Translations under genes and position numbers: made by a program | Part shown: positions 1 to 64,000 of the stretch, piece after piece | How positions within the stretch are numbered: the stretch's first letter is position 1 | How the letters are laid out: each line of letters opens with the position of its first letter | Notes under the pieces: model-generated | What the model was told of the DNA's origin: nothing | What the model saw: the letters and a program-made list of their open reading frames with translations, nothing else | Database searches by the model: none | IMG/VR virus record: IMGVR_UViG_3300035156_000206 | Coordinates: 1 to 64,000 of that record | Length of the DNA stretch: 64,000 nt | Strand: one strand, 5' to 3'

Positions 1-6
1 CCAGGG

Positions 7-172
7 GGGTCGGGGCCCGGGGGGGTCGGGCGGTAGTTATTATGGGGCGGGTCGGGGTCGGGGGATGTACCGGAAGTTGGTGGTCGGGAAGGGGGGTCGG
101 GTCGGGGCCTTGTTGACCGGGGTCGGGTCGGGGGCTGGAGTTCCAATGACCAGTCGGGGTCGGGGGGGTCGG
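7..172 (+). repeat. Cluster of about 10 GGGTCGG heptamers, G-quadruplex-capable
   Basis: GGGTCGG at about 7, 23, 49, 55, 94, 99, 120, 125, 157, 166. Confidence 0.9.
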
Positions 173-426
173 ACAGTGAAGCTATTCATCCCACAGACGG
201 CTAACATGAACCTCAACTCGCCGAGTGTGATCTCATTGCCACCATCGGGCTCGGCATCGTACAGGAAGCGATAGACCTCTTCCTTATCTTCTTGTGTGGC
301 TTTGAAGTCTGTGAAGACATAGAGGATGTCTTCAAGAGCATGGTTAGGAAGTTGGTAAAGCTTCATGCTGTTGGAAAGAAGCTCACCAATCTTCTGGGAC
401 ATCAACGCAATGCGATGAGTGGTCAT
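40..426 (-). CDS. Hypothetical protein with Pro-rich C-terminus encoded by the GGGTCGG repeats
   Basis: 128-aa ORF; GGAG RBS; TTGACT-17-TATAAT promoter at 454-482. Confidence 0.65.
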   Translation of the reverse strand: MTTHRIALMSQKIGELLSNSMKLYQLPNHALEDILYVFTDFKATQEDKEEVYRFLYDAEPDGGNEITLGELRFMLAVCGMNSFTVRPPRPRLVIGTPAPDPTPVNKAPTRPPFPTTNFRYIPRPRPAP

Positions 427-453
427 GTTAATCTCCAGGGTGATGGTGAGCTT

Positions 454-483
454 ATTATACTGACTTTATTTTAGAAAGTCAAC
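454..483 (-). promoter_or_regulatory. sigma70-type early promoter, short form of the repeat
   Basis: minus strand TTGACT-17-TATAAT. Confidence 0.8.
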
Positions 484-488
484 GAGGG

Positions 489-743
489 CTAGTCGACGTA
501 CCTGAGGATGCAGCAGAAGGGGACGCTGATGATGCCCATTTCATTTTCAGGAACCCGGAACTCTGGATCGAGACGAATCATGGCCCAGTCTGCATCACCC
601 GGTTCTTCATCGTACTCCATCAAGAGACGAACAGCAGTTACGGTCCCGATCTGCTCAGGGTAGACTTCCCAGACCTTCTCTGGGTCAATGGGGGTACCAA
701 TGACCACTTTCTTGCCGGTGTCTTGTTGCGTGAGCTTCAGCAT
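489..743 (-). CDS. Hypothetical protein
   Basis: 84-aa ORF overlapping upstream gene, operon-like. Confidence 0.7.
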   Translation of the reverse strand: MLKLTQQDTGKKVVIGTPIDPEKVWEVYPEQIGTVTAVRLLMEYDEEPGDADWAMIRLDPEFRVPENEMGIISVPFCCILRYVD

Positions 744-925
744 GGGATGTGTCCTAACATATCAGCGAGGTCTTGTTTGATTTCGTCCTTGGTCTTGCAC
801 CCTTCATCGCCCTGGAGGTGAGGGATGAATGTCCCCTCATACCAGTCTGAGAAGTCCTGCTTGAACAGCATCTTGTAGATGGCCTCGTCCACGTCGCCAA
901 TATCAAGAGCCACGATAGCTCCCAT
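737..925 (-). CDS. Hypothetical protein
   Basis: 62-aa ORF overlapping neighbours. Confidence 0.6.
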   Translation of the reverse strand: MGAIVALDIGDVDEAIYKMLFKQDFSDWYEGTFIPHLQGDEGCKTKDEIKQDLADMLGHIPC

Positions 926-1325
926 CAGCCACTGCCTTCAAGGCTGCATAGTAAGCTTGGAGGGCACCTGCTTTTGCAGGACGGGTAAAAGAGGAACCAT
1001 CAATCTGGTAGGCTGTGACCACGCCTTCGATGTAGGCTTCTTCATCTTCAGTGCAGCGCTCTTGCACCACAACATTGTCGATGACGAGTGAGCGCTCACT
1101 GGCACAATCGAAGTAGGAGAAGTTGCCGCCTGGAGAAGCGATCACGAACGCCTCGATGTTGTAGACGTCCGATTCGAGACCAACGTACCACAATTCGAGG
1201 TCGCCGTCTTCACCCATCTTGTGGCACTGGTTGTGGCTGTGAATGGACAGGTCAATGTCACCATCGAACTTCATCACGGTGAACAGTGCTGCCAGGTTGG
1301 ATGCTGCTGTGATTGCGTTAATCAT
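903..1325 (-). CDS. Hypothetical protein
   Basis: 140-aa ORF directly downstream of repeat promoter and AAGGAG RBS. Confidence 0.8.
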   Translation of the reverse strand: MINAITAASNLAALFTVMKFDGDIDLSIHSHNQCHKMGEDGDLELWYVGLESDVYNIEAFVIASPGGNFSYFDCASERSLVIDNVVVQERCTEDEEAYIEGVVTAYQIDGSSFTRPAKAGALQAYYAALKAVADGSYRGS

Positions 1326-1336
1326 TTTGTACTCCT

Positions 1337-1383
1337 TCGTCAGTTGATGTAATCATTATACTGACTTTTGGAAGAAAGTCAAC
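1337..1383 (-). promoter_or_regulatory. Conserved early promoter+leader repeat
   Basis: GTTGACT-17-TATAAT GATTACATCAACTGACGAA then GGAG. Confidence 0.9.
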
Positions 1384-1391
1384 TGCAATGC

Positions 1392-1413
1392 AAAAAGGAC
1401 CCGAAGGTCCTTT
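1392..1413 (-). terminator. Rho-independent terminator, UUCG loop
   Basis: AAGGACC-CGAA-GGTCCTT hairpin with A run on the + strand. Confidence 0.85.
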
Positions 1414-1415
1414 GC

Positions 1416-1988
1416 TTAATCGTACAGCGAACGATTGCTTGGTGCTTTAGGCTTTTTGGCTTTGGTCACACCCATCTTGATCAGCCATGCTTCGAAGTCA
1501 ACCAAGGTCATCATGATTGGGCCCAGATTGATGTCATCGTCTTGATGTCCGGTGCCTTCTCTGAACTGGTTGTATGGGAGGCAGTGGCCATCATCCTGCA
1601 ACTGGATAGAGTTCTTCCACTTGATGTATGTGAGCTGGTAGAACTCAGTGGGCTTCAGGCGGCACGACAGTTGCTTGCAGATGTACTTGATGATGTCTTC
1701 ATCAGGGAGAACCACATCCTTGACTGCACCAAGGTTGGCCTTGGCCAGGAATGCATCCAGCTCATCGATCGAGGTGAAGGTCTGGCGCTTCTTGACGTTG
1801 ACAACCTCGACGTTGACAACCTCGACGTTGTATTCCTTCTTGCCCGTCAACCAGTTCTTGTCGATGTCGAGATCAATCAGAAACTGACCCTTTGGAGTCG
1901 AGGCCCGAAACACCTGCATGTCCGGAGCATCGTGATACTTAGCGCGGCGTACCAGATTGTACTTCGCTTTGAGTTCTGTGAGTGTCAT
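1416..1988 (-). CDS. Hypothetical protein
   Basis: 190-aa ORF between repeat promoter and terminator. Confidence 0.85.
   Translation of the reverse strand: MTLTELKAKYNLVRRAKYHDAPDMQVFRASTPKGQFLIDLDIDKNWLTGKKEYNVEVVNVEVVNVKKRQTFTSIDELDAFLAKANLGAVKDVVLPDEDIIKYICKQLSCRLKPTEFYQLTYIKWKNSIQLQDDGHCLPYNQFREGTGHQDDDINLGPIMMTLVDFEAWLIKMGVTKAKKPKAPSNRSLYD
1794..1830. repeat. 15-bp tandem repeat, 2.5 copies, encodes NVEVV-NVEVV
   Basis: GACGTTGACAACCTC x2 plus GACGTTG. Confidence 0.85.
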
Positions 1989-2001
1989 TTGGTTTCTCCA
2001 T

Positions 2002-2049
2002 TTCGTCAGTCGATGTAATCATTATACTGACTTTTGGAAAAATGTCAAC
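2002..2049 (-). promoter_or_regulatory. Conserved early promoter+leader repeat
   Basis: TTGACA-17-TATAAT...GACTGACGAAA. Confidence 0.9.
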
Positions 2050-2051
2050 GG

Positions 2052-2414
2052 TTACAAAATGGGGCCACGTTGTGCATACGAGTAGTTGTTGACCATATCG
2101 GATTCCATCAACTCAACAAGGGACAAGTCCTTGGCGGCGTATCCACAGTACATGTCCGTCACATCCCCTGTGATATCAAACAGGCGACCGTTGATCCTGG
2201 ACAGGATATGACAATTATTGGTCAAGCAGACAGGCTGGGCATCAAAGGCCAATGCCAACATGATGGCAAGGTTGCCGCAATTACCTTTTGAGAATATCTC
2301 GGTGATGATATTCTTGGCGCAATCATCTGGATCAAGACCAGGACACCAACTTGCATCCTGGCTCCGAAGAGCAGATAAGAACAACTGCACCTCGGCTAAA
2401 TTTATCTGTTTCAT
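2052..2414 (-). CDS. Hypothetical protein, possible Cys-His-Asp (papain/transglutaminase-like) fold
   Basis: 120 aa; GNCGNLA...HILSRINGRLFDITG spacing. Confidence 0.7.
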   Translation of the reverse strand: MKQINLAEVQLFLSALRSQDASWCPGLDPDDCAKNIITEIFSKGNCGNLAIMLALAFDAQPVCLTNNCHILSRINGRLFDITGDVTDMYCGYAAKDLSLVELMESDMVNNYSYAQRGPIL

Positions 2415-2426
2415 TCAATCTCCAAA

Positions 2427-2474
2427 TTCGTCAGTCGATGTAATCATTATACTGACTTTTGGAAATTTGTCAAC
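2427..2474 (-). promoter_or_regulatory. Conserved early promoter+leader repeat
   Basis: TTGACA-17-TATAAT...GACTGACGAA. Confidence 0.9.
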
Positions 2475-2476
2475 TG

Positions 2477-2553
2477 TGGTAGGCCGTACTGGACTCGAAC
2501 CAGTGACCAATCCATTATGAGTGAACTGCTCTAACCAACTGAGCTAACGGCCC
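2477..2553 (-). tRNA. tRNA anticodon CAT, Ile2-like (or Met)
   Basis: GGGCCGT/ACGGCCT acceptor, CT-CAT-AA loop, GGTTCGAGTCC T-arm, CCA; body resembles bacterial Ile2. Confidence 0.85.
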
Positions 2554-2563
2554 CACATACAAC

Positions 2564-2585
2564 AAAGGACCCGAAGGTCCTTTTT
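2564..2585 (-). terminator. Terminator hairpin, same as 1392
   Basis: AAAGGACC-CGAA-GGTCCTTTTT. Confidence 0.8.
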
Positions 2586-2586
2586 A

Positions 2587-2841
2587 TTACGCAGTACGCT
2601 TCTGTGCGTACTTACTGCCTTTGTTGCCCTTGCCTTCAGGCGCTTTCGACTTCGGACGCTGGGCATCGCGTTCTGCTGCCAGCGTTTCGGCTTCACGCTT
2701 GATACGCTCCAGGGCACGAACGGTCTTCACCTTGCCGTGGATCGCCTTGGTCTGAGCCGGGCCTTTTTGACCTGCCAGGTGTAGGGCCGTGAACTGCTTG
2801 GCGATGATCTTCTTCTGTACTGCTTTGTTCTGACGAGTCAT
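2587..2841 (-). CDS. Small basic hypothetical protein
   Basis: 84-aa Lys-rich ORF inside tRNA cluster. Confidence 0.75.
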   Translation of the reverse strand: MTRQNKAVQKKIIAKQFTALHLAGQKGPAQTKAIHGKVKTVRALERIKREAETLAAERDAQRPKSKAPEGKGNKGSKYAQKRTA

Positions 2842-2877
2842 GTATCTCTTTCTGACGAGTGGAACTACTAAGGAAAC

Positions 2878-2952
2878 TGGATGCGGGAGGACGAATCGAA
2901 CGTCCGGGGCTTGGCTTATGAGACCTAGTTTGCCACCAACGACATTCCCGCA
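2878..2952 (-). tRNA. tRNA-Met/fMet-like (CAT), atypical
   Basis: TGCGGGA/TCCCGCA acceptor, CT-CAT-AA, TTCGATT T-loop, CCA; mismatch in anticodon stem and weak D-stem. Confidence 0.7.
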
Positions 2953-2960
2953 CTGAAACT

Positions 2961-3036
2961 TGGTGCCCTCAGCAGGATTCGAACCCGCGACCCCCTGATT
3001 ACAAATCAGGTGCTCTACCAGCTGAGCTATAAGGGC
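2961..3036 (-). tRNA. tRNA-Thr (TGT)
   Basis: canonical cloverleaf, TT-TGT-AA loop, CCA. Confidence 0.95.
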
Positions 3037-3052
3037 GAAACTTGTATTACTT

Positions 3053-3129
3053 TGGTGCCACGAGAGGGACTCGAACCCCCAACCTCCGGCTTCGTAGGCC
3101 AGCGCTCTATCCAGTTGAGCTATCGAGGC
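3053..3129 (-). tRNA. tRNA-Arg (ACG)
   Basis: canonical cloverleaf, CT-ACG-AA loop, CCA. Confidence 0.95.
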
Positions 3130-3146
3130 AGACTGCTATTTAGTGC

Positions 3147-3269
3147 TTACCACAACTTAGCAACAAAATGGGTCACAATCCATATCACAGCAATTGCACC
3201 AACAATGGCAGTACCACCCGCAATCACAATCACCATCTCAATTGCAGTAAAGCCGTTTTGCTGATTCAT
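3147..3269 (-). CDS. 40-aa type IV prepilin-like peptide
   Basis: Hand-translated MNQQNG|FTAIEMVIVIAGGTAIVGAIAVIWIVTHFVAKLW; class III signal motif; own promoter at 3302-3330. Confidence 0.75.
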   Translation of the reverse strand: MNQQNGFTAIEMVIVIAGGTAIVGAIAVIWIVTHFVAKLW

Positions 3270-3301
3270 CTTGCTCTCGCTGTTTGTTAACCGATGAAGA
3301 C

Positions 3302-3330
3302 AGTATACGGTGGCTTCATCAGTTAGTCAA
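3302..3330 (-). promoter_or_regulatory. sigma70-type promoter for prepilin-like ORF and tRNA cluster
   Basis: TTGACT-17-TATACT inside an inverted repeat. Confidence 0.75.
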
Positions 3331-3339
3331 CAGTTTTCT

Positions 3340-3609
3340 CTACAGCTTCACCCACTCATTGTAGATCTCTTCTGCCTCTGCCTTGATGGAGGCATCAATG
3401 TCCTCGTCCGTCATATCTGCAGTTCGGTCATCGTCCCAGATGGAGTACAGCTCAGTAGCAATAGTGTTCAAAGCTGTCAGCTTCGCATCCGGATCTTTGA
3501 TGTTGATGGCCAGCTCAGGCATATCACGAAGAGTATCTTCTTCACAGCTCTGGTTGTGAACTGCACCAATCAGTGCAGACTTGAACACGCGGAATGTACT
3601 GTTTGCCAT
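3340..3609 (-). CDS. Hypothetical protein
   Basis: start moved to MANSTF after GAGGAG RBS and repeat promoter. Confidence 0.8.
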   Translation of the reverse strand: MANSTFRVFKSALIGAVHNQSCEEDTLRDMPELAINIKDPDAKLTALNTIATELYSIWDDDRTADMTDEDIDASIKAEAEEIYNEWVKL

Positions 3610-3620
3610 TTCATTCTCCT

Positions 3621-3666
3621 CATCAGTTAATACATTCATTATACTGACTTTTGGAAAAATGTCAAC
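3621..3666 (-). promoter_or_regulatory. Early promoter+leader repeat (variant)
   Basis: TTGACA-17-TATAAT...AACTGATGAGGAG. Confidence 0.85.
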
Positions 3667-4397
3667 TAGGCTTTACGCATCACAAACAGAGTCATCGTCT
3701 TGTCTGGAATCTGTTGCAGTTTGTCCTGCTTCAGTTTCCATTGCTCCATGCCGGCAGGCGTCAGGCCCGAAGGTGCTGTACGAGGCAGGGGACGTGCAGA
3801 CCACAACTTGTCATCTGGCAGGTTGCTACCGTTGTAGACGAACGGTTTGCCATTTGCGTCTGGCATTGGGACACCATCAACAATCACATTGATGACATAG
3901 CCACGTGCACCAGCGGCGAGCTTCTTCCACAACTCAGCACCACCTTGGTATTGGGTGTTGTCGCTGATGATCGTCAAGCCCATCTCAACGAGGGCAACGT
4001 ACAGCATCGCACCGTAGCCACCACGAGCCATCTTCGGATCATTTGCAACGACGAGGTCGACCTGCACCGCACCTGGCAATTTAAGGCCCGGATTGCTGTT
4101 GCTGATCATCTGCTCTTTAAAGTCCAGCGTCACGTAGACGGCTGCACCAGCGACATTGTCTGCAGGACGAGTACCGCGCTTACCAATGAATGCTCCGCTG
4201 TGGTCTTGGCGAATGTAGACGACGTAGTTCGGGTCGTCCTTCACCAGCTTGAATTCATCGGCCAAGGTCCGATCGCTAAAGAAGTGATCGAAGCTGCTGG
4301 TATCCATTTGGAGCTTTTTTGGTTTGCCATCGGCATCTTCAGGGGCGTATGGCATCTCTTTGAGCAGGTTCTCGTTAAGTATTTGGTCTAATCGCAT
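3666..4397 (-). CDS. Late protein with GNAT-like motif A and N-terminal ILNE, possible internal head protein
   Basis: 243 aa; MRLDQILNE; ARGGYGAMLY; TAAATA at 4420-4425. Confidence 0.7.
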   Translation of the reverse strand: MRLDQILNENLLKEMPYAPEDADGKPKKLQMDTSSFDHFFSDRTLADEFKLVKDDPNYVVYIRQDHSGAFIGKRGTRPADNVAGAAVYVTLDFKEQMISNSNPGLKLPGAVQVDLVVANDPKMARGGYGAMLYVALVEMGLTIISDNTQYQGGAELWKKLAAGARGYVINVIVDGVPMPDANGKPFVYNGSNLPDDKLWSARPLPRTAPSGLTPAGMEQWKLKQDKLQQIPDKTMTLFVMRKA

Positions 4398-4418
4398 TTG
4401 GGTTCCTTTGTTATGGGC

Positions 4419-4718
4419 TTATTTAGCCTCGAACTGAGACAAGAACTCCAGGCAGTCCTTCAAGCCATCACGGCCGACGAACACAATATGATCTTGATCT
4501 TCGGGGCCATAGACAACGAGGATGTTGCATTCGTCCATGTCGAGGCTCTGGCGACCATTACGATCCCCGTACACCCAGTGGCGACCATAGGCACCTGCTT
4601 TGGTGTTGATGAGCTCTTTGATCTCGTCATCATCGTATACCTTGTCCTGCGAGCCATGCGTGACGGCACCGAACACTTTAACCTCAGACAATGGAGGTGG
4701 GCTGTAGATGGTAATCAT
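4419..4718 (-). CDS. Hypothetical protein
   Basis: start moved to MITIYS after repeat leader. Confidence 0.75.
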   Translation of the reverse strand: MITIYSPPPLSEVKVFGAVTHGSQDKVYDDDEIKELINTKAGAYGRHWVYGDRNGRQSLDMDECNILVVYGPEDQDHIVFVGRDGLKDCLEFLSQFEAK

Positions 4719-4727
4719 TGAATGCCT

Positions 4728-4776
4728 TTCGTCAGTTGATATTCCTATTATACTGACTTTCTTACAAAAAGTCAAC
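4728..4776 (-). promoter_or_regulatory. Conserved early promoter+leader repeat
   Basis: TTGACT-17-TATAAT...AACTGACGAAAGG. Confidence 0.9.
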
Positions 4777-4793
4777 TGACGTAGGCTTAAAAG

Positions 4794-5087
4794 TTATGTC
4801 GCATCCGATGTGCGTCTTTGTGGCATTCTTGAGACCAGTTCTTCGAACCAGCCTGGGACGCGCTTGTAGTTGATGTACGCGGCAATGTGCTTGGGATAAA
4901 CTTGCTCCAGCTTTGCCAGGTCATCTGCATCAGCAATCCAGATCAACTCCCAGAGGGCGTTGTTGAATTTGTCTGCTGTGCCGTAGTGCTTGCATTTGAT
5001 TAGGGATAACTCTCCCTCGTCCAGATCGATGTCTGGCTTAGCATCCTCAGGACGCTGCTCTTCCTTAGGATCACCAATAATGTACAT
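4794..5087 (-). CDS. Hypothetical protein
   Basis: 97-aa ORF; GGAGG RBS; TTGACA-17-TATAGT promoter near 5120-5148. Confidence 0.8.
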   Translation of the reverse strand: MYIIGDPKEEQRPEDAKPDIDLDEGELSLIKCKHYGTADKFNNALWELIWIADADDLAKLEQVYPKHIAAYINYKRVPGWFEELVSRMPQRRTSDAT

Positions 5088-5166
5088 CTTGATACCTCCG
5101 TTGTGAGTGTCAGTAAGTCACTATACTGTGTTACGGAGGAAATGTCAACGATCACATCGCAAAAGG

Positions 5167-5186
5167 AAAAGGACCCGAAGGTCCTT
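5167..5186 (-). terminator. Terminator hairpin, same as 1392
   Basis: AAGGACC-CGAA-GGTCCTT with A run. Confidence 0.8.
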
Positions 5187-5191
5187 GTCTC

Positions 5192-5368
5192 TCAATCCAT
5201 TTCAGACTGAGTCAGTTTATCGATTGCTTGGTTGTAGCTTCGGCGCATCGCACGCATGAAAGCTTTGCGTCCTTTACGGCCGCTTGGTGCACAGCATGAG
5301 CAGTGCAAACCTCCACCACCGAGCTTGGCATGGCAGGTTTTGAGAAAGTGTTTCTTTTCGCGAATCAT
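5192..5368 (-). CDS. Small basic CxCC protein
   Basis: start moved to MIREKK after GGAG RBS; GGGGLHCSCC motif. Confidence 0.65.
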   Translation of the reverse strand: MIREKKHFLKTCHAKLGGGGLHCSCCAPSGRKGRKAFMRAMRRSYNQAIDKLTQSEMD

Positions 5369-5420
5369 GGTTAGGGTCTCCTTATAATAACCTAATGCAT
5401 GGTACGCTCCTTTCTTTTGT

Positions 5421-5617
5421 TGGGCAGGACTAGATGGAATCGCACCACCGACCTCTTGGTTAAATACCAAGCGCTCTACCATCACGGCCGTTGGTTGGAG
5501 CACCCAGGTAACGTTACCTCCCGGGCGAGTCTGACGTCGTTTCGTGATGTTGGACATTCACATTAACGAGGAGGCCTCCCCGTCGCAGCCGCAGTCCACA
5601 AACTGAGCTATAGTCCC
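5421..5617 (-). ncRNA. tRNA-like RNA (UUU anticodon) with 120-nt insertion in the D-loop
   Basis: GGGACTA/TAGTCCT acceptor, GCTC/GAGC D-stem, CTTGG/CCAAG anticodon stem, GGTGG/CCATC T-stem; insert 5481-5600. Confidence 0.8.
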
Positions 5618-5629
5618 ATTGATCTGTAA

Positions 5630-5719
5630 TGGCGGAAACGGTGGGATTCGAACCCACGGGCCCTGTTACGGGCCGCCGGTTTAGCAAACCGGTGCCTTAA
5701 GCCTCTCAGCCACATTTCC
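5630..5719 (-). tRNA. tRNA-Ser (GCT)
   Basis: class II cloverleaf, TT-GCT-AA, long variable arm, CCA. Confidence 0.95.
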
Positions 5720-5736
5720 GAACAACTATTTATTCG

Positions 5737-5827
5737 TGGCGGAAGCGGTGGGATTCGAACCCACGGAGCCCTTTCGGACTCGGCAGTTTTCAAGACTGCT
5801 GCCTTAAACCAGCTCGGCCACGCTTCC
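5737..5827 (-). tRNA. tRNA-Ser (TGA)
   Basis: class II cloverleaf, CT-TGA-AA, CCA. Confidence 0.95.
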
Positions 5828-5846
5828 TTAGTTAAGCACTACGTTA

Positions 5847-5938
5847 CCCGGAGGGAACTAGACGGATCTCCACTCTGACTGCCTTTCGGCACCTGGCGAT
5901 TTCCAAAGAGTCCGAACCTACCCTAGCCGATAACTGGG
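5847..5938 (-). ncRNA. Candidate rod-like RNA with GAAA tetraloop
   Basis: nested helices GCTAG/CTAGT, CGGA/TCCG, ACTCT/AGAGT, TGCC-GAAA-GGCA; no ORF; first unit after promoter. Confidence 0.5.
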
Positions 5939-5998
5939 AGAAATTGTTGCCATCTCCTTCAATAAATCAGAGGCCTACGCAGCGCTTCACTAATGACA

Positions 5999-6026
5999 AT
6001 TATACGCATTGCTACGTAAATGTCAA
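5999..6026 (-). promoter_or_regulatory. sigma70-type promoter for the Ser-tRNA cluster
   Basis: TTGACA-16-TATAAT. Confidence 0.75.
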
Positions 6027-6115
6027 CAGTTACTTTTCTGGATCGAGCCTACATACGATCCAGATCACAATGAGCTTGATCACTGTAACCAAGCTCACAA
6101 TTTCGAAGAACGTCA

Positions 6116-6862
6116 TTACAGACCGTGCTTGATGATCAGGCCGAACACTTCGTCCAGGGACGAGACCTCATTCACCTTGATGCTGACCTGGCGTCCGCCG
6201 GCCATCGGGAACGTCATTTCGTAGCGCGGGATGTGCGTGGCTTCGCCGATGCGATCCATGTGGTTGGGCAACTGTTGAACCGGTGCCTTTGCAACAGGAG
6301 CAGCATGCGCGCCAGAGATGGTTTCCTTGTTCTCGGCCTTGCGAGCGAGACGTTCAGCCTTCTTCGATGCCGATTCAGCTTCTTCGGCCGAGCGGTGCAT
6401 ATTCTTCTGGTACGACACTTTGCTCTTGGCCGATGTGATGGCGCGCTGATGAGTGCCGAGTTGTTCTGGCGACATGTCAGCCGTTGGAATCGCTTGCAGT
6501 GCCAGCAGGGCCGTTTGTGCTGCTTCCATCTTCGGCTTGATCTCTGCTGCGGTGGTTGTTTTGCGTGCCATGGTATTTCCTTTCGTCATTTGAGTGGAGT
6601 GTGTCCAACCCGTTGGAGGTGTGTACTCGGTCTCTGTTCCAAGTTCACTATTAATCACGATACCCAATGTATCGCGTACATGCTCCCGCGCCTTTGTCAG
6701 GTTCGGGAAAGGCTGATCGTCTACCGTCCAGCGCTTCTCCGGATGAGGCATACGTACCCCATCCGAAGTCTCCCCACGAACAATGAACTGGTCAATGTCC
6801 GGGAAGGAGCCATAGCGCTTATTGGGAAACAACCTTATTGCTGTAGTCGCACTGTTCTTCAA
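6116..6862 (-). CDS. Hypothetical protein with possible internal start MARKTT at 6571
   Basis: 248-aa ORF; promoter TTGATT-17-TATAAT near 6910-6938; internal RBS TGACGAAAGGA. Confidence 0.75.
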   Translation of the reverse strand: MKNSATTAIRLFPNKRYGSFPDIDQFIVRGETSDGVRMPHPEKRWTVDDQPFPNLTKAREHVRDTLGIVINSELGTETEYTPPTGWTHSTQMTKGNTMARKTTTAAEIKPKMEAAQTALLALQAIPTADMSPEQLGTHQRAITSAKSKVSYQKNMHRSAEEAESASKKAERLARKAENKETISGAHAAPVAKAPVQQLPNHMDRIGEATHIPRYEMTFPMAGGRQVSIKVNEVSSLDEVFGLIIKHGL

Positions 6863-6933
6863 TATATCCCCTCGTCAGCTATTTTGATCAACGCTTAGTT
6901 GATAAGGCTATTATACTGAAATTTGGAAATTAA

Positions 6934-7620
6934 TCAACTCTTTTTTGTAAGATTGTGGTAATAGGTAGACGCACCAGCTTCTGTCAATCCTGCATCACGA
7001 ACTAGCTTCTTGATGACTGTCTTGCGGCTGCGGTCTTTGTTGCGCTTGATGATCCAGATGGCTTTGTCCTTCTTGGTACCAAATGCAATCTTCTCAGGCA
7101 TAGAGGTAGGAACATGGACTGGCTCCGAAGGAACGAGTCTGGTTTTGCAAGCAACACATTGGTACTTGTCCAACATGATCTTGCGGCGCATGATGCTGGC
7201 GTAGACGTGACTATCGTCGTTGCAAGCACAAAGGAACTTGTAGGTGGTGAACTGACGTTTGCTGATGTTCGTATCCAACCCATGACACCGATCAGGCTTC
7301 AGCCCCATCAGGATCATAATTGCCTTCCATTCCTTACCATGCGCTTGGGTATCATGTCCGTGAATGTGCTCTGTGATGACGTGAGCAACCTCATGAGGTA
7401 CAATTTGGTATAGGAACGCAGAAGGGTACGCACTCAGCAATATGGGATCGAAATTGACATGGTAGTGGATACCACGAGCCCAGCCAGCAGTCGTGTAGCT
7501 ACGCTGGTAGGTGATGATAAGAGGAGGAAGGTTTAAATCAGGATACACTGCCTCCACGCGTGCGATTGAGTCGAGGACGACAGCACGAACTTGGTTGTGG
7601 AGGTCAGGAGGGATGTTCAT
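6934..7620 (-). CDS. SprT-like zinc metalloprotease with Cys cluster and C-terminal repeat-family domain
   Basis: HEVAH (HExxH), HGKEWK, CxC...CxxC; C-terminal GLTEAGASTYYHN. Confidence 0.85.
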   Translation of the reverse strand: MNIPPDLHNQVRAVVLDSIARVEAVYPDLNLPPLIITYQRSYTTAGWARGIHYHVNFDPILLSAYPSAFLYQIVPHEVAHVITEHIHGHDTQAHGKEWKAIMILMGLKPDRCHGLDTNISKRQFTTYKFLCACNDDSHVYASIMRRKIMLDKYQCVACKTRLVPSEPVHVPTSMPEKIAFGTKKDKAIWIIKRNKDRSRKTVIKKLVRDAGLTEAGASTYYHNLTKKS

Positions 7621-7644
7621 GTCCCTATTTATGGGCAACTAATG

Positions 7645-7751
7645 CCATATGGGGTGAGTTGTGGGCCCGTAATTCGCGCTTCATCGCTAGCGCCGCCAAA
7701 GGCGGCAAAGCTTGGTTCGCACTTTTCTGTTTGCACAACCCACCCCATATG
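7645..7751 (-). ncRNA. Candidate ~106-nt structured RNA
   Basis: about 18-bp closing stem CATATGGGGTG-GGTTGTG/CACAACT-CACCCCATATG plus inner hairpins. Confidence 0.65.
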
Positions 7752-7758
7752 ACACTAT

Positions 7759-7898
7759 GTAGATGACTAAAGGGTGGCCACCGAAGGCGCCTGCGAGAAG
7801 GGAAGCCTGACGAAAGGAGGAGGTCTCAGCCCGCCTTGGGGGGAAGGTGGATCTCTACTTTACGCAAGCGGCCTCGGCGCCACTCTTTAATCGACTAC
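7759..7898 (-). ncRNA. 140-nt sRNA with C-rich loops, antisense to early leader/SD
   Basis: promoter 7905-7933 predicts +1 near 7898; ends pair; hairpin contains ACCUCCUCCUUUCGUCAG. Confidence 0.75.
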
Positions 7899-7904
7899 AA
7901 GATC

Positions 7905-7933
7905 ATTTTATCACATACATCGTCAAAAGTCAA
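7905..7933 (-). promoter_or_regulatory. sigma70-type promoter of the 140-nt sRNA
   Basis: TTGACT-17-TAAAAT. Confidence 0.8.
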
Positions 7934-7949
7934 CGATTAATTCTGGGAT

Positions 7950-8213
7950 GAAGATTCAACTAGAGCTACTGCTGATGCAGGACTTAGGTAGCTACTCCCA
8001 GTCGTACACCAGCCTTCGAGTCCATCTCCGCTGACTCGCGCTCGATCCGGCATCCCCTGTCAGGGCCCTTCAACTGATTGGCTGCATGAGTGGTCTCAGT
8101 GTTCACGAACTGGTGCTCTATGCGCGGCACTCAACGAGCCGCAGAACGCGCGTTCATTAGTACTAAGCCCTACAGGCTGACAGGCCTGTTCACTCACTTC
8201 TAGTTGAACCTTC
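7950..8213 (-). ncRNA. Candidate 264-nt multi-helix RNA
   Basis: 15-bp closing helix GAAGGTTCAACTAGA/TCTAGTTGAATCTTC; CCTGTCAG/CTGACAGG; several hairpins; no credible ORF. Confidence 0.7.
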
Positions 8214-8322
8214 TTTATGAGCATGTCTCTATATAATGGCATGCGCATAAAGAAGATCCCTCTTCTTCCTAGTTTCCGTTCTAGGTTATGGGGCACTCCC
8301 CATTCGGTAACTGCAAGTTATT

Positions 8323-8475
8323 TGGTACCGGGGGCAGGCCTCGAACCTGCAAAAAAGCAAACTCAACACGGCCGTGCCTTGTTCGCCCTTACAACCCATG
8401 GCCTCCCCACTCACCTAGTCTAGCTTCACTGAGCAGGTACTAACACAGGGCGTCTACCACTTTCGCCACCCCAGC
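8323..8475 (-). ncRNA. tRNA-Leu-like RNA with about 60 extra nt in the anticodon/variable region
   Basis: GCTGGGG/CCCCGGT acceptor, Leu-type D-arm GGCGAAAGTGGTAGACGC, GCAGG-TTCGAGG-CCTGC T-arm, ACCA; 153 nt. Confidence 0.75.
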
Positions 8476-8483
8476 ATAACTCT

Positions 8484-8645
8484 TTAGTCGACGAGGTCAC
8501 CCGCGTCAACAAAACTTTCACCCCAACGAACCATCAGGCCAAGCAGGAAGCCAACAACGGCACCGATAACAGGCTCTGCCCAGACATAATGTCCAACGAC
8601 GGCACCGAGAGCAGTACTCAACACCAACAGCAAAAATGTCAACAT
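8484..8645 (-). CDS. Small membrane protein, 53 aa
   Basis: hand-translated MLTFLLLVLSTALGAVVGHYVWAEPVIGAVVGFLLGLMVRWGE...; AAGGAG RBS. Confidence 0.65.
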   Translation of the reverse strand: MLTFLLLVLSTALGAVVGHYVWAEPVIGAVVGFLLGLMVRWGESFVDAGDLVD

Positions 8646-8661
8646 GCACTACTCCTTAAAA

Positions 8662-9059
8662 TGGGTCCCCCTTTCGATGACAGGGACTAGTGAACCTTTC
8701 GGCTCAGTAGCGGGGGATTATTTCAACCCTGCAAAGTTAGTTAGGCGTAAGCCGCTACTTTGAATTGTGAGTCGTTTGCATTTACATGCTTGCATCTTTT
8801 CGCCTTACGGCCGAGGATCGCTTCTCGTGTTGTCAACCTACGGTTATCTCACCACGTCGAAACCAGGTCGCCCCCATCAGCTGCACTTTCAGGTCTATGT
8901 CTGGTGTACCAGTCCTGAGAATTGATGTTATCTCATCTTCGAAAGCGCAGTTGGTGGAGGCGGCGGGAATCGAACCCGCGTCCGCAATGCCTTCACTTTG
9001 GCATCTGGATAGGTCTTACCCTACCCCACAACAATGTATCCGTTGATTTCTCAACTGAT
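8662..9059 (-). ncRNA. ssrA: Circularly permuted (two-piece) tmRNA
   Basis: acceptor piece ending GGTTCGATTCCCGCCGCCTCCACCA at 8952 is transcribed before GGGGGCGACCTGGTTTCGAC at 8875; tag ANDSQFKVAAYA at 8741-8779; outer ends approximate. Confidence 0.9.
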
Positions 9060-9065
9060 GAAGCC

Positions 9066-9094
9066 ATTATATAGACTTCTTCAGTTGAAGTCAA
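9066..9094 (-). promoter_or_regulatory. sigma70-type promoter of the tmRNA/ncRNA operon
   Basis: TTGACT-17-TATAAT inside inverted repeat. Confidence 0.8.
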
Positions 9095-9103
9095 CAGTTA
9101 ATT

Positions 9104-9439
9104 TCACAAGAGCTGATCAGCCAGCTTGACCAACTCGGCACGGTCCAGTTCAAACTCCGGACGCAGACGCTCCTGTTTCGACGATTGTGCCTCAGGCCAG
9201 TATGCCAGCTCATGAGGAGTCTTCATGGTCGAATGGTGAATCCCAGCCAAGCGGTTCCACTTCAACTCGGTTGGATGGAAGACCGAGATGATCGCATGCG
9301 ACTGGAAGTCATACGAGTCGCTCTTGATCGAGATGGACAACTTGTGCCCCTTCATTTCGAAAACTTGATGCAGCGTCAATGACTGACGCGCTTTAAGAAT
9401 TTCGTCCTGAATCATTTTGATCTTGGATGCTTTTGCCAT
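9104..9439 (-). CDS. Hypothetical protein
   Basis: 111 aa; downstream of repeat promoter, AAGGAG. Confidence 0.8.
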   Translation of the reverse strand: MAKASKIKMIQDEILKARQSLTLHQVFEMKGHKLSISIKSDSYDFQSHAIISVFHPTELKWNRLAGIHHSTMKTPHELAYWPEAQSSKQERLRPEFELDRAELVKLADQLL

Positions 9440-9455
9440 TTTGTTCTCCTTGGGT

Positions 9456-9503
9456 TTCGTCAGTTGATATAGCTTATTATACTGACTTTTGGAAAAATGT
9501 CAA
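9456..9503 (-). promoter_or_regulatory. Conserved early promoter+leader repeat
   Basis: TTGACA-17-TATAAT...AACTGACGAAA. Confidence 0.9.
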
Positions 9504-9955
9504 CTGGCTTTCCAAGGGTTAGCTTTGGGAATCACTTCGCCATTCTTGACCTTGTAGAACTCGCTACCTTCCTGGCGGTACAGTGGACTGACCTTGGCGT
9601 CAGCTATTTCAGCATTCGCTAAATCGTCCCAGAGAGCTTCCAGGTGCTCGTAGTAGTTCTTCCGGTGATGCTTGCGGTACAGCCGGTTGACGTCTTCCAT
9701 CGTGAAGCCGTGCTTCCGCATGTACGGACCCAACTGGTCAATTGGGTCGCCACCGTCGCAGGCGTAGCCGAGGGCATTATCGGCAGCCTGATAGAGAGCC
9801 TGCAACTTCAGGTCATTGATGGCCTTGCGTTCAGCAGCGGTCTGCCTCTTAGGCGCATCATAGCTTTCGCGCCACGCTTCCACTCCCGATTGGTTCAGGT
9901 TGCGGAAGCGTTTGTAGGTGCCCGATTTATTTGGGACTTGAACGGATGAGCTCAT
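9500..9955 (-). CDS. Hypothetical protein
   Basis: start moved to MSSSVQ, ATGA overlap with upstream stop. Confidence 0.75.
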   Translation of the reverse strand: MSSSVQVPNKSGTYKRFRNLNQSGVEAWRESYDAPKRQTAAERKAINDLKLQALYQAADNALGYACDGGDPIDQLGPYMRKHGFTMEDVNRLYRKHHRKNYYEHLEALWDDLANAEIADAKVSPLYRQEGSEFYKVKNGEVIPKANPWKAS

Positions 9956-10146
9956 GGCGCAGTGTAGGTGAACAAGCACATTGCTTGTTGTTGAAGGACG
10001 GAACGACCACGGTCGCAATTGTTGATCTTGGTGACTGCCGCAATGGCAACCAAAGGATCGTCAAACGCGACGGTGATAGTATGGACAGCAACCTGACCAC
10101 CATTTGGGGTCATGGTAGTGGTCACCAGGATTTGGAATTGGCTCAT
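9952..10146 (-). CDS. Hypothetical protein
   Basis: 64 aa; ATGA overlaps on both sides. Confidence 0.65.
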   Translation of the reverse strand: MSQFQILVTTTMTPNGGQVAVHTITVAFDDPLVAIAAVTKINNCDRGRSVLQQQAMCLFTYTAP

Positions 10147-10715
10147 GCCCAGATCCCCTTGCGCAGGTTGTATTCGTACGTCGTCGCACCTGGCTTCGAC
10201 AACTGGAGTTCTTTCATGAACAGCTCGATGATCTGGTGCTTGTCAGGCATGTTCGCAATGTTCTGCTTGTACAGTGCGATACAGCGGTCTTTCTTCGACA
10301 TGCCACTCGAACGAGCGATGCGTGGCTTCTTGGCTGTGGTACCGAGTTCTTCAGCCGCAATGACTGCTTCAGCGTGCTTCTCGGCAATCACGTCAGGATT
10401 GACCCATGGGTTCTTTGCGAGGAACTCACCAGCCTTCTTCTGCGCCAGAGCAATGGCTTGGTCAATCTCCATGTACTCTTTCATGTTGTAGAAGCGGACC
10501 GATTCCTGGATCAGGTAGCCAAACACCAATTCGGCAACCTTAACATCCTTCGTTTCCACATCCTGCTCCGTGAGCTCCTTGATGTAGGCATCGAAGTTGC
10601 ACTTCAGACCTGCAGCACGCTCAATCAGGTTGTCGCGGACGAAGTACTGTGCCGAAACAAAACTGTCAGTTGGAATGCCCATCGCTTTGATACGTTCAAT
10701 GATTACTGGTACCAT
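10143..10715 (-). CDS. Protein with C-terminal repeat-family domain
   Basis: start moved to MVPVII after AAGGAG; LSKPGATTYEYN motif; promoter at 10753-10780. Confidence 0.8.
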   Translation of the reverse strand: MVPVIIERIKAMGIPTDSFVSAQYFVRDNLIERAAGLKCNFDAYIKELTEQDVETKDVKVAELVFGYLIQESVRFYNMKEYMEIDQAIALAQKKAGEFLAKNPWVNPDVIAEKHAEAVIAAEELGTTAKKPRIARSSGMSKKDRCIALYKQNIANMPDKHQIIELFMKELQLSKPGATTYEYNLRKGIWA

Positions 10716-10821
10716 GATGACTTCTCCTTCGTCGTTGGATTCAATATAGACAATTATACTCACTTTTGGAAAAATGTCAACAGTTGCTTTCCAAATAAAT
10801 AAAGCATCATAGGAGCACACA

Positions 10822-11073
10822 ATGGCAATAGAACCATCCGGCATCATATATTTGTTGAAGAAGATCGAGGTAGCGGCAGATATCGAAACGACACTGGCAG
10901 AGATTTATATCAACCTGCCAACATGCATCAATCGCGCAATTGGAACCCTCCAGTGTACTCAATTAGAAAACGAGTACCGAGGGGTCATGCAGAAACTGAA
11001 GGTCGACTTTGAGTTCGACCTTCATCAAGCTTTCAAAGACCAGGTTGGAAAGATCCTGGCCCGTCCACGTTAA
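10822..11073 (+). CDS. Hypothetical protein, probably late
   Basis: 83 aa; AGGAG RBS; TAAATA at 10796-10801. Confidence 0.65.
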   Translation: MAIEPSGIIYLLKKIEVAADIETTLAEIYINLPTCINRAIGTLQCTQLENEYRGVMQKLKVDFEFDLHQAFKDQVGKILARPR

Positions 11074-11606
11074 TGGACTGTGGTGTTCGGCGGCACTGAA
11101 GCTTCTGGCTCACCATTCTCGGCCCGCTCCTGAGCCGCCCGTCCGGCCATCATCAATGATACGATGGCTGCGACGAGTGGATGCTGCTCGCGCTCCTCTT
11201 CATCATCGTCACCATGAACCATTTGGCAACCAGGGCACCAGCCTTCAGGCTTGTCTTCATCGCCGGCCTTGGTTTTGATCTCGGCCTTCTTGCGAGCCAC
11301 GAATTCGTCAACAGCACCCTTCGTGATGATCTTGTGCTCTTCCAGGATCACGAGCATCTCGCCCATGACTTCGGACACGCCAGCAATCAAGCCAAGTGGC
11401 ATCGCAATTTGTGCGTGCCCGATTTGGTTCATGGTAAGGCCAGGTGGCGCCTGTTCCAGGATGTGTTCCATCGCATCAGCAAACTTCTCATGCAACGCAG
11501 CGGCCCCGGCCGCAACATGCAAGATGCGTTCTTCTTTTGACATACCAGCGAGGAACTCCTCGTGGTCCTTTTTCTGCTCAGCTTGCTTCTCTTTGGTCGT
11601 TGCCAT
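11070..11606 (-). CDS. Hypothetical protein
   Basis: 178 aa; GACGAAAGGG leader; promoter near 11637-11664. Confidence 0.8.
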   Translation of the reverse strand: MATTKEKQAEQKKDHEEFLAGMSKEERILHVAAGAAALHEKFADAMEHILEQAPPGLTMNQIGHAQIAMPLGLIAGVSEVMGEMLVILEEHKIITKGAVDEFVARKKAEIKTKAGDEDKPEGWCPGCQMVHGDDDEEEREQHPLVAAIVSLMMAGRAAQERAENGEPEASVPPNTTVH

Positions 11607-11737
11607 TTTATTCCCTTTCGTCTAAGTGATGTGTTCATTATAGACAGAATTTGTGTAAAGTCAACAGTAATATTGAGATAGCATTATTAAGCAAAAGCTA
11701 TTATAATGAGGGAACTATACAACTTCGGGAGTTTCCC

Positions 11738-11992
11738 ATGTCGCATGCTCTAGTGACCCTCATTGATGAGGTTTTGAAAGACGCTGAGGTTCATGATGTT
11801 GAGGTGTCAATCCAAGTCGACACCGGATCGAAGACGATGGGTGCATCTTATAAGGACGATGTTGGGATGTGCCGCTACTACGTCAATGATATCGATGCCC
11901 TGTGGTATGAGATCCAGAAGGAACTGGAAGGCGAACAAACCTCAATGATCGACGCTTTTTGGTCAATCTTGAATACCGTATATAAGATTTAA
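11738..11992 (+). CDS. Hypothetical protein
   Basis: start moved to MSHALV after GGGAG. Confidence 0.7.
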   Translation: MSHALVTLIDEVLKDAEVHDVEVSIQVDTGSKTMGASYKDDVGMCRYYVNDIDALWYEIQKELEGEQTSMIDAFWSILNTVYKI

Positions 11993-12130
11993 ATGAAAAA
12001 CCATTGAGAAATCTCAAGGGCCTTAGCAGATTACCGTTGATTTCTGATATTTCCACCGTATGATTAAGTTATCAACTCTACCGCACTCAATAGTGGGAGC
12101 GGGGAAGTTACTAACCCAAGGAGAATCAAG

Positions 12131-12463
12131 ATGGCAACCTCGAATCGTAATCACGGCTCTAAAGCACCATTGGTCCCTGAGCCACAGCACACCGGCCGCA
12201 ACGCGGAATCGTTCTCGACGCAGCAAGGCAGCAACAAAGCAGCCATTGCCCGCAAAATCTTTAACGAGATCGGTACCGACCAGCCACGCAAGGCCGTCAT
12301 CGAGCGCTTCCAGTCCGAAGCACACCTGACCCCTGCAGGCGCGGCAACCTACTACCAGAACATGAAAAAAGAAGCCGGCCTCGTCGCAGTTGGCGGCCCA
12401 GGCAACACACGCGCGCAAAACAATGCGCCGGCTGAAGGCGGCGCAGCAACGGCCAAGAAATAA
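12131..12463 (+). CDS. Small basic protein, repeat-family domain
   Basis: 110 aa; LTPAGAATYYQN motif; AAGGAG RBS; terminator follows. Confidence 0.8.
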   Translation: MATSNRNHGSKAPLVPEPQHTGRNAESFSTQQGSNKAAIARKIFNEIGTDQPRKAVIERFQSEAHLTPAGAATYYQNMKKEAGLVAVGGPGNTRAQNNAPAEGGAATAKK

Positions 12464-12509
12464 TTCACTTACCGGTGATTATCTGGCCCCCTTTATGGTG
12501 GCCATGTTT

Positions 12510-12536
12510 GGGGAGACTTCGGTCTCCCCCTTTTTT
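12510..12536 (+). terminator. Rho-independent terminator
   Basis: GGGGAGAC-TTCG-GTCTCCCC then T6. Confidence 0.9.
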
Positions 12537-12545
12537 ATCCCTACT

Positions 12546-12593
12546 GTTGACTTTCTTCCAAATGTCAGTATAATGAAATCATCGACTGACGAA
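12546..12593 (+). promoter_or_regulatory. Conserved early promoter+leader repeat, plus-strand copy
   Basis: TTGACT-17-TATAAT GAAATCATCGACTGACGAAAGGGAG. Confidence 0.9.
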
Positions 12594-12606
12594 AGGGAGA
12601 TACAAA

Positions 12607-12972
12607 ATGAAATTTAGTGACCTCACAAGCGATGTTGCACGGGTAGATTATCTGAAGGCTCAGCTGACCCAGGATGACCGGTTGATCATGCGTTGCCTAT
12701 TGGCAATCTACAATAACCAGACCTTGGATGAACAAAGCTCCAAGACTGTTAACAAGCACAATGGCATCGGCTTTAAGTCGATGGATGCGAAGATCCTCAC
12801 GGAGTATGTACAGACGGCAGAGCGTCGTCGTGTGACTGAGGCTCTGGAGAACAAGAATGTTGAATTCTGCTTGGAGCGTGTACTGTCCGAGAAGCAGGCA
12901 GCATTCCTGCGCCGTGCAATGCCAAAGTATGCCCGTCAACTTTTGAAGGTAATCAAGGAGAAACAAAAATGA
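12607..12972 (+). CDS. Conserved phage hypothetical protein
   Basis: 121 aa; LLAIYNNQT.DEQ...HNGIGF pattern. Confidence 0.8.
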   Translation: MKFSDLTSDVARVDYLKAQLTQDDRLIMRCLLAIYNNQTLDEQSSKTVNKHNGIGFKSMDAKILTEYVQTAERRRVTEALENKNVEFCLERVLSEKQAAFLRRAMPKYARQLLKVIKEKQK

Positions 12973-13250
12973 ACATCACTACCCAGGTAAGTCGTTTGGA
13001 TTCCAAATCTCGCAAAGTTGGTGGCGAGATGCAGCAAAGCACTGCCCACACCATCCAGGTTGATGGCAAAACCTTCCTTCATGGAGGACCTAAGGTAATT
13101 GTGACTGAGTACCCGAATGGGAAGACGACGATCACGGCCACCGAAGCATATGGTCGCATCTACTTGGTAGATGGGAAGGTACATCAATTTGCCTCCGTAC
13201 AAGCAGCAGCAGAAGCGCTGGTTGCAAAGGAGCTGAAACAAACTCCTTGA
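12969..13250 (+). CDS. Hypothetical protein
   Basis: 93 aa; ATGA overlap; AAGGAG. Confidence 0.75.
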   Translation: MNITTQVSRLDSKSRKVGGEMQQSTAHTIQVDGKTFLHGGPKVIVTEYPNGKTTITATEAYGRIYLVDGKVHQFASVQAAAEALVAKELKQTP

Positions 13251-13293
13251 TCTTCAGGACCTACCTCCTCTACAATGCTCCACTTAGTTCCAT

Positions 13294-13301
13294 TATAAAT
13301 A
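13294..13301 (+). promoter_or_regulatory. T4-like late promoter
   Basis: exact TATAAATA ahead of a gene-free hairpin-rich stretch. Confidence 0.6.
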
Positions 13302-13719
13302 TGGGACTACAGTGGATGTTTGTTTTTCGGGCATTATGTTTCCACTATAAAAACATAAAGAACGACGGGCCTTGGAGTAGAGCCCAATAACTACTAACCA
13401 GGTGGGGGATGTGCGAGCGACCCAATCCAACCGCTGTCGTAGCGGCGATTACAAACAGAAATGGGCAGACGGTTTATACATGATTTAGTTCATGCCGGCG
13501 TGACGGTCTCGACGATACAGAGACATGCTGATAAAACACCTTACGACCAAGATTGATCACTTCCAATCTTGAACTAGTTCTTTAGGACAGATTCCTTCTT
13601 CCAGGTTGAATTAATTTAAATTATTCCTTCCTGTTTTTGAAAAGCTCTGACCGGGTCCTAGGCTCATGTCCTGTACCCCTACGGGTTGACAAAAACCTAA
13701 GACTTCAGTATGATGCAAA

Positions 13720-14085
13720 TCAATCCTCCATGTCCTTCCATACCCCGAACTCCACTACCGAGATAGGTTGGCCGTACTCAGTCGCCGATTTGTGCCAGTG
13801 CTCGATCAGACTAACAGGCACATCAGGATATGCAGCCACTACCTGCTCAATAATCAAACTATCAAACAAGTCCTGACGCATCTGGGTCAGATACAGATTG
13901 GCCGTATCCAGAGCCAATGCCTCATCGTCAAATGCCTCACAGGTGTAACCCTTGGCCTGACCGAATGTGCTGGAGGACGACACACGATATGTGGTCCCAG
14001 CTGCACCCTCATACTTCGTGCAAGTAACATGCATCACGGTGTCACCAAACACGTGACTAAATTGCAACAGGGTTGTGGTTTTCAT
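13720..14085 (-). CDS. Hypothetical protein
   Basis: 121 aa; repeat promoter, AAGGAG. Confidence 0.8.
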   Translation of the reverse strand: MKTTTLLQFSHVFGDTVMHVTCTKYEGAAGTTYRVSSSSTFGQAKGYTCEAFDDEALALDTANLYLTQMRQDLFDSLIIEQVVAAYPDVPVSLIEHWHKSATEYGQPISVVEFGVWKDMED

Positions 14086-14095
14086 CTTTTACTCC

Positions 14096-14143
14096 TTCGT
14101 CAGTTGATGTAGTCATTATACTGACTTTTGGAAATTTGTCAAC
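14096..14143 (-). promoter_or_regulatory. Conserved early promoter+leader repeat
   Basis: TTGACA-17-TATAAT...AACTGACGAAGGAG. Confidence 0.9.
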
Positions 14144-14153
14144 GGGATGGGAA

Positions 14154-14336
14154 TTAGACGTTGTCCGCAGGACCAATGATCTGGAAGCCACCTTCAGATA
14201 CCTCAAACTCACATTCGCCATCTGTCAGGTCATCCGAGTAGCTAATGTAGTTGACCACGGAGTCCAACTCCTCATCCGTGCAACCATCCAACAACGCCTT
14301 CAGCTCACGCAGGGTCTTGAAAGTTCCTTCAGCCAT
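14154..14336 (-). CDS. Small acidic hypothetical protein
   Basis: 60 aa; repeat promoter, GGAG. Confidence 0.7.
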   Translation of the reverse strand: MAEGTFKTLRELKALLDGCTDEELDSVVNYISYSDDLTDGECEFEVSEGGFQIIGPADNV

Positions 14337-14347
14337 GATATTCTCCA

Positions 14348-14391
14348 GTAGTTGATGTAGTCATTATACTGACTTTTGGAAATTTGTCAAC
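14348..14391 (-). promoter_or_regulatory. Early promoter repeat (variant leader)
   Basis: TTGACA-17-TATAAT GACTACATCAAC. Confidence 0.85.
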
Positions 14392-14509
14392 GGGAACAAA
14401 TACCAAACGATTTAAACGCGTTATACGCGATTTGTTTTACAATCGGTAAGCAAATGCGATCGACGAAGGAAAACCGTGCAAACGTTGATCTGAACGGTTT
14501 CCGATGTGT

Positions 14510-14785
14510 TTACGTGAGGAGGACAGATAGCGGATCGATGGTCTCGATGTTCAGCTTTGTGAACACGCGTTCCATGAGCTCATCGGTGAGGTCTGGTTGA
14601 TCGGCTCCCCACATGCGGTACACTGTCCAGAAGCGGCCATTGCTTTCTTTCAGGCCGTTGATCAGCCACTCGCAGATCTGGTGCATCAAGTAGCGAGCTT
14701 CTGGTGTGTACTCTGGTGCACCGATCAGTCCGGTCTGGACATCACGGAACACCGCAATCACGTCGTCCTTGCAAGTGGCGATCAT
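14510..14785 (-). CDS. Hypothetical protein
   Basis: 91 aa; ATGA overlap. Confidence 0.75.
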   Translation of the reverse strand: MIATCKDDVIAVFRDVQTGLIGAPEYTPEARYLMHQICEWLINGLKESNGRFWTVYRMWGADQPDLTDELMERVFTKLNIETIDPLSVLLT

Positions 14786-15342
14786 GCTGTTGCCTTATCG
14801 TCTGGGTTGACGTATACTTGCATCAGCAGTTCCCGCGGTTGCATCTTGACCTTTGGGAACAGGGCATTGTGTCCCATGTTGACCACGACCGGCTTGCCAC
14901 AGTGTTCGCCACCAGCAACCACGACGCCGCTTTCGCCAGTATCAATTGTCTTCACGACCATGCCGGCCCACATTGGGAACCGAGGCGGAAGCCACTTGAC
15001 AATATCGGCGGTCCATTCGAACATCTGCAGTGCGGTGATCTTGCCCGCATCATGTGCGTGGAAGTAGTACTCGGCCAGCTCTGGAATGGTGACGCACTCA
15101 TCGACGCCCATGCCATAGTAGCCCATGCCGTACAAGGCATTCAGCCGTTCCGTAACCGATGTGGTCTGGAGGAAGATGTAGGCATCGATTACGTGGAACA
15201 GCTTCTCGTCCGAAAAGAAGTTGCCACGCCACGGCAGACCTTTGATTTGGTCCGAATTGGTGATCACGAGCTCGCCGATTGCATCCAGGCGACGTCGCAT
15301 CTCAGCAGCATTGCCGGTCAGTAGTATGGTCTTGTCAGTCAT
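14782..15342 (-). CDS. Hypothetical protein
   Basis: 186 aa; repeat promoter, GGAG. Confidence 0.8.
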   Translation of the reverse strand: MTDKTILLTGNAAEMRRRLDAIGELVITNSDQIKGLPWRGNFFSDEKLFHVIDAYIFLQTTSVTERLNALYGMGYYGMGVDECVTIPELAEYYFHAHDAGKITALQMFEWTADIVKWLPPRFPMWAGMVVKTIDTGESGVVVAGGEHCGKPVVVNMGHNALFPKVKMQPRELLMQVYVNPDDKATA

Positions 15343-15355
15343 TTTGTATCTCCGT

Positions 15356-15403
15356 TTCGTCAGTTGATGTAATCATTATACTGCTTTTTCCAAAATAGTC
15401 AAC
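15356..15403 (-). promoter_or_regulatory. Conserved early promoter+leader repeat, back-to-back with a + promoter
   Basis: TTGACT-17-TATAAT; shared palindrome GTCAACTGTTGAC. Confidence 0.9.
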
Positions 15404-15433
15404 TGTTGACTTTTCTGAGAATCCAAGTATAAT

Positions 15434-15518
15434 AGACTTACCGTGACCATAGGAGAGGGGAGGTATGGCGATACGGTTCGCAACGGGACACAACAAAAGA
15501 GGACCGAAGTCCTCTTTT
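15434..15518 (+). ncRNA. Three-copy small RNA/peptide cassette, copy A
   Basis: TTGACT-16-TATAAT then AGACTTACCG-N7-AGGAGAG-N4-GGTATGGCGATACGGTTC; terminator 15495-15518. Confidence 0.6.
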
Positions 15519-15520
15519 GG

Positions 15521-15859
15521 TTAGCGGATGATCAGGACCTTCAGGATTGGCTGGTTGCAATATTCTGCAGGCGAATCCAAATCGACCTCCTGGTCTTCGT
15601 CATCCATTGCACCGCGCAGGGCACGTTCAGCTTCTTCGACCTTCTCTTCATCCAGGGTCTGGAACTTCTCTGCGTTCGAGCACCATGCAACTGACTCGAC
15701 CGTAATCTGACCAATCTCCTCAGCCACTTCCGTCCGCCAGTAATCGCCCAGGGGCCGAGCAAAGTGAATTGGATTAGCCAACTCGTCTGGGTCCATTTGG
15801 GCCAACAGATCCATTAGTTGCTTACCGGTGATGGAACCACTTTCGCTGTGACGTGCCAT
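15521..15859 (-). CDS. Hypothetical acidic protein
   Basis: 112 aa; repeat promoter near 15893-15921, AGGAG. Confidence 0.8.
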   Translation of the reverse strand: MARHSESGSITGKQLMDLLAQMDPDELANPIHFARPLGDYWRTEVAEEIGQITVESVAWCSNAEKFQTLDEEKVEEAERALRGAMDDEDQEVDLDSPAEYCNQPILKVLIIR

Positions 15860-15925
15860 TTTAGTTCTCCTGTTTGTTTAGTCAATATAATCATTATACT
15901 GACTTTTGGAAAAATGTCAACGCTG

Positions 15926-16411
15926 TTACTCTGCGTTCCACGAACTGGTTGGCAGACCCACAAATTCGATTTCGTCGCCAATGCGCATATAGCGTTGGAT
16001 GTGGTATTGGTTCATCATGTGATCAAACCACAGGCAGGTGTTGGTACCAACATCAATACCAACAACTTCAAATTCACGGCTGGCGCCGGCCGAGCGTTGC
16101 AGGAAGTAGTCAAGGTGGTCGAATGACTCCACCCGGCCGAGGTCGTACACATGGTCCCCCTGAGCTTCCAGGGCACAGAAGGTCAGCAGTGGTACAGCAT
16201 CATTCTCGCAGCGGATGACCCCGTGCCAATCCTGAGACAACTCAACCGCGCTGATGCCCCATTCACAACCTGGCACATCATGCCAAAGAATTTGGTTCGT
16301 TTCCTGCTTCACGGCAATAGGTTCCATGCCCGTATAACCAGCAGCTTCGAATGCCTGACCTATCATGGCACAGGTCATTTCCTTTTCTACTTCCAGGCGC
16401 TTGAGTTTCAT
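15926..16411 (-). CDS. Hypothetical protein
   Basis: start moved to MKLKRL after repeat leader. Confidence 0.8.
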   Translation of the reverse strand: MKLKRLEVEKEMTCAMIGQAFEAAGYTGMEPIAVKQETNQILWHDVPGCEWGISAVELSQDWHGVIRCENDAVPLLTFCALEAQGDHVYDLGRVESFDHLDYFLQRSAGASREFEVVGIDVGTNTCLWFDHMMNQYHIQRYMRIGDEIEFVGLPTSSWNAE

Positions 16412-16421
16412 TTTATTCCCT

Positions 16422-16469
16422 TTCGTCAGTTGATGCAATCATTATACTGATTTTTCCAAAATTGTCAAC
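16422..16469 (-). promoter_or_regulatory. Conserved early promoter+leader repeat, back-to-back with a + promoter
   Basis: TTGACA-17-TATAAT...AACTGACGAAAGGG. Confidence 0.9.
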
Positions 16470-16526
16470 TGTTGACTTTATTGGCAAATTGTATTATAGT
16501 GTTTACATCAACAATAGGAGATCACA

Positions 16527-16922
16527 ATGCATGTAACAGAACATACGTTGAATGGTGAACGCACCATGACGCCATTCGTCCAGAAGCTGGTTAATGAACT
16601 GGGTGAATGCTGCCGGGAGTACCGCCTCACAGAAGAGGACGACAAGGTCACCTTTGTGTTCCCTTACATGAAGCGTCAGGGCGTGATCATGTACGATGGC
16701 GAGCTGATGTTGCTGGCAGGAGCGTACATCATCAGTTCCGATGACGACACTGAACACTACTTCATCCTTGTTGCTGGCACTATGGACGGGGACTCGTTCT
16801 TGTTCACTCCAGTCGACGAGGTACAAGAAGTCGTTGGGATGGATCTCGGCAACTTGCCTGTCCTCTACATCCAGCAACACGATATCGGCTTCGTCGATAT
16901 GCTGGCTCCACTGGTTAACTAA
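16527..16922 (+). CDS. Hypothetical acidic protein
   Basis: 131 aa; AGGAG RBS; divergent promoter. Confidence 0.75.
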   Translation: MHVTEHTLNGERTMTPFVQKLVNELGECCREYRLTEEDDKVTFVFPYMKRQGVIMYDGELMLLAGAYIISSDDDTEHYFILVAGTMDGDSFLFTPVDEVQEVVGMDLGNLPVLYIQQHDIGFVDMLAPLVN

Positions 16923-16958
16923 ACCAGCGTTGATTATCTCCCTGAAATGGGAGATAAT

Positions 16959-17038
16959 AGACTTACCGGTGAGCAGGAGAGTCGAGGTATGGGGATTCGG
17001 TTCACCCCTGGCAACAAGGAGCAACTGCTCCTTGTTGC
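16959..17038 (+). ncRNA. Three-copy small RNA/peptide cassette, copy B
   Basis: TTGATT-17-GATAAT then AGACTTACCG-N6-AGGAGAG-N4-GGTATGGGGATTCGGTTC; 12-bp hairpin 17011-17038. Confidence 0.6.
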
Positions 17039-17335
17039 TTACTTCTCCTGCGTCTCGGTAACGAACCGCCAGCCTTCCAGCTTAGGAAAGCGTTCAAGCG
17101 TCGCATCGGTCGGCTTCAAGTACCAGTCGGTCTGGTTGGCACCATACAGCGCGGTCGGGGGCCGCTTCTCATGCTGATGCACATACCATTCGGTGGTCTG
17201 CCCACCCAGGTCGACAACCTTCAATATCATGTCTGCCGACATATCAATGCCTTCCTGGTCGGCACCAAAGGACCGGACGCGGTGTTTGTGATCTGTACCA
17301 GAAGCAGCAGTGGCAAGGTTGAGTGTCGTGTTCAT
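17039..17335 (-). CDS. Hypothetical protein
   Basis: 98 aa; GGAGG RBS. Confidence 0.75.
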   Translation of the reverse strand: MNTTLNLATAASGTDHKHRVRSFGADQEGIDMSADMILKVVDLGGQTTEWYVHQHEKRPPTALYGANQTDWYLKPTDATLERFPKLEGWRFVTETQEK

Positions 17336-17391
17336 AGTACCTCCAGCAGATGGAAAAAAGGGAGCCCTCAGGCCCCCTCCTTGTTGGCTTA

Positions 17392-17658
17392 TTAGGCCGT
17401 AGCGCCCTGGCCGATCAGACCAGCTTTGCGCTTGAAGTTCTGCAGGTACGTTGCAGCACCTTTCGGGGTCAGGTCCGCAGCTGCAACAACCAGCTCCAGG
17501 ATCGCCGAACGCTTCGGCACTGGCTGCTCGCTGTAAGCCGCCTGGAAGATTTCAGCAGCCTTGGCTGCCTTCGAAACAGCCACCGGGGTGCTGATCACTT
17601 CAGCAGCGGTGCTCACTGCAGCGGTTGCGACGACTGCTTTGTTGGAGTTCTTTTTCAT
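17392..17658 (-). CDS. Small Ala/Lys-rich protein, repeat-family domain
   Basis: 88 aa; LTPKGAATYLQN motif; promoter near 17718-17745. Confidence 0.8.
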   Translation of the reverse strand: MKKNSNKAVVATAAVSTAAEVISTPVAVSKAAKAAEIFQAAYSEQPVPKRSAILELVVAAADLTPKGAATYLQNFKRKAGLIGQGATA

Positions 17659-17873
17659 GATAGTTTCTCGCTTTCTTGGTTATTCGCATCAGCATTATTG
17701 CTTCAGTCGATATATTCATTATACTTACTTTTCATCTTTTGTCAACAGTTTCTTTTTCGCTGCCACCGGTTCCTGTTAACACTTCTTCCCAACCGATGAG
17801 ATCAGTATACTTGCTTTTCAACTAAAGTCAACGGCATTCCCTTGTTGACTTCTATGGGAAGCCTCCGTATAAT

Positions 17874-17957
17874 AGACTTACCGGTCCCTAGGAGAGAGGT
17901 GGTATGGGGATTTGGTTCAGGCGGGGGAACCTGGACCAAGGACCACGGCCTAGGTGA
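17874..17957 (+). ncRNA. Three-copy small RNA/peptide cassette, copy C
   Basis: TTGACT-17-TATAAT then AGACTTACCG-N6-AGGAGAG-N4-GGTATGGGGATTTGGTTC; 3' end uncertain. Confidence 0.55.
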
Positions 17958-18029
17958 GGTTGCACCAGGACCAAGGTGCTGGCCTATGTTCAACCTGAGC
18001 CAGGACCTAGTGGTGCAGGCTCAAACCAT

Positions 18030-18385
18030 GGTCCTCCACAAATGCCCGACCCCCTGGTCCTACCAGAACCAAGATCCACAATTGGGTTTTGACAACCTGA
18101 AACTAGGTCCTCCACAAATGCCCGACCCCCCTGTACCAAACCACAATTGGGATTTTGAAGACCAAACCACAATTGGGAAAACATGGTACATTGCAATTGG
18201 CCAACCCCCTGCACCAAACCACAATTGGTCAAATGGCACAATTCCACAATTGGGATTTTGGTCGATTTCAAATGGGGGTGGACGGACCGGTCGACAATTG
18301 ACAACTGGTTGTTTCAGAACCACAACAGGAGGATGAGGTACAACTAGGGATGGCACGATATGAACGAACCAGATCCACAAATGGG
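18030..18385. repeat. Iteron-like direct repeats, putative origin or packaging/terminal signal
   Basis: CCACAATTGG at 18076, 18141, 18167, 18219, 18244; 24-bp GGTCCTCCACAAATGCCCGACCCC at 18030 and 18106. Confidence 0.85.
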
Positions 18386-18460
18386 GAATTAGGAAATCAG
18401 AATGGGACACGCAACATGACTTGTGAACCAAGACCATGGTGGTTTGAAACTAGACTGGTA

Positions 18461-18538
18461 GGGGTCGGGGGGTGAGCCTACTGAAATACAGGGGGGTCGG
18501 GGGGGTACGTAATTGCGCCTAACCACGGGGGTCGGGGG
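18461..18538 (+). repeat. Second GGGTCGG/G-tract cluster
   Basis: GGGTCGG at 18462, 18494, 18529 within long G runs. Confidence 0.85.
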
Positions 18539-18708
18539 CCTAGTATTTGGTGTTGGTACGAATCACTTGTCTCTTTCAATCTTGTGCTCGTACCAACTTG
18601 ACATCAACACCGACATATTATTCCAATCATCTAGCGGGTGGTAGGTACCGGACATCAGCGCATATTGAATTAACGTGCTGCATCTAGCCCATATGTTGAT
18701 GTCTGGTA

Positions 18709-18942
18709 TTACGCTACTGCCGAGCCACCTTCACGGGAGGTGACCATGCCGGCCTTGCGACGGCAATTCTGGTAGTAGGTCGAAGCACCCTTCTCGGTCA
18801 GGCCAACTTCTTTCTGCAGGCGCGCCAGGACGATCTTGCGACTGAACCCGATGGTATCAGAGAAGATCTTGGCTGCTTTCACAACTTTACTTTCGCCACG
18901 TGGGGTACGGATTGTGGTCGAATTGGTTGTGGGCTTAGTCAT
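18709..18942 (-). CDS. Small basic protein, repeat-family domain
   Basis: 77 aa; LTEKGASTYYQN motif; GGAG RBS; TTGACT-17-TAGAAT at 19033-19061. Confidence 0.8.
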   Translation of the reverse strand: MTKPTTNSTTIRTPRGESKVVKAAKIFSDTIGFSRKIVLARLQKEVGLTEKGASTYYQNCRRKAGMVTSREGGSAVA

Positions 18943-19132
18943 GGTGGTACTCCTTCAGGGGTTAAATAACAGGGTTTGGGTTATCTACCAGTGGAGGGAA
19001 CGAACGTGTTCTTCCTCCACCGCTAAGTAACCATTCTACTTACTACAAAAACAAAAGTCAAGGAAAACATCGAGTACCTGTTGATTAAAATCAAAATTTA
19101 CTGTAATAAACATTTCCTCTCGGAAACATCCT

Positions 19133-19582
19133 TCAGGCCATCATACCTTGACGCTTCATGTACTTAGTAACAAGCACAATGTGTTTACACGCACCTGGTA
19201 TTGCATCTCCCGGGTTCAAAGGAGCCCTCTTGGGCCTCTGCCTCAAATGGTCCGGGACAGGCACATACTTCGGTCTGTGCATTCCGAACAGCGCATGCAC
19301 CTTTCGGTTTGCCTCGCTGAACCAGAACCTAAAACTAGGACAATTGCATCGGACCACAACATTGTTCTCCTCACTGACAGGTCCTTCGACCTGGTTGAAT
19401 TGAACAACGACCTTATAGACCTTCTTGTCCGGAGATGCTACCTCCGCCCGAACAATCTTGGTCTTCACACCAAGCATGTCCGTAACATGAAAATCAAATA
19501 TGGCATAATCCTCAATCACCGCCCTATTAAATACTCCAGGCTGCAACGCTTCACCGCCTGCAACAAGATCACTAAACTTCAT
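19133..19582 (-). CDS. SWIM zinc-finger protein
   Basis: CNC...CKH pattern (VRCNCPSF...GACKHIV); promoter near 19618-19646. Confidence 0.75.
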   Translation of the reverse strand: MKFSDLVAGGEALQPGVFNRAVIEDYAIFDFHVTDMLGVKTKIVRAEVASPDKKVYKVVVQFNQVEGPVSEENNVVVRCNCPSFRFWFSEANRKVHALFGMHRPKYVPVPDHLRQRPKRAPLNPGDAIPGACKHIVLVTKYMKRQGMMA

Positions 19583-19714
19583 CTGTTCACCTGCTAATGT
19601 AATACACTATGATGATCATTATACTGATTTCTTGCTTAAAGTCAACGCTGTTCTCTTAAAAACCTAACTAATATACAATACGAATTCTCAATCGAAATTT
19701 GGAACCATACTATT

Positions 19715-20059
19715 ATGATAACCACCTCCCCGACTACCATCGATCGCTTCACAGCCATTGCAACAGAAGTCATCCAGACACTTACCAACACAGGCGTCCT
19801 CCGACTCCTTAAAGATGCGGCTGGGACCGACCCCCTAGATGCAACATCTGCTGACGGCCAACGCATCATCCGAGCCATGGCCACTAAGATCTATGATGGT
19901 GCAATCAAAGATATGAACCAACATCTCGCCCTGGACCAACCACAACCGTCCGACCCCGATGCAGACCTAATCGCCAAACAAGAACTGGACCGACAGTGGC
20001 AAGAGCAACAAGCACTACTGGGCCCCAAGCCAGGACCGGCGCGCCGGACTATCAGCTAA
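19715..20059 (+). CDS. Hypothetical protein
   Basis: 114-aa ORF. Confidence 0.65.
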   Translation: MITTSPTTIDRFTAIATEVIQTLTNTGVLRLLKDAAGTDPLDATSADGQRIIRAMATKIYDGAIKDMNQHLALDQPQPSDPDADLIAKQELDRQWQEQQALLGPKPGPARRTIS

Positions 20060-20140
20060 TAAACCTCGTTGACAAATCTGTGTAATCCTCTCTATAATAG
20101 AATTAATCGATCGGCGAGATTAATTCCATAGGGACTGACT

Positions 20141-20980
20141 ATGCATCACAATTACGAAGAACCCAGCGTCACAGCGGAACACATTGTTCAGGCCAAAAAC
20201 CTGAACATCCTTCCACTGACCATGGAACAAGCAATTATCATCCAAGGCTTCACAGGCCTCAATATCGTACCACCAGAACTGTTCGACCAGGACAAAGCCG
20301 AGCGCCTGAACGGTGGCATCGAGTTCGACACGACCCAGACACAATACCGAGAAGACTTCCTCCGGCTGGTACGTGGCGTCTACCAGAATGAAATGGACGA
20401 CTACCCAGCACTGACCAAAATGGTCTACCGCCTCATCGAACAGAAAATGGACAACGATCCATTTGCCTGCTGGGACACACGGGTCGACATCCTGATCGCA
20501 ACACACCTGAACCACAAGACCCAGGCATCCCTGCGCGTCTCCATTGAACTGGAACACCAAGGTACTATCGAGTTCACAGAACGCCCAGGGCCAACTCCAC
20601 AAACATGGATTGTGATCAACAGGCCCGATCCTACCGCAGACCAACTGAACGTCGCCATCACCAATGTCGTCGAACAGATGCATGGCGACCAGCCACTGTC
20701 GGGGACATACGAAATGATCCTCCCCATGAGCCTTCCGACCCGGGTGGAACAATCCTTCTCCGACCAGGTAAAGGCCCTGTACAAATTGGACAGCCTCGAG
20801 ATCACCAGGGGTCGGTTCACAAGGCACCAAACCAAGTTGACATTGACCAAGGGGTCGGACCTGGGAATTAACGACGGGGGGTCGGGGGCACTGGAACCAG
20901 CATTCACCGGTACCCTCAATGAGGTGCGCATCGCCTCCCAGGGTCGGGAGCACGATGAGCGAGGTTGGCAGCCTAAGTAA
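20141..20980 (+). CDS. Hypothetical protein
   Basis: 279 aa; TTGACA-18-TATAAT at 20069-20098. Confidence 0.8.
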   Translation: MHHNYEEPSVTAEHIVQAKNLNILPLTMEQAIIIQGFTGLNIVPPELFDQDKAERLNGGIEFDTTQTQYREDFLRLVRGVYQNEMDDYPALTKMVYRLIEQKMDNDPFACWDTRVDILIATHLNHKTQASLRVSIELEHQGTIEFTERPGPTPQTWIVINRPDPTADQLNVAITNVVEQMHGDQPLSGTYEMILPMSLPTRVEQSFSDQVKALYKLDSLEITRGRFTRHQTKLTLTKGSDLGINDGGSGALEPAFTGTLNEVRIASQGREHDERGWQPK

Positions 20981-21932
20981 TCATCGGCAGTAGGTTGAAG
21001 AGGTCGGAGAACAGGCCGTGAATGTTCTGGACTATGTACTGTGTGTCGGATCCATGGTACGAGGTACAGTTCATAGCCACGGCCTGTCGGGCCTCCATCC
21101 TAAGGGTCGGGTCGTACTTCCACATTCTGATGATTCGGAAGCCAGACCGTATGGCGATATGGTTCAGCTCCGACTTGCCAAGGTTGCAGATGTCCACCAC
21201 GTACACATTGGCGGGGTCGGACGGGTACTGGGCACAATACATCACAGCAACATTCTCCAACAAACCTGGTAATGGATCGTGACCTAAAAAGATCGACCAA
21301 CCACACCAGTCCGACCCATACACCTCATCAGGCCTCCATGGTAGATCACTATGGGCATAGGTCGCGCGCCACTTCAACCATTCAGGATGGTCCCTCAATC
21401 CCAGGCGCGATACAAACTTCACAGCCTCCATGAACGGCCTGTACCCGACCCCCTTGGGGAACGGAACCAAGTTGTCGATATTTCCCAGGGCCGACGGCCT
21501 ATGTTGCTTCTTCTGTCCCAAGAACTTAACCCAACCTTCCCATTCATCCTTATAGTACCTATCCGGTTGCTTCGGGATCCTATGGGGTCGGGGGGACAGA
21601 TCCTTATGAGCCTCATGGTACTGATCCATGGTCAATAGGTTCAATGGTGCAATAAGGTCCTTAGCCTCTTGGTACGACATAAAGGTTGTACCTAACCAAT
21701 CTGGCCAACCCGTCCACCGCTCCTTATAGGCTAGGTCAGGACGCTTGGGAATGTCCCCAGGCAACTTCGGACCATCACAGAACTGTTCCCAATCCTTTTG
21801 GTTCTCCAGACCTTGCCTGTGCACATATTGTAGGGCGAGCCTATACGAACGGTGCCTAAGTTTTGGTCGTCCCGGACCAGTTTGTTTCTTAGGTCTTCCA
21901 GCCTTAACAATTCGTTCCTTGGTGTTTTCCAC
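20973..21932 (-). CDS. AT-hook-like plus integrase-repeat-unit DNA-binding protein
   Basis: two GRP motifs; three repeats Y/F..A...L.L....W...P..PD..Y...W.GW..L G; TAAATA at 21970-21975. Confidence 0.8.
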   Translation of the reverse strand: MENTKERIVKAGRPKKQTGPGRPKLRHRSYRLALQYVHRQGLENQKDWEQFCDGPKLPGDIPKRPDLAYKERWTGWPDWLGTTFMSYQEAKDLIAPLNLLTMDQYHEAHKDLSPRPHRIPKQPDRYYKDEWEGWVKFLGQKKQHRPSALGNIDNLVPFPKGVGYRPFMEAVKFVSRLGLRDHPEWLKWRATYAHSDLPWRPDEVYGSDWCGWSIFLGHDPLPGLLENVAVMYCAQYPSDPANVYVVDICNLGKSELNHIAIRSGFRIIRMWKYDPTLRMEARQAVAMNCTSYHGSDTQYIVQNIHGLFSDLFNLLPMIT

Positions 21933-22127
21933 TTTTACCCCTGCTACGGTTACTGTTGTACATACGGGCTATTTATTGTGGACAAAATGTCTGGATTTGT
22001 ACTATAATGAACAATGGGTTAGGTTGTCCCCACTATACTGGTTTTTCGGCAACTTTTCAACAAATCTTCTTGACTGGTTGCAGCTATGTGTTGTACGTTA
22101 ATCGTTTTGTCTCTTTTGGGGAGTATC

Positions 22128-22337
22128 ATGGGTTCTGGTTTCTTGGATGGGTTGATGCGTGACTTGTTGATAAGTTTGCTAGCGGTTGTGTTCGCGGTTG
22201 GGTTATTGAGTGCAGGCGGTATGTATCTCTACATGAGGAGTTCTATCGATACGCCAGAGGTAGCTGCTAGTAAGTTGGCTAAGGAGCGTGCTCGTGTTAT
22301 GGAGGAATGTATTAAGGCTCGTATGGTGTGTAAGTAA
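22128..22337 (+). CDS. Small membrane protein, C-x5-VC family
   Basis: TM helix then CIKARMVC. Confidence 0.7.
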   Translation: MGSGFLDGLMRDLLISLLAVVFAVGLLSAGGMYLYMRSSIDTPEVAASKLAKERARVMEECIKARMVCK

Positions 22338-22401
22338 GACTGCTTGTCAGCCATGCGGGGGATATTGTATAATAAAGAGTTGATCTCAAAGGGAAGCTGA
22401 T

Positions 22402-23370
22402 ATGAACTGGTTGTTTGTAGGTGGTATGTTTGATGATGTAGGTGGTCGTGCTTCTGGTTACTTTGGGAAGTTGTGGCAGGCTGTGGCTGCTCTTTATCCT
22501 GGTGCTAATACGTTCGTGGTCAATGGGGGCAAGTTTAGTAAGTTGGCTGACTTGGCTACTTATAAGGCGACGCATATTGTATGGATGGTTGATGTGTCCA
22601 ATGAGTATGAGAAGTTGTTGCCTTCTATTATGGAGGCTAATCCTGGTGCTGTATTGATTCAGTCCAAATCGAACATTGGTGGGAGGTATAGTAGGGAGCA
22701 GTTGTTTGCGAGAATGCGTGCTTCTGGTGCCGAGATGTTGATTGAGTTTGATCGGGGTTGTGTTGGGCATATTACGGCTGGGTTGTTGTCTGTTAGTGGG
22801 AGGTACATTGGATACTCTGGTAGTGACATTGGGAATCTGGCTGCTGATATTGGTATTGAGGTAGATCGGATTGGGAGTTTGTTGTACCCATTGCGTAGGG
22901 AGAAGAAGTTGTTGCCTGTAAAGGATCATCCTGGTGCGTTTGGTGTTGTGCGGAAGAACCATGTGCATGAGGGGGTTGATTTGTATGGGGAGGTTGGGGA
23001 AAGTGTTGATGCGATGGAGACTGGGATTGTAGTTGGTCTTTATCAGTTCACAGGGGAGGATGTTGGTAGTCCTTGGTGGAATGATACATTTTGTGTTTTG
23101 GTTGCAGGGGAAAGTGGTGTCATCAATTATGGTGAGATACATCCTTGGTCTCCTGATTGGGTTAAGGTTGGTGACACAATTGAGAGGGGTGCGCAAGTTG
23201 GTACATTGCTGAGCGTCTTGAAGAAGGACAAGGGGAAGCCGATGACTATGTTGCATATTGAGAGGTATGTGATTGGGACAAAGCGGCATATTGATTCATG
23301 GGATTTGGACAAGGTGTGGCCGGCGAAGTTGCTGGACCCGACTGTCTTGTTAAGGAGTGCCATGTTATGA
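22402..23370 (+). CDS. M23-family peptidase with unknown N-terminal domain
   Basis: HEGVD (HxxxD) and LHIE (HxE variant) motifs in the C-terminal half. Confidence 0.8.
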   Translation: MNWLFVGGMFDDVGGRASGYFGKLWQAVAALYPGANTFVVNGGKFSKLADLATYKATHIVWMVDVSNEYEKLLPSIMEANPGAVLIQSKSNIGGRYSREQLFARMRASGAEMLIEFDRGCVGHITAGLLSVSGRYIGYSGSDIGNLAADIGIEVDRIGSLLYPLRREKKLLPVKDHPGAFGVVRKNHVHEGVDLYGEVGESVDAMETGIVVGLYQFTGEDVGSPWWNDTFCVLVAGESGVINYGEIHPWSPDWVKVGDTIERGAQVGTLLSVLKKDKGKPMTMLHIERYVIGTKRHIDSWDLDKVWPAKLLDPTVLLRSAML

Positions 23371-24245
23371 AAACTGTAGCTATTATTGGGGCTCGTGGGG
23401 TTGTATCTACGATGTTGCAGGCTAAGTTGGCTGATGACCCGGAAATTGTGGTTGCTGTTGTTGAGACTTCCTTGTTCATGTTGGCTCCCAATCCAAGGAT
23501 GGCATTAGCAGGTGCAGACTTGGTGGTTGTATGTACTGAGGAGGCTTTAAGCAGGGAAGTTGTTGCCAAAATCGATCCTGATATGGCTATTTTGGACATT
23601 AGTCCTGCGTTCAGGTGCGATTCTGAATGGGTATATGGGATGTCTACGTTGATGGGGACGAATCAGCTGATAAATGGGGCGAAGCGAGTGGCGAATCCTG
23701 GTTGTATGGCGACTGCTGCCATCTTGATTCTGCAGCCATTGGTTGAGGAGGAGTTGGTTGGTACATTTGATCCTTTGTATCTGGATGCGATGATTGGTTA
23801 TTCGGCTGGTGGTCGCAAGATGATTGCGAAGTATCAGGCTGGGGTTGCGATGAAGAAGCCACCATTTGAAATCATGACTAGTCTGGTTGAAGCGCACCCC
23901 CATGTTGGTGAGATCAAGCATGTTACTGGGTTGAGGGGTGATGTGGTATTGGCTCCGAAGATTGGTACCTACTTTAGTGGTATTCGGATGTCGATTATGG
24001 TACCAAGGACGTATGCTCCGTTCTTGTTGGGGATGTACAATTTCGCTTATGCTGGTACCGACATTGTGGTTGAGAACGACAACCCGAAGAAGATATGTGC
24101 TGATGAGATGGAGGGGAAGCCTGGAGCGATCATTCGGGTTTATCAGCATGGGGAATCGTGCCTTGTTGTGTGTACCATGGACAATTTGTTTAAGGGTGCA
24201 GTTGACACAGCCTATGAGAACATTGGGTTGATGTTAGGGATGTAA
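23367..24245 (+). CDS. argC: N-acetyl-gamma-glutamyl-phosphate reductase-like (ArgC/ASADH family)
   Basis: VAIIGARG Rossmann start, RVANPGC catalytic Cys, GYSAGG, HPHVGEI, DNLFKGA. Confidence 0.8.
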   Translation: MKTVAIIGARGVVSTMLQAKLADDPEIVVAVVETSLFMLAPNPRMALAGADLVVVCTEEALSREVVAKIDPDMAILDISPAFRCDSEWVYGMSTLMGTNQLINGAKRVANPGCMATAAILILQPLVEEELVGTFDPLYLDAMIGYSAGGRKMIAKYQAGVAMKKPPFEIMTSLVEAHPHVGEIKHVTGLRGDVVLAPKIGTYFSGIRMSIMVPRTYAPFLLGMYNFAYAGTDIVVENDNPKKICADEMEGKPGAIIRVYQHGESCLVVCTMDNLFKGAVDTAYENIGLMLGM

Positions 24246-24291
24246 GGCTGATGGTGTAGCTGCTACCTCTACCGTTATGGATGTTGTGCTA

Positions 24292-24297
24292 TAAATA
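24292..24297 (+). promoter_or_regulatory. Late promoter TAAATA
   Basis: CTATAAATAC 27 nt upstream of the fibre gene. Confidence 0.7.
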
Positions 24298-24324
24298 CAC
24301 AACATATAACGTGAGGTAGAACAA

Positions 24325-25428
24325 ATGCCAGGAATTCAATACCATATCAAATACACGGACCCGTCGATTCCAGGAAAGACGCCGTTCGTTATTGAACCAA
24401 ATACAACAAATGGGCCATTGAGCCCAATCACAGCCGTGCCTGACCTGAATGCAACGTCATACAACACGTCTGTTACTTTGCCAGGCATGGGGCTGATCCA
24501 ATATGGTGAGCGTGTTGATGAAGCAATCGTTCACATCCTTGAGAATTTTGCTAGTGCTGGTGTTCCACCTGTTGCCCCAACTGTTGGGCAATTGTGGTTC
24601 GACTATTCTGTTCGTCTTCTGAAGGTGTATTCGCACAACGGGACAACTGGTGTGTGGAACTTCGTAGGTGACAATGGTACTGGTGGTGCTGTTACGGCAG
24701 CCATTGCAGCCAAAGTTGCTCGTGCAGGTGACACCATGACTGGTTTCTTGACACTCAATGCTGATCCAACATCACCACTCCATGCTGCCACAAAGCAGTA
24801 TATCGACAACAAGGCTATGACTCCTGGTCCAGCCGGTCCTCAAGGGCCAGCAGGATTGAATAGTACTGTTCCTGGTCCTCAAGGTCCAGCTGGTGCTAAT
24901 GGGGCGAACGGCGCTAATGGGGCAACTGGTGCAACCGGACCTCAAGGGCCACAGGGACCTCAAGGACCACAAGGCCCGCAGGGACCTCAAGGTGTTACGG
25001 GAGCAACTGGTGCGACTGGTGCAGCATCATTTGTTCCTGGCCCACAAGGTCCTCAGGGAGCAACTGGTGCGACGGGTGCAACCGGAGCAGCTGGTCCTGT
25101 TCCAACTTTGGTTGCTAGTGGATCGATTGCCACCAACTTCAGCTCAACAGCTGCGGCTCGTATTCTGATTGATACCGGCGTCGACATGGGTGGTGCGTGG
25201 AACGATGCATCAACGGAAGTTTGGCATGCAAATGCTACCATCTCTGGTGGTTTTTCGAGTGGTGGTGGTTGCTACGGAGTTGGGCTAGCAAGAATAGGTC
25301 ACTTGGATGGTCTTGGTGCAGGGTATGCGGATGGTCGCATCTACATCGTATTCGAGTGGGCACGATCGGGTGGTAGTGGATCGTTAACAGCAACATCAGT
25401 TTCATGGAAATTAACAAAGGTATCATAA
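24325..25428 (+). CDS. Collagen-like tail fibre/baseplate-associated protein
   Basis: YGE...HILENFA...GQLWFD N-terminus; HAATKQYID; long Gly-X-Y run. Confidence 0.85.
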
Positions 25429-25622
25429 TGAAAGTAGATTACTTTAATATGGATGAAGAGGGAAACATGGTAGTTCGGCACGTTGAGCTACCAGATCACT
25501 TGTTGACGAAGACTTATGCCACAGCGATGTTGGCTAAGTTTGACGATCCTCAAGATGCGTATGAGGCTATGCGCATTGAGCGTGAAGCGGCAATGGTCGA
25601 TGTTGATCCGGTCGTAAAATAG
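25428..25622 (+). CDS. Hypothetical protein
   Basis: TAATG overlap; 64 aa. Confidence 0.6.
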   Translation: MKVDYFNMDEEGNMVVRHVELPDHLLTKTYATAMLAKFDDPQDAYEAMRIEREAAMVDVDPVVK

Positions 25623-25678
25623 TTGTTGACATTGTTGGTGAGAAGTTCGATCATGATGTTTTCCACTAGGAGGTTGTT

Positions 25679-25738
25679 ATGACGTTTCTCATCATCGCTG
25701 GTTTGGTAGGCTACATTGTCTACCTGAAGACCAAGTAA
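25679..25738 (+). CDS. 19-aa hydrophobic peptide
   Basis: MTFLIIAGLVGYIVYLKTK; AGGAGG RBS; hairpin terminator follows. Confidence 0.45.
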   Translation: MTFLIIAGLVGYIVYLKTK

Positions 25739-25798
25739 TAGCAGGTAAGGAGGCCTTGAGCCTCCTTTTTTATGTGTGGAGTTTTAGGAATGTGTCCA

Positions 25799-25999
25799 AT
25801 GGTAGATAGATACACGCTCTTTGGGTTGGTTTGCATTACTGCCTTGGGCATAACTGGGATATTCGTGATGGACTATGTATCAAATGGTCAACGAACTCGT
25901 GTGGAACGGATCATGGCTATTGCGGTCGAATGTTCAAAACTGGAAATTGTGTGCGTCATTGAGGAGAAGAAGGATGAACAAGGAACAAAAGGAAAATGA
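25799..25999 (+). CDS. Small membrane protein, C-x5-VC family
   Basis: TM helix then CSKLEIVC. Confidence 0.7.
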   Translation: MVDRYTLFGLVCITALGITGIFVMDYVSNGQRTRVERIMAIAVECSKLEIVCVIEEKKDEQGTKGK

Positions 26000-26159
26000 G
26001 AACCTAATGGGTACGGTCATTGGCGCTATGTTGGTGGTTGCATTTCTGGCAATAGCCCTTGTGCCTGTTGACAACACTGCAAAGGTGGATACCAAAATGA
26101 AGGTGTTCATGTTGAAGTGCAAAGAGATGAACATGGTCTGTACACCAAAGCCAAAATGA
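25974..26159 (+). CDS. Small membrane protein, C-x5-VC family
   Basis: TM helix then CKEMNMVC. Confidence 0.7.
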   Translation: MNKEQKENENLMGTVIGAMLVVAFLAIALVPVDNTAKVDTKMKVFMLKCKEMNMVCTPKPK

Positions 26160-26443
26160 TCAACCTCACCATCCATGAACTGGAACGCATGTCATACATG
26201 TTTCCAGACAACAAGCAGTTGCAGGAAGCCTTTGCCAACAGGTGCAGAGATATGGTTGAGGATGCACGTTTGGAAGTGTACAACACGCGCCATCAGGTGG
26301 GTTTAATGGCGGAGATCGCTCAGGACCTAGATGATGAACTAACTGAGTTGTATCATGACTCATTAGGGCTGTTCCGTGATCCAGCCTTGACCAAGCAATT
26401 GCAAGAAATCAGGCTGTCGATGTTGGCTAAGTTTGTGGTGTAG
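26156..26443 (+). CDS. Hypothetical protein
   Basis: ATGA overlap; 95 aa. Confidence 0.7.
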   Translation: MINLTIHELERMSYMFPDNKQLQEAFANRCRDMVEDARLEVYNTRHQVGLMAEIAQDLDDELTELYHDSLGLFRDPALTKQLQEIRLSMLAKFVV

Positions 26444-26501
26444 GATCTGGGAACCAGTAGGATAAATAAAGTTGTTGACTGGTTTGTTTTTTGTGTTGAA
26501 T

Positions 26502-26726
26502 ATGTACAACATCTTGTACACAACTTTGGATCCCCACCTCATGACCTCGAACCAACACAACCTGTATTTGCTCAAAGAATTACACGAAGAAGCGCTGGCT
26601 AATGTTGGCAGGTTTAAAGGGACGGTGGCAGAGTTGGCTTGGCAGGTAACAGCGAACTTCCTGGACTTAAAAGTCATCAATCTCGAGGCGGACATGGCCG
26701 CAGTCGAGAGGCTAAGGAACAAGTAA
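26502..26726 (+). CDS. Hypothetical protein
   Basis: 74-aa ORF; start uncertain. Confidence 0.6.
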   Translation: MYNILYTTLDPHLMTSNQHNLYLLKELHEEALANVGRFKGTVAELAWQVTANFLDLKVINLEADMAAVERLRNK

Positions 26727-26728
26727 AG

Positions 26729-27133
26729 ATGGACTGGAACAAACTCCCCCCAGGAACGCTGGCAATCAAATTGCCAGAAGCAGATTCACACGAACACACC
26801 CATCAGATTATGAAGGATCTGTTCGCTGTAGCCAAGAAGTACAACATTGTTGTGATTACCCATACCACACACAGGAACAAACCCGTGAACATCAAATTTG
26901 TAACTGTTGAAGACTACATGAAGTTTGTGGCACGATATGACATCTGCCCTAACAAAGCATGGTACCGTTTCGGTCAAGCGTTCTACAACGAAATGGTTGG
27001 TCCTGTTCTTCGTGCTCCAGGCATGCCAGAACACTCGCACCCAGAACTGTTCAATTGCACAGACCGTAAGAAGGCTGAGCAGATCATCTGGGACACATAC
27101 ATCGTTGAAAATGACACCAACTTCAAACCATAA
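26729..27133 (+). CDS. Hypothetical protein
   Basis: 134 aa from MDWNKL; operon spacing. Confidence 0.75.
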   Translation: MDWNKLPPGTLAIKLPEADSHEHTHQIMKDLFAVAKKYNIVVITHTTHRNKPVNIKFVTVEDYMKFVARYDICPNKAWYRFGQAFYNEMVGPVLRAPGMPEHSHPELFNCTDRKKAEQIIWDTYIVENDTNFKP

Positions 27134-27402
27134 TGAACTGCACCTGTATTACTGTTGATAATGCTATCATGATGTGGGATAGTGCTTGTCCAAAGCACGC
27201 AATTGGCTCAGCCTCAGAAGAGCCAATTGCGGTTCGTCCATTGACCAGATCCACAATTGAGAGATTGTGGTTGAAGTCGAAGACTGATGCAATGCGCAAC
27301 TTCTACATGGACCGCAATGGTGGTCAGAATCTGGATACCAGGGACTGCTACAAAGCATTTGCGTGGGATATCGAACGGTACATCAAGGGCGAAGACGTAT
27401 GA
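27133..27402 (+). CDS. Hypothetical protein
   Basis: TAATG overlap; 89 aa. Confidence 0.7.
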   Translation: MNCTCITVDNAIMMWDSACPKHAIGSASEEPIAVRPLTRSTIERLWLKSKTDAMRNFYMDRNGGQNLDTRDCYKAFAWDIERYIKGEDV

Positions 27403-27563
27403 AGTATCGGATTGTGGTGTGGTCTGCCGCTCTGGTTGTTGCGGCCTTGACAGCAATCTTTGTTGGACCCGATGCGGGGCAAGGCTTTGCCATCGGGTTC
27501 TTTGTTCAATATTTCTGCCTCGAAATAGGCGCTTTCATTTATGATCGGGTAAGTAAACAATGA
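27399..27563 (+). CDS. Small membrane protein
   Basis: two hydrophobic segments; ATGA overlap. Confidence 0.65.
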   Translation: MKYRIVVWSAALVVAALTAIFVGPDAGQGFAIGFFVQYFCLEIGAFIYDRVSKQ

Positions 27564-27916
27564 TCATCTACCGCATTCGTAGTCGCATGACTGGTCTTTT
27601 CTCAGCCGGTGGCCAAGAGCCACGATGGGTCAAAACTGGCAAGATCTGGAAGGGGCTTGGTCCTCTGAAACTGCACTTCAACTCATTGACTCATCGTGGA
27701 CGTAGCATCTACGATAGCCAAGATGCTGAGGTGGTTGAATACGAAGTGATCGAGACAGAAGGCAAAGCAACTGATGCTGATATCTGGATCGCAGATGTTC
27801 TGAAGCGAAAGGCCACCAAGGCGGCCGAAGTACAAGCGTACCGCGACAGCCGGGAAAAGCTGGACCGCGAAGTACTTTTCAAGAAACTGTCCAAAGAGTT
27901 TGGACCAACCAAGTAG
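27560..27916 (+). CDS. Hypothetical protein
   Basis: 118 aa; ATGA overlap. Confidence 0.8.
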   Translation: MIIYRIRSRMTGLFSAGGQEPRWVKTGKIWKGLGPLKLHFNSLTHRGRSIYDSQDAEVVEYEVIETEGKATDADIWIADVLKRKATKAAEVQAYRDSREKLDREVLFKKLSKEFGPTK

Positions 27917-27923
27917 GAGCAAC

Positions 27924-28121
27924 ATGTTACTATCAATCAGCAAGGTCACAATTGACACTAGCCACAAGGACTATGATCGGATTGGGTTTCGAGTAGCACT
28001 TCCAGCCCCCGCATCATTTCATGAATGTCCAATGGTGCTTGAGGTGCCAGTAGACAAGGGCGAAGCAGAAGCCTGGATGAAACTACATTACCCATCCATT
28101 GGGTACACTGTGGTAAAATAG
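27924..28121 (+). CDS. Hypothetical protein
   Basis: 65 aa; AGGAG RBS. Confidence 0.65.
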   Translation: MLLSISKVTIDTSHKDYDRIGFRVALPAPASFHECPMVLEVPVDKGEAEAWMKLHYPSIGYTVVK

Positions 28122-28183
28122 GCTCGTTGACAATTGGTGAAATCTGCTGTATAATTTTCACATCGACTCGTTAAGGAAGCATC

Positions 28184-28516
28184 ATGGCAAGACCTAAGTG
28201 GGCAAGTGCTGAAGCGAAAGCCAATGCTCTGAAGCTGGAACAGGAGTGGCTCGTGTTGCAGAAGAAGCATGCTTCCAAGCCTGCACCTAAGCGGAACCTC
28301 AAGAAGCCACCTGTCATGGCGTCCAATCCACGAATTGCGGAACTGCGTGCCTTGAAGAGTGTTGACACAGGAGCATCAGGTTCTGATACACCAAAGGCTG
28401 AGCCTCAAGTGTACACTGGGGACAAGATCATTGGCATTGCAACAATGCACAAATCGAACATTGTGCCGATCTTTTCTGATGATGCAGCCAAAGACGTATC
28501 ATCCATGCGTCGATAA
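28184..28516 (+). CDS. Conserved phage protein
   Basis: YTGDKIIGIATMHKSNIVPIF motif recalled from T4-like phages; own promoter and terminator. Confidence 0.8.
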   Translation: MARPKWASAEAKANALKLEQEWLVLQKKHASKPAPKRNLKKPPVMASNPRIAELRALKSVDTGASGSDTPKAEPQVYTGDKIIGIATMHKSNIVPIFSDDAAKDVSSMRR

Positions 28517-28534
28517 AGCAAATCGATTTAGACC

Positions 28535-28557
28535 AAAGAGCCTTCGGGCTCTTTTTT
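28535..28557 (+). terminator. Rho-independent terminator
   Basis: AAAGAGCC-TTCG-GGCTCTTTTTT. Confidence 0.85.
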
Positions 28558-28632
28558 ATTTGCACAAACTTGTTGTCAATGTTCTTTTCGCGTTGTACAA
28601 TTGTAATATAGAAATATTAATGGCGGTAAATA

Positions 28633-29460
28633 ATGGCTTTTCGTGGAGAATATTGGTCTTGTAGCAAATTTGCAGACAAGATCTGGAAACTGAGTGGTGC
28701 CGATCCGAAGCCATCCAGTGAAACATCTAAAGGATGGCGCGAATGGAGGGAGGATCGCAAGACGAACCACCCGATTGCGTACTGGATCGTCGAGGAAGGA
28801 CTTGGTATGGCACAAGATTTCATCAATTGGCCGATGGACAAGTACAATGACTTCAGGCATTGGTTCCGGCAGCGCTACATCAAGCAAACACACATGGTGC
28901 CAACGTACCTACCAAAAGGTGAGTATGTTGAGTTCGATACACGCCTACTGCACGCTGTGTTTGGCATGCTCCGCGACTTTGTGGAGACTGATATGGCGTA
29001 TGACCAGCTGAGCTGGGGCAGCTTTACGGTGGAAGACGGGGATGTACCTGCTCCAACGAACGAGCCTTGGTGGGTAAAGTCACGCCTGACACATTGGGGC
29101 GTCCTTCGCAGTCGTGAGCTGGGCATGAAGCGGTGCGAATGGCACATCAGCCTCGCAACACGTGCAGAAGATCCAAACGTTCGCCAAGCGGCAATGGGCC
29201 AAGAAATCAAGGACCTCTACCTTTGGTGGATGGATGTTCGTCCTAATCGGAAAGAGCCTGGCGATATCTCTGGATCCAACAAAATGTTCGAAGGCGATAA
29301 CTGGGACAGAATATTCGATGATGATGCCGAAACGCAACCATCTCGAACAGACTACCATGCGGCAATCATGCTGGATGCCGAACTGGAAAAGAAGTACAAA
29401 CAAGAGGACGAGGACATGTTGATCCGAGTCATTAAATTAAGGGAGTCGCTGTGGACGTAA
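28633..29460 (+). CDS. Hypothetical Trp-rich protein
   Basis: 275-aa ORF. Confidence 0.85.
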   Translation: MAFRGEYWSCSKFADKIWKLSGADPKPSSETSKGWREWREDRKTNHPIAYWIVEEGLGMAQDFINWPMDKYNDFRHWFRQRYIKQTHMVPTYLPKGEYVEFDTRLLHAVFGMLRDFVETDMAYDQLSWGSFTVEDGDVPAPTNEPWWVKSRLTHWGVLRSRELGMKRCEWHISLATRAEDPNVRQAAMGQEIKDLYLWWMDVRPNRKEPGDISGSNKMFEGDNWDRIFDDDAETQPSRTDYHAAIMLDAELEKKYKQEDEDMLIRVIKLRESLWT

Positions 29461-29567
29461 ATTGGGAACGCCTGATCAGTTTGGGCGTTATCGTGGTAGT
29501 GTCTGGAGCCATTATCGGCTTCGCGTTTATGACCAAAGTGGGCATTATTGCTCCTTGGGCTCAGTAA
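29451..29567 (+). CDS. 38-aa membrane peptide
   Basis: GTG start after AGGGAG; one TM helix. Confidence 0.55.
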   Translation: MDVNWERLISLGVIVVVSGAIIGFAFMTKVGIIAPWAQ

Positions 29568-29575
29568 AGGAACAA

Positions 29576-29779
29576 ATGAAAAAGTTACTTTTGCTGGCAG
29601 CAATCATACTGATCGCTGGTTGCGATTCGACCACCTACGATTTGAGTAAGCCTGACCTTGATAGGTCACTGTCGTTGTGTTCCGCAAATGGAGGCATCCG
29701 AAAGGTAGCCGTAGGCTTCAGAGCCTATGTTGTGGATTGCAACAATGATGCACGATTCATTCAACAAAAGACCTCATGA
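29576..29779 (+). CDS. Lipoprotein
   Basis: MKKLLLLAAIILIAG|C lipobox. Confidence 0.8.
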   Translation: MKKLLLLAAIILIAGCDSTTYDLSKPDLDRSLSLCSANGGIRKVAVGFRAYVVDCNNDARFIQQKTS

Positions 29780-30078
29780 AAAACCTAATTATCGCAGCCT
29801 TGCTGCTCGCCACAACCCATGCCATGGCCGGAACACAATATGTGTACGTACCAACTCCCATGCCAGTTGGTGCATCGCCTTGCTTCGTCACAGTAGGCAC
29901 TCACCTGATCAATGTAAATTTCATTTCGCGTGTCGCCAAGCACATATACAAGGACAACACGATTACCATTTACATTGCAGGTGACGACAGTGTAGCAATG
30001 ACAATGGCTCCTGGTAAGACGGTGGAGCAATCCATTGCTGACTTCCACAAATACATCCAAGCAAAGTGCCCACGATGA
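29776..30078 (+). CDS. Secreted protein, paralog of next gene
   Basis: signal peptide ending AMA; C...N.N.I pattern. Confidence 0.75.
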   Translation: MKNLIIAALLLATTHAMAGTQYVYVPTPMPVGASPCFVTVGTHLINVNFISRVAKHIYKDNTITIYIAGDDSVAMTMAPGKTVEQSIADFHKYIQAKCPR

Positions 30079-30332
30079 AAAAGCTCCTGATCATTCTGGC
30101 CTTGATGGCTAGTGCTCCAGTAATGGCGGATGAGCCTTGCTGGTTGAAGATAGAAGACACAACGTTCAATGCAAACCAACTGACTCACATGAGTGGGTAC
30201 AGGAACGGGGTATACTTCTACTTCAACAAGGAATACTTCACCGTCAATGTGCCTAACCTCGCAGCAGGGCAAAAACTGATTGCTCAGGTGGTTGAGAAGC
30301 ACAGAGCGTGCACAGCCCGTAAGGCCAAGTAA
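30075..30332 (+). CDS. Secreted protein, paralog of previous gene
   Basis: signal peptide ending VMA; C...N.N.L pattern. Confidence 0.75.
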   Translation: MKKLLIILALMASAPVMADEPCWLKIEDTTFNANQLTHMSGYRNGVYFYFNKEYFTVNVPNLAAGQKLIAQVVEKHRACTARKAK

Positions 30333-30430
30333 TGGACATGCTCGTCCTTGGATTGGCAATTGCGTTCCTGGGCGCAATCTTTGTTGCTGTCCTTGTGGTC
30401 GAAATCAAACAATTGAACCGGAGGCCTTGA
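30332..30430 (+). CDS. 32-aa membrane peptide
   Basis: TAATG overlap; one TM helix. Confidence 0.55.
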   Translation: MDMLVLGLAIAFLGAIFVAVLVVEIKQLNRRP

Positions 30431-30612
30431 TGCGCATTCGTATGGTAATCCTTGTGCTAGGACAAATAGTGATCCCTGTTGCTAGTGCAGCTACGTGTTT
30501 GGCTGTGGTAAATTACTACGGCCCGGTAGCCTTCATTTGCGCCACTGCTGTGGTAGCTTATGCTATGGTCAAGTTTGTACCACGTTTTCACAAATGGTGC
30601 GACGAAAAGTAG
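30430..30612 (+). CDS. Small membrane protein
   Basis: TGATG overlap; two TM helices. Confidence 0.65.
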   Translation: MRIRMVILVLGQIVIPVASAATCLAVVNYYGPVAFICATAVVAYAMVKFVPRFHKWCDEK

Positions 30613-30721
30613 TTGTCTGAATCGAGTGTTTGTTGGAGACTGTTCAGTAACAAGTCTTCAACAACTCTAAGGCAACTATGCAATACCTCTTCCAGCTGTT
30701 CCTCCCTTCGAAGGACCTACC

Positions 30722-31021
30722 ATGACTCGTCAAGACATCCTTGAGGGGTTCGTTGACACCACCAAGTTTGTGATCATTGCTACGGCATACTTCATAGTAC
30801 TCATGGTCTGTGGCTTCAGGTGGGCAATTGGCAAACAGGAGATTCACGTGTACGACAAAGTTGGCTTCGTAGTGATGATGGTGCTGGTAATCCCAGCTTG
30901 GTTCGTCCTGTTGTCTGTGCTGTCAACGATGGTGATGGTGGCAATGTTGTCTACCATTGCAGCCATCATTGGTGTATCATTTGCATGCATACCTCTAATC
31001 AGGTGGGTGAACAAGCAATAA
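30722..31021 (+). CDS. Membrane protein
   Basis: 99 aa, three hydrophobic segments. Confidence 0.75.
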   Translation: MTRQDILEGFVDTTKFVIIATAYFIVLMVCGFRWAIGKQEIHVYDKVGFVVMMVLVIPAWFVLLSVLSTMVMVAMLSTIAAIIGVSFACIPLIRWVNKQ

Positions 31022-31197
31022 TGGACCCGATGAAACTACTCGTCAAAGCGTTCCCGATCATACTGACGTTAGTGTTGGTGATTGGGTACTGCCTCAAACC
31101 ACTGGTTGGTCCACATATGTGCTACCCATTCGCACTGATCGTGATCATGATGATTGTATCGTGCCTGCCACCAGACGACCCTGAAGAAGAGACATGA
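31021..31197 (+). CDS. Small membrane protein
   Basis: TAATG overlap; two TM helices. Confidence 0.65.
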   Translation: MDPMKLLVKAFPIILTLVLVIGYCLKPLVGPHMCYPFALIVIMMIVSCLPPDDPEEET

Positions 31198-32048
31198 AGA
31201 TTACAACTGGACCATCACAGTTCCGCACTGAGTTCGTGTTGCAGCACAATGGCCTCAAGTGCAGTGAGGTGCAAGCCACCTTGGACGCCATGCAGGGTCT
31301 AACTGGATACAGCTATGGCTTGATCCCATTCTCAAAAGACATAACTGGTCTTGACACAATACCACGTGCAGACTATCCGATGGTAGCACTAGGGTCAACA
31401 AAGTTGGTCCAGATGCACCATGAAGGTCTGCTGCCAGACAACTGGCTGGTCTTTCACGACATGACAACATTCAGCCAGGATTACTATGGACCATTGCTTG
31501 GTTCAGAGCTACTGAACCACAAATCGACATTCATGTCCTTGGAATCAGCAATGAACCTAGGAGCATTTGATGAAATGATGTTCATCAAGCCTGCAGATGA
31601 CCTGAAAATGTTTGCTGGTGGCCTCATGTGCGAAGGTGATTCAGTAGCCAGCATGCTCAGCAACATGCAACACCAAGAGCTGGATATGGAGGCCACGGTG
31701 CTATTGGCACCTTATCAAGAACTATATCGGGAGTACCGCGTATTTGTTGTTGATGGTGTGGCTGTTGGGTTCACGCAGTACAAGGATGAGAACCAAAACA
31801 TCAAGGCAGCAACTGTATCACAAACGACCCGCGATCAGCTGTACTTCAATACGAAGCGGATCGACAAGCACTTCCGTCCTGCAGATGTGTACACAATCGA
31901 TTATGCTGAAGTTGGACCAACGAAGAAACTGAAGGTAGTTGAGTACAATTGTTTTAACTGTTCGGGCATGTACAAGGCAGATCGCAATGCCGTATTGAAG
32001 TACCTTGCAACCTATATCGACTCACTGGAGCTACATTTTGAATATTAA
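31194..32048 (+). CDS. ATP-grasp domain protein (R2K-like)
   Basis: FIKP..D.K.F.G, EYRVFVVDG, YTID, VVEYN..N.SG motifs. Confidence 0.8.
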   Translation: MKITTGPSQFRTEFVLQHNGLKCSEVQATLDAMQGLTGYSYGLIPFSKDITGLDTIPRADYPMVALGSTKLVQMHHEGLLPDNWLVFHDMTTFSQDYYGPLLGSELLNHKSTFMSLESAMNLGAFDEMMFIKPADDLKMFAGGLMCEGDSVASMLSNMQHQELDMEATVLLAPYQELYREYRVFVVDGVAVGFTQYKDENQNIKAATVSQTTRDQLYFNTKRIDKHFRPADVYTIDYAEVGPTKKLKVVEYNCFNCSGMYKADRNAVLKYLATYIDSLELHFEY

Positions 32049-32331
32049 CCAAATCAATTCCGGCCATTACCATGAAGTACTGGACCGGATTCACTGGATC
32101 AACTGCTTAATCGAGGATGCTGTATTCAAGTCCTTACCAGCTGATCACCACCCAGGCCTCAAAGCAAAGGTGGAAGAAGCAATGACGCTTCTGTCCAATG
32201 CCTACCAAATTTGCGGAGATGCTCTGTGGACCTTGGAGGACAAAGAGAAAGCCATCGAGAAGACTCGCATCATCAAAGAGTGGCACGCCAGCCAACAGTG
32301 CGAGGCAAAAACCATGCTGCCAGTGTTTTAA
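32038..32331 (+). CDS. Hypothetical protein
   Basis: TTG start assumed; 97 aa. Confidence 0.65.
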   Translation: MNINQINSGHYHEVLDRIHWINCLIEDAVFKSLPADHHPGLKAKVEEAMTLLSNAYQICGDALWTLEDKEKAIEKTRIIKEWHASQQCEAKTMLPVF

Positions 32332-32332
32332 C

Positions 32333-32527
32333 ATGACCAACAAACTCGTTCTTACCCTGAAGGCGCCTGATGCGCTAGATTATGGCATCAAGGACTACCT
32401 TGTTGACAATCCAGATGCTGACGAGGACAATATCCGTGATATTGCATCCAACTTTTTCAAGTGGGGCGAATACTGCACCATTGAGATCGATCTCATCAAC
32501 CGTACTGCAAAGGTTCTAACCAAATGA
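32333..32527 (+). CDS. Hypothetical protein
   Basis: 64 aa from MTNKLV. Confidence 0.65.
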   Translation: MTNKLVLTLKAPDALDYGIKDYLVDNPDADEDNIRDIASNFFKWGEYCTIEIDLINRTAKVLTK

Positions 32528-32841
32528 GCAACATCAACGACAAAATCTGTGTGCCTGGTATCATCGAAACTGCTGGTGATGCTTTGCATGTGGTAGCCAA
32601 ATACCGGGTGGGTACAATTCTGTACTTTGCCAACTTTGTTGCCTCCTCGGTGGCTCGACTGAAGGTAAATGCGGTACAAATCACGATCAGTTCTGATGGC
32701 AAGTATAAGGTAGCATACAGCTGCTCAGACCCGTCTCGCCCGAGCACAACAGCCACGTGGTACGATCAACAGGCACATCTGTACTTGTCCATGGAAGCGG
32801 CTGCTCAGGCCGTCTGGAAATTATCAGACCCTGTCTTGTAA
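32524..32841 (+). CDS. Hypothetical protein
   Basis: 105 aa; overlap with upstream stop. Confidence 0.7.
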   Translation: MSNINDKICVPGIIETAGDALHVVAKYRVGTILYFANFVASSVARLKVNAVQITISSDGKYKVAYSCSDPSRPSTTATWYDQQAHLYLSMEAAAQAVWKLSDPVL

Positions 32842-32844
32842 TAT

Positions 32845-33282
32845 ATGTTGACGTTTGTACAGTTTCAGGTGATACTGGATGTGTACAATGAGCAAACAAG
32901 GACAGTAATGGAAAGTAAAGAACAGCGGGCGATATTGAAGGCACGTAAGATAGTGCTTGGTATTGTTGACGCACCGAATGGCTCTCTTGCAGACCGCCTC
33001 AAGGCGGCTGAACGAGATGTCAAGGTGCTAGGAGCTGCGATTGCACTCTGGGTCGACAAGACCTCCCTTATGTATCAATATGTGGGCTGTGATCAGGATG
33101 AATGGCGCGAAGACATTCGTGCGTGGTTCGCTGCACAGCAGTTCTACGTCGATGATGACGTTAATGATGGCACAATGTTACGCTGTCATCTCAATAACGT
33201 AGGCTGGGGACGACATGTCATCCTTTCCTTCCGTTTGGGTGGTGCAAAGAAGAAAGGTACAAATCGCAATGAACCTATTTGA
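32845..33282 (+). CDS. Hypothetical protein
   Basis: 145-aa ORF. Confidence 0.7.
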   Translation: MLTFVQFQVILDVYNEQTRTVMESKEQRAILKARKIVLGIVDAPNGSLADRLKAAERDVKVLGAAIALWVDKTSLMYQYVGCDQDEWREDIRAWFAAQQFYVDDDVNDGTMLRCHLNNVGWGRHVILSFRLGGAKKKGTNRNEPI

Positions 33283-33499
33283 CGAACCAGAGTATCCAAA
33301 GCCAACAGGCTTTCGCAATGTGGCAGTTGAAGCACCAGTTGAGGAACCTGCAGTACCCATGCGAATGACTGTTGACGAGCAGGTTTGGCTTTCAGCATGG
33401 AACTCTGCCACTCTCCGGCCAGACAGCGTCGAGCCGAACTGTGCTGGATGGTGGGCAGACCACTGCCTCGATGAGTTTCACGCACGCTTCCGTAAATAA
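33269..33499 (+). CDS. Hypothetical protein
   Basis: 76 aa from MNLFDE. Confidence 0.7.
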   Translation: MNLFDEPEYPKPTGFRNVAVEAPVEEPAVPMRMTVDEQVWLSAWNSATLRPDSVEPNCAGWWADHCLDEFHARFRK

Positions 33500-33522
33500 C
33501 CAACAAAAGAAAGGTAGTACCA

Positions 33523-34161
33523 ATGAACGCCAATTTGTTATCCACCCGCTACGAATTCTCACCAGGGTTCCGCCAATACGAGAACGAAACGTTTGTAGCC
33601 ATCCTACAAAGCGCATTCGACCGTGTGTCTCACACTGCTGTGGTGAGCTCGCTACGTGACACAGACCATACCATCCGTCTGGCTGAAGCCCTACGTGAAG
33701 TAAAGAACGAGATCGAGCAGTTCCGTTTTCAGAACAGCTACCGCAAGGACGAAGTGTTCCTGACCACAGACCGCAACCTCGTCATCTCGACACGCAAACT
33801 GCTCCAATCGGCAATCTTCAAGTTCGACAGCCTGTTGAGTGATGTGAAGCTGGCCATTGAAACTCAGCTGTTCCTAATGAAACACACAGGCTCTGCAGAG
33901 TTGAACAGCCAGGTCATCATTGTCAACTCGTTCCAACAGGTAATTGATCCAGAGAACGTACTTCGTGGTGAACTGGCCGTCGACAACCTGAAGGCACTGT
34001 ACCAGTACTTCCTCAGTTTGTCGAAAAGCATGGCAATGCAAACGATCCGGGAGAACCTGGTCGAGCTCAACACCATTCAGCCAACCATCTCATTCGGTTC
34101 GAAGACCAGCAGCTCAGCCACAATGAACGAAGTAGAGTGGCCTGAAGCAGTTAAGTTCTGA
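33523..34161 (+). CDS. Hypothetical protein
   Basis: 212-aa ORF; AAGG RBS. Confidence 0.8.
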   Translation: MNANLLSTRYEFSPGFRQYENETFVAILQSAFDRVSHTAVVSSLRDTDHTIRLAEALREVKNEIEQFRFQNSYRKDEVFLTTDRNLVISTRKLLQSAIFKFDSLLSDVKLAIETQLFLMKHTGSAELNSQVIIVNSFQQVIDPENVLRGELAVDNLKALYQYFLSLSKSMAMQTIRENLVELNTIQPTISFGSKTSSSATMNEVEWPEAVKF

Positions 34162-34346
34162 TTTCAGCCCTACATCACTTCACCAGATATGTCAACTGAT
34201 ATTCGTTGATAAATTTTAAGATTTCCATTATAATAATCATATAGAGAAATTCTATGGGAATGATCAACGGTGGAAGCGTGGTTAAACACGTTTTCATCGG
34301 GGCCTTAGAGTTGTTGACTTAATGCAGGGTTGTTGGAGTAGATGTA

Positions 34347-34673
34347 ATGGGCAAAAAGACGAAAGAGGACAAGTTGAAGAACCATGGTGTTAAGAGATTT
34401 GAGGATCTCTATGGCATTGTGCTGACTCAACCACTTCACGAGATGTTGCTTGACAGGATCCGGACAAGGATCAAAGCGGAACACATTGACACCCAGAGTC
34501 ATCGGATTTCAATTTGGGCCATTACAATAACCAAAACTGATGTACCGGCTCTGCCTAAGAAGATCAAGGTGCCGGTGGTGTATGATAAACTGAGAAAGAT
34601 GGTCATCTCGGCATTGCCACCTGAGTGCGTTGACATTCATAACATCGGGAAGCATATCCACGAATGGACATAG
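34347..34673 (+). CDS. Hypothetical basic protein
   Basis: 108 aa; GGAG RBS. Confidence 0.75.
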   Translation: MGKKTKEDKLKNHGVKRFEDLYGIVLTQPLHEMLLDRIRTRIKAEHIDTQSHRISIWAITITKTDVPALPKKIKVPVVYDKLRKMVISALPPECVDIHNIGKHIHEWT

Positions 34674-34674
34674 T

Positions 34675-34992
34675 GTGAATGAGTTCAAAACGAACATTGA
34701 GATGATTGCGTTTGTACGGGCACAACTTGATGATGCATTGCCAGAGATTCGCTCCCGTGTTGAGAAACACTACCGCAATCGTAACCTGATAGCATTGCAT
34801 CACTCTTTGGGTGCCACGATACGAGACCAATTCGCATTGTGGCACCCAAGGCACCCTGTGTACAAAACCTGGCTTGCTCAAGGCTCTGATCCGGATAGCC
34901 CTTTCCACCCGGACCAGTACTCCATGGACGTAATGGCCCAAGCATGTGTATTAGCATTCGGCTCACTTCCTGAACCAGCATTGATTGACTAA
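34675..34992 (+). CDS. Hypothetical protein
   Basis: GTG start assumed; ends HPDxxS motif. Confidence 0.7.
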   Translation: MNEFKTNIEMIAFVRAQLDDALPEIRSRVEKHYRNRNLIALHHSLGATIRDQFALWHPRHPVYKTWLAQGSDPDSPFHPDQYSMDVMAQACVLAFGSLPEPALID

Positions 34993-35014
34993 AAGGCGCT
35001 ACGGCGCCTTTTTT
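34992..35014 (+). terminator. Terminator at end of plus-strand block
   Basis: AAAAGGCGC-TACG-GCGCCTTTTTT. Confidence 0.8.
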
Positions 35015-35199
35015 AATGTCCAAAGCACCCACTGGGTGCTTTTTCTTTTGTGGTTGTGTACTGCAAATAACAGAAGGATATACATTTATAACCACAATTT
35101 AACGCGATTTAACGCGTTTATACGGCGATTACAAATGATAAATGTGAATAGCTAAGAGAAGAAATTGTCAAAGAGGTGGGAATTGACGATAGACAAAAA

Positions 35200-35223
35200 G
35201 AAAGCACCCGAAGGTGCTTTTTG
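35200..35223 (-). terminator. Terminator at end of minus-strand block
   Basis: AAAGCACC-CGAA-GGTGCTTT. Confidence 0.8.
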
Positions 35224-35225
35224 TG

Positions 35226-36074
35226 TTAGGCTGCTACTGGTAACAACAAGTGCTCATCAACGACTTGGCGCTTGAGAATCTGGAAGTTGGGTTGATATGA
35301 AGGGATCTTATAGTACCCTTCGCCCAAGCAAGCAAAATACAGTTGCTCGCGCCACAGCGGCTGGCTTTGTGTCATCACATGTACAAATTCGGACTCCTCG
35401 AGTGACAACAGGAACTTGATTGGACGAACGATCAAGTGATGGTTCGGTTGCATCGCCAACTTCAGGTAGTCGTTGGTGGTCTTGATACCAGCAAAGTTGA
35501 GTTGCGCTTCAATGTCTGCACTATGGCCTTGGTAGTCGTGTTCAGCGTAGTACAGGAAGAGTGCCTTGTTCGGAAGAGCATTCTCTTCCAGAATCTGCAC
35601 CAACTTGTCTTCGTGAGTGCCAGTGATCTTAACGTCGTCGATGAACAGCAGCACCTTGCCTTCGATGAAGCCTTTGTTCAGGTAGAATTCGTCATTGTCG
35701 ATCAGTGCCCGGCGCTTTTCTTTCGGCAGGAACCCGTAGTCGTTGGTGTAACTGACTTTCCGGTGGATAATACTCCATTCGACGTGCGAGCCGTTAGCGT
35801 GCACCATCAGGTTATTCAGGTGCGAGATGAAGTGCTGTGCCATAACAGTGGCCGCGTTCTTCACGTAGTTGTAGGGACTTGGAATCACCACGCACTCATT
35901 GGCCAGCAAAATTTCGCTGTGCTCTTTGAACACGTGTTCAGCCAATTCGTAACCAAACTGGTGTGCAACCGAGTCTGATCCGAACTTGAGTTTGGAGTAG
36001 GACTCGGCACTGAATGGCAAATCTGCCATGGTGCTAAAGCGATGGACGGCACTGCTGATATGATTTGGGTTCAT
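35226..36074 (-). CDS. Type I phosphoribosyltransferase-like protein
   Basis: VLLFIDDVKITGTH PRPP-binding motif. Confidence 0.85.
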   Translation of the reverse strand: MNPNHISSAVHRFSTMADLPFSAESYSKLKFGSDSVAHQFGYELAEHVFKEHSEILLANECVVIPSPYNYVKNAATVMAQHFISHLNNLMVHANGSHVEWSIIHRKVSYTNDYGFLPKEKRRALIDNDEFYLNKGFIEGKVLLFIDDVKITGTHEDKLVQILEENALPNKALFLYYAEHDYQGHSADIEAQLNFAGIKTTNDYLKLAMQPNHHLIVRPIKFLLSLEESEFVHVMTQSQPLWREQLYFACLGEGYYKIPSYQPNFQILKRQVVDEHLLLPVAA

Positions 36075-36078
36075 TTTA

Positions 36079-36768
36079 TTATGGCATGAGGAGTTTAACG
36101 GTATCGGCCGGGTCCTTCACATACATTGGCCGCATGGATGCTTTGGTGGCACCGCCAACATCGCATATCTGGTTGTCACCCACGTGCATGACCAAGGCGG
36201 GTGCGATATTGGCCTGAGCACGAGACCTGGCATTTACCAGGATAGCATTGAAGAATGCGGAGCTCGGTTTGCTGTGGCCGAACGCATCGGAATACAGCGC
36301 AAAGTCGAATTGTGTGGGCCACTTGTCAAATAGCACATCTTGCATTGTGGCACCACTGATGAAGTTAGTGTTGCTGGCAATGCTGACATTGTAGCCTGCA
36401 CGCTTCAGTTCACCAATCATCTTTTTGATCTCTGGCAGTACGATGGGTGGGTAACGGCGAAACAGCGCACGAATCCCAGCATGTACTTCAAACATACTGG
36501 CCCTGTCATTGGGACCAATGTAATCGCCAAACTGATCGTAGAGGCGCTTCAGCACTTGTGGTGTTGATGGACCCGTACCTTCAAGTTCAGCTTCCTGGTC
36601 CACTTCTGTCTTGACCTGCGTGTACACCTGCCTGACGGTCTTATTTGTGAGACCGAGTACCATAGCAAGGTATGTGTTCCGCATCTCGGCGTACTCTGGG
36701 TTAGCACTGATCAAAGTGCCCCACACATCAAATGAGATGTGCCTGATACCAGCTAAATTGTAATTCAT
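36079..36768 (-). CDS. HAD-superfamily hydrolase
   Basis: SFDVWGTL, ASNT, KPS, HVGDNQICD motifs. Confidence 0.9.
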   Translation of the reverse strand: MNYNLAGIRHISFDVWGTLISANPEYAEMRNTYLAMVLGLTNKTVRQVYTQVKTEVDQEAELEGTGPSTPQVLKRLYDQFGDYIGPNDRASMFEVHAGIRALFRRYPPIVLPEIKKMIGELKRAGYNVSIASNTNFISGATMQDVLFDKWPTQFDFALYSDAFGHSKPSSAFFNAILVNARSRAQANIAPALVMHVGDNQICDVGGATKASMRPMYVKDPADTVKLLMP

Positions 36769-36886
36769 AGTGCTCCACTCACATTATTATAAGTTCCCAA
36801 CAACTTCTTCACTATACGGAAACTTTACAACTTTGTCAACAGTCCTCAATTAGTTGAGCACACAAAAAAGGCCCTTTCGGGCCTTT

Positions 36887-37078
36887 TTAGATGATTCTGT
36901 CACAAGCGGCGGAATCCAGAGCCTTCGCATACCCCACTCCGTATCCATGAGAGTAGCCCCGTTCGTAGGCATCTCTGCCTTTTGTCAACAGTTCCTCCTC
37001 CAGCTCAGCAATACGGGCCCGAAGCAATACTGGGTCTTCTTCCAGCTTCTCAACAAACAGGATCCTGAGGCTTTCCAT
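36887..37078 (-). CDS. Small coiled-coil protein
   Basis: start moved to MESLRI; AYERGYSHGY repeat. Confidence 0.6.
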   Translation of the reverse strand: MESLRILFVEKLEEDPVLLRARIAELEEELLTKGRDAYERGYSHGYGVGYAKALDSAACDRII

Positions 37079-37079
37079 A

Positions 37080-38429
37080 TTACACTCCGAAGTTGTGAGG
37101 GGCGATGTTAACCGAGTCGAACTCTCCACCGAATGATGGTACAGCAACTGAGTAGAACTGCGACTTCACAGAACCGTCTGGCACTTGCTTATCGGGACGA
37201 CTATGCTGACGGTCCAGCAACTGCTGTAACGATGCTGGGATGTACAAGGCAGTAACACGCATCCCACGCTGACGAGCCATATCGATGTAACGCTTTCGAC
37301 GTTTGGCACCAAGGTTGGTGTTATCTACCAAGATGTGCTTGTTGTCTTTGAACACCGCATTGATTGCCTCTGTCACATACGCATCGAACTCTTTCTCATT
37401 CGCTACCGCATATTCATAGGCGCTGTGGTAGTTGAAGCGGTTGCACTCGGGAGAGATCCCTTTCATCACGTCAACGTGGCCTAAAGCAAACTTGTAACGC
37501 AAGTCGTCAAGTGAGAACGGGACGAACCCTGGCAATGCCGCACGCAATGAAGACTTACCAGCACCTGATGGACCAATCATCATGATCATCTCAGGTGTAT
37601 CTTGTTTGTTGTTGATCTGTTCGTTCAGATGAAACACAGTAGCCCCCATGTTCTCCAGAGTAGATTGGCGTTCAGCAATCCAATCCATCATGCGACCGCA
37701 GTTACCAGCGTAGTCGTCCGAATCGCGTCCTTCTGTATCGCCCTTCAGCATGTTGAAGAACACCTCTGGTCCATTAGGCAAGAAGGTCATTACCAACGAC
37801 TTGTCAAGTGCCAGTACTTTGTCCTTGTTCTTCAGGCCGTAAGGCAAGTGATGCTCGATCATCCATGTGATGACATACACGTCCCAGATCGTGATCAGAC
37901 CTTCGAACATCGCCCAGTTGTCGATCACGTAGCCTTCGAACCTGCGGGCAGACTCAGCTTCGTGGCCAGCATATGAACGGTATTCACCACGCTCATCGGA
38001 GATCTTTGTTACTTCCGCTGCAGGCTTGCCTGTATCGTGGAACAGCAAGGCCAGCGATACCAGAACGATGTGGCGACGATTGAACCAGTTGTGCTCTTCT
38101 GCTACCCTGCGTTCACCTGAGGCAGCATTCAATCGTTCGATGTTGCCTGGTGAGAACGTATCCACACACTCCATCTCAAAACGCTTCAGCAATTGCTCAC
38201 GTTCCGAGTCATATTCAACCAGTGTTGGCTTTGGGAAGTGCTTGGCAGCTGCTACCAGAGTCATCTCGGTATGGAAAGCCACATTGGCTTCACGGTGCCA
38301 AGGAGAGTCCTCGACAGTGTTCTGCATCTCTTTCCAAAAATCTGTCAGCTTGAATTCCCCGATTAACGCTTGTAAACGCGTTAAATCGTATTCTAAGCGT
38401 GGTTTTGCTGTGGAATCAGTAGTAGTCAT
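37080..38429 (-). CDS. HD-domain plus P-loop (AAA_33/PNK-like) kinase fusion
   Basis: WH.E..V..HT and LFHDTGKP; GPSGAGKS and LVDNTN motifs. Confidence 0.85.
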   Translation of the reverse strand: MTTTDSTAKPRLEYDLTRLQALIGEFKLTDFWKEMQNTVEDSPWHREANVAFHTEMTLVAAAKHFPKPTLVEYDSEREQLLKRFEMECVDTFSPGNIERLNAASGERRVAEEHNWFNRRHIVLVSLALLFHDTGKPAAEVTKISDERGEYRSYAGHEAESARRFEGYVIDNWAMFEGLITIWDVYVITWMIEHHLPYGLKNKDKVLALDKSLVMTFLPNGPEVFFNMLKGDTEGRDSDDYAGNCGRMMDWIAERQSTLENMGATVFHLNEQINNKQDTPEMIMMIGPSGAGKSSLRAALPGFVPFSLDDLRYKFALGHVDVMKGISPECNRFNYHSAYEYAVANEKEFDAYVTEAINAVFKDNKHILVDNTNLGAKRRKRYIDMARQRGMRVTALYIPASLQQLLDRQHSRPDKQVPDGSVKSQFYSVAVPSFGGEFDSVNIAPHNFGV

Positions 38430-38588
38430 TTGAATCCCTATTCTTTATCAATTGGTTGTTGTTTCTTGATGCGAATCATACGCAAACAGAAGCAAGAAGT
38501 CAACCGATAAAAACAAGACCAGCACCTACTAGGGACGAAAAAAGAGCCCACCGAAGTGAGCTCAAGTCCTACTGCGAGAAACTAGGTT

Positions 38589-39656
38589 TTACAGCGCGAT
38601 TTCTACCGCACCAAAGAACGCACGCTCAGGTGAGCTGAATGGTGACTCGGCGATGTTACTGCCGATGTTTTGCACTTGGTCAGAAGCACAGTTGCGACGG
38701 AACACCAGTTCGTTAGCCAGCTTCTGCAAGCCAGCATCCGAGGAGTTGCCAGTTGGTGCGTAGTGAGTACACACTTCCGTGGCGATGTTCCATGCATCCA
38801 TCACAGTCAGATGGCTTGGCAACTGAGCCGCAATGGCACGGTTGTCGAGTGCTTCCATCTTGTAGTGACCCATCAAGTGGGCGTATGGATCAACGATCTT
38901 GTACATCCGATGGAGGCCGATGTTGTCTTGGTCCCCATCAGCCTTTTCCAGGCGGCCAGTAATGTGCTTGTCGAGGATCATCAGATCTGCAACAGACGCA
39001 CGTTGGATGGCCATTTCGCCCAGACGGGTTTGGATCTTGGTGTTGATTTTGTTCTGGAGTTGCAGGTTTGCGATCTCCAGGTGCTCATCCCAACGGTTCA
39101 CCAACGGGATCTGCATGTTGATGAACGGTGCGGTATTCACCATGTCGTTCATGCAGGCCACGCGACTGAGACGGAACACCGAACTCACGTTCTTCGCGAA
39201 CGGGTTCCAGTTGAATGACAGAATGGAGAAGAACTCCCCACCAGTCTTCATCATCGGGATTTCGATTTCGTCCTTGCTCCACACTTTACCGAGGCCGATG
39301 TCTTGGCTTTGGGTTCGGTTGAGCATACGGTGCGTCGCACGGTCCTGCTTGGTGGTGATCTCGGTATAGCCAATGACCTTCATCAGGTTGTCCAGAGCGT
39401 CGTCCGAGTGACTGAACCCAACATAGTTCTGGTCACGGAAGTCGACGAGCTGATCGTCCAGGAAGAAGTAATCACCACCAGTCAGGCGCTTGGCCAATTC
39501 GTTTGGCATGACCAGCTGCAGCTGTTGCGAAATCCGGCTGCTTGCTGAAAACTGGTGTTGATATTCGTCATTGACGGTAATGAGTGCGCAGACACCGGCA
39601 TGGCTGTCTACTGCTTCTACTTGAACATTAGCGTCGCGAATCATGGCATGTTGCAT
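38589..39656 (-). CDS. DUF932-like protein
   Basis: 355 aa; FRLSRVACMNDM resembles R.vC.NG motif. Confidence 0.6.
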   Translation of the reverse strand: MQHAMIRDANVQVEAVDSHAGVCALITVNDEYQHQFSASSRISQQLQLVMPNELAKRLTGGDYFFLDDQLVDFRDQNYVGFSHSDDALDNLMKVIGYTEITTKQDRATHRMLNRTQSQDIGLGKVWSKDEIEIPMMKTGGEFFSILSFNWNPFAKNVSSVFRLSRVACMNDMVNTAPFINMQIPLVNRWDEHLEIANLQLQNKINTKIQTRLGEMAIQRASVADLMILDKHITGRLEKADGDQDNIGLHRMYKIVDPYAHLMGHYKMEALDNRAIAAQLPSHLTVMDAWNIATEVCTHYAPTGNSSDAGLQKLANELVFRRNCASDQVQNIGSNIAESPFSSPERAFFGAVEIAL

Positions 39657-39732
39657 TTGTGTACCCCTTTGTGAAAATCGGAGATCTGAAATGACATCCG
39701 ATTTAGTAATCTTACAGGGTTTTCACAAAAAG

Positions 39733-40305
39733 TCAACGGAACCTTTTCAAGAGAGCCTTGAATTTTCGCATACCAGCAACCATCGGCCGGATTTTGGCAA
39801 CAGCAGCAGGTTCAGGTGCGCACGGATGCAGGCACGTCTTCGCACCTTCCACGGCTGGCTTTGGTACTTGGTAGTAATCGAACCGGTAGCATGGATAACC
39901 ACTGGACGAATTACAGTACTCGATGATGTGAATCAGAATCAACTTCGGATCATCGAAGTAGTCACGCAGGAAGTTCTGCATCGCCGTCCCGTCGTGGTAG
40001 CTGCTGTTGGCTTGGCGAACGTGTTTGTTCTCGCAGTCTTGGTACTTTTTGTAGTCCCAGGACTGCATACGATCGTGGTATGCCGAGCCATTAGCTTTCA
40101 CCTTGGCACCATAGTGGATGTACTGGACGATTGGGTCATAGCTGTACGGATGAGACTGCTTGGTCCGTTTGGCAACAACACCTTTCTCGTCCGTGTACCC
40201 GATTACCGGTTGGATAGGACCATCCCATTCAACATGGTCAATCATGTTCCCATGCAGATCGAACTTCATGTTGTAGATGTTCGTGTACTTACGTGATGTG
40301 GACAT
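39733..40305 (-). CDS. Hypothetical protein
   Basis: 190 aa; SHPYSYDP motif. Confidence 0.8.
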   Translation of the reverse strand: MSTSRKYTNIYNMKFDLHGNMIDHVEWDGPIQPVIGYTDEKGVVAKRTKQSHPYSYDPIVQYIHYGAKVKANGSAYHDRMQSWDYKKYQDCENKHVRQANSSYHDGTAMQNFLRDYFDDPKLILIHIIEYCNSSSGYPCYRFDYYQVPKPAVEGAKTCLHPCAPEPAAVAKIRPMVAGMRKFKALLKRFR

Positions 40306-40307
40306 GG

Positions 40308-40583
40308 CTATCCTTTCGGGTTCGGCCAGAGTGAATGTTCCGATGCGTAGATGGTTACGCCCTTGCTGTTGTATTCTAGCCGGTGCTTGCCACTCATGGC
40401 TTCGGCTGCATGCCTAGGATCTACCTGCAACATCCCATTGTGGGTCATAACGGCCTGCGTCAAGATACGCGTCATGAACGCGTTCTCGCGTAACAGCATC
40501 CTGTTTGCTTCCAGGATTGCTGTTATGTGGTCAACGCTTTGTTGAAGCTGATCGTTGACCTTGATGATGTCTCCGTGTGCCAT
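40308..40583 (-). CDS. Hypothetical protein
   Basis: 91 aa; AAGGA RBS. Confidence 0.75.
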   Translation of the reverse strand: MAHGDIIKVNDQLQQSVDHITAILEANRMLLRENAFMTRILTQAVMTHNGMLQVDPRHAAEAMSGKHRLEYNSKGVTIYASEHSLWPNPKG

Positions 40584-40591
40584 GTGGTTCC

Positions 40592-41710
40592 TTATTCTGC
40601 GTAGTACAGTTCTTTGGCCTTGGTAATATCAAAGACCGGCGGAATGGAAAGGTCTTCGTTGACGAACAACGAAGACATCTTGGTGCTCGTGCTGTGGAAC
40701 ATGCCCTTGGTCGTCAGGTACTTGATGACGGCCCGGACAGTGATGTATTCTTGAAGCGTTTGTGTCTGGTTAAGCAGTCCCATCAACCACGTAAGACCAT
40801 GCGAAGGCCGGAGGCCGATGCTGAAGGTGGACTTGATCGCTTTGGACAGTGCCGGGATGTTCACGGTAGACAACTGCAACATGATCTCTGGCAACTGCAA
40901 CGGCTCAACAGCATCAAAGCCGAAGATGTTGGAGATCGCTTTCGCACTATTGAGTGTGAAGTTGAGGTTCAGGTTGTAGTTCTTGTCCAGCGAATCGATC
41001 AGGATCGACAGGCGCTCTTCTGTAACTGTGATTGCAGCCGAACCATCAAGATAGTCCTCACGTTCCGAACGCGAATCGGTTTCGACTGTTGCGCTGCTGC
41101 CGATTGCATCCACGTTCTTCCAGATGGGCGGCGTCATGCAGAACGCTTCACCCGAAACGAAAGCCAGCACGCCACGTTCTTCGCTGATGATGCCGGTACG
41201 GAAGACAGGTTTGTTAGCCTCGTACAAGTCCACACAATCGACCTTCATCGTGCGGAACTTGCCATCGCGGCTGATTGGAATTGGGTAGTCGTCACTCTTG
41301 AGGCGGTCAAGTGCGTCTTGCTCGACGTTGTAGACATAGCGACCATCGAAATACCAGGTCTGTTCACCCAGCTTGTTGTCGAGGTGATCGGTTACGAAGG
41401 TTTCGATCTTGGAGGTCCACTTCTGACCTGCTTCTTGGTTCAGGATGCCAGTTGCCAAGTCGCGTTCGATGTTGATTACTTCACCATCGTAACGGAGCAC
41501 GGCAATCTCTACCGGCTTCAGGTACTTGGTGAACTTCGTCTCTGCTACGAACTTCCGCATCACTGCGAATGGAACATCGACTTTGACCAACGCTTCGGTC
41601 CCTGCAGGAGCAGTACGGTCGATGATGTGCATCGAACCCCCAAGAGCCGTAGTGCAGCTCTTGAGCAGTTCGTAGTTGACGGTCAACAGCTCGCGGTTGA
41701 ATGGAAACAT
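40592..41710 (-). CDS. Hypothetical protein, 372 aa
   Basis: start moved to MFPFNR after CTGACGAAAGGG leader and promoter 41748-41775. Confidence 0.85.
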   Translation of the reverse strand: MFPFNRELLTVNYELLKSCTTALGGSMHIIDRTAPAGTEALVKVDVPFAVMRKFVAETKFTKYLKPVEIAVLRYDGEVINIERDLATGILNQEAGQKWTSKIETFVTDHLDNKLGEQTWYFDGRYVYNVEQDALDRLKSDDYPIPISRDGKFRTMKVDCVDLYEANKPVFRTGIISEERGVLAFVSGEAFCMTPPIWKNVDAIGSSATVETDSRSEREDYLDGSAAITVTEERLSILIDSLDKNYNLNLNFTLNSAKAISNIFGFDAVEPLQLPEIMLQLSTVNIPALSKAIKSTFSIGLRPSHGLTWLMGLLNQTQTLQEYITVRAVIKYLTTKGMFHSTSTKMSSLFVNEDLSIPPVFDITKAKELYYAE

Positions 41711-41720
41711 GGTAAACCCT

Positions 41721-41776
41721 TTCGTCAGTTGTTCAGATATGCTTATCATTATAAACATATTCTCAGAATTGTCAAC
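41721..41776 (-). promoter_or_regulatory. Distant variant of early promoter+leader repeat
   Basis: TTGACA-16-TATAAT...AACTGACGAAAGGG. Confidence 0.75.
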
Positions 41777-41796
41777 GTGTTTTTTGCTGATCAAAT

Positions 41797-42438
41797 TCAG
41801 TCAACTGGGCTCACTTTACCCCACGTACGATGCACTTCTCGTACACGATGTGTGATGTCTTCAAGACGTTCTTGGTATGCATCGACGAGCTTCTTCTTTT
41901 CAGCCCACTTCAGATCTTTGAAGGTCGCCACTTTACGTGGATCGGTTTCAAGTACCGCTCGGTATCGTGCCATCACATCAGCAATATGGTTAGTACGCTG
42001 GTTTGTTTCTGGAGCACGGAAGTCCCCATGGAGGCTGTCTTCCGAGCCGAGCAGTTTGCTACCGAATGCAGTTCCTGCAGCCAGTACCACTGACCACATC
42101 AGATCACAGTACACTGAAGTTTGATGGCTCATGTTCCAGTCCATGAACGTGAACGAAATAGTAGGCCACCATGTATCCAGTTCCGATTGGAAGAACACTG
42201 CATCGATTACAAACAGCAGAATCATGCCCAATACGTACACAATACACCACATCGTAGTGAATTGCATGGCGAAGTACGCTCGTTCCCGAAGCGTAACAGC
42301 ATTCTTGACACGTTTCCAGTACACTGGAAGCAAAGCACCAGCCAAGCCCAGTGTACCAAAGAACACTGCCATCGCGAACAGATTCGATATCAGTGTGATT
42401 GTGTTCAGGAACGGGATCTTGCTTTCTTGATTATGCAT
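41797..42438 (-). CDS. Membrane protein
   Basis: 213 aa; three hydrophobic segments. Confidence 0.8.
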   Translation of the reverse strand: MHNQESKIPFLNTITLISNLFAMAVFFGTLGLAGALLPVYWKRVKNAVTLRERAYFAMQFTTMWCIVYVLGMILLFVIDAVFFQSELDTWWPTISFTFMDWNMSHQTSVYCDLMWSVVLAAGTAFGSKLLGSEDSLHGDFRAPETNQRTNHIADVMARYRAVLETDPRKVATFKDLKWAEKKKLVDAYQERLEDITHRVREVHRTWGKVSPVD

Positions 42439-43594
42439 GTTGAACCAAACCTTTCCGGTTGCCAGTTTCTGGCATTACATTCGATTGAGCCACGTAAGCA
42501 AACTCGCGCTCTACCCAGTTGCCAACACGCTGGAACAACAACCGATGCGTTTCTGGCGTACCTACGATGACCGTGGTATCTTTGTTCTTACCGGACAGCG
42601 GATTGATCAGTTCCCAGACATTGCAGGCACTGTCTGGACGAGCCGCTCGTCCGATAACCTGATTCAGTTGCGTGTAGCTGCCGTACTGGCGACCCAGCAA
42701 CACATCAGTACAACCTTTTACGTCAACACCTTCGTTGATCTTGTTGCAGTTGACGATGAACTGAATGTTCCCACCTGCTGAGAAATCATCCAGAACTACG
42801 TTGACTGCTGCTTCTGATTGTTTGGAGATCAGAGCACTTTTGTAGCCCAGTTCTGTCAGATACTCGTGAATCTCGGTCGCTTCCTTGACGGTCTTCACAA
42901 AAACCATCGTCTGTCCCATCTCGTGGCCGAAATGAGAAATGACTGATTTGATAATAGTGGCTTTGCTGCCTGTCGTTGGATCAACGATTGAATGCAGACG
43001 CGTTGGAGCCAAGAAGCCTTGTTCAACTGCTTCTTCGCGTGTAATCGGTTCAACAATCTTTTCGAACTTGATGACGCAACCGTCTGCACGCTCGTCCGTA
43101 GCCGTCAGGCCGATGATTGGATAGTCGCCCATCACCATCAGCTGACGCTGGATCGTCATCATTGCTTCGTGGTGTGCTTCATCGATCACGATGATGTCGA
43201 TACCTTCATCGACTACATGTTGTGGGATTGGCGAGAATGCCGATTGGTAGATGACGTCGACGCCGTTCTCTTCTGCAAACGTCCGCTCCGCCTGGGTCAA
43301 CAGGCGATGCTTGTGCGCTACAAACAGAACACGCATGCGACGATCCATTGGAATACCAAGGATGCGATGCAGTTCAGGATTGTTCAGAGTGAACGTGATG
43401 GTGATCGTCTTACCGGTGCCAGTAGGCTGCTTGATCAGGATCCGGCGGAACCCTTGGGAGAAGTACTGAATCGCAGCATTGCATGACGCGATTTGAAACC
43501 AGCGAACTTGTTTCTCGCCGTAGTACACATCCAGGTTGTCTTCGACATTGTCGATCATTTCAACCATGCTGGTGTCGTCGCCTACTGTGCTCAT
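42431..43594 (-). CDS. Superfamily 2 (DEAH) helicase
   Basis: PTGTGKT, DEAHH, LTAT, QVIGRAAR motifs. Confidence 0.9.
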   Translation of the reverse strand: MSTVGDDTSMVEMIDNVEDNLDVYYGEKQVRWFQIASCNAAIQYFSQGFRRILIKQPTGTGKTITITFTLNNPELHRILGIPMDRRMRVLFVAHKHRLLTQAERTFAEENGVDVIYQSAFSPIPQHVVDEGIDIIVIDEAHHEAMMTIQRQLMVMGDYPIIGLTATDERADGCVIKFEKIVEPITREEAVEQGFLAPTRLHSIVDPTTGSKATIIKSVISHFGHEMGQTMVFVKTVKEATEIHEYLTELGYKSALISKQSEAAVNVVLDDFSAGGNIQFIVNCNKINEGVDVKGCTDVLLGRQYGSYTQLNQVIGRAARPDSACNVWELINPLSGKNKDTTVIVGTPETHRLLFQRVGNWVEREFAYVAQSNVMPETGNRKGLVQHA

Positions 43595-43621
43595 GTAGTT
43601 CTCCTCGTGAAATTTGCATAT

Positions 43622-43667
43622 CAAAATTGAATAACCCCATTGTATAGGGAATATTCAATTTTGTCAA
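43622..43667 (-). promoter_or_regulatory. Helicase promoter inside 12-bp inverted repeat
   Basis: TTGACA-17-TACAAT; CAAAATTGAATA...TATTCAATTTTG. Confidence 0.75.
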
Positions 43668-43688
43668 CGAGGAATTTTGCGAATCGAT

Positions 43689-44228
43689 TTAGCCCTTTAT
43701 ATGAGGCCTCAGCGTCCGCTCATACAGTTTGATCACCTCACGTGCGAATTTACCTATGGTGTGGACGTTTGCTATCCCAGCCAGGTCAATGGTGACACCA
43801 TTCAATTCAGGGACTTTTGTCAGAGCCACAGCAAGAGCCAGATTGTCATTGAATAGCTTTTGCCCCAAAGAGTCGAGATGCTCTGGGCTAAATGGCACCA
43901 ATGGCTCGGCAAGGACGGGTGCGGGAGCAGGCGTCTTTCTTGGGCGTGGCATTTGCACATTGATCAGTGGGATGGCATTAGGTGGGCCACCAATTGACCA
44001 AATGCAGCTATGCCGAACGCCATTCAACATATACACATTTTCGACTACATGGAGTGAGTTGTGCATCTCAATGGGTTGCATGTGTTCAAGATGCTCTTCC
44101 CACACTACCGTAGCAGCAGCGTCAGATAACTTCGTGTCTACCCACTTACCGAAGATCGAATCCAGTTGGTCTTCCGTAAAGCCACCAGCTGGCACAGCAT
44201 ATGGATTAGGCTTCTGTTCCTTGCTCAT
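43689..44228 (-). CDS. Hypothetical protein
   Basis: start moved to MSKEQK, overlap with coaD stop. Confidence 0.75.
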   Translation of the reverse strand: MSKEQKPNPYAVPAGGFTEDQLDSIFGKWVDTKLSDAAATVVWEEHLEHMQPIEMHNSLHVVENVYMLNGVRHSCIWSIGGPPNAIPLINVQMPRPRKTPAPAPVLAEPLVPFSPEHLDSLGQKLFNDNLALAVALTKVPELNGVTIDLAGIANVHTIGKFAREVIKLYERTLRPHIKG

Positions 44229-44767
44229 GGTGCCACCTGTGTATAACATTGATTCTTGAAGCTCTGCTTGGCGCGGAGGAGACCAAATGTGTTGTTGTGA
44301 ACGTAAGGACGAACCCGCTCTTCCCAATTAGCCAATCCCACCAAACCACGAATGGCTGAGGAACTGATCTTGGCCACATCAGGAGGTGGCATCAGGAATA
44401 CGGTGCTGATGTGGGGAGCAAAGTCGTTATTGAACTGCTGCATCCCTTGTTCGTACGTGAAGTCTGCCGAATTACGAAGCCCACGGAACATTAAGGTGGC
44501 ACCATGCTTGTCACACAGGTCCACGATCATGCCGTTATCAGCATATACCACAATTACCTTCTTGGCGTCATCCCAAGGCAACTCTTCCTCAATTGCCGAA
44601 TTGACGGTAGCCCAGCGTTCCTTGTCCGTAAAGTAGGGTACGCCCTTGTCTGCATTGCGTGCAATCGCGACATACAAGGTGTCAACCATCTTGACGGCAC
44701 TCTTGATTACGGCCAAGTGACCTTTGGTGATGGGGTCATACGACCCTGATACGAGACCGATAGTCAT
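44225..44767 (-). CDS. coaD: Phosphopantetheine adenylyltransferase
   Basis: GSYDPITKGH, RGLR...DF.YE, ISSS motifs. Confidence 0.92.
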   Translation of the reverse strand: MTIGLVSGSYDPITKGHLAVIKSAVKMVDTLYVAIARNADKGVPYFTDKERWATVNSAIEEELPWDDAKKVIVVYADNGMIVDLCDKHGATLMFRGLRNSADFTYEQGMQQFNNDFAPHISTVFLMPPPDVAKISSSAIRGLVGLANWEERVRPYVHNNTFGLLRAKQSFKNQCYTQVAP

Positions 44768-46023
44768 GGTGCTCCTCCATCACGTGCACTGTTCTTGTTA
44801 AGATCAACAACCAGTTTCATGCGTTCCAGGATACCAACAATGTTTGCACGCGCTGGCTCTTCCAGATGTGCGTACGTCTCGGTATGGAACAATTTCGGGC
44901 GGTTCAGGAAGGCTGACATTGCCTGGATGCGACCAGTCGCAAACTGAAGATCGCTGTACTGGCTAAATTCGGCCCTGATCTGTTCATCTGACTCGATAAT
45001 GTCTGCTGTACTGCCCATACCGAGGCCACACAAATCCATATCCAGGAACAGCCCACAATCGTTCAGCAACTCAGGACGACTGAGAATGTAAGGCGACCTG
45101 ATCTGGTGGCCCTTTGTCGCACAGATCATTTCAGCAGCAATCTGTGCCGACCGCTTGGAGTGTTGTGTCAACTGACCATTGTGGTACGCGGTGAGTTGTT
45201 GGAACATCACATGTGCGCTGTCGTACTCACTGAGAGGGTACGATTCAGGATCTGTGCTGTACACGTAATCGTGCCACCAAATGGCAATCTCGACTGCTAG
45301 CGGATCGTGCATCAGCGGCTTGACCTTGTCGAACTGCTCAAAAATGTTGACGAGGTGCATGAGACCGTGGTAATGGCGGTGTTCTTCTGTGTAGGCAGCT
45401 TGGAGTTGCAACCACAAATCATGATTCCCAAATGTATTCAGAAATCGCAGTTCGAGAAGATCCATCTTCACGCCATTAGCAACTTCCGTAGCGTACTCGG
45501 CCATTTGCTCCAACGACTGATTAGTGTCAACAGCAATATCAGCCAAGGCTGCCTTCATTGTGCTGCTAAATTGTTCAGCCATAATGGCCTCAGCCTTTTC
45601 AACGCTGAAGCGGCCACGTTCGGCGATCCGTTCGCGTTGTGTGTCAATATCACAGAATACTGTGACCACAACTGCACCTTGATCGGCAAACATGATTGGG
45701 CCATCATGCTCGAAGTACAGAGGGAAGTCGAAGATGGTGTTATTGCCAATCATGGCATCGTGCATCCGCTGCTGCAGGTATTGCTTGGAGAGCCTTTCCA
45801 GCCATTCGCGGTGGATCTCATTCTTGAACACGAATGTTGAAATCTCGGCGCGGTCCGTGGTGCCAAAGCGGCCTTTCAGGGACTTGCAGAACATGTCGTC
45901 CAAGTACAGCTTGTGAATTTCGGCATCCACATCGAAAAGCTTATAATGTGGAAGACGGTCAGTGAGCATCTTGGTGAAGGTGCTCTTACCACAACCGATG
46001 TTGCCGGTGATAATGATGTTCAT
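44764..46023 (-). CDS. coaE: Dephospho-CoA kinase fused to HD-type phosphohydrolase
   Basis: ITGNIGCGKST, DAEIH, DRAEI, R...R.R, Q; C-terminal RHYH.L.H and WWHDYVY. Confidence 0.85.
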   Translation of the reverse strand: MNIIITGNIGCGKSTFTKMLTDRLPHYKLFDVDAEIHKLYLDDMFCKSLKGRFGTTDRAEISTFVFKNEIHREWLERLSKQYLQQRMHDAMIGNNTIFDFPLYFEHDGPIMFADQGAVVVTVFCDIDTQRERIAERGRFSVEKAEAIMAEQFSSTMKAALADIAVDTNQSLEQMAEYATEVANGVKMDLLELRFLNTFGNHDLWLQLQAAYTEEHRHYHGLMHLVNIFEQFDKVKPLMHDPLAVEIAIWWHDYVYSTDPESYPLSEYDSAHVMFQQLTAYHNGQLTQHSKRSAQIAAEMICATKGHQIRSPYILSRPELLNDCGLFLDMDLCGLGMGSTADIIESDEQIRAEFSQYSDLQFATGRIQAMSAFLNRPKLFHTETYAHLEEPARANIVGILERMKLVVDLNKNSARDGGAP

Positions 46024-46024
46024 G

Positions 46025-46624
46025 CTATGCCTTTGGTTCTGGTGGTACATAACCACGGAATGTGAAACTTACTCGTTCGCCACACTGGAACCCTGCTTTA
46101 GGAATCCTGTGGACGTGTGAAATCTGCATCCCTGGCTGCATCAGGCAGAGGCTGCCGTGTTCAAGCTTCAGGGACGTAACGTCCTTCTTGTCTTCATACG
46201 GAGCGAAATGAATCTCGCGTTCCGCACCGAAGGTGATCAACGCGATTGGGCGCGTGTGATCCATGATTGGGCTATTGTCAGCGTGCCAGCCAAGCCAATT
46301 GCGCTCATTCATATAACGATTGAGGAACAATACCTCAAATTGGGTACTGTAGAAATCTTGTACCGCAACTTGTGCACCACGCAAGAATGGTGTCCACTCC
46401 TGCTGTTCGTACGTGCGCTCCCCAACGCCTTCACCATAAGTGTAGGCGCCATCAATGTCAGCCACAAAGTATTCCATCCGTGTTGGAGTGCGGTCAGCCC
46501 AATCCAGTGTACCCAGGTGTGCAATGACGTTGTCACGCGTCACTTCTGGCATCCAAACCACACGGCCGGCTTCATCGAACGCGAAGTCCTTGAAATATTC
46601 AACTGGTACATTAGGGATCAACAT
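46025..46624 (-). CDS. alkB: AlkB-family 2OG-Fe(II) dioxygenase
   Basis: GWHAD (HxD), L.HGSL..M, H.IPK, RVSFTFR. Confidence 0.9.
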   Translation of the reverse strand: MLIPNVPVEYFKDFAFDEAGRVVWMPEVTRDNVIAHLGTLDWADRTPTRMEYFVADIDGAYTYGEGVGERTYEQQEWTPFLRGAQVAVQDFYSTQFEVLFLNRYMNERNWLGWHADNSPIMDHTRPIALITFGAEREIHFAPYEDKKDVTSLKLEHGSLCLMQPGMQISHVHRIPKAGFQCGERVSFTFRGYVPPEPKA

Positions 46625-46694
46625 AATTGTTCTTCTTGATTTGTATAGGAATTCTGCGATCTTAATATGTCAGAGTGAAAAAGTCAACAAAAAG

Positions 46695-47879
46695 TTAACG
46701 ACCTAACCGTTCGGCAATGTCTGCTATTTCACGAACCACGTTTTGCTGGTTGTGGTCAACGTACTTGATACCTAATTTGAGTGCACATGCTGTGTAATCT
46801 GGAACAAACAATACCGCATGCAACGTGTGCTGCAAATTGCGGCGCATGGTAAAGTCTGGGATCAGCGTCCCGTTCCCCACAGCAACAAGTCGCATGGCTT
46901 GCATATATTGCTCCATCTGAGTTGGATTACCAAGAACAGGTACTCCATAGTACACGCAAGCCGACACCAGACCATGAGCAGCATGAGACACTACCAGATT
47001 ACAGGTAGGCAACAACGCATCGAGGCGTACGGGAGTTGTGTGCAATACCATATTTGGTGAAGCGTACTGCTCCTTGATGTCATCCGGGAGACCTGGAATG
47101 TAACAAATTACATTGAGGTCAATTGCGGTCAGCGCATCGAGTAGGTTGCACACAGACTCATTGTACTGTACATACACAAATACGTTTTTCTGGCCACCTG
47201 CAGGCCACTTCACATCAAGTCCATGCTCCACGTCAAACAGAGGACCAAAATACTTTCCGTCCTGCCGATCAGGGTAGTGGTCAAACTCTGGAAACGTGAG
47301 CAGAGCCTCTTCGTCAGCGCGCATGCACGACGGAAGGTTGCTGAACATTGACCTACCATACATCAGCGCAATGGTATTAAGTATCCCTACTATCTGATCT
47401 TCTCCCAGCTTCAATGCCTCTTTGTTGGCTTTGTGCCGAAAGATTGGATATGTGCGATCCCATTTTGGTGGAATCTCGAAGCCAGTACCAATGTTGAAAG
47501 TAGGAATCCCAGCCATGCGTGCTGCAAAGAGGGCGGCGGGTGAATGGTCAAGCAGTACCACGTCAGGTTCTTCTGCTAGGAATATGTCGATCCAAGCAGC
47601 GATGGTGGGCTCCATCACATCAATCCTGCCGAACCCTTTGGACAACAGGATGTCGCCATAACTGGAAATCTTCCGCCCTGCTGGGCGCTGATCGATCAGC
47701 AAATGTGGAATGGTACCATATTCAAACCTATCCTCTCCTAGCACCGTGTGAGCAATTTCCATATCCTTCAGGAAGAAGATGATGGTATGACCACGTGAAC
47801 GCAACTCACGAGCGATCAGGCGTTGGCGAAGGATGTGGCCTAGATTGGCACCCAGTTCCCACGCAAATAGGAATTTCAC
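46695..47879 (-). CDS. GT-B glycosyltransferase (GT1/GT28-like)
   Basis: WELGANLGH, VVSHAAHG, GVPVLGNP...EQ motifs. Confidence 0.85.
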   Translation of the reverse strand: MKFLFAWELGANLGHILRQRLIARELRSRGHTIIFFLKDMEIAHTVLGEDRFEYGTIPHLLIDQRPAGRKISSYGDILLSKGFGRIDVMEPTIAAWIDIFLAEEPDVVLLDHSPAALFAARMAGIPTFNIGTGFEIPPKWDRTYPIFRHKANKEALKLGEDQIVGILNTIALMYGRSMFSNLPSCMRADEEALLTFPEFDHYPDRQDGKYFGPLFDVEHGLDVKWPAGGQKNVFVYVQYNESVCNLLDALTAIDLNVICYIPGLPDDIKEQYASPNMVLHTTPVRLDALLPTCNLVVSHAAHGLVSACVYYGVPVLGNPTQMEQYMQAMRLVAVGNGTLIPDFTMRRNLQHTLHAVLFVPDYTACALKLGIKYVDHNQQNVVREIADIAERLGR

Positions 47880-48058
47880 TAGTAGCCCTCGATTTTGAAG
47901 TACTGCAACATTTTTAAGGTCTCGCTCTCATACTGACTCGACAAGAAGAGCTGTGAGCCATCCAGTAGGTGGAGGAACCAACCACCACTAGGTGCAGGCT
48001 CGAGCCGCATGATTGCGGTTGCAGGAATATAGAAGTGCCCTACACGAATGGCTATCAT
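47879..48058 (-). CDS. Hypothetical protein, 59 aa
   Basis: hand-translated MIAIRVGHFYIPATAIMRLEP...; fills operon gap. Confidence 0.6.
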   Translation of the reverse strand: MIAIRVGHFYIPATAIMRLEPAPSGGWFLHLLDGSQLFLSSQYESETLKMLQYFKIEGY

Positions 48059-48249
48059 GATACGGACATTGATATCACAAATGGAGCATGGGTGATGCTG
48101 TAGTACAGAATGAATCCACCGATCAAGCCTGGGATGATTGCTAACTTCTCCATGCTACCAAAAGCATGGGACACAAGTAGCATCGTGAAAGACCACCAAC
48201 AGAGGTAGCAGCCAATGAGGATCAGGATAAGGAAACCAAAGATTGCCAT
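48055..48249 (-). CDS. Small membrane protein
   Basis: 64 aa; two TM helices. Confidence 0.7.
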   Translation of the reverse strand: MAIFGFLILILIGCYLCWWSFTMLLVSHAFGSMEKLAIIPGLIGGFILYYSITHAPFVISMSVS

Positions 48250-48356
48250 GTGAGTCTTTCAATGTTGTGGAGGAATACAACAATCATACACAAACTTATG
48301 TTTGCAGACAACAAAAAACCCGCCGAAGCGGGTTGGGTGCTGCAGGAGATGACTTG

Positions 48357-49418
48357 TTATACCGTTACTGCCTCATAGAGGAATGTGGTATCACCGATCA
48401 GCTTGCGGTTGTTTGACGTCGATTGGACGAACACCGTATACCGCTCACGGTCAAATGTAGGCTTGATGTCGACGCTTTCGCCTTCTGGGAGACCCAGGAC
48501 TTCGCGTGCGGCACTACCTTGGTACATGTCACCAGTTTCCTTGTCCAGGATGACGATCTCTTTCTTCGCCTGGATAGTTTCTCGCTTGGTGAACTCGTAG
48601 AAGCCACGACCGGTCTTGAATACGAGACCACTCGCCTCTACCAACTGCTTGATCGGTTGATCGTAATCAACCGGGATTTGCTGGAAGCGACCTTCTGCCA
48701 CAGCCTTAGCATCAACCTTGCGGTAGCGACCTTTCGAGTCACGCTTGTTGAGGCTATCGAAGATTGACGACATAGTACGTGTCATGCGCTTCGATGTGGT
48801 TACTTCTTCCTCGTACTTCTGCAAAGCTTCTGGGCTCTGTTGTTGATATACAACTGCCAGGAACATCTCTGTAGCTTCACTAAATTGTGACAGCTTGATG
48901 TGTGCACCGCCTGAGCGGTGGGCAAGTTCAGCATAGAATGCGGTAGCTTGACCTTCATTCAATGCTTGCACACCATGGACCAGAACGCCTTTGGAGGTAA
49001 GCGTGTCCAACTCTTTGCGCCAGTCGAGACGCTTTGGGTTATGTGCAGGAGGGTGGGGAATAGCATCACCGATAACAGCAAGTACTCGCTTGCTATCCGG
49101 GCGCCATTGAACAACAGAGTGGGCTTCATGCAAGACCAGCTCGTAGCACTCAGGCCAATCGCCACCGCCGGTAGACGAGACGTGATTAACGAAGTGCGAT
49201 ACCGCTTCAGGGTCGCTGGTCAATTGCAAGTGTTTGGTAACGTAGGTACTACGCTCATCACAGTAGTCACCGTGGGCGATCAGTCCGATACGTAAATTGG
49301 GAACATCATTGAAGAGGCGCTTGGCCGTTGCTGCGATCTCGCGGCGCACTTGGGCGAGACACGGATACATGGATCCGGTGGTGTCAAAAGAGAATACGAT
49401 GTCAATAGGTTGATTCAT
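48357..49418 (-). CDS. von Willebrand factor A domain protein
   Basis: DIVFSFDTTGSM MIDAS, GGGD.PE, IGDA.PH. Confidence 0.9.
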   Translation of the reverse strand: MNQPIDIVFSFDTTGSMYPCLAQVRREIAATAKRLFNDVPNLRIGLIAHGDYCDERSTYVTKHLQLTSDPEAVSHFVNHVSSTGGGDWPECYELVLHEAHSVVQWRPDSKRVLAVIGDAIPHPPAHNPKRLDWRKELDTLTSKGVLVHGVQALNEGQATAFYAELAHRSGGAHIKLSQFSEATEMFLAVVYQQQSPEALQKYEEEVTTSKRMTRTMSSIFDSLNKRDSKGRYRKVDAKAVAEGRFQQIPVDYDQPIKQLVEASGLVFKTGRGFYEFTKRETIQAKKEIVILDKETGDMYQGSAAREVLGLPEGESVDIKPTFDRERYTVFVQSTSNNRKLIGDTTFLYEAVTV

Positions 49419-49549
49419 AATACATTTTCCAGTCTAAAAGGTCTGTTTAAGTTCTAAAATTAGTGTACAACTAGCATGTCGCACACGCTAAGTAAGTATT
49501 TATACTGAAAAACACCAAGGTTTTGGGGTTCCTTGGTGTTTTATTTGAA

Positions 49550-49873
49550 TCAATCGCCGCTGTCTATCGATTTTGTTGCTGTGCATTTTGAGCACTTGTA
49601 CTTCGTCATGCCGCTAGCACTCTTTGTGGTTTCCCACTTGTGAGTCCCTGGTGCGCACAGGGCTGCTTTCTCTTTGGCCTTTCGTTCTTCGTTGGCCTTC
49701 CGAGCTGCTGCACCCTTTTCTGCCAGTGCATCATCAATCTTCTTTTGTTCCTCAGCGGTCTTACGCTTTGGTACTTTGCCGTCAGCTTCTGCCCGTGCCC
49801 ACTGATCGGCTAGTGTATCAGGGCGCTTTAGCGACTGACGGTCTTCTTCATTCAAAATTTCGGTGATCTTCAT
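49550..49873 (-). CDS. Late protein with MKITEILNE N-terminus and Cys cluster
   Basis: TAAATA at 49900-49905; GAGG RBS. Confidence 0.75.
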   Translation of the reverse strand: MKITEILNEEDRQSLKRPDTLADQWARAEADGKVPKRKTAEEQKKIDDALAEKGAAARKANEERKAKEKAALCAPGTHKWETTKSASGMTKYKCSKCTATKSIDSGD

Positions 49874-49923
49874 AGTTACCTCGTAGTTGTTGGGTAGCGT
49901 ATTTATCGCACAGACGGGTAAGG

Positions 49924-50196
49924 TTAGGTTTTGTAGTTGATTTGGTTGTCCAACACAAAAGATATTACCACCTCACAGGTACGAATTGGCGCACTCCCAT
50001 TTAGAACTTCGCAACTATGTGTATTATCGTCGAAGTTATTGCAGTTCTTGCAAGTGGAATCGTGTCCCCAGTATTTGTCCCAATGATCCTGGGCTAGGGA
50101 AACACCACTACACTTACCACCACCAAAGCGGTGCGGGAATCTATACGCCCTGCAATCACAGACGTACTCCCCGGTTCGGCTCTTTCTAGCTTTCAA
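49924..50196 (-). CDS. Cys-rich putative zinc-binding protein
   Basis: CDC...H...C, CKNC...C. Confidence 0.7.
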   Translation of the reverse strand: MKARKSRTGEYVCDCRAYRFPHRFGGGKCSGVSLAQDHWDKYWGHDSTCKNCNNFDDNTHSCEVLNGSAPIRTCEVVISFVLDNQINYKT

Positions 50197-50374
50197 TTGT
50201 GATTAGCTCTACATCAATGTACCGCTGAAAAGTACCAGGGTCCAATTCCACAAAATGTCCAGGTACAGAATCGGTAGGCTGTATCACTAAGTAGTAGTTC
50301 CCACTCTCCGTGAGGAATCGAATGTCCCCTTGCTGTGGCCCAAGCATGAACTTCTGGCCGACTGAATATGGCAT
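50186..50374 (-). CDS. Hypothetical protein
   Basis: start moved to MPYSVG. Confidence 0.55.
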   Translation of the reverse strand: MPYSVGQKFMLGPQQGDIRFLTESGNYYLVIQPTDSVPGHFVELDPGTFQRYIDVELITIES

Positions 50375-50378
50375 GGAT

Positions 50379-50963
50379 CTAGCAGTCACAGTGTGATGAT
50401 GGCATTGTGCCACGTGGATCAAACGTCTTGTCAAAGTAGACGGTGTAGAAGTGCTTTGGCTCTTCACCATATTCTTCCATAAATGCATCGATCACTTCCT
50501 GCTCATCCTTTGGATTGAGCACACTGACGCACTCGTGAGTGTACCGAACAGCCGTAGTGATCTGGTTCAGATGTTTCTTCGGAGCAACTGGAGGTGCAGC
50601 CGCTGCACTGTCACCAACGATCCTTATCAGGACCTCGTCGCTCATATCGTCTTGGTCGAACTCCATGTTGGCAAATTGCTCTTGGGTGATCTCTTTGACT
50701 CCCATGTAGCAATGGGCAAACCAGTGAAAGCGTTCCCAGGTGGGTGTGTTGTTTTTGAACATCACGGTATTGAACCGCTTGTTGGGGAATTCTTCGAACG
50801 TCACGGTTGAAGAAGATTGGCTTACGTCAATGCGAGCGACCGTCAGCTCATCGCCCACTTCTAGCAGTAGGTTGGCATTAGTTACGTCGCTGTCGTAACC
50901 ACCTTTACCGGTGTACACTACCTTACCACCAGATGCTGTGTTGATATCCATCAGATTCTCCAA
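50379..50963 (-). CDS. Hypothetical protein
   Basis: 194 aa; FNTVMF motif. Confidence 0.8.
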   Translation of the reverse strand: MENLMDINTASGGKVVYTGKGGYDSDVTNANLLLEVGDELTVARIDVSQSSSTVTFEEFPNKRFNTVMFKNNTPTWERFHWFAHCYMGVKEITQEQFANMEFDQDDMSDEVLIRIVGDSAAAAPPVAPKKHLNQITTAVRYTHECVSVLNPKDEQEVIDAFMEEYGEEPKHFYTVYFDKTFDPRGTMPSSHCDC

Positions 50964-51012
50964 TTCAAAAACGTCACCCTAGACAAAAAGAAAAACAAAA
51001 ACAACAGTTATT

Positions 51013-51615
51013 TTAGGCCCACCACTTGTCGAGAGACAAGTTAGAGTCAAACACTGTCGATTCGATCTTGGTCTCTAGCACTTCAATATCGATTCCCCGA
51101 GCAGCATTCCTGCCTTTGAGACGATTGGAGTCCTTCATGATCTGGTAGTCAATCCAGCGCACGTCCCCTTTGTAGTAGCGGGCATTGACAAAGACGGTCT
51201 CCATATCGCCCTTCACTTCCATTGGGTTGGAAGATTGGACAAAACCATCTGGCATGAATATCTCTTGTCCCACCTTTTTGCGCACCTTGATATGGCATTC
51301 ACGATACGTAGTTAGCCCCACAGGAAGTGTTGGTAGGGATTCGTGCTCCAGCTTCTGGCGAATCACAGTATGCCCATCGTCTGTTAGAGCTAGCGCTGTG
51401 TTACGCACGCTGTGCATCATACTAGTCACGTCAGGCGTCTTGATAGTATCTGTCACGTAATGGCGGGTGATCATCACGTCTTTCTGCTTCCGGTCGCCTT
51501 TTGCTAACAGGATGATCGTTGTCTTCCAGCCTGGTGGTGCAACGAACTTGTCGTCGTCTGTCAACAGGGTAATGTGGGCATGAAATTTGCCCTTGAGGTC
51601 TGCAACTGCCGTCAT
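51013..51615 (-). CDS. Hypothetical protein
   Basis: start moved to MTAVAD; H.H...K.E...E pattern, CYTH-like possible. Confidence 0.75.
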   Translation of the reverse strand: MTAVADLKGKFHAHITLLTDDDKFVAPPGWKTTIILLAKGDRKQKDVMITRHYVTDTIKTPDVTSMMHSVRNTALALTDDGHTVIRQKLEHESLPTLPVGLTTYRECHIKVRKKVGQEIFMPDGFVQSSNPMEVKGDMETVFVNARYYKGDVRWIDYQIMKDSNRLKGRNAARGIDIEVLETKIESTVFDSNLSLDKWWA

Positions 51616-51616
51616 A

Positions 51617-52033
51617 TTATGCTTTCGGTGTGATTGGTTTGCCGTAGTAGCGATACCATCCAGGCTTCTGACTGATACGGAGTTTGATTCGTTCGCGAAC
51701 AACGTTCTTGTCTGCTTCGCTTGCTTCCCAGTTCTTGTACAAATGGTCAGGCCACTTCTCTTTGGGGAATGGGTGCTGGGGTTCAAAGCCACGGGTGCGC
51801 ATCTCAGCAGTGAGACTCTCATACCGCTCGTGCAAGTACAACCCCTTATTATAGAAGAAGTAGCAGTGGCCAGCATTCAGTGTGAACTTCTTGGGAACCT
51901 TCTTCTCAACATACCCAAGGCTACTATCAAGCGTGCGCTGGAGGTTAGCGCAAAGCAGTCGCATTTCCCGGTACTCGGCAATCAGATGCTGATCCATCAG
52001 TTCTTTTGGCTCGACAAGGTTAATTCTGGTCAT
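51617..52033 (-). CDS. denV: Pyrimidine-dimer DNA glycosylase, T4 endonuclease V-like
   Basis: MTRINLV...L.DQHL.AEYRE, FTL..GH..FFYNK, RI..KP.WY. Confidence 0.95.
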   Translation of the reverse strand: MTRINLVEPKELMDQHLIAEYREMRLLCANLQRTLDSSLGYVEKKVPKKFTLNAGHCYFFYNKGLYLHERYESLTAEMRTRGFEPQHPFPKEKWPDHLYKNWEASEADKNVVRERIKLRISQKPGWYRYYGKPITPKA

Positions 52034-52162
52034 ACAAACTCCGGTGCATATCAAGATTCAACATTATATACGTCAAAAAATAATCCAACAACTGTTGCTT
52101 TTTGTTGGTTCCTTCTGTACAATGAAACACATCATCACAACCCTCAACCATTCTTACGGCAC

Positions 52163-52480
52163 ATGAAACTTACAAACGAGCAACTATTGCAGCAACTGAA
52201 AGACAACATCAACAAGGTAGTATCGGATATGGTCACCTTGAGCCTTCATGATTATGAAACAACAGGGAAGGGACTGATTGTTGGCGACAAGCCACTAGTC
52301 ACACCAGAACTGGTAGTGGATTTGTTTGAGGCTCATGTCAAACGCGTATTCAATCCAGAATATGTCTTGCCCACTCTGAACTCACTGGCAATCTTCCGCT
52401 TGATGAAGTATGATCCTGTGCAAGAAGTGTTGCATTGGAACAAAACCGCCTCTTCAATCTACGTAAAGCAGAACCCATGA
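52163..52480 (+). CDS. Hypothetical protein
   Basis: 105 aa from MKLTNE. Confidence 0.7.
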   Translation: MKLTNEQLLQQLKDNINKVVSDMVTLSLHDYETTGKGLIVGDKPLVTPELVVDLFEAHVKRVFNPEYVLPTLNSLAIFRLMKYDPVQEVLHWNKTASSIYVKQNP

Positions 52481-53133
52481 AATACAATACCAAAGTCATC
52501 AACATGTTCGGGGGCCCAGGTGCTGGCAAAAGTGTTGCCGCAATGGAGCTGACGGCACGGTTGAAGCGTGCTGGCAAGACTGCAGAATATGTTACAGAAG
52601 TAGCAAAAGATCTTGTTCATGAAGATACGACAGTTTTGTATCGCTACCAAGATTGGATTTCTGCAGAGCAAAATCGTCGTCAGGGCCGTTTAATTGGACA
52701 ATACGAATACATCGTCACAGACAGTCCTCTCCTGCTAGGAATCTTCTACTGTCCTCCAAATTACTATCCATCTTTCAAACAGTTGATTCTGGAGAAATTC
52801 TGGTCTTACGACAACATCAACTTCTACCTGCACCGCAATAGCCCATACGAAGCAATCGGCCGGTATCAAGATGAAAATGGTGCCAAGCGACTGGATCTGC
52901 AAATCCAATCGTACCTACGTCACAACGGCATTCAATTCCAGAACATCACATCGGATGACAACATTGGACAGAACCTAATGGATGCAATGTTCCCACCGGC
53001 TCCTGTTATCGTGCCACCACGATTCAAACCAGAGCACGTAGCAGCAGCTCGGAACATATGTGCCTCGTCCACGATAGAACGACCATGGCCATTCCCGGAG
53101 CCAGCCAAGTTCAAGAGCAACGACGGAGCGTAA
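52477..53133 (+). CDS. P-loop NTPase/kinase (AAA_28, NadR-like)
   Basis: GGPGAGKS, E.AK, VTDSPL motifs. Confidence 0.85.
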   Translation: MKYNTKVINMFGGPGAGKSVAAMELTARLKRAGKTAEYVTEVAKDLVHEDTTVLYRYQDWISAEQNRRQGRLIGQYEYIVTDSPLLLGIFYCPPNYYPSFKQLILEKFWSYDNINFYLHRNSPYEAIGRYQDENGAKRLDLQIQSYLRHNGIQFQNITSDDNIGQNLMDAMFPPAPVIVPPRFKPEHVAAARNICASSTIERPWPFPEPAKFKSNDGA

Positions 53134-53134
53134 G

Positions 53135-53542
53135 ATGACACAATTCTTCTTGGACTTCATCGTCCTACCAATTGCAGTGCTGTTCTATCTTGCGTTCTCC
53201 TGGATCGACTACGCTTTGGCCAAGGTTAAAATAGGCATATTTTATGCTCAGTGCTCCATTGGCTACCATAAGACTGTAGAGTGTGGGCCTCATCGTCAGC
53301 AGTGTTCGTGCTGCAACAAACACTTCGATATTGATTTGATGGCTACAAACCTGGAACAGTCCCGCATTGGCTTCACCGAGCAAACAATTCGCTTGGGTTC
53401 GTGCGGCAAGATCGATGAGCTGCCTTGGGTCAACGAATTGACTGGCGGCAAAGGCAACCTGTTATCTGAACTGTACCGCACATACGACATACTGTGGGTT
53501 ATGTGGCATGATGGGATGCACAACTTTAGGAATGACCAATGA
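53135..53542 (+). CDS. Hypothetical protein with N-terminal TM helix and Cys/His cluster
   Basis: 135 aa. Confidence 0.7.
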   Translation: MTQFFLDFIVLPIAVLFYLAFSWIDYALAKVKIGIFYAQCSIGYHKTVECGPHRQQCSCCNKHFDIDLMATNLEQSRIGFTEQTIRLGSCGKIDELPWVNELTGGKGNLLSELYRTYDILWVMWHDGMHNFRNDQ

Positions 53543-54177
53543 TCGATACAACATACCTCTGGATCAACGAATCAATCAGCATATCCATCGAACACTCCCA
53601 GATGGAAATCTACCGCAACAAGTTCGTCCAGTACATTACAGATGGGTGTCTCGTGATTACTGGTACGGGTGGATATCGAATAGGTACTCCAGGTAATGGC
53701 AACATGATGCGGGTGTACGAGATGATCTCCCTTGCTGGGTATGTTGTTGGTGACCAGACATCATTCATGATGGAATTGGCACGCCAAGTAGGCCCGTCTA
53801 ATGAGCACCTGTTGAACTGGGATACCATTGGCCACCAGCTGTTCAAGCTTTTGGCGTCCGATCGAATGGTAGTTCGCGCAATCAAAGACTATGTGGCTGC
53901 TACTCAACGTGAACGTCGTGAGGAGATCATGTTTGCCCAAGGCAGAGTGCAACATCAATTGAGGATGCGTTACGATGACGATTGTGGCATTGAGCCTCAA
54001 TTCATCATCCCTGATGCTAACCCACACCAATTGTACTTCATTGTGGGCTCAGAACTGCGGTATATCCCGGAGGTACGCGGATGGATTCGTGATGGGAGTG
54101 ACGTGACGATCGGAAATATCTCAAATGGTGTTGATCTATCTGTTGCTTCAAAGGAAGATGAATCGGATGAAGAATAA
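53539..54177 (+). CDS. Hypothetical protein
   Basis: 212 aa; ATGA overlap. Confidence 0.75.
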   Translation: MIDTTYLWINESISISIEHSQMEIYRNKFVQYITDGCLVITGTGGYRIGTPGNGNMMRVYEMISLAGYVVGDQTSFMMELARQVGPSNEHLLNWDTIGHQLFKLLASDRMVVRAIKDYVAATQRERREEIMFAQGRVQHQLRMRYDDDCGIEPQFIIPDANPHQLYFIVGSELRYIPEVRGWIRDGSDVTIGNISNGVDLSVASKEDESDEE

Positions 54178-54188
54178 CAAGGACTAAC

Positions 54189-55205
54189 ATGAACGTTTTA
54201 CTGACAATGCCATTCGGCTCGCGCTTGTATGGCACGTTCGATGAAAACTCGGATTGGGACTGGAAGAAGCTGGTACTTCCTGAGATTGAGGACCTCTTGG
54301 TTGGTGTGCCCATCAAGAACAAGTTCTTCTCCTCGGCTTCGGACACTGTAAAGAATACCTCTGATGATACTGACACAGAGATCATTCACCTGCAGACGTT
54401 CGCTCGTGATGTACTAGCTGGTCAGACGTATGCTCTCGAGATGATGTTTGCTGTCCTCAAGGGCCCGCGTCACATCAAGGGCATGGAACTTCACGATGAT
54501 CGTCTCCAGACTTTCTGTGGTGTGCTGTACGACGAATTCTTGACAAGCAACATCAACGCGATGGTGGGCTATGCTTACCACCAAGCCGAACTGTACAGTG
54601 ATAAGGGCAACCGACTGGATAAGCTGCACCAGTTTGAAGCACTGCTGCGGGAAGCAATGATTAAGGTTCCGATGACCAAGGAGTCGAAGCTGGAAGTGTT
54701 GATCGGTAGACCGGAACTGTGGGAACCAATGGTGGACAAGATGTTCTACCTGACTGAGGCACCGAACCCAGATGGTAGTGTTCAAATCTGTTTCAACTTG
54801 CTGGAGAAGCTGTACCCAGAAGGTATTACAATTCTGGAAGCACAGAAGCGTGTCAATTCGCACATCAGCAAATACGGCCGCCGTGCGAACCAAGCCATGG
54901 AGAACAAAGGGAAAGATTGGAAAGCAATTTCCCACGCTGTCCGTGTCACCATGGAAGCTGTCAGCGTGCTCCAGAACAAATGGATGGAACTACCGTTCTA
55001 CCAAGATGAAATCGAACTGCTCAAGAAGATCAAGTACGGCTTGATGCCTTGGGAAGAAGTCCAACCAATTCTTGTTGGTAACATTGACAAGCTGGCTGTA
55101 CTGCAGCGAGACTGCAACCTGCCTGTTTCAAGCCCCGAACTCAATGCGAAGTTTGAGGCATGGCTCAGGGAAGAAATGATGTACTTTTATGGAGTAAGAA
55201 AATGA
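54189..55205 (+). CDS. DNA pol beta-superfamily nucleotidyltransferase
   Basis: FGSRLYGT...SDWD motif; DWKAISHAVR. Confidence 0.85.
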   Translation: MNVLLTMPFGSRLYGTFDENSDWDWKKLVLPEIEDLLVGVPIKNKFFSSASDTVKNTSDDTDTEIIHLQTFARDVLAGQTYALEMMFAVLKGPRHIKGMELHDDRLQTFCGVLYDEFLTSNINAMVGYAYHQAELYSDKGNRLDKLHQFEALLREAMIKVPMTKESKLEVLIGRPELWEPMVDKMFYLTEAPNPDGSVQICFNLLEKLYPEGITILEAQKRVNSHISKYGRRANQAMENKGKDWKAISHAVRVTMEAVSVLQNKWMELPFYQDEIELLKKIKYGLMPWEEVQPILVGNIDKLAVLQRDCNLPVSSPELNAKFEAWLREEMMYFYGVRK

Positions 55206-55375
55206 TTGACCCAACCCGCGTTCAGTTCTACGTAAAGACCCCTTCGGGGGTTCTAGGCCCATTCCCATCCAAGTTTGTGGCCGACATGGCAGTGCTGGCA
55301 CAACCAGCAGATGTCCAATCACAGTGCATCGTCGAAGGTAAGACCGACGACGGCAAAAACATTCTACTGGGATAA
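55202..55375 (+). CDS. Hypothetical protein
   Basis: 57 aa; ATGA overlap; ends ILLG. Confidence 0.65.
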   Translation: MIDPTRVQFYVKTPSGVLGPFPSKFVADMAVLAQPADVQSQCIVEGKTDDGKNILLG

Positions 55376-55377
55376 CC

Positions 55378-55662
55378 ATGGTCACCGTTACCAGCGACGC
55401 TGATTTACCTTGGTACGTTCTTCCACCAAAGGATGATCCTATGCACAATACGGTATTCAAAGCCCTCACAGCATTTGGCGTTGCACAAAGTGCTGGTGAG
55501 GAGTTGGATGCCGAGAACACTCAAGTCCTGGTAACGGCACGGAAGGTGTTCTATCAGCGTGCAGAGCGCCAACTTGATCGCCAGATGCAAGAACAACTTG
55601 CAGCAATGCTGGAAGATGACGGCGATCTGTTGGATGTACTTGAGCTTTACTGGGGCGACTGA
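55378..55662 (+). CDS. Hypothetical protein
   Basis: 94-aa ORF. Confidence 0.7.
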   Translation: MVTVTSDADLPWYVLPPKDDPMHNTVFKALTAFGVAQSAGEELDAENTQVLVTARKVFYQRAERQLDRQMQEQLAAMLEDDGDLLDVLELYWGD

Positions 55663-55964
55663 TGGACCAAAACATCACACTTCCATTTCCATTGGAACAG
55701 CAAGAGCAGGCTGAGTGGGACGCCTTCACAAAACAAAAGGCTGACGAGCTCGACGAGGAGATAGTACAGGACTTGTTGAAACTTGTCAATGAAGGCAAGG
55801 TATCAGCTTGTGCGTGTATGGGACCTCTCCGTGGGGATCCGTACTGCTTCTGTGAGATGAACCGAAGAGGGCTGACGCCTACTCCGTCTAGCCCTGAAGA
55901 AGACGCACAACTGAAAGCCGCATTGGCCAAAATGTTTGGCTGGGAGGAAGTAAAACGTGGATAA
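55662..55964 (+). CDS. Hypothetical protein with CACMGP...CFC cluster
   Basis: 100 aa; TGATG overlap. Confidence 0.7.
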   Translation: MDQNITLPFPLEQQEQAEWDAFTKQKADELDEEIVQDLLKLVNEGKVSACACMGPLRGDPYCFCEMNRRGLTPTPSSPEEDAQLKAALAKMFGWEEVKRG

Positions 55965-56127
55965 TCGAATCGTCCGAGCCTATCACTTGGTAGTATCAAG
56001 TACCCAATCAGGATTGACTGAAGAGGTCAATTTTAGGATTGACCATGGATTTCAACCATTTGGCAGTGGCTATTACAATAGTGCTGGTGGATATTATTGC
56101 CAGCCCATGGTGACATATGAAGATTAG
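55957..56127 (+). CDS. Small DUF1737-like protein
   Basis: hand-translated 56 aa ending GFQPFG...YCQPMV. Confidence 0.55.
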   Translation: MDNRIVRAYHLVVSSTQSGLTEEVNFRIDHGFQPFGSGYYNSAGGYYCQPMVTYED

Positions 56128-56374
56128 TCCTCATATCACAAGCATTCGATTCTCCTCTGCACCTGAGCGCAAACCCGCTCTCAAGACAGGTACAACTAAG
56201 TTCTTCAAAGGGACTGGTCACAAAAAGGGATGGTATATCTTGAAGCACGAGAAGTACCATAACTTCAGAGGTGAACCGTTAGGGTACGTCAGTAATGGTC
56301 GAGGTGGGCTCAGAACAGAGTGGGTAAAAATGGATCCCCAGCCGGAAGCACCTGTAAATGTCAGCTCAAGTTGA
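56117..56374 (+). CDS. Hypothetical basic protein
   Basis: 85-aa ORF. Confidence 0.65.
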   Translation: MKISPHITSIRFSSAPERKPALKTGTTKFFKGTGHKKGWYILKHEKYHNFRGEPLGYVSNGRGGLRTEWVKMDPQPEAPVNVSSS

Positions 56375-56417
56375 GTAACTGATAAATACCCCTTTAAAAC
56401 AATCCACTGGAGAAAAT

Positions 56418-56927
56418 ATGGACTTCCTTAAAAGCATTCTCGAGACGGCGTCAGAGCTGGATCAAAAGAAACTGTACGAAGCGATCGAAGCTGACATCAC
56501 TGCTGCTTTCGGCAAATGTGTGGAACTGGCTAAGTCACAAAACGAACACCTGGACGAAGAAGTGGCTGACGATGTTGTGTCAACCATGGGCATGGACAAG
56601 CTGGACGAAGTGTCACGTCAAGATGATGAAGGCATCAATCTGAATCTCGGCGAATCTGTTGACGCAGCGTTCCAATCGGATGTAGACTTACTGGAAAGTG
56701 TTTCAGATGCAACTATTGTTGGTATCTACGACATCATGACCGAGACATTCGAGCAAGCTGTACAACGCATCGAGAAGTCAGACCGCAAACTGCGTATGAC
56801 CTCAAAAGATGGCAAAACCAAATACAAGACTCGTCGTCGTGCAGCAGAAGCTTGTGCTGCAGCATCGATGGCTGCTGTATTCGGCAAAAAAGGTGTAAGT
56901 GCCAAAGCGAAGCGCGGCAAGGCCTAA
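56418..56927 (+). CDS. Late acidic protein, possible head protein
   Basis: TAAATA 56383-56388; GGAG; MDFLKSILE, several LxE sites. Confidence 0.75.
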   Translation: MDFLKSILETASELDQKKLYEAIEADITAAFGKCVELAKSQNEHLDEEVADDVVSTMGMDKLDEVSRQDDEGINLNLGESVDAAFQSDVDLLESVSDATIVGIYDIMTETFEQAVQRIEKSDRKLRMTSKDGKTKYKTRRRAAEACAAASMAAVFGKKGVSAKAKRGKA

Positions 56928-57012
56928 TTTGTAAACAAAGGCACTTGGGAAACCGAGTGCTCTTTCGAGAATATATAATGGGACAACTTAGTATGAATAC
57001 CGGAGCAACATT

Positions 57013-57204
57013 GTGAATTCTCAAAAGGAAGACAAGAATACCGTGGCCCAAGATAGTCTCATCAAGAAATTGAAGGTCATGGTGGTAACACTGCAACGGT
57101 CACTCCAAATCAATGATTTAAAGATGCGGAGGCAGGCTCAAGAAATCAGGGAGCTAAAGGCCGAAAACACGTCCTTAAAAGAGAAGGTAAAACGACATGG
57201 GTAA
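57013..57204 (+). CDS. Small coiled-coil protein
   Basis: 63 aa; GGAG RBS. Confidence 0.65.
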   Translation: MNSQKEDKNTVAQDSLIKKLKVMVVTLQRSLQINDLKMRRQAQEIRELKAENTSLKEKVKRHG

Positions 57205-57637
57205 CATTTTTGAAGCAGCAGTACAATCAGCAATGCCTTGGTACGTACGTCACTGGCGTACCATTTTGGTAGTGTTGGCAGCGATCGTAGTTACGGTCTA
57301 TATCAACGTTCTCCAGGGCAAGCTCGATCAACAAGCAATCGAGTTGAAAACCGCAAGTGATGCACTAGTTCGTGCAACTACTCAGTACCAGTCTGATCTA
57401 GCTTACCTGAAGGCTTCGATCTACAAGCAGAACTTAGCCATCACAGAAGCGGAACTGGCCGCAAAACAAGCCAAGACTGAACTTGCTTACGCAGCTACTA
57501 AAAGTAGCACACTGAAAGCGAATGCAGATCGCCAAGTGAATCAGATTCTGCAGCAACCCAAGCCAGCCAACGCCGATGCAGCAATCACATCGCTCGTCGT
57601 TGGTGTGTCTTACTTACAGTGGGATCAAATCAAATGA
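57197..57637 (+). CDS. i-spanin (Rz-like)
   Basis: N-terminal TM then coiled coil; overlaps a lipoprotein gene. Confidence 0.75.
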   Translation: MGNIFEAAVQSAMPWYVRHWRTILVVLAAIVVTVYINVLQGKLDQQAIELKTASDALVRATTQYQSDLAYLKASIYKQNLAITEAELAAKQAKTELAYAATKSSTLKANADRQVNQILQQPKPANADAAITSLVVGVSYLQWDQIK

Positions 57638-57954
57638 AACAATACGCCCTCATCCTCGCCGTGTTGCTGACCGGATGTGCTAGTGTGGGAGGTGGTCAAA
57701 ACGTTGTTCCTACACGTGTTGACACCGTTGAAGTCAAGGTGCAGGTTATGGTACCTATTCCAGCACCACCTGTCACAGCTCGGCCTGCACTTGTGATCTT
57801 TGATCTCAAGGAAGCAGACAAGAAAGACCCGGGCAAAGTCGCGCTTGCTTATCAAGCCACAATCAAGCAGCTTCAAGGATATGCGTTACAATTGGAAACG
57901 GTTGTAGAGAGCTATCGCAAGCTATCAAAGGAGAAACCGAATGAAGGTAAATGA
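57634..57954 (+). CDS. o-spanin (Rz1-like lipoprotein)
   Basis: LLTG|C lipobox; Pro-rich segment. Confidence 0.75.
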   Translation: MKQYALILAVLLTGCASVGGGQNVVPTRVDTVEVKVQVMVPIPAPPVTARPALVIFDLKEADKKDPGKVALAYQATIKQLQGYALQLETVVESYRKLSKEKPNEGK

Positions 57955-58252
57955 GATTTTCGGTCTCAATGAGGCTGGTCCAGTGGATCAGTCCGAATTG
58001 GATGATACCACTTACGATGCCATCAAGCACGAGCTAGATGTACTATCGAAAGAAGAGGAGCGCGAGTTTCCAACGGCACTTGCCTTGGTACATGCTGCTT
58101 ATGAGGCGACCGATGTTGAACGTCCAACGCCTGCCATGCGAGGTGGTTGGATTCAGTACGAGACATTGATCACCCTAGCTGTACAAATCCTTGCCAAGAA
58201 CCGTCCTGATGGTAATTGGCGTCTGACTACTGCTACATCGAAAGCAAAATAA
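57941..58252 (+). CDS. Protein with MKVNEIFGLNE N-terminus, possible head protein
   Basis: 103 aa; AAGGAG. Confidence 0.75.
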   Translation: MKVNEIFGLNEAGPVDQSELDDTTYDAIKHELDVLSKEEEREFPTALALVHAAYEATDVERPTPAMRGGWIQYETLITLAVQILAKNRPDGNWRLTTATSKAK

Positions 58253-58572
58253 TGGGCTTCATCAGCAAGATCCGCGAACACTTCACAGAGAAGAAGGCAG
58301 AACGAGAATACCTAGAGGCGAAGGCAATGCTTGAAAGCCCAGACCTCTTCTCAAAAGCGCAGCGTGCTGCCCTGTATGAGTTGTTCCCAAAAGCCTGGAC
58401 CCACATGGATAACTTCACTCAAGAAGAGATCTTCCGGATCGCAGTAACAATGGCCTTGTTTGGAATGGCATGTGACACTCCACAAAAGTTGAAAAATGCA
58501 ATGGACCTATTGCTGGTCCAGAAGATTTACTTCGTTGATGGTGGTAATCCAAACGTTCTCAAGCGGGCGTAA
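58252..58572 (+). CDS. Hypothetical protein
   Basis: TAATG overlap; 106 aa. Confidence 0.7.
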   Translation: MGFISKIREHFTEKKAEREYLEAKAMLESPDLFSKAQRAALYELFPKAWTHMDNFTQEEIFRIAVTMALFGMACDTPQKLKNAMDLLLVQKIYFVDGGNPNVLKRA

Positions 58573-58603
58573 TAAATAACACTAACTATCACTTGGAGTA
58601 ACT

Positions 58604-59128
58604 ATGGATCTCAAACGCATGAAACAACTGGCTGGATTGAACGAAGCCAAAGAAGAAGGTATGCAACCTCTGGAAAAGAGCGATGCAGGTAAGAAGAGTG
58701 CCGTTGAGGCAATCAAAAAAGGTATCCCACCAGGTACTGAGCACGAAACAGAAGACCATGATGTCGTTCTGGACGACCGTGGCAATGTCAAGGTCAGCAA
58801 CGAAAAAGTCATTACCAAAACTGGTGGTGAGCCAGCTAAAGTCACTGCCCCAGGCAAACTGAAGCTGAAAGAAGCATTCTTCGAACTTCTGGAAAACAGC
58901 GTAGCAGCCGCTAAGGCAAAGCGCGATGGTGACCGTAAAGCTGCTGAAGAACTGCACAAGAAGGAAGCTAGCGACCTGAACTTCACGTCGTATGGTGCCT
59001 GGGCTGCTGCAGTTAAGAAGCGTGGCGGGACGATCGATGGTGACTCAGAGAACGCAACTGCCCATGCTGGTGACCACCGCATTGGCGATTGGGATGCTGA
59101 AGATGGTGGTATTGTCCACCGCGTATAA
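58604..59128 (+). CDS. Late protein with LAGLNE N-terminus, possible head protein
   Basis: TAAATA 58573-58578; GGAG; MDLKRMKQLAGLNE. Confidence 0.8.
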   Translation: MDLKRMKQLAGLNEAKEEGMQPLEKSDAGKKSAVEAIKKGIPPGTEHETEDHDVVLDDRGNVKVSNEKVITKTGGEPAKVTAPGKLKLKEAFFELLENSVAAAKAKRDGDRKAAEELHKKEASDLNFTSYGAWAAAVKKRGGTIDGDSENATAHAGDHRIGDWDAEDGGIVHRV

Positions 59129-59140
59129 CAAAGGAAACAA

Positions 59141-59332
59141 ATGTCAATTCTCATTAGCCTTATTGTGTATCTGATCGTCTTCGGACTGATCTGGTGGCTG
59201 ATCTCATTCCTGCCATTGCCACAACCAGTTGCACAAATCGTTCAGGTGTTGTTTATCATCATCATGATCCTGATTGTGTTGTCTGCATTTGGCTTCATCC
59301 CAGGTGGGCATCTGCCTGCACTACACTTGTAA
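59141..59332 (+). CDS. Small two-TM membrane protein
   Basis: LLPLPQP-type hinge between helices. Confidence 0.8.
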   Translation: MSILISLIVYLIVFGLIWWLISFLPLPQPVAQIVQVLFIIIMILIVLSAFGFIPGGHLPALHL

Positions 59333-59357
59333 CTTGCTGTTTGACAGCACCGTAGTT

Positions 59358-59386
59358 TTGAAGGTCCTTCGGGACCTTCCTTTTTA
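59358..59386 (+). terminator. Rho-independent terminator
   Basis: GAAGGTCC-TTCG-GGACCTTC then T run. Confidence 0.85.
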
Positions 59387-59409
59387 TAACCATACCATAT
59401 AGGTACACA

Positions 59410-59703
59410 ATGCCCTTTTTTCGCGTCAAACCAGTAGTAGTTAAAGCCACCCGTTGGAATCACATGGGTGATCATGACTCCGTTGAATACGGCCTTGCCA
59501 CCCCAGAAGGATTGGTAACCGGTCTCGACAATGTAGCAGTTTGGCAAGGCGCTCATGGCGTCACAGAAGTATTCGTGCTCTTCACCCCACAAGGTGCAGC
59601 GTACGTCAACCCAGGCGACTGGATCGTCCGCAATCAAGACGGATCATACAGCGTCTTCAATCCCGAGCAGTTTAACCAGTTGTACGAATTCGCAGCGGAG
59701 TAA
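59410..59703 (+). CDS. Conserved phage protein, PGDW/PGDYG-type motif
   Basis: TPQG...VNPGDWIVRNQDG. Confidence 0.8.
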   Translation: MPFFRVKPVVVKATRWNHMGDHDSVEYGLATPEGLVTGLDNVAVWQGAHGVTEVFVLFTPQGAAYVNPGDWIVRNQDGSYSVFNPEQFNQLYEFAAE

Positions 59704-59705
59704 CA

Positions 59706-59957
59706 ATGAAAACATCAAACATCAACAAAATGACCCTCAAGGGTGCTGAAGAACTCCTCAAAACACTGAAGGCAAAGCTGACCGCAGATGAAGATATGTG
59801 GGAAGGTGAAGATTGGCGCACCGAGATTGGTTACGAAGATGACCACGACGAGAATTCCATCTACAATCTGAGCAATCTGGTAGACTGTCTGGAAAACTAT
59901 TGTGAAGATGGCGATGAGTTCGGTACAGAGGGCTGGCAACATCGGTACGATTTCTAA
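59706..59957 (+). CDS. Acidic hypothetical protein
   Basis: 83 aa; GGAG RBS. Confidence 0.7.
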   Translation: MKTSNINKMTLKGAEELLKTLKAKLTADEDMWEGEDWRTEIGYEDDHDENSIYNLSNLVDCLENYCEDGDEFGTEGWQHRYDF

Positions 59958-60175
59958 GTTCTGCCAGGGAGAGGCGTTGAACCCTCTCCTTTCCTTGCAC
60001 AAAAGATTCACCTAAATATTTTCATCGAAAGTAGTTGACTGGTTTGCTGAAGTTGTTGAATATGGACAACATTGATGCAAACGACCGGGGATTCCGGTGC
60101 ACAGTAAACACTTCACCCAGTTTTGTAGTACCGTCCAGGATAGACCTGAACGTTTTTATTATAGAGGATTTCTAT

Positions 60176-61387
60176 ATGTCACATGCAACAACTCCCGCCC
60201 TCAAGAAATACGATGTCATCTTTTTCATTTGCCGTGCCCAGCCATTTACAAATGGCCACAAGCACAACATTGATCAAGCGCTTGAACAAGCCAATCGTGT
60301 TGTAGTTGTCCTGGGTTCAGCCCACCGGGCGCGCGATGTCCGCAACCCATTCACATACGAAGAGCGCAAGGCAATGATTCGCGATGTGTATCGTGCTGAA
60401 GGCATCGACCACCGCATTTCGTTCCGCCCGCAACGCGACTATCCATACAGTGATACAATGTGGGCATCGTATATACAGAAGACTGTTAGCGACTACTGCT
60501 CGACTTACCATATGGGCCGAACGGACGTCAAGGTCGGCCTAATCGGCCACATGAAGGAAGACACTTACTACCTGAATCTGTTCCCGCAGTGGGACTTTGT
60601 TCCAGTGCAAGGCATGGGTGACACATCGGATATGAATGCGACGAATGTTCGCAAGGCGTACTTCGAAGAATCTACGTTCCATGGCCGCGAAGGTGCCGAG
60701 TATAGCCTGCTCGACTATATCGAGCAAGTGACCAATCGTGTTCCTGCCCTTGTCAGCTATTTTTTATATGAATTCAAGTACGGCGTGAAGCCAGGTAACA
60801 TCAGCTACGCAGAGCTGACCAAACCACGCACAGACGGACCAACTCCTGTGTGGCCTGCGCCTGAGACACTGACGGATCAGTATCGCAACCTCAAAAATGA
60901 GCACTTCCACATCAAGAAGTACCGTGCAGCATGGGATGCAGCGCCATATGCACCGATGTTTGTTACGTGCGATTGCCTGATCGTGCAAAGTGGTCACGTA
61001 CTGCTGATCCAGCGCAAAGCGGCACCAGGCAAAGGTCTCTGGGCAATCCCAGGTGGCTTCCTAAACCAAGGCGAACGGATCGTTGATGGTATCTTCCGTG
61101 AGCTGAAGGAAGAAACAGTCATCAAGGTACCAATGAAGGTACTTCGTGGTAGCCTGGTTGGCCAACATGTTTACGACCACCCTCAGCGTTCACAGCGCGG
61201 CCGTGTGATTACGCATGCAGGCGTTGTGCACCTCGAAGACGGTCCACTGCCGAAGGTAAAGGGTTCAGACGATGCTGCCAAGGCAAAGTGGTTCCCAATC
61301 AACGAAGTGTACAAGATGCAAGACCAATTCTTCGAAGACCACTTCTTCATCATTGAAGACCTTCTGAACCGTTTCCCAAAGAAGTAA
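60176..61387 (+). CDS. nadM: Bifunctional NMN adenylyltransferase / ADP-ribose Nudix hydrolase
   Basis: RAQPFTNGH, GSA...RNPF...ER; Nudix box GGFLNQGE...RELKEET. Confidence 0.92.
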   Translation: MSHATTPALKKYDVIFFICRAQPFTNGHKHNIDQALEQANRVVVVLGSAHRARDVRNPFTYEERKAMIRDVYRAEGIDHRISFRPQRDYPYSDTMWASYIQKTVSDYCSTYHMGRTDVKVGLIGHMKEDTYYLNLFPQWDFVPVQGMGDTSDMNATNVRKAYFEESTFHGREGAEYSLLDYIEQVTNRVPALVSYFLYEFKYGVKPGNISYAELTKPRTDGPTPVWPAPETLTDQYRNLKNEHFHIKKYRAAWDAAPYAPMFVTCDCLIVQSGHVLLIQRKAAPGKGLWAIPGGFLNQGERIVDGIFRELKEETVIKVPMKVLRGSLVGQHVYDHPQRSQRGRVITHAGVVHLEDGPLPKVKGSDDAAKAKWFPINEVYKMQDQFFEDHFFIIEDLLNRFPKK

Positions 61388-61396
61388 GGCACAGCC

Positions 61397-61648
61397 ATGA
61401 AATTCTTACCGACTGAAGTGCTCGATTCAGTATTGGCAAAACACATCCTCCAGATCAACGAGGATTCGACTGTGATGGAGGTGTTTCGCATCTACGACGA
61501 GATTACTCTGATGCGGGACCGGGACCCAGTAGTATCGTACCGCATCATCGCCAAGATCAAGGATTTCCTGGACAAAGCGATGGTTCGTGACAACATGACG
61601 CTCAAAGAGCTGGGTAACCGCGCCATGTGGCGCGATGAAGACAATTAA
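61397..61648 (+). CDS. Hypothetical protein
   Basis: 83-aa ORF. Confidence 0.7.
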   Translation: MKFLPTEVLDSVLAKHILQINEDSTVMEVFRIYDEITLMRDRDPVVSYRIIAKIKDFLDKAMVRDNMTLKELGNRAMWRDEDN

Positions 61649-61659
61649 GGAACAGTACC

Positions 61660-61929
61660 ATGGCTACAGAACTTTCGCGCGACGAGCGCATTGACTTGGC
61701 AGTATGTTATTATGGTTGGTACACATTCGGCATGGCTGCAACTGACTCGGAACGATGTGATGAGGACTGTGCCATGGACAATGGAGGAGTACCACGATAT
61801 GCAGATCAACTGACTGAAAAACACATCGAGGTGCTGGATCGATTGAAACGGGTACCAGCCCATCCAATTGAATCCATTGATGCTATATTAGCACGCCACC
61901 CAGAGTGGAAGCTTCCACCTCTCAACTAA
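61660..61929 (+). CDS. Hypothetical protein
   Basis: 89 aa; AAGGA RBS. Confidence 0.7.
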   Translation: MATELSRDERIDLAVCYYGWYTFGMAATDSERCDEDCAMDNGGVPRYADQLTEKHIEVLDRLKRVPAHPIESIDAILARHPEWKLPPLN

Positions 61930-61940
61930 GGAACGTTATC

Positions 61941-62186
61941 ATGGCAATCCAACCAACAACATTTGCACTCGTCGACATGACAGACCATTCGTTCCTCAAC
62001 TGGAACCTACCGTCGTGGAAGGCAGCAATGAACTTCCATGCTGATTACGTGAACAAACACAACATCGGCATTGTAAAGATTCACAACCGTGTGGTTGTGA
62101 CTGAGATGAGCAAGAACGCAAACAGGCCTACACGCAGACAACGCATCAACCTGGCACTTGCTCGTACGAAATACCCTTTGCGATAG
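61941..62186 (+). CDS. Hypothetical protein
   Basis: 81 aa from MAIQPT; AAGGA RBS. Confidence 0.7.
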   Translation: MAIQPTTFALVDMTDHSFLNWNLPSWKAAMNFHADYVNKHNIGIVKIHNRVVVTEMSKNANRPTRRQRINLALARTKYPLR

Positions 62187-62224
62187 ACGCACTGGGCCTA
62201 CCAATTTGTTAAAGGAGTTTTAAC

Positions 62225-63862
62225 ATGAACACCATCGAAACCAAAATGAACACCATTGCAGCATCAGTCCGTCACGGATTTGAATCCATTCAAGACCAAA
62301 TCCAATCACTGCGCGGTGCATTGACAAGCGACTACAACGTTGCTCTTGATACCGATAGCTACAAACCATCGCACTTCCTGCAGTACCCGCCTAACACGGA
62401 ATACGTGTTCTCGTACGTCGAAGCTCGTGGATCGAGCGACAAGCCGTCGTCGAAGATCATGAAGTCCTTGGAAAACTACCTAACGCCAGAGATGCTGAAG
62501 CTGTTCAAGGCAGAGAATACCACTCAGCCATTCAACTTCACACTGATGTTCGGTCTCCAGTACATCAACAAAATGTACCTGAGCAAGCGCGTCACCAAAG
62601 AAATGGTCGATTACGCTGCCAAGGAATGGAAAGCTCACGGCGAGCCATTCAACTACGACGGTTGGATGTACATTGTCAATGAGCTGGAAGGCAAGTTGCC
62701 AGTTCGCATTCGTGCAGCCAAAGAGGGAGCCATCATCCCTCTCAAGAACGCGCTGATCACAGTTGAGAACACCGATCCCAAATGCTTCTGGCTGACTTCG
62801 TACATTGAGCCAGCAATCCTCCGCGTATGGTATGGCATCACTGTTGGTACACTCAGTTGGACCATCAAGCAGATCATTGCTGCATACCTGCGCAAGAGCT
62901 CAGATACCATGGATGGCCTGCTATTCAAGCTGCACGACTTCGGCTCACGTGGCGTCAGCTCGTACGAAAGTGCGGGCATTGGTGGTGCTGCTCACTTGGT
63001 CAACTTCATGGGCAGTGACACAATGCGTGCCATCCAGGTGCTGAAAGAGATCTACAATGTGGGCGAGGATGAAATGCCTGCATACTCGATCCCAGCTGGT
63101 GAACACAGTTCGTTCACTTCATGGCGCAAGGAATTCGAGAAAGAAGCTTACCGCAACATGATCGTCCAGTTTGGTAAGCCAGGCGCCTTGTTTGCTGCAG
63201 TGTCTGACTCGTACGACATCTTCAATGCAGTCGACAATATCTGGGGCAAAGAGCTGAAAGACGAACTGATTGCATCCGGTGCCACCGCAGTCATTCGCCC
63301 TGACAGTGGCGAACCAAAGGACATCGTCCTCAAAGTTGTGCAACTGCTGGACAAGAACTTCGGTTCGACCATCAACAGCAAGGGATACAAAGTGTTGCAC
63401 CCTTCAGTGCGTGTCATCCAAGGGGATGGCATTAACCTGGATAGCGTTAGCGAAATCTACGACACGCTGCTGGCTGCTGGCTATAGTGCAGACAACGTCG
63501 CCCTGGGAATGGGTGGTGGACTGCTGCAAATGGTCAATCGTGACACATTGCAGTTCGCAATGAAGTGCTCGGCTGCAAAGGTTGCTGGCGAATGGGTTGA
63601 CGTATACAAAGACCCAATCACCGACAGTGGCAAGCGCAGCAAGCGTGGCCGTGTTGGTCTGTTCCAGAACACGGTAACCAGCGAATATGCCACCATTCGC
63701 CTGGATGAAGTCACAGAGCTGAATGGAGAATTCGAGCACAAGGGCGAGATCTACATCGATGCGATGGACACCGTATTTGAGAATGGTGAAGTGCTTGTCG
63801 ATGAAAAGCTGGATGTCATCCGGGCACGATCGAACGATCACTACTTTATCGTCAGCCGTTAA
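62225..63862 (+). CDS. nadV: Nicotinamide phosphoribosyltransferase
   Basis: DTDSYKPSH, HDFGSRG, SDSYD, IRPDSG, VIQGDG motifs. Confidence 0.95.
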   Translation: MNTIETKMNTIAASVRHGFESIQDQIQSLRGALTSDYNVALDTDSYKPSHFLQYPPNTEYVFSYVEARGSSDKPSSKIMKSLENYLTPEMLKLFKAENTTQPFNFTLMFGLQYINKMYLSKRVTKEMVDYAAKEWKAHGEPFNYDGWMYIVNELEGKLPVRIRAAKEGAIIPLKNALITVENTDPKCFWLTSYIEPAILRVWYGITVGTLSWTIKQIIAAYLRKSSDTMDGLLFKLHDFGSRGVSSYESAGIGGAAHLVNFMGSDTMRAIQVLKEIYNVGEDEMPAYSIPAGEHSSFTSWRKEFEKEAYRNMIVQFGKPGALFAAVSDSYDIFNAVDNIWGKELKDELIASGATAVIRPDSGEPKDIVLKVVQLLDKNFGSTINSKGYKVLHPSVRVIQGDGINLDSVSEIYDTLLAAGYSADNVALGMGGGLLQMVNRDTLQFAMKCSAAKVAGEWVDVYKDPITDSGKRSKRGRVGLFQNTVTSEYATIRLDEVTELNGEFEHKGEIYIDAMDTVFENGEVLVDEKLDVIRARSNDHYFIVSR

Positions 63863-63868
63863 GAACCA

Positions 63869-63893
63869 GAGAGCCCGCAAGGGCTCTCTTTTT
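63869..63893 (+). terminator. Rho-independent terminator
   Basis: GAGAGCCC-GCAA-GGGCTCTC then T run. Confidence 0.85.
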
Positions 63894-64000
63894 ATCTGGA
63901 GCTCCCATGCTATCCTTTCTTGGTAATATTGCTGGACTGTTGTGTTTGATGATTTTTATGTTTACAATCTTTCCTGCGATCACTATATTACAGATGACAT

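What the first reader, a model, noticed from the sequence alone, without database searches (positions are those of the whole stretch)
454..16469. Promoter-cassette array: one ~47-bp promoter+leader repeat in front of many small early genes
Seen: near-identical GTTGACA/T-N17-TATAAT-GATTACATCAACTGACGAA at 1337, 2002, 2427, 3621, 4728, 9456, 12546(+), 14096, 14348, 15356, about 15880 and 16422, plus shorter or distant versions (454, 10753, 19618, 41721). Conservation extends through the spacer and 20 nt past the -10, beyond what sigma70 needs. Established: T4-type phages use repeated promoter elements (PeSL) to shuffle gene cassettes. Inference: this repeat defines both a regulon and recombination units.
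Basis: partly seen in the sequence, partly recalled or inferred. Interest (0 to 1): 0.6.

Follow-up and report, generated by a model that had tools for sequence, protein, structure and literature searches.

The report
Repeated early promoter-leader cassettes in jumbo phage
A giant uncultured phage puts nearly the same 48-base strong promoter plus short mRNA leader in front of a dozen unrelated small genes; comparison with relatives shows genes being added, lost and swapped at these repeats, as already described for T4-type phages.

Summary
Twelve near-identical 48-49 nt copies lie at 1.3-16.5 kb: a perfect -35, a conserved 16-nt spacer, a perfect -10 and a conserved leader. Eleven are on the minus strand. 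About eight weaker copies also exist. Each copy sits 9-17 nt upstream of a ribosome-binding site and start codon. Pairwise identity is 0.89 in the promoter and 0.67 in the leader, against 0.25 in both flanks. The genes behind the copies are unrelated ORFans.

The window is the first 64 kb of a 292-kb uncultured jumbo myovirus. Its terminase is 48% identical to those of Xanthomonas phages Xoo-sp13 and XacN1.

A metagenomic relative (L026) carries the same repeat family at 92-96% identity, while the syntenic DNA around it is only 67-79% identical. So the spacer and leader are under selection. The gene backbone is conserved, but 9 of 19 L026 genes have no homolog here. Insertions, deletions and swaps end within 0-4 bp of repeat edges or at the start codon behind a repeat.

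This behaves like the known PeSL cassettes of T4-type phages. It differs in that most copies lack the stem-loop terminator, and there is an extra CTGACGAA box tied to the translation start. Transcription timing and the recombination mechanism were not tested. I rate it a new member of a known kind, of moderate interest.

The parts
1336..1383 (-). core repeat copy, drives 140-aa ORFan 903-1325; UUCG-loop stem-loop just upstream
2002..2049 (-). core repeat copy, drives 190-aa ORF 1416-1988
2427..2474 (-). core repeat copy, drives YunG-like 120-aa gene 2052-2414; tRNA-Met ends 3 nt upstream
3619..3666 (-). core repeat copy (leader variant CTGATGA), drives 89-aa ORF and probably the tRNA cluster 2477-3129
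4728..4776 (-). copy with 17-nt spacer of different centre but same TGACTTT/AAAGTCA ends and full leader box
9456..9504 (-). core promoter, leader box shifted by 1 nt, drives 111-aa ORF 9104-9439
12546..12593 (+). the only plus-strand core copy, terminator hairpin 12510-12529 just upstream; positional counterpart in L026 at 1406
14096..14143 (-). core copy, drives 121-aa ORFan; cassette absent from L026
14344..14391 (-). core copy with truncated leader; shares a 46-nt exact tract with copy 14143, 248 bp away; homology to L026 stops 4 bp upstream of it
15356..15403 (-). core copy (GG spacer variant), back to back with plus-strand promoter 15405; the gene behind it (186-aa ORFan) is replaced by an unrelated 112-aa gene in L026
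15874..15921 (-). core promoter with diverged leader; homology to L026 breaks 1 bp upstream; L026 has an extra 94-aa gene behind its counterpart
16422..16469 (-). core copy (GG spacer variant), back to back with plus-strand promoter 16471
435..483 (-). weaker copy: same palindromic spacer ends, no leader box
6878..6938 (-). weaker copy; leader box split by about 20 nt, CTGACGA part stays next to the ribosome-binding site
10734..10781 (-). weaker copy: core promoter, degenerate leader
17699..17832 (-). two tandem related promoters (17746, 17832) with other leaders; orthologous pair in L026 (7384, 7471); site of an 860-bp cassette present only in L026
19599..19646 (-). distant copy, drives 149-aa gene conserved in L028 and L030
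41722..41776 (-). outlying promoter with the leader box 19 nt from the -10 but 11 nt from the start codon

Best explanation
The repeat is a composite expression signal, and a plastic block of small genes of unknown function in an uncultured jumbo myovirus is built from it.

Part 1 is a maximal host sigma-70-type promoter: G-TTGACA, a 16-nt spacer made of a T-tract, CC, an A-tract and GTCAG, then TATAAT. I infer that host RNA polymerase uses it straight after infection.

Part 2 starts at about +1. It is a short 5' leader, AUCAACUGACGAA, followed by GGAG and the start codon. Its CTGACGAA box keeps a fixed distance to the start codon even when its distance to the -10 changes. It therefore most likely acts on the mRNA at the translation start, either as a uniform strong initiation region or as the site of a post-transcriptional regulator.

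Selection keeps both parts close to one consensus across related phage genomes.

Because the same 29-46 nt exact tracts recur every 0.25-2.5 kb in one orientation, they also serve as joints. At these joints, promoter-plus-gene cassettes are inserted, deleted and exchanged by the phage's homologous recombination system. This is what PeSL elements do in T4-type phages.

Shown: the repeat, its position relative to genes, cross-genome conservation, and cassette differences ending at repeats.
Inferred: use by sigma-70, early timing, action of the box at RNA level, and a causal role of the repeats in recombination.
For: - **Promoter quality and excess.** 20 hits against 0.22 expected. Twelve hexamer pairs are perfect 12/12.
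- **Link to genes.** Every copy faces an ORF with a ribosome-binding site 55-66 nt downstream.
- **Edges.** Identity falls from 0.89 to about 0.25 at both ends.
- **Genes behind the copies.** They are not paralogs. They have almost no family matches. One has no homolog among 5.8 billion proteins.
- **Leader box position.** The distance from box to start codon is 9-17 nt (sd 2.3). The distance from -10 to box is 10-31 nt (sd 6.6). Ten of 468 genes have the box within 30 nt upstream, against 0.7 expected.
- **Conservation in a relative.** L026 carries the same family. Copies are 92-96% identical across genomes, while syntenic DNA is 67-79% identical. Core copies are closer to non-orthologous copies (2-5 differences) than to their positional orthologs (7-15 differences).
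- **Cassette differences at repeats.**
  - Homology ends 4 bp from copy 14391 and 1 bp from copy 15921.
  - An 860-bp promoter-plus-gene cassette present only in L026 is bounded by -35 edges.
  - The genes behind 15403 are swapped, and an extra gene follows the counterpart of 15921.
  - L028 has a 590-bp extra segment ending 4 bp from promoter 20068.
  - L030 has 0.9 kb where this phage has 6.2 kb.
- **Recent duplication.** A 46-nt exact tract flanks a 248-bp cassette.
- **Recombinase.** A RecA/UvsX-type gene is present in the genome.
- **Precedent.** PMC2839356 and PMC4122927.
Against: - No transcript or 5'-end data exist.
- The relatives available are fairly distant (shared proteins 33-76% identical). 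Many events separate them, and breakpoints can only be placed where similarity is detectable.
- Intergenic space here is nearly all promoter. Any whole-gene replacement would therefore end near a promoter, with or without a role for the repeat.
- Similarity between copies does not fall with distance (Mantel r -0.17, p 0.95). Selection alone would also produce this.
- Exact tracts of 29-46 nt are short substrates for recombination.
- No homolog of T4 RegA, RegB or AsiA was found, so no partner for the leader box or for promoter shut-off is identified.
- The host is unknown.
Confidence: 0.62

Rival explanations
1. The copies are only strong promoters kept alike by selection for maximal expression. 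Gene turnover in the region comes from ordinary illegitimate recombination and gene decay. The repeats play no part in it and merely occupy the intergenic space where breakpoints must fall.
For: The consensus is conserved across genomes. Similarity does not fall with distance. The gap from a gene's stop codon to the next -35 is only 2-32 nt, so breakpoints between genes are forced to lie near promoters. Several same-size gene replacements could be divergence beyond recognition.
Against: A 46-nt exact tract extends 4 nt beyond the -35 and flanks a 248-bp cassette. One cassette, including its own repeat, is present in one genome and absent in the other, with both ends at -35 edges. At 14391 the repeat is present together with a foreign gene where L026 has neither. 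About 50 other consensus promoters in the same genome use other spacers, so promoter strength alone does not demand this spacer.
Confidence: 0.25
2. The extra conservation marks a DNA operator. A phage-encoded DNA-binding protein binds the spacer (TGACTTT-N6/7-AAAGTCA) and/or the +5 to +13 box, and switches the whole set off or on together. One candidate is a member of the six-copy homeodomain-like family encoded in the same region.
For: The palindromic ends are kept in copies 483 and 4776 although the spacer centre differs. The spacer is 0.89 identical although sigma-70 does not need it. A paralog family with a three-helix, homeodomain-like domain lies in the array, and one member carries an N-terminal winged helix.
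Against: The GTCA half-site is broken in related copies (GTGAG in L026 8332 and window 10781; TACAG in L030). The GG-variant copies 15403 and 16469 also lose it. The box follows the start codon rather than the -10. The fold match is not significant (E 0.7-1.7).
Confidence: 0.25
3. The repeat spread recently by copy-and-paste, and its spacer and leader are neutral hitch-hikers.
For: The edges are sharp and the flanks unrelated. Some neighbouring copies share private variants.
Against: The same consensus holds at 92-96% identity in L026, whose syntenic DNA is 67-79% identical. A recognisable but drifted version exists in the 39%-GC relative L030. Variation is concentrated at a few positions, while the blocks CCAAAAGTCAG and ATCAACTGACGAA stay fixed.
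Confidence: 0.07

Closest known systems
PeSL (promoter-early stem-loop) cassettes of T4-type phages (Arbiol et al. 2010, PMC2839356; Comeau et al. 2014, PMC4122927)
   Same: Near-consensus sigma-70 promoter, ribosome-binding site and start codon recur between small ORFan genes in a hyperplastic region. Insertions, deletions and replacements between related phages end at the elements. The repeats are direct and 0.25-2.5 kb apart.
   Different: Only 3 of the 21 promoters tested have the stem-loop terminator that defines a PeSL, and terminators are not enriched. Conservation here covers the spacer and a 13-nt leader box, not an upstream AT-rich region. The phage is a distant, XacN1-related jumbo lineage. 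The comparison genomes are far more diverged than the PeSL pairs. Mini-circles were not tested.
Host-takeover module of Bacillus phage SPO1, and early-promoter clusters of T5 and T4 (from my own knowledge, not tested here)
   Same: Many small early genes, each with its own very strong host-type promoter and strong ribosome-binding site, packed with little intergenic space. T5 early promoters also share sequence in the initially transcribed region.
   Different: Those promoters share a consensus but are not near-identical over 48 nt. No SD-linked box like CTGACGAA is described for them, to my knowledge.
Conserved TTGAC/TATAATA promoters of jumbo phage PA5oct (PMC7318152)
   Same: A jumbo myovirus that relies on host RNA polymerase, with about 30 highly conserved sigma-70-like promoters at mapped transcription start sites.
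   Different: The paper reports -35 and -10 motifs only. It reports no extended repeat and no role in gene shuffling.

Membership tests
PeSL | strong sigma-70-like early promoter (-35, about 17 nt, -10) | tested here: met
   Perfect or 11/12 hexamers with a 16-17 nt spacer in all copies. Use by RNA polymerase was not measured.
PeSL | stem-loop terminator immediately upstream of the -35 | tested here: not met
   Clear GC-rich hairpin plus T-run at only 3 of 21 promoters (1383, 5149, 12546). Others have a 2-32 nt gap to the previous stop codon. Terminator-like sites: 21 found against 17.6 expected.
PeSL | Shine-Dalgarno and start codon of the downstream gene at the 3' end of the element | tested here: met
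   GGAG-type site and ATG 55-66 nt from the -35 in every core copy.
PeSL | clustered in hyperplastic, ORFan-rich regions | tested here: met
   Core copies occur only at 1.3-16.5 kb. Downstream genes lack family matches or homologs. Nine of 19 genes of the syntenic contig L026 have no homolog here.
PeSL | indels and replacements between related phages end at the elements | tested here: met
   Breakpoints lie 0-4 bp from repeat edges or at the start codon behind a repeat, at 14391, 15403, 15921, 17832 and 20068. The relatives are distant, so this is weaker than in the original papers.
PeSL | recombination between neighbouring elements gives mini-circles | not testable with these tools
   Needs outward PCR or raw reads.
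T4-type phage (genome context of PeSLs) | T4-like core genes and T4 early-gene regulators | tested here: inconclusive
   T4-type large terminase, sheath and RecA/UvsX-like genes are present. The best cultured match is only 48% identical (XacN1 group). RegA, RegB and AsiA were not found in the 84%-complete record.

The most novel reading that the evidence does not exclude
The 48-nt repeat is the address label of a dedicated phage control circuit. An unknown phage-encoded factor, possibly one of the homeodomain-like paralogs encoded inside the array, recognises the conserved spacer. A second factor recognises the SD-linked CTGACGAA box on the mRNA. The whole takeover gene set is then switched together at both transcription and translation. 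The same label also lets new genes plug into the circuit by recombination, in a jumbo-phage lineage outside the T4 subfamily and without the PeSL terminator.
Probability: 0.2. Interest if true: 0.6.

Novelty: new member of a known kind. Interest (0 to 1): 0.4.

Why it matters
- It extends promoter-bounded gene shuffling, so far documented in T4-subfamily phages, to a distant uncultured jumbo-phage lineage. It also shows that the stem-loop terminator is not needed for the pattern.
- It gives a clean natural experiment: one promoter-plus-leader sequence held at 92-96% identity across genomes whose other DNA has drifted to about 70%. That points to functional positions in the spacer and 5' leader that current sigma-70 promoter models do not explain.
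- The repeat marks a set of about 20 unknown small genes as a probable host-takeover or anti-defence toolbox.
- It provides a compact, very strong expression signal that could be tested as a synthetic-biology part.

Tried and rejected
**Searches for the repeat elsewhere**
- Exact-pattern scans in IMG/VR contigs found nothing.
- Scans of 185,579 species genomes found nothing.
- The JGI metagenome scan gave 5 hits. All are chance matches: GC 27-44% and no promoter arrays.

**Routes to relatives that failed or gave little**
- No close relative is in the GenBank phage set.
- Terminase-based searches of viral contigs found none.
- The long relatives found through the terminase, including the 306,727-bp ENA contig (L014) and the Logan contig carrying the closest long-contig terminase (L013), are not held for whole-record search. 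Only short syntenic contigs could be used.
- P0133's contig had no DNA available, and P0127's contig is only 952 bp.

**Reads**
No read-level test for circles, deletions or transcripts was made, and read laying was not used.

**Hypotheses rejected**
- An RNA hairpin GUCAGU/ACUGAC across the -10. There are no compensatory changes, and the pairing is broken in several copies.
- A strict TGAC...GTCA operator. It is not conserved in relatives.
- Tandem duplication of gene plus promoter. The downstream genes are not paralogs.
- Local-only spread. Similarity shows no decay with distance.

**Other negative results**
- T4 RegA, RegB and AsiA were not found.
- Rfam gives nothing for the small plus-strand units, and they share no RNA structure.
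- The fold search for the paralog domain gave only non-significant homeodomain matches.
Full report
**1. What the window is**

The window is the first 64 kb of a 291,967-bp IMG/VR virus record. The record is linear, and CheckV estimates it at 84% complete. GC content is about 50%. The record encodes a T4-type large terminase, a tail sheath and an adaptor protein. The best cultured terminase matches are Xanthomonas phages Xoo-sp13 and XacN1, at 48-49% identity. It is therefore an uncultured jumbo myovirus only distantly related to T4. Closer relatives exist only in metagenomes, with terminase identity of 70-86%.

**2. Checking the observation**

- GTTGAC-N17-TATAAT with at most one mismatch gives 20 hits in the window, against 0.22 expected.
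- A weight matrix built from ten copies scores the family at 43-78 bits. The best score in shuffled sequence is 0.8 bits.
- The consensus is GTTGACATTTTTCCAAAAGTCAGTATAATGATTACATCAACTGACGAA. It is followed after 0-8 nt by GGAG and after a further 6-9 nt by ATG.

Among 11 core copies, mean pairwise identity is as follows:

| Segment | Identity |
|---|---|
| 60 nt upstream of the -35 | 0.24-0.27 |
| -35 through -10 | 0.89 |
| Next 19 nt | 0.67 |
| Next 14 nt | 0.35 |
| Further downstream | 0.26-0.27 |

The whole genome has about 64 near-consensus sigma-70-type promoters. They cluster on the minus strand at 0-20 kb and at 227-292 kb. Most of them have other spacers. The near-identical family is confined to 1.3-16.5 kb, with weaker members at 483, 6938, 10781, 11665, 17746, 17832, 19646 and 41776, and three more at the far end of the record.

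**3. Anatomy**

- Each copy faces an open reading frame whose start codon lies 55-66 nt from the -35.
- The genes behind the copies are 60-190 aa and are unrelated to one another (all-against-all blastp). They almost never match a family. The only exception is a YunG-like protein at 2052-2414.
- The 186-aa gene behind copy 15403 has no homolog among 5.8 billion proteins in the word-indexed search. A later tblastn comparison found one partial match in L030, 41% identical over 66 aa.
- The gap between a stop codon and the next -35 is 2-32 nt. Intrinsic terminators are not enriched (21 against 17.6 expected). Only three of the 21 promoters folded (1383, 5149, 12546) have a clear GC-rich hairpin plus T-run just upstream.
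- tRNA genes and a permuted tmRNA lie inside the array.
- Several minus-strand copies are back to back with plus-strand promoters, through a GTCAAC-N-GTTGAC palindrome.

**4. The repeat is two fused elements**

The block from -35 to -10 is a promoter. The second block begins about 7 nt after the -10, which is roughly where transcription should start.

- The heptamer CTGACGA occurs 71 times in the genome, against 36 expected. Fourteen of these lie directly upstream of a ribosome-binding site.
- In promoters 6938, 41776 and 278280 the box lies 19-31 nt from the -10 instead of 10-12 nt, yet it stays 9-11 nt from the start codon.
- Overall, the box-to-start distance has sd 2.3, while the -10-to-box distance has sd 6.6.
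- Ten of 468 genes have the box within 30 nt upstream, against 0.7 expected.

I therefore read the box as part of the translation start region of the mRNA. Whether it enhances initiation or binds a regulator cannot be decided here. No homolog of T4 RegA, RegB or AsiA was found.

**5. Relatives**

Pattern scans for the repeat found nothing in viral contigs or in species genomes. The metagenome scan gave only chance hits.

Relatives were reached another way. A six-member paralog family lies in the region. A profile search with it gave proteins 76-77% identical to two window genes, and their contigs were fetched.

**L026 (8.9 kb, JGI)** is syntenic with window 11.2-18.3 kb. It carries the same family: copies at 1406(+), 4765(-) and 8332(-), plus variants at 443, 3947, 6058 and 6070.

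- Family copies are 92-96% identical between the two genomes, while the syntenic blocks are 67-79% identical.
- Core copies are closer to non-orthologous copies (2-5 differences in 48) than to their positional orthologs (7-15 differences). The two non-family promoters, 17746 and 17832, are closest to their orthologs.
- So the family is held at one consensus in both genomes. This argues for selection on the spacer and leader, and against neutral hitch-hiking.

**L030**, a more distant relative with 39% GC, has a recognisable but drifted version of the repeat.

**6. Gene content at the repeats**

Backbone order is conserved between L026 and the window, but 9 of 19 L026 genes have no homolog anywhere in the 292-kb record. 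The differences are as follows.

- **Copy 14391.** Homology ends 4 bp upstream of the copy. L026 has no promoter there and a different gene follows. The window has two cassettes with copies 14143 and 14391.
- **Copy 15921.** Homology breaks 1 bp upstream and resumes at the -35 of plus-strand promoter 16930. Between them L026 has 1.8 kb and the window has 1.0 kb.
- **Copy 15403 and its counterpart L026 3947.** The promoters correspond, but the genes behind them (186 aa against 112 aa) are unrelated.
- **L026 4765, the counterpart of 15921.** An extra 94-aa gene follows the L026 copy.
- **Promoter 17832.** An 860-bp unit is present only in L026. It consists of family copy 8332, a 190-aa gene and a 79-aa frame. 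Both of its ends lie at -35 edges.
- **L028.** It has 590 extra bp ending 4 bp from promoter 20068.
- **L030.** It has 0.9 kb between two genes that are 6.2 kb apart here.
- **L021.** The YunG-like gene is translationally coupled to an upstream gene and has no repeat in front of it.
- **Within the window.** Copies 14143 and 14391 share a 46-nt exact tract that reaches 4 nt beyond the -35 and brackets a 248-bp cassette. Other pairs share exact tracts of 29-39 nt.
- A RecA/UvsX-type gene is present in the genome.

**7. Interpretation**

The pattern matches what Arbiol et al. (PMC2839356) and Comeau et al. (PMC4122927) described for PeSLs. In those phages, near-consensus promoters with a ribosome-binding site and start codon recur in ORFan-rich hyperplastic regions and bound indels and replacements. 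Crossovers were mapped between the -10 and the ATG. The truncated leader of copy 14391 and the diverged leader of copy 15921 look like such junctions.

The defining stem-loop terminator is missing from most copies, so I do not file the element as a PeSL in the strict sense. It works like one.

Caveats:
- The relatives are distant.
- Intergenic DNA here is nearly all promoter, so gene-level replacements must end near promoters in any case.
- Similarity between copies shows no decay with distance, which is what selection alone would also give.
- No expression or read-level evidence could be obtained.

**8. Why the spacer is conserved**

This remains open. A palindrome TGACTTT-N6/7-AAAGTCA is kept in copies 483 and 4776, whose spacer centres differ. 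But the GTCA half is broken in several related copies. What persists is the T-tract, CC or GG, A-tract and AG before the -10.

The paralog family in the region has a three-helix domain. The model has pLDDT 80, and its best fold matches are homeodomains, but without significance (E 0.7-1.7). It is a lead for a DNA-binding partner and nothing more.

**9. Verdict**

- The reading as a promoter-plus-leader cassette array is supported by sequence and by comparison with relatives.
- The regulon and the recombination mechanism remain inferences.
- This is a new member of a known kind of system, with two features worth testing: selection on the spacer, and the start-codon-linked leader box.

Noticed in passing
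window 8650-9044 (-), promoter at about 9066-9095: A phage-borne permuted (two-piece) tmRNA gene: Rfam RF04321 at 108 bits, ARAGORN tag ANDSQFKVAAYA. It has its own consensus promoter. Permuted tmRNAs are typical of alpha- and some beta-proteobacteria and of cyanobacteria, which may hint at the host.
   Followed up: partly
window 2477-3129 and 5630-5827 (-): Six tRNA genes (Met, Met, Thr, Arg; Ser-GCT, Ser-TGA) are embedded in the array. They appear to be fed by repeat copy 3666 and by promoter 6027.
   Followed up: no
window 15405-15520, 16930-17040, 17844-17960 (+); L026 3986, 6558, 8346 (+); L021 1841 (-): Tiny plus-strand units of about 80 nt. Each has a strong promoter, a conserved leader AGACTTACCG, a strong ribosome-binding site, a micro-ORF starting MGIRF, and usually a terminator hairpin. 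They are antisense to the minus-strand genes and conserved in relatives. They share no RNA structure and have no Rfam match.
   Followed up: partly
window 6934-7317, 12131-12463, 17392-17658, 18709-18942; G000 274286-275143, 280214-280711: A six-member paralog family shares a C-terminal domain of about 50 aa, predicted as a three-helix, homeodomain-like bundle. It has 2284 representative clusters in metagenomes and no Pfam family. It is fused to SprT-like or winged-helix domains in some members.
   Followed up: partly
window 1-165, 18461-18536, 20878, 21584; L021 960-1110: Clusters of GGGGTCGGG repeats (C-rich on the transcribed strand) lie downstream of small genes in the array. The contig starts inside one cluster. 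The record's 3' end is a (GGCGTT)n tandem repeat, so both contig ends are probably assembly breaks at repeats.
   Followed up: no
window about 1392-1411, 2564-2583, 5169-5186 (-): Three copies of a GGACC-TTCG-GGTCC hairpin followed by a T-run. These are the only PeSL-like terminators in the array.
   Followed up: partly
window 14400-14440; L026 3150-3200; L021 1126-1156: A conserved AAACGCGTTTAAATCG-type motif lies in intergenic DNA upstream of copy 14391 and is shared with two relatives. Its function is unknown.
   Followed up: no
window 22000-24000: There is a strong GC skew (0.40) over two 315-322-aa plus-strand frames next to a collagen-like tail-fibre gene (24325-25428). That gene has a 76%-identical paralog at G000 106076-107263.
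   Followed up: no

What the first reader, a model, noticed from the sequence alone, without database searches (positions are those of the whole stretch)
3147..3269. Unannotated 40-aa type IV prepilin mimic heading a tRNA operon
Seen: this ORF is below the track cutoff and reads MNQQNG|FTAIEMVIVIAGG...; it has G(-1), F(+1), E(+5) and a hydrophobic helix, its own promoter, and no globular pilin head. Established: this is the PilD prepilin-peptidase substrate motif of type IV pili and T2SS pseudopilins. Inference: a headless pilin that poisons pilus assembly or occupies PilD, giving superinfection exclusion or loss of twitching/secretion.
Basis: partly seen in the sequence, partly recalled or inferred. 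Interest (0 to 1): 0.75.

Follow-up and report, generated by a model that had tools for sequence, protein, structure and literature searches.

The report
Phage micro-pilin with conserved tail
The 40-codon reading frame is a real gene of a jumbo phage: it belongs to an apparently undescribed family of tiny phage membrane peptides, one branch of which starts exactly like a bacterial pilus subunit, so the phage probably feeds a headless decoy into its host's pilus or secretion machinery, though that action is untested.

Summary
Observation confirmed. window 3147-3269 (-) encodes a 40-aa peptide with a canonical type IVa prepilin start (leader ending in G6, then F7, T8, E11) and one hydrophobic helix. 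NCBIfam TIGR02532 scores above its cut-off and Pfam N_methyl exactly at its cut-off. It is the only such ORF among 4,121 in the 292-kb phage genome.

It is not a chance ORF. More than 100 distinct relatives of 31-50 aa exist. Wherever the context could be read they lie in phages or a prophage: T4-like and T5-like Aeromonas phages, an N4-like Stenotrophomonas phage, a Paraburkholderia lambdoid prophage, and jumbo and mega phages.

That tail also occurs on many relatives with no prepilin motif. In an N-terminus-blind scan, 24 of 30 lacked it.

In the prepilin branch G-1 and E+5 are invariant (64/64), T+2 is 63/64, and the mature length is fixed at 34 aa in 50 of 64. Processing by host PilD is therefore likely.

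Poisoning of pili or type II secretion is plausible but untested. The tail-only relatives suggest that helix plus tail is the effector and the pilin head a targeting or processing module.

No paper, Pfam family or PHROG describes the family.

The parts
3147..3269 (-). CDS of the 40-aa micro-pilin (P0001), stop codon included
   Evidence: ORF list and sequence. Full-length relatives of 37-44 aa at 43-49% identity. Single helix, residues 9-39, pLDDT 91.8.
3252..3269 (-). Codons 1-6: class III (prepilin) leader M-N-Q-Q-N-G; predicted PilD cleavage after G6
   Evidence: N_methyl and TIGR02532 matches. G-1 is invariant in 64/64 subfamily members and the leader is mostly 6-7 aa. The window copy's leader has no K or R, which is atypical. 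Cleavage itself is inferred.
3237..3251 (-). Codons 7-11: F(+1) T(+2) A I E(+5), the start of the predicted mature peptide
   Evidence: +1 is F57/Y6/V1, +2 is T63/S1 and E+5 is 64/64 in the subfamily. A PDB profile search aligns residues 1-26 to the N-termini of major type IV pilins.
3150..3170 (-). Codons 34-40: C-terminal tail H-F-V-A-K-L-W, followed directly by the stop
   Evidence: H, F, K and W are invariant in 66 prepilin-type and 38 tail-only relatives. The tail always lies at the C-terminus.
3302..3330 (-). Sigma-70-like promoter candidate TTGACT-17-TATACT
   Evidence: Consensus scan, 10 of 12 positions. Weak evidence: shuffles of the region give about 2.7 such sites.
3274..3278 (-). 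Weak Shine-Dalgarno-like GAGAG, 4 nt before the ATG
   Evidence: Read directly from the sequence.
3280..3333 (-). Stable RNA hairpin between the upstream gene's stop and the ORF, overlapping the promoter candidate
   Evidence: Free energy -21.2 kcal/mol, z -3.16 against shuffles. No U-run follows. Role unknown.
3636..3665 (-). Upstream copy of the repeated strong early promoter (TTGACA-16-TATAAT); read-through from it could also express the ORF
   Evidence: 11 copies of the 30-nt element in window 1353-16468.
3053..3129 (-). tRNA-Arg(ACG), 17 nt downstream of the ORF's stop
   Evidence: ARAGORN and Rfam.
2961..3036 (-). tRNA-Thr(TGT)
2878..2952 (-). tRNA-Met(CAT)

Best explanation
Shown. window 3147-3269 (-) is a real gene of an uncultivated jumbo myovirus from a biocrust metagenome. 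It encodes a 40-aa single-helix peptide. The peptide belongs to a phage-borne family of 31-50-aa peptides defined by one transmembrane helix that ends in an invariant C-terminal tail, [Y/W]-V-A-x-H-F-x-x-K-x-W-COOH. The window copy belongs to the branch whose N-terminus is a canonical type IVa prepilin signal.

Inferred mechanism:
1. The gene is expressed early, from host sigma-70-type promoters, possibly on one transcript with three tRNAs.
2. The peptide inserts in the inner membrane with its N-terminus inside and its tail at the periplasmic face.
3. Host prepilin peptidase (PilD/GspO type) cuts after G6 and N-methylates F7. The phage encodes no such peptidase.
4. The 34-aa mature peptide uses the pilin-like F1...E5 helix start to enter the assembly platform of type IV pili, type II secretion or competence pseudopili. 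There it acts as a dominant-negative subunit. It has no head domain to build the fibre, and the aromatic-cationic tail holds it at the membrane surface or binds a platform component.
5. The expected result is fast shutdown of pili or secretion. That would give exclusion of pilus-dependent competitor phages and prevent progeny adsorbing to infected cells.
For: Real gene and family:
- An exhaustive HMMER search found six full-length hits of 40-44 aa.
- Profile searches found 28 and then 93 members.
- Alignments show invariant G6, F7, T8, E11, H34, F35, K38 and W40.
- Many members have good Shine-Dalgarno sites.

Phage or prophage context in every readable case:
- Metagenomic and IMG/VR contigs of 27 kb up to 157, 169, 249, 353 and 497 kb, made of arrays of small same-strand genes.
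- Aeromonas phages Ahp1_CNU-2021 and vB_AdhS_TS3.
- Stenotrophomonas phage C121.
- A Paraburkholderia prophage, about 1 kb downstream of the S24 repressor gene.

Prepilin head under selection:
- G-1 64/64; +1 F/Y/V; T+2 63/64; E+5 64/64; L+3 50/64; L+6 53/64.
- Leader mostly 6-7 aa, net charge +1 to +3.
- Mature length 34 aa in 50 of 64.

Other support:
- The head aligns to the N-termini of major type IV pilins only.
- The phage has no prepilin peptidase and no T2SSE-type ATPase, so the host must supply them.
- The three cultured-phage or prophage hosts named above (Aeromonas, Stenotrophomonas, Paraburkholderia) are proteobacteria. The closest terminases belong to Xanthomonas, Stenotrophomonas and Ralstonia jumbo phages.
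- From established knowledge (not tested here), G-1 is the PilD cleavage determinant and E+5 is needed for pilus assembly, not for cleavage.
Against: - No experiment or prediction links the peptide to PilD or to pili. The PilD co-fold returned no answer.
- The most conserved module is the tail. In a scan blind to the N-terminus, 24 of 30 IMG/VR family members have no prepilin motif.
- Decayed heads exist: A-Y-T-L-V-D in L146, E to D in P0046, E to V in P0092. The family's function can therefore apparently survive without PilD processing.
- The window copy's leader has no basic residue, unlike most members.
- T4-like, T5-like and N4-like carriers are not known to use pili as receptors, so any benefit would have to be indirect.
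- No transcription data exist for this phage.
Confidence: 0.42

Rival explanations
1. The effector is helix plus tail, and the target is not the pilus. The family's common function lies in the transmembrane helix with the HFxxKxW-COOH tail at the periplasmic face. It would act on some other conserved envelope component or on the membrane itself: for example blocking DNA entry by a superinfecting phage, a transporter or energy-transducing complex, an envelope stress sensor that reads C-terminal aromatic residues, cell division, or membrane potential. In this branch the prepilin head would be only a way to insert the peptide N-in and have the charged leader trimmed by PilD.
For: - H, F, K and W of the tail are invariant in both classes, while N-termini are interchangeable: prepilin head, plain basic N-terminus, or longer cytoplasmic extensions including a Cys-rich one.
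- 24 of 30 members in the N-terminus-blind scan lack the motif.
- Decayed heads are tolerated.
- No conserved neighbour gene exists. The only recurrent neighbour is an AAA/clamp-loader-like core gene of related phages. This fits a host target, or a peptide that acts on its own.
Against: - Within the prepilin branch, E+5, L+3, L+6 and a fixed mature length are conserved as in true pilins. A mere insertion or cleavage signal would not need that.
- A charged Glu inside a membrane helix is costly unless it is used.
Confidence: 0.33
2. PilD decoy. The peptide is a pseudo-substrate that occupies or inhibits the host prepilin peptidase. This would block maturation of all pilins and pseudopilins together.
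For: - The substrate motif is perfect and the peptide is very small.
- Early expression from strong promoters is plausible.
- The tail could provide extra affinity.
Against: - Cells hold a pool of already processed pilins, so blocking PilD would act slowly compared with a lytic cycle.
- Conservation of E+5 is not explained by binding to the cleavage site (established knowledge).
- The co-fold with P. aeruginosa PilD gave no answer.
Confidence: 0.12
3. Assembled virus-encoded pilin. The peptide is polymerised by the host machinery into a thin surface filament, or into host pili, changing the surface properties of the infected cell. The archaeal provirus SNJ2 does this with its own pilins.
For: - Virus-encoded type IV pilins that hijack host machinery are documented (PMC12426801).
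- The Geobacter pilin PilA-N shows that short pilins can form fibres. It is among the PDB hits.
Against: - A 34-aa mature peptide is almost entirely hydrophobic and has no soluble surface.
- The amphipathic tail looks like a membrane-interface anchor.
- Most carriers are lytic phages with little time to build filaments.
Confidence: 0.05
4. Chance ORF in an intergenic spacer upstream of the tRNAs; not a gene.
For: The ORF is short, its promoter and Shine-Dalgarno signals are weak, and there are no expression data.
Against: - More than 100 relatives of conserved length, with invariant residues at both ends, occur in unrelated phages.
- The ORF is unique in its genome.
- The random-genome rate is 1 in 60 or lower.
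Confidence: 0.02

Closest known systems
Type IVa major pilins and type II secretion pseudopilins (class III signal peptide; Pfam N_methyl PF07963, NCBIfam TIGR02532)
   Same: Short leader ending in Gly, then F-T-L/A-I-E and a hydrophobic alpha1-N helix. The family consensus of the first 16 residues is close to that of the major pilins that the profile hits in the PDB, such as MshA and PilA.
   Different: It has no alpha1-C helix and no globular head. The mature peptide is 34 aa, against about 140-170 aa for the major pilins hit in the PDB. It has a unique invariant C-terminal tail. It is encoded by phages, not in pilus or secretion operons.
Geobacter PilA-N ('Geopilin domain 1'), the shortest pilin among the PDB hits (61-90-aa chains)
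   Same: A truncated pilin consisting mostly of the N-terminal helix. It is among the best PDB profile hits, E 2.6e-6.
   Different: PilA-N is still about twice as long. From my own knowledge, it pairs with a separate head-like protein (PilA-C). It is a host structural gene and lacks the HFxxKxW tail.
PfsE of Pseudomonas filamentous phage Pf4 (PMC8764522)
   Same: A very small phage-encoded protein that suppresses type IV pili and excludes pilus-dependent phages by binding the platform protein PilC. This is the functional model proposed here.
   Different: The paper's abstract mentions no prepilin signal. From my own knowledge PfsE is not pilin-like. No sequence comparison was made here, and no PilC binding has been shown for the present family.
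Other phage inhibitors of type IV pili: D3112 Gp05 (Tip), DMS3 Aqs1, vB_Pae_QDWS Gp21 (review PMC11436027)
   Same: Phage genes that shut down the pilus to give superinfection exclusion.
   Different: According to the review, Gp05 and Aqs1 act on the PilB ATPase and Gp21 lowers expression of PilA and PilB. They are not pilin mimics.
Virus-encoded type IV pilins of the haloarchaeal provirus SNJ2 (PMC12426801), and pilin-like genes annotated in phages such as the Xanthomonas phage PhiXhv-15 99-aa 'type IV pilus subunit' and the Synechococcus phage ACG-2014f 'pilin'
   Same: Viral genes with a class III signal that depend on host machinery.
   Different: Those proteins keep a C-terminal domain, and in SNJ2 they are assembled into filaments. 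The present family is headless and carries the conserved tail.

Membership tests
Prepilin-type N-terminal cleavage/methylation domain (PF07963 / TIGR02532) | HMM score at or above the curated cut-off | tested here: met
   TIGR02532 gives 20.4 bits against 16.3. PF07963 gives 21.2 against 21.2, exactly at the cut-off, and 20.7 in the six-frame search. Eight members of alignment A5 match PF07963, best E 4e-8.
Prepilin-type N-terminal cleavage/methylation domain (PF07963 / TIGR02532) | Short leader ending in Gly(-1), hydrophobic +1 (usually Phe), Glu(+5), then about 20 hydrophobic residues | tested here: met
   G6, F7 and E11, followed by an uninterrupted hydrophobic run. These residues are invariant across the subfamily. 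The window copy's leader lacks a basic residue.
Prepilin-type N-terminal cleavage/methylation domain (PF07963 / TIGR02532) | Cleavage and N-methylation by a prepilin peptidase | not testable with these tools
   The co-fold with P. aeruginosa PilD gave no answer. Biochemistry is needed.
Type IV pilin / pseudopilin (structural subunit) | Globular C-terminal head domain after the alpha1 helix | tested here: not met
   40 aa in total. The model is one helix, residues 9-39. PDB profile hits cover residues 1-26 only.
Type IV pilin / pseudopilin (structural subunit) | Encoded with pilus or secretion assembly genes (PilB/C/D, Gsp) | tested here: not met
   No Peptidase_A24 and no T2SSE above cut-off in the 292-kb phage genome. 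The neighbours are small phage genes and tRNAs.
Flp/Fap (type IVc, Tad) pilins, PF04964 | Match to the Flp_Fap HMM and the G/xxxxEY motif | tested here: not met
   No PF04964 match at E up to 10. Residue +6 is Met, not Tyr.
HFxxKxW-tail phage micro-membrane peptides (family delimited here) | 31-50 aa, one transmembrane helix, invariant H-F-x-x-K-x-W as the last seven residues | tested here: met
   P0001 ends HFVAKLW-stop. It aligns end to end with relatives. Profile E 8.6e-17.
HFxxKxW-tail phage micro-membrane peptides (family delimited here) | Carried by phages or prophages, in early or accessory regions | tested here: met
   The window lies in a jumbo myovirus, among 11 repeated early promoters. 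Relatives.
PfsE-like pilus inhibitors | Binds PilC and suppresses twitching and pilus-phage infection | not testable with these tools
   This is a functional definition (PMC8764522).

The most novel reading that the evidence does not exclude
A widespread, so far undescribed family of 31-50-aa phage inner-membrane peptides with an invariant HFxxKxW-COOH tail is a general anti-envelope effector. One branch has captured the 5' end of a host pilin gene. Host PilD then matures the peptide and the pilus or type II secretion platform takes it up as an anchored, headless chain-terminator pilin. This would be a new mechanism of receptor or secretion shutdown, used by T4-like, T5-like, lambdoid and jumbo phages of proteobacteria.
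Probability: 0.3. Interest if true: 0.8.

Novelty: new variant of a known kind. Interest (0 to 1): 0.66.

Why it matters
Phage micro-proteins below annotation cut-offs are mostly ignored. This one turns out to be a conserved family spread across very different phages, three of which are in culture (two Aeromonas phages and one Stenotrophomonas phage). The idea is therefore directly testable.

If the prepilin branch is processed by PilD and blocks pili or type II secretion, it would be the first pilin-mimic inhibitor. It would give a minimal 34-residue probe of how pilins are recognised, extracted and polymerised at the assembly platform. It would also be a natural lead for anti-virulence peptides against pili and type II secretion.

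If instead the tail is the effector, the family points to a conserved envelope target that many phages hit early in infection.

Tried and rejected
- Close relatives of the phage. Megablast of the region against cultured phages found only a 47-nt tRNA match. The two neighbouring proteins have no relatives in IMG/VR. Synteny with a close relative could not be used.
- tblastn of the window peptide against cultured phages found nothing. This is probably the effect of the low-complexity filter, because family member P0008 did find the Aeromonas phages.
- The word-indexed protein search with the single peptide found only the peptide itself. The family appeared only with the exhaustive HMMER search.
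A tighter alignment worked.
- Flp/Tad pilin idea: rejected.
- Phage-encoded PilD or pilus ATPase: none found.
- Conserved partner gene. The only recurrent neighbour is an AAA/clamp-loader-like protein (phrog_1250) shared by three related phage lineages. It is not a functional partner.
- Co-fold with P. aeruginosa PilD: no answer, not evidence either way.
- Expression data. The only DNA run holding most of the region is a biocrust metagenome; a second holds only 6% of the sampled words. RNA runs hold only tRNA-like words.
- ESM Atlas feature search: hits all under 0.9, leads only, nothing usable.
- Bacterial genomes. The scan of 185,579 species genomes gave only N-terminal matches to ordinary pilins. 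L111 and L112 are full-size pilins.
- Literature. Eight searches found no description of a headless phage pilin or of the tail motif.
- No tree was built to test whether the prepilin branch is monophyletic. 40-residue sequences are too short for a reliable tree.

Full report
1. THE OBSERVATION

The ORF at window 3147-3269 on the minus strand is there as described. It is 40 codons long. Its six-residue leader ends in G6, followed by F7-T8-A-I-E11 and an unbroken hydrophobic stretch, and it ends H-F-V-A-K-L-W-stop.

- Pfam N_methyl scores 21.2 bits, exactly at the gathering cut-off, E 2.1e-4.
- NCBIfam TIGR02532 scores 20.4 bits against a cut-off of 16.3.
- The window is the first 64 kb of an IMG/VR virus record of 291,967 bp, 48% G+C, with 29 tRNA genes and a permuted tmRNA.
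- Among the 4,121 ORFs of 25 aa or more in that genome, only this one fits a class III signal pattern.
- Of 60 random genomes with the same dinucleotide statistics, 1 gave a loose match and 0 gave a G-F match.
- AlphaFold2 with the family alignment models a single helix, residues 9-39, at mean pLDDT 91.8. There is no head domain.

2. IT IS A REAL GENE AND A MEMBER OF A FAMILY

- The word-indexed search with the single peptide found only the peptide itself.
- The exhaustive HMMER search of 1.84 billion representatives found six hits. All are 40-44 aa, aligned end to end at 43-49% identity.
- Profile searches raised this to 28 and then 93 cluster representatives. Scans of IMG/VR added more.
- In the alignment of 28 members, G6, F7, T8, E11, H34, F35, K38 and W40 are invariant, and the tail always abuts the stop codon.
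- Many members have strong Shine-Dalgarno sequences.

This conservation of length and of both ends, across sequences that otherwise differ by more than half, excludes a chance ORF.

3. WHERE THE FAMILY LIVES

Every context I could read is a phage or prophage.

- Metagenomic and IMG/VR contigs from 27 kb up to 157, 169, 249, 353 and 497 kb. They consist of arrays of small same-strand genes with phage markers: dCMP deaminase, Pol III alpha, HNH, Lar, SprT-like, NAD kinase, CCA-adding enzyme, Thg1.
- Aeromonas phage Ahp1_CNU-2021 (Straboviridae). A 42-aa 'hypothetical protein', QIW87140.1, lies 24 nt after a tRNA-Ser in the tRNA region.
- Aeromonas phage vB_AdhS_TS3 (Demerecviridae). An unannotated 37-aa ORF.
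- Stenotrophomonas phage C121 (Schitoviridae). Gene C121_12, a tail-only member in the early region.
- An uncultured 462-kb phage.
- A lambdoid prophage in a Paraburkholderia genome. WP_223191138.1 lies about 1 kb downstream of the S24 CI-like repressor on the same strand, ahead of RecT, YqaJ and the integrase.

The scan of 185,579 species genomes returned only N-terminal matches to ordinary full-size pilins.

The window's own phage is a jumbo myovirus with portal, sheath and terminase genes. Its terminase is about 49% identical to those of Xanthomonas phages Xoo-sp13 and XacN1. Stenotrophomonas CM1/RAS14 and Ralstonia RsoM2USA follow. The sample is a biocrust metagenome. A proteobacterial host is likely but not shown.

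The most conserved part is not the prepilin head but the C-terminal tail. Three IMG/VR hits carried the tail without any G-F-T-x-x-E.

I then scanned IMG/VR with a DNA pattern for HFI[S/T/R/C]KFW-stop, which is blind to the N-terminus. It gave 35 loci and 30 small ORFs of 31-50 aa. Only 6 have the prepilin motif and 24 do not.

Among the 104 collected representatives that end in the tail, 66 are prepilin-type and 38 are tail-only. This set is biased by my queries. The tail consensus is the same in both classes, with H, F, K and W invariant.

N-termini are interchangeable: the prepilin head, a plain basic N-terminus, or longer cytoplasmic extensions.

Decayed heads also exist: A-Y-T-L-V-D in L146, E to D in P0046, E to V in P0092. 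The family's function can therefore apparently persist without PilD processing.

No Pfam or PHROG family covers the tail, and no paper in the library contains the motif.

5. THE PREPILIN BRANCH BEHAVES LIKE A TRUE PREPILIN N-TERMINUS

Figures are for 64 short representatives.

- G-1 is 64/64; +1 is F57/Y6/V1; +2 is T63/S1; E+5 is 64/64.
- L+3 is 50/64 and L+6 is 53/64.
- The leader is mostly 6-7 residues with net charge +1 to +3, and has Q at -3 in 50/64.
- The mature length is 34 aa in 50, 31 aa in 8 and 35 aa in 6.
- A profile of the branch hits only residues 1-26 of solved major pilins (MshA, PilA, Geobacter PilA-N, PilE).

By established knowledge (not tested here), G-1 is the determinant of PilD cleavage. 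E+5 is required for pilus assembly and not for cleavage. Invariance of E+5, the pilin-like L+3/L+6 and the fixed spacing to the tail argue that the head does more than provide a cleavable signal.

The window copy keeps all the invariant residues. It is atypical in two ways: its leader has no basic residue, and its tail reads HFVAKLW.

6. EXPRESSION SIGNALS IN THE WINDOW

- The ORF lies in an early-type region that carries 11 copies of a 30-nt near-perfect sigma-70 promoter element, between 1353 and 16468.
- One copy sits at 3665-3636, upstream of the preceding 99-aa gene.
- The ORF's own candidate promoter is TTGACT-17-TATACT at 3330-3302. It is a weaker match of a kind that also arises by chance.
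- A stable hairpin overlaps that promoter candidate (-21.2 kcal/mol, z -3.2). Its role is unknown.
- tRNA-Arg, tRNA-Thr and tRNA-Met follow 17 nt after the stop on the same strand. No terminator-like site was found between them.
- Direct abutment to a tRNA gene recurs: in L017, tRNA-Met starts 5 nt after the stop; in Ahp1, the ORF starts 24 nt after tRNA-Ser. tRNAs lie within 1 kb in L030 and L035. Most other contexts have none.

Co-transcription with tRNAs is plausible but not shown. The recurrence may only reflect that both tRNAs and small accessory genes collect in the plastic early regions of large phages. No RNA data set holds this phage.

7. MECHANISM

Shown:
- It is a conserved phage gene for a single-helix membrane peptide, with a canonical prepilin head and an invariant C-terminal tail.
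- The phage has no peptidase or pilus ATPase of its own.

Inferred:
- N-in/C-out insertion in the inner membrane.
- Cleavage after G6 and N-methylation of F7 by host PilD.
- Entry of the 34-aa mature peptide into the platform of type IV pili, type II secretion or competence pseudopili through the F1...E5 helix start.
- Dominant-negative action, because no head domain exists and the aromatic-cationic tail stays at the membrane surface or binds a platform component.

I give this 0.42.

The main rival, at 0.33, is that helix plus tail is the effector against a different conserved envelope target. The head would then be only a device for insertion and trimming. A pure PilD decoy (0.12), an assembled viral pilin (0.05) and a chance ORF (0.02) follow.

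The PilD co-fold returned 'no answer' and counts for nothing either way.

8. COMPARISON WITH WHAT IS KNOWN

- The head is a member of the prepilin N-terminal domain family. The HMM and motif tests are met.
- The peptide is not a structural pilin or pseudopilin. The head-domain and operon tests are not met.
- It is not an Flp pilin.
- The nearest functional analogue is PfsE of phage Pf4, a tiny phage protein that binds PilC and blocks pili (PMC8764522). Other phage pilus inhibitors act on the PilB ATPase or lower expression of PilA and PilB (PMC11436027).
- Virus-encoded pilins that hijack host machinery are known in a haloarchaeal provirus (PMC12426801). Pilin-like genes with small heads are annotated in several phages.
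- A headless pilin with a conserved tail, and the tail family as a whole, were not found in the literature library searched, in Pfam or in PHROGs. RefSeq and JGI label some members only as 'prepilin-type N-terminal cleavage/methylation domain-containing protein'.

9. VERDICT

The finding is a new variant of known kinds (prepilin-like proteins; small phage membrane effectors). It is directly testable in three cultured phages. Interest 0.66.

Noticed in passing
window 1353-16468 (mostly minus strand): Eleven copies of a 30-nt near-perfect sigma-70 promoter element (TTGACA, a fixed 16-nt spacer, TATAAT, then GA), against none expected by chance. It looks like an array of strong early promoters driving short operons of small genes.
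   Followed up: partly
window 8650-9044 (-): A phage-encoded permuted (two-piece) tmRNA with tag peptide ANDSQFKVAAYA. Rfam tmRNA_permuted scores 108 bits. Permuted tmRNAs are typical of alpha-proteobacteria, some beta-proteobacteria and some cyanobacteria (my own knowledge). This could help to find the host.
   Followed up: no
window 3280-3333 (-): A stable hairpin (-21.2 kcal/mol, z -3.2) lies between the stop of the 99-aa gene and the micro-pilin ORF, overlapping the ORF's promoter candidate. No U-run follows. It could be a processing site, an operator or an attenuator.
   Followed up: partly
G000 1-200 and 291768-291967 (window 1-200 for the first): The record starts in G-rich GGGGTCGGG-type repeats and ends in a long GGCGTT tandem repeat. 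The assembly probably broke in repeats. IMG/VR classes the ends as linear, and completeness is estimated at 84%.
   Followed up: no
G000 258286-271723 (outside the window) and window 2477-5827: Twenty-nine tRNA genes in two clusters, all on the minus strand. They include duplicated Asn, Pro, Gln, Tyr and Ser genes, and one ARAGORN call with an undetermined anticodon at 268847-268922.
   Followed up: no
window 6934-7638 (-), 2052-2414 (-), 62225-63862 (+): A SprT-like metalloprotease (E 1.9e-12) and a YunG-like protein, and a nicotinamide phosphoribosyltransferase about 50% identical to those of Ralstonia and Xanthomonas jumbo phages. A SprT-like gene also lies on the 27-kb contig that carries family member P0007.
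   Followed up: no
L027 8001-8093 (IMG/VR contig of 312 kb): A prepilin-type family member that stops right after the His that would begin the tail (it ends ...Y-K-A-T-H-stop). It is probably a truncated or decaying copy.
   Followed up: no
L146 9772-9894; P0046; P0092: Family members with a decayed prepilin head: A-Y-T-L-V-D in L146, G-Y-T-L-T-D in P0046, and G-F-T-A-I-V in P0092. They suggest repeated loss of PilD dependence with the tail kept.
   Followed up: partly
L119 1501-1800 (Xanthomonas phage PhiXhv-15); hits H35-H56: Other cultured phages carry pilin-like genes with small heads: a 99-aa 'type IV pilus subunit' in 228-kb Xanthomonas phages, 'pilin' in Synechococcus phage ACG-2014f, and entries in Acinetobacter phage Acibel004. 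PAK_P1-like Pseudomonas phages (for example vB_PaeM_G1) gave weaker hits (E about 1 or higher) lying in genes annotated only as hypothetical proteins. Phage use of class III signals seems broader than this family.
   Followed up: partly
L118 2501-2614 (Aeromonas phage vB_AdhS_TS3, OP820700.1 7483-7596): The 37-aa family member is not annotated in the GenBank record. The gap between two annotated genes holds it.
   Followed up: yes

Follow-up and report, generated by a model that had tools for sequence, protein, structure and literature searches.

The window analysed here (positions 1-64000 of IMGVR_UViG_3300035156_000206) is a 64 kb stretch of a 292 kb jumbo phage contig, to which no GenBank phage is close. 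It encodes nicotinamide phosphoribosyltransferase and a cytidyltransferase/NUDIX protein typical of phage NAD salvage, a helicase, a tail-fibre protein and, at 37080-38429, a kinase-domain protein that matches a PHROG named polynucleotide kinase and, weakly, one named RNA ligase. In addition, six tRNAs were called by ARAGORN together with a permuted tmRNA. Near one end of the window, where the surrounding genes are on the minus strand, two normal tRNA-Ser genes are followed by a 197-nt tRNA-like RNA gene, herein referred to as E1, and by a small ORF. The features of this region are as follows.

The locus and its tRNA-like element

5999..6026 (-), sigma-70 consensus promoter (TTGACA-16-TATAAT, 12/12 match) of the putative transcription unit
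5630..5827 (-), two normal tRNA-Ser genes (UGA at 5737-5827, GCU at 5630-5719), upstream in the same unit
5421..5617 (-), E1, the whole 197-nt tRNA-like RNA gene (cloverleaf plus D-loop domain)
5479..5600 (-), D-loop insertion of 117-120 nt
5551..5598 (-), hairpin A of the insert, with the tip palindrome GGAGGCCUCC (5570-5579)
5480..5549 (-), hairpin B of the insert, closed by CAUCACG/CGUGAUG and containing UCACGAAACG (5538-5547) and the tip palindrome AGGUAACGUUACCU (5506-5519)
5455..5471 (-), anticodon arm CUUGG-UAUUUAA-CCAAG (A33 at 5465, UUU at 5462-5464)
5433..5449 (-), T arm GGUGG-UGCGAUU-CCAUC (G55 at 5443)
5421..5432 (-), acceptor 3' strand UAGUCCU plus tail GCCCA (5425..5421; CC kept, final A not in register)
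5192..5371 (-), 59-aa basic, Cys/His-rich ORF with a strong ribosome-binding site, 50 nt downstream of E1
5169..5186 (-), terminator-like hairpin that would end the unit

On the minus strand, 5617..5421 reads as a full cloverleaf with acceptor stem GGGACUA/UAGUCCU (G1.U72), U8 and A9, D stem GCUC/GAGC, the anticodon arm, variable loop AGGUC and the T arm, all 21 stem pairs being intact. The D-loop holds 117-120 extra bases, and the boundaries of the insert are ambiguous because UGG occurs on both sides. The first-pass annotation had described a tRNA-like RNA with a structured 120-nt D-loop insertion, A33, G55, a UUU anticodon and an encoded G-CCCA end, and this observation was confirmed by our reading. 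Its insertion point, between positions 17 and 18 (5600..5481), is one of two possible parses; the other, directly after G18G19 in the variable position-20 pocket (5595..5479), is favoured by the homologs described below. The 14-nt palindrome is present as claimed, and so is the UGCGGCUG/CGGCCGUG complementarity near the insert ends (5593..5586 with 5490..5483), but the energy minimum prefers other pairings.

The gene is missed by standard searches on the genomic sequence. ARAGORN gave no call, and the Rfam tRNA model (RF00005) gave only a partial 19-bit hit against a gathering score of 29. After deletion of the insert, however, ARAGORN called tRNA-Lys(ttt), and the call held over a band of neighbouring deletion boundaries. 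E1 also lacks features of a canonical decoding tRNA, having A33 instead of U33, G55 in the T loop and a GCCCA tail in place of CCA. Co-transcription with the tRNA-Ser genes, also proposed in the first-pass annotation, is plausible but inferred from the arrangement: the promoter at 6026..5999 is followed by a leader of about 170 nt, tRNA-Ser(UGA), tRNA-Ser(GCU), E1 and the 59-aa ORF, and the scan listed no other terminator-like site on this strand before 5186..5169. A coding explanation of E1 is unlikely. A 121-aa frame runs from inside the insert through the tRNA 3' half into the 59-aa ORF, but it has no ribosome-binding site at its start, whereas the 59-aa ORF has AAGGAG at good spacing and homologs of its product are 53-66 aa.

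Related elements in other phages

Searches with DNA patterns did not detect relatives. An exact 31-mer, an A33/G55 pattern, a junction pattern and a shared 5' module each found only this contig in IMG/VR, while the metagenome and GTDB hits for the module were chance hits in high-GC DNA. A generic pattern for a D-loop gap returned adjacent tRNA pairs and tRNA genes with insertions elsewhere, with no second case among the first 119 stretches listed. Of the neighbouring proteins, the upstream 248-aa protein found only itself in a word-indexed protein search, and the SprT-like protein two genes upstream led to a syntenic Logan contig (L122) that ends at a promoter just before the expected tRNA cluster. 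A protein scan of JGI metagenomes found nothing. In contrast, an exhaustive HMMER search with the 59-aa ORF found about 20 small homologs, which in most of the other phage contigs examined lie in or next to tRNA clusters. The best hit, P0012 (62% identity), has a 307-nt gap upstream.

Three sets of Logan contigs detected in this way are informative. L174 (SRR25400369) has the same order as the window, tRNA-Ser(UGA), tRNA-Ser(GCU), two elements missed by ARAGORN and then the small ORF, with an SprT-like gene further downstream. L170/L172 (SRR28494067/101) hold two more elements. In L126 (SRR25068756), the tRNA-Ser is followed directly by the small ORF and the flanks align with those of the window, indicating an empty site; the element is therefore dispensable.

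Altogether, five distinct sequences of 195-206 nt were obtained from three phage lineages, E1 and four more from two related phages:

Y1 (L170:3036-3238), the closest homolog of E1, with acceptor GGGACUA/UAGUCCC, the same 5' flank GAUCAAY, an insert beginning ACGGCUG...CGACGGGGAAG against ACUGCGGCUGCGACGGGGAGG in E1, anticodon arm CCGGG-GUCGC-CCCGG (a 5-nt loop without anticodon) and tail ACCU
X1 (L174:657-862), with D stem ACAC/GUGU, a 7-nt Asn loop UUGUUGU (GUU) with U33 but G37, a canonical T loop and tail GCCA
X2 (L174:881-1075), with loop UGGAUAA (GAU, with G33) and tail ACCA
Y2 (L170:2114-2316), with a canonical tRNA-Ile loop CUGAUAA (GAU), a canonical T loop, tail ACCA and one A.G mismatch at the base of the anticodon stem

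In all five, the D-loop reads A14...GG, then the insert, then A21, and U8 and A9 are invariant. The first-pass annotation had held that absence of a stable transcript, together with absence of conservation or covariation of the stems in homologs, would mark E1 as a decayed pseudogene; the comparison of homologs was carried out, and E1 passed it. On the five-sequence alignment, 98.1% of cells of the cloverleaf spanning the insert are paired and 13 of 21 pairs are changed on both sides; none of 500 shuffles did as well, and slid controls pair at 41-50%. E1 and Y1 share the acceptor stem, the 5' flank and insert motifs (GGAC, GGCUG, CGACGGGGA and GGGARGUARCGYUACC), and so the insert predates their split. 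Even so, their anticodon stems differ at most pairs and still pair (CUUGG/CCAAG against CCGGG/CCCGG), indicating that this helix has been kept since the insertion. In contrast, the anticodon loop is the least conserved part of the family.

A covariance model (R1) built from the five sequences scores them at 147-175 bits (154.7 bits for E1) and ordinary tRNAs at 77 bits or less. With this model, no other long member was found in 151 kb of related loci or in 805 kb of unrelated phage tRNA-cluster loci. A scan by deletion followed by ARAGORN gave ten candidates in 980 kb of unrelated phage tRNA-cluster loci holding 708 tRNAs. The eight distinct ones (two repeat in contig L120) were adjacent tRNAs, tRNAs with insertions elsewhere, normal tRNAs with a slightly long D-loop or otherwise unconvincing, and none was a D-loop case of roughly 200 nt. 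Together with the homologs and the covariation, these controls rule out chance as the explanation of E1. A second odd element within the window, E2, shares two 9-mers and a 5' module with E1 but is not matched by R1; it looks like a tRNA with a duplicated 5' part.

The D-loop insert and a module shared outside the clade

The sequence similarity between the inserts is low, with global alignment z-scores of 0.1-1.7 for most pairs and 3.3-3.4 only for Y1/X1 and X2/Y2. The length, however, is kept, D-loop plus insert being 127-138 nt. When the D-loop region was folded alone, all five gave two adjacent hairpins in the energy minimum with no common closing stem. Hairpin A is 41-56 nt in the four that were measured, while hairpin B is 69-75 nt and ends next to A21. 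The folds are not much more stable than those of shuffled sequences (z from about 0 to -2.5), and no consensus secondary structure of the insert could be derived from five sequences, since the MAFFT alignments are unreliable there and the motif order differs between E1 and Y1.

The hairpin tips are palindromic at fixed distances from the 5' end, at RNA positions of about 38-50 (GGAGGCCUCC, CUCUUGCAAGAG, UUCUGCAGAA and UCUGCAGA) and of about 99-118 (AGGUAACGUUACCU, GUAGCGCUAC and UAGCGCUA). In total, 8 palindromes of 8 nt or more were detected against 2.4 expected from shuffles, and 4 of 1000 shuffles were as high. The tip of hairpin B follows the motif GGGARRUARCGYUACCYG in E1, Y1 and X1, including an A-U to G-C swap at the first and last bases of the central four that keeps the sequence a palindrome. 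This could mean a duplex or dimer form, or a constraint at the level of DNA or protein binding, between which the sequences do not distinguish.

A scan of IMG/VR for the hairpin B motif gave five other contigs, of which three were chance hits. The other two, L184 and L185, from unrelated phages, carry a different tRNA-like RNA of 160 nt, herein referred to as Z (L184:11722-11881 and L185:13072-13231, minus strand). Z has an acceptor stem, a class-II-type D arm and a T arm with loop UGCAAAU, containing G55 as in E1, but in place of the anticodon arm it has a domain of about 90 nt closed by GAUAGUC/GRCUAUC. The two copies are 84% identical with 7 compensatory pairs. The domain of L185 begins with UCACGAAACG followed by GGAGGUAACGUUACC, while E1 has the same 10-mer (5547..5538) and the same hairpin, CGGGAGGUAACGUUACC, separated by 15 extra bases; the L184 copy differs by one base in the hairpin. 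Since the 10-mer was not part of the search pattern, it is independent evidence of common origin. Rfam has no family for Z, and the domain was not found in GenBank phages.

Known families of introns and catalytic RNAs were also examined. No Rfam match to group I introns (Intron_gpI, E up to 10) or group II introns was detected at E1 or at the homolog loci. The insert of 117-120 nt is too short for a group I core (P3-P9, about 200 nt or more), and no boundary parse gives both U at the 5' exon end and a terminal G while keeping G18G19. A GUGGA...AU parse resembling group II or group III ends exists, but no domain V-like hairpin was seen. No hit to self-cleaving ribozymes (hammerhead, twister, twister-sister, pistol, hatchet, HDV-like and hairpin) overlaps E1, Y1, Y2, X1, X2 or Z at E up to 1-10. 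On inspection by eye of E1 and Y2 alone, no bulge-helix-bulge, with two 3-nt bulges separated by a 4-bp helix at the splice sites, was seen. There is no YrlA or tmRNA match at E1, its anticodon arm is present, and none of the 30 window ORFs scanned against Pfam or PHROGs matched TROVE. The insert also does not behave as a multicopy palindromic (MITE/REP-like) element, because its motifs occur only in E1 and E2 within the 64 kb examined of the 292 kb contig and the combined 5' motif occurs in no other IMG/VR contig.

Possible nature of the element

We tentatively favour (probability of about 0.45) the reading that E1 belongs to a small family of non-decoding tRNA-like scaffold RNAs of roughly 200 nt, found in a clade of jumbo phages, in which the insert is retained. 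In this view, E1 would be transcribed with the two tRNA-Ser genes and, because the tRNA body is intact, be cut out and finished by the ordinary tRNA machinery, by RNase P at the 5' end and then by 3' trimming and CCA completion. The two hairpins would stay in the mature RNA as extra arms projecting from positions 20-20b, the solvent-exposed, length-variable pocket of the D-loop. The tRNA body would bring the RNA to a tRNA-recognising partner, either a host tRNA-targeting enzyme or a phage or host tRNA-handling protein, and the hairpins, especially hairpin B with the conserved ACGAAAC strand and the GUAACGUUAC-type tip, would supply a second binding surface. What the sequences themselves demonstrate is the conserved and covarying interrupted cloverleaf, the common insertion point with intact elbow nucleotides (U8, A9, A14, G18G19 and A21), the kept length, two-hairpin layout and palindromic tips, the loss of a decoding loop in E1 (A33), X2 (G33) and Y1 (5-nt loop), and the recurrence of the hairpin B module in Z, where it sits in place of the anticodon arm and cannot be a removable intron of a decoder. 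Expression, the processing steps, retention of the insert, tRNA mimicry and any partner are inferred from sequence alone.

The main alternative, less likely but possible, is that the insert is an intervening sequence, either a new small intron class targeting D-loop position 20 or an rRNA-IVS-like spacer, which would be removed by an unknown ribozyme activity, by host RNases or by a phage cut-and-rejoin pathway to give a normal-length or two-piece tRNA. The exons join into a clean cloverleaf accepted by ARAGORN, and Y2 and X1 look like working tRNA-Ile and tRNA-Asn apart from the insert, which fits excision better than retention. The identical insertion site with diverged and mostly unconstrained insert sequences is intron-like, short modules shared between different tRNA-like hosts (E1 and Z) and HNH endonuclease-like motifs among the tRNAs of L170 suggest mobility, the window encodes the kinase-domain protein with its polynucleotide kinase and weak RNA ligase matches, and unexplained tRNA introns are present in Lak megaphages (PMC6784885). 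Against removal, no known intron or ribozyme family was matched, three of the five hosts could not decode normally even after removal and yet maintain their stems, and in Z the shared module replaces the anticodon arm. Decay of tRNA genes hit by a small palindromic (MITE-like) DNA element, or by a partial internal duplication of the 5' half, to give pseudogenes without function is unlikely but remains possible. It would account for A33, G55, G1.U72 and CCC in E1, for the tips being palindromic as DNA, for the resemblance of hairpin B to a tRNA 5' half (GGGAGAUAGCGC...), for an alternative inner 5' half in X1, for the empty site in L126 and for the unremarkable fold stability. Neutral decay, however, would break stems, whereas the stems covary, the elbow nucleotides are invariant, length and layout are kept despite sequence turnover, and the insert is not a multicopy element within the 64 kb window.

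The interpretation in the first-pass annotation, a tRNA-scaffolded functional RNA or a new small intron class, was thus partly supported, since these two general alternatives are the readings that survive. Its specific example, a tRNA-Lys(UUU) decoy (or resistant substitute) for anticodon nucleases such as PrrC or PARIS AriB, is very unlikely and gets no specific support. The UUU anticodon with A37 A38 resembles tRNA-Lys, A33 sits next to the PrrC cleavage site, and the phage carries the kinase-domain protein. However, the homologs carry GUU, GAU or, in the closest one, no anticodon at all, indicating that the UUU loop is not a conserved feature of the family.

tRNA-like RNAs and interrupted tRNA genes are already known, but no description of D-loop insertions or domains in phage tRNAs or tRNA-like RNAs was found in the literature searched. 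Archaeal tRNA genes with non-canonical bulge-helix-bulge introns, including introns at D-loop positions, likewise carry an intervening sequence in an otherwise intact cloverleaf missed by standard finders. The context here, however, is bacterial and phage (a permuted tmRNA, sigma-70 promoters and phage genes), the insert of 117-130 nt is larger than the short introns of archaeal tRNAs, several hosts lack a usable anticodon loop, and no splicing endonuclease was identified within the 64 kb window. The nearest report is the "enigmatic" tRNA introns of Lak megaphages (Devoto et al. 2019, PMC6784885), which are conserved insertions in tRNA genes of large phages, one of them resembling a tRNA as hairpin B resembles a tRNA 5' half. 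Those introns were predicted with eukaryote settings of a tRNA finder, which model anticodon-loop introns, while the insert described here is in the D-loop, is about 120 nt long with a two-hairpin layout and sits in hosts that have partly lost decoding features. Group I introns also interrupt bacterial and phage tRNA genes, but they sit in the anticodon loop. In tmRNA, bacterial and phage YrlA (Y RNA-like) and the MHV68 TMERs, a tRNA-shaped part gives processing, stability or protein recognition while an added domain carries the function, and TMERs also total about 200 nt with two stem-loops. In tmRNA and YrlA (where a Ro-binding helix is added) this domain replaces the anticodon arm, as it does in Z but not in E1, and in TMERs the hairpins follow the tRNA, whereas in E1 all four arms are kept and the domain leaves from D-loop position 20. 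Intervening sequences of bacterial 23S rRNA, removed by RNase III without re-ligation, are likewise extra hairpins of variable sequence inserted at a loop and present in some strains only. This is not known to have been described for tRNA, and here two side-by-side hairpins of tightly conserved length share no closing stem.

It also remains possible, at a similarly tentative level, that phages carry an undescribed class of modular tRNA-shaped RNAs, in which a conserved hairpin module (ACGAAAC strand plus a GUAACGUUAC-type tip) is displayed on a tRNA body either as extra arms leaving D-loop position 20 (E1, Y1, X1 and perhaps X2 and Y2) or in place of the anticodon arm (Z), and which would act as tRNA mimics in phage-host conflict or in phage tRNA metabolism. 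Alternatively, the same module would mark a new mobile mini-intron that invades tRNA genes and is removed by a pathway not yet known in bacteria.

tRNA-shaped RNAs are a recurring way for viruses to engage host machinery, and phage tRNA clusters are now seen as part of the arms race with tRNA-cutting defence systems. Since standard tRNA finders and Rfam miss these genes, phage tRNA inventories and the "intergenic" stretches within tRNA arrays are being misread. If the insert is removed, it would be a new type of intervening sequence in bacterial viruses, bearing on the unexplained tRNA introns of megaphages. If the insert is retained, this family would be, to our knowledge, the first natural tRNA-like RNA that keeps all four arms and adds a large domain at the D-loop, a natural version of the engineered "tRNA scaffold".

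tRNA-like RNAs E2 and Z

Apart from E1, the 197-nt tRNA-like RNA with the D-loop insertion, the following tRNA, tRNA-like and tmRNA features were recognized in the window and in two unrelated IMG/VR phages, represented by the contigs L184 and L185.

Window 8321-8475 (-), E2, a second aberrant tRNA-like RNA of 155 nt
L184:11722-11881 (-) and L185:13072-13231 (-), Z, a tRNA-like RNA of 160 nt
Window 2878-2952 (-), a second tRNA-Met called by ARAGORN
Window 8650-9044 (-), a phage-encoded two-piece (permuted) tmRNA

E2 is missed by ARAGORN, by Rfam and by R1, the covariance model built from E1 and its four homologs. It is composed of the acceptor GCUGGGG/CCCCGGU with ACCA, a normal D arm and a normal T arm, while the anticodon arm is replaced by about 100 nt, of which the central region includes an inner second copy of a 5' half (GUGGGG-AG-GCC...). 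E2 shares with E1 the sequences GGGGAGGCC and ACGGCCGUG and the module GCUCAGU-N-GACU-N-GGGGAGGCC, and this module was detected in no other IMG/VR contig. In the relative L122, a plain tRNA-Cys with similar 5' and 3' ends is located in the equivalent tRNA cluster.

Z has an acceptor stem, a class-II-type D arm and the T loop UGCAAAU, but a domain of about 90 nt with long conserved single strands is present in place of the anticodon arm. The two copies are 84% identical with 7 compensatory pairs, and no match was found in Rfam. Z looks like a structured RNA family in its own right.

The tRNA-Met at 2878-2952 was called by ARAGORN but was not reported by the Rfam tRNA model, even in the permissive scan. 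The permuted tmRNA carries the tag ANDSQFKVAAYA and scores 79.8 bits on the betaproteobacterial tmRNA model, which hints at the host group.

Insertions in other phage tRNA genes

Many metagenomic phage tRNA genes carry insertions in the anticodon region, including those at L126:620-726 and 926-1046, those of the contigs L021, L036, L089/L120, L091 and L109, and that at L185:12696-12841. The insertions that were measured are about 30-70 nt in length, some of them contain hairpins, and most of these genes are missed by ARAGORN. The tRNA-Gly(UCC) genes at L179:828-920 and L068:4857-5000 have moderately enlarged D-loops of about 17-21 nt, and these may be small versions of the same tolerance for extra D-loop bases.

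Protein-coding genes and open frames

The protein-coding features and open frames observed are as follows.

Window 5192-5371 (-), an ORF for a 59-aa basic, Cys/His-rich protein
Window 5192-5557 (-), an open frame of 121 codons that runs into the 59-aa ORF
L170:2410-2840 and 3470-3880, and L178:2592-3182, HNH endonuclease-like ORFs
L181:7984-8162 and L182:6009-7167, a TROVE (Ro60-like) gene with a weak Pfam hit

The 59-aa protein contains the motif CHAK..GGGG..C.CC and has about 20 small homologs, which are located in or next to tRNA clusters in most of the other phage contigs fetched. The same motif is repeated nine times in one 1953-aa protein (P0013), and there is no Pfam family. The open frame of 121 codons runs from inside the insert of E1, through the tRNA 3' half, into the 59-aa ORF. 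This frame is judged to be coincidental, because its start lacks a ribosome-binding site and homologs of the product are all 53-66 aa.

In the related phages, the HNH endonuclease-like ORFs are situated between the tRNA and tRNA-like genes. In L170, HNH-type motifs were recognized in the DNA sequence, while in L178 there is a Pfam HNH_3 hit. The putative TROVE gene of the phages L181 and L182 lies 3-4 kb downstream of the small-ORF homolog, and is preceded by an untranslated gap of about 400 nt, which could hold a Y RNA-like gene.

Leader sequences

The 5' untranslated region of the SprT-like gene, at window 7640-7900 (-), follows its own promoter-like sequence and contains a long-range helix, CAUAUGGGGUGGGUUGUG / CACAACUCACCCCAUAUG, that encloses about 70 nt. 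The leader of about 170 nt at 5828-5998, ahead of tRNA-Ser, likewise remains without explanation. For E1 and three of its homologs, Y1, X1 and X2, the leader located immediately upstream from the mature 5' end is conserved, reading GAUCAAU, GAUCAAC, GAUCAAU and AGUCAA-U, respectively. This conserved leader may be a processing signal.
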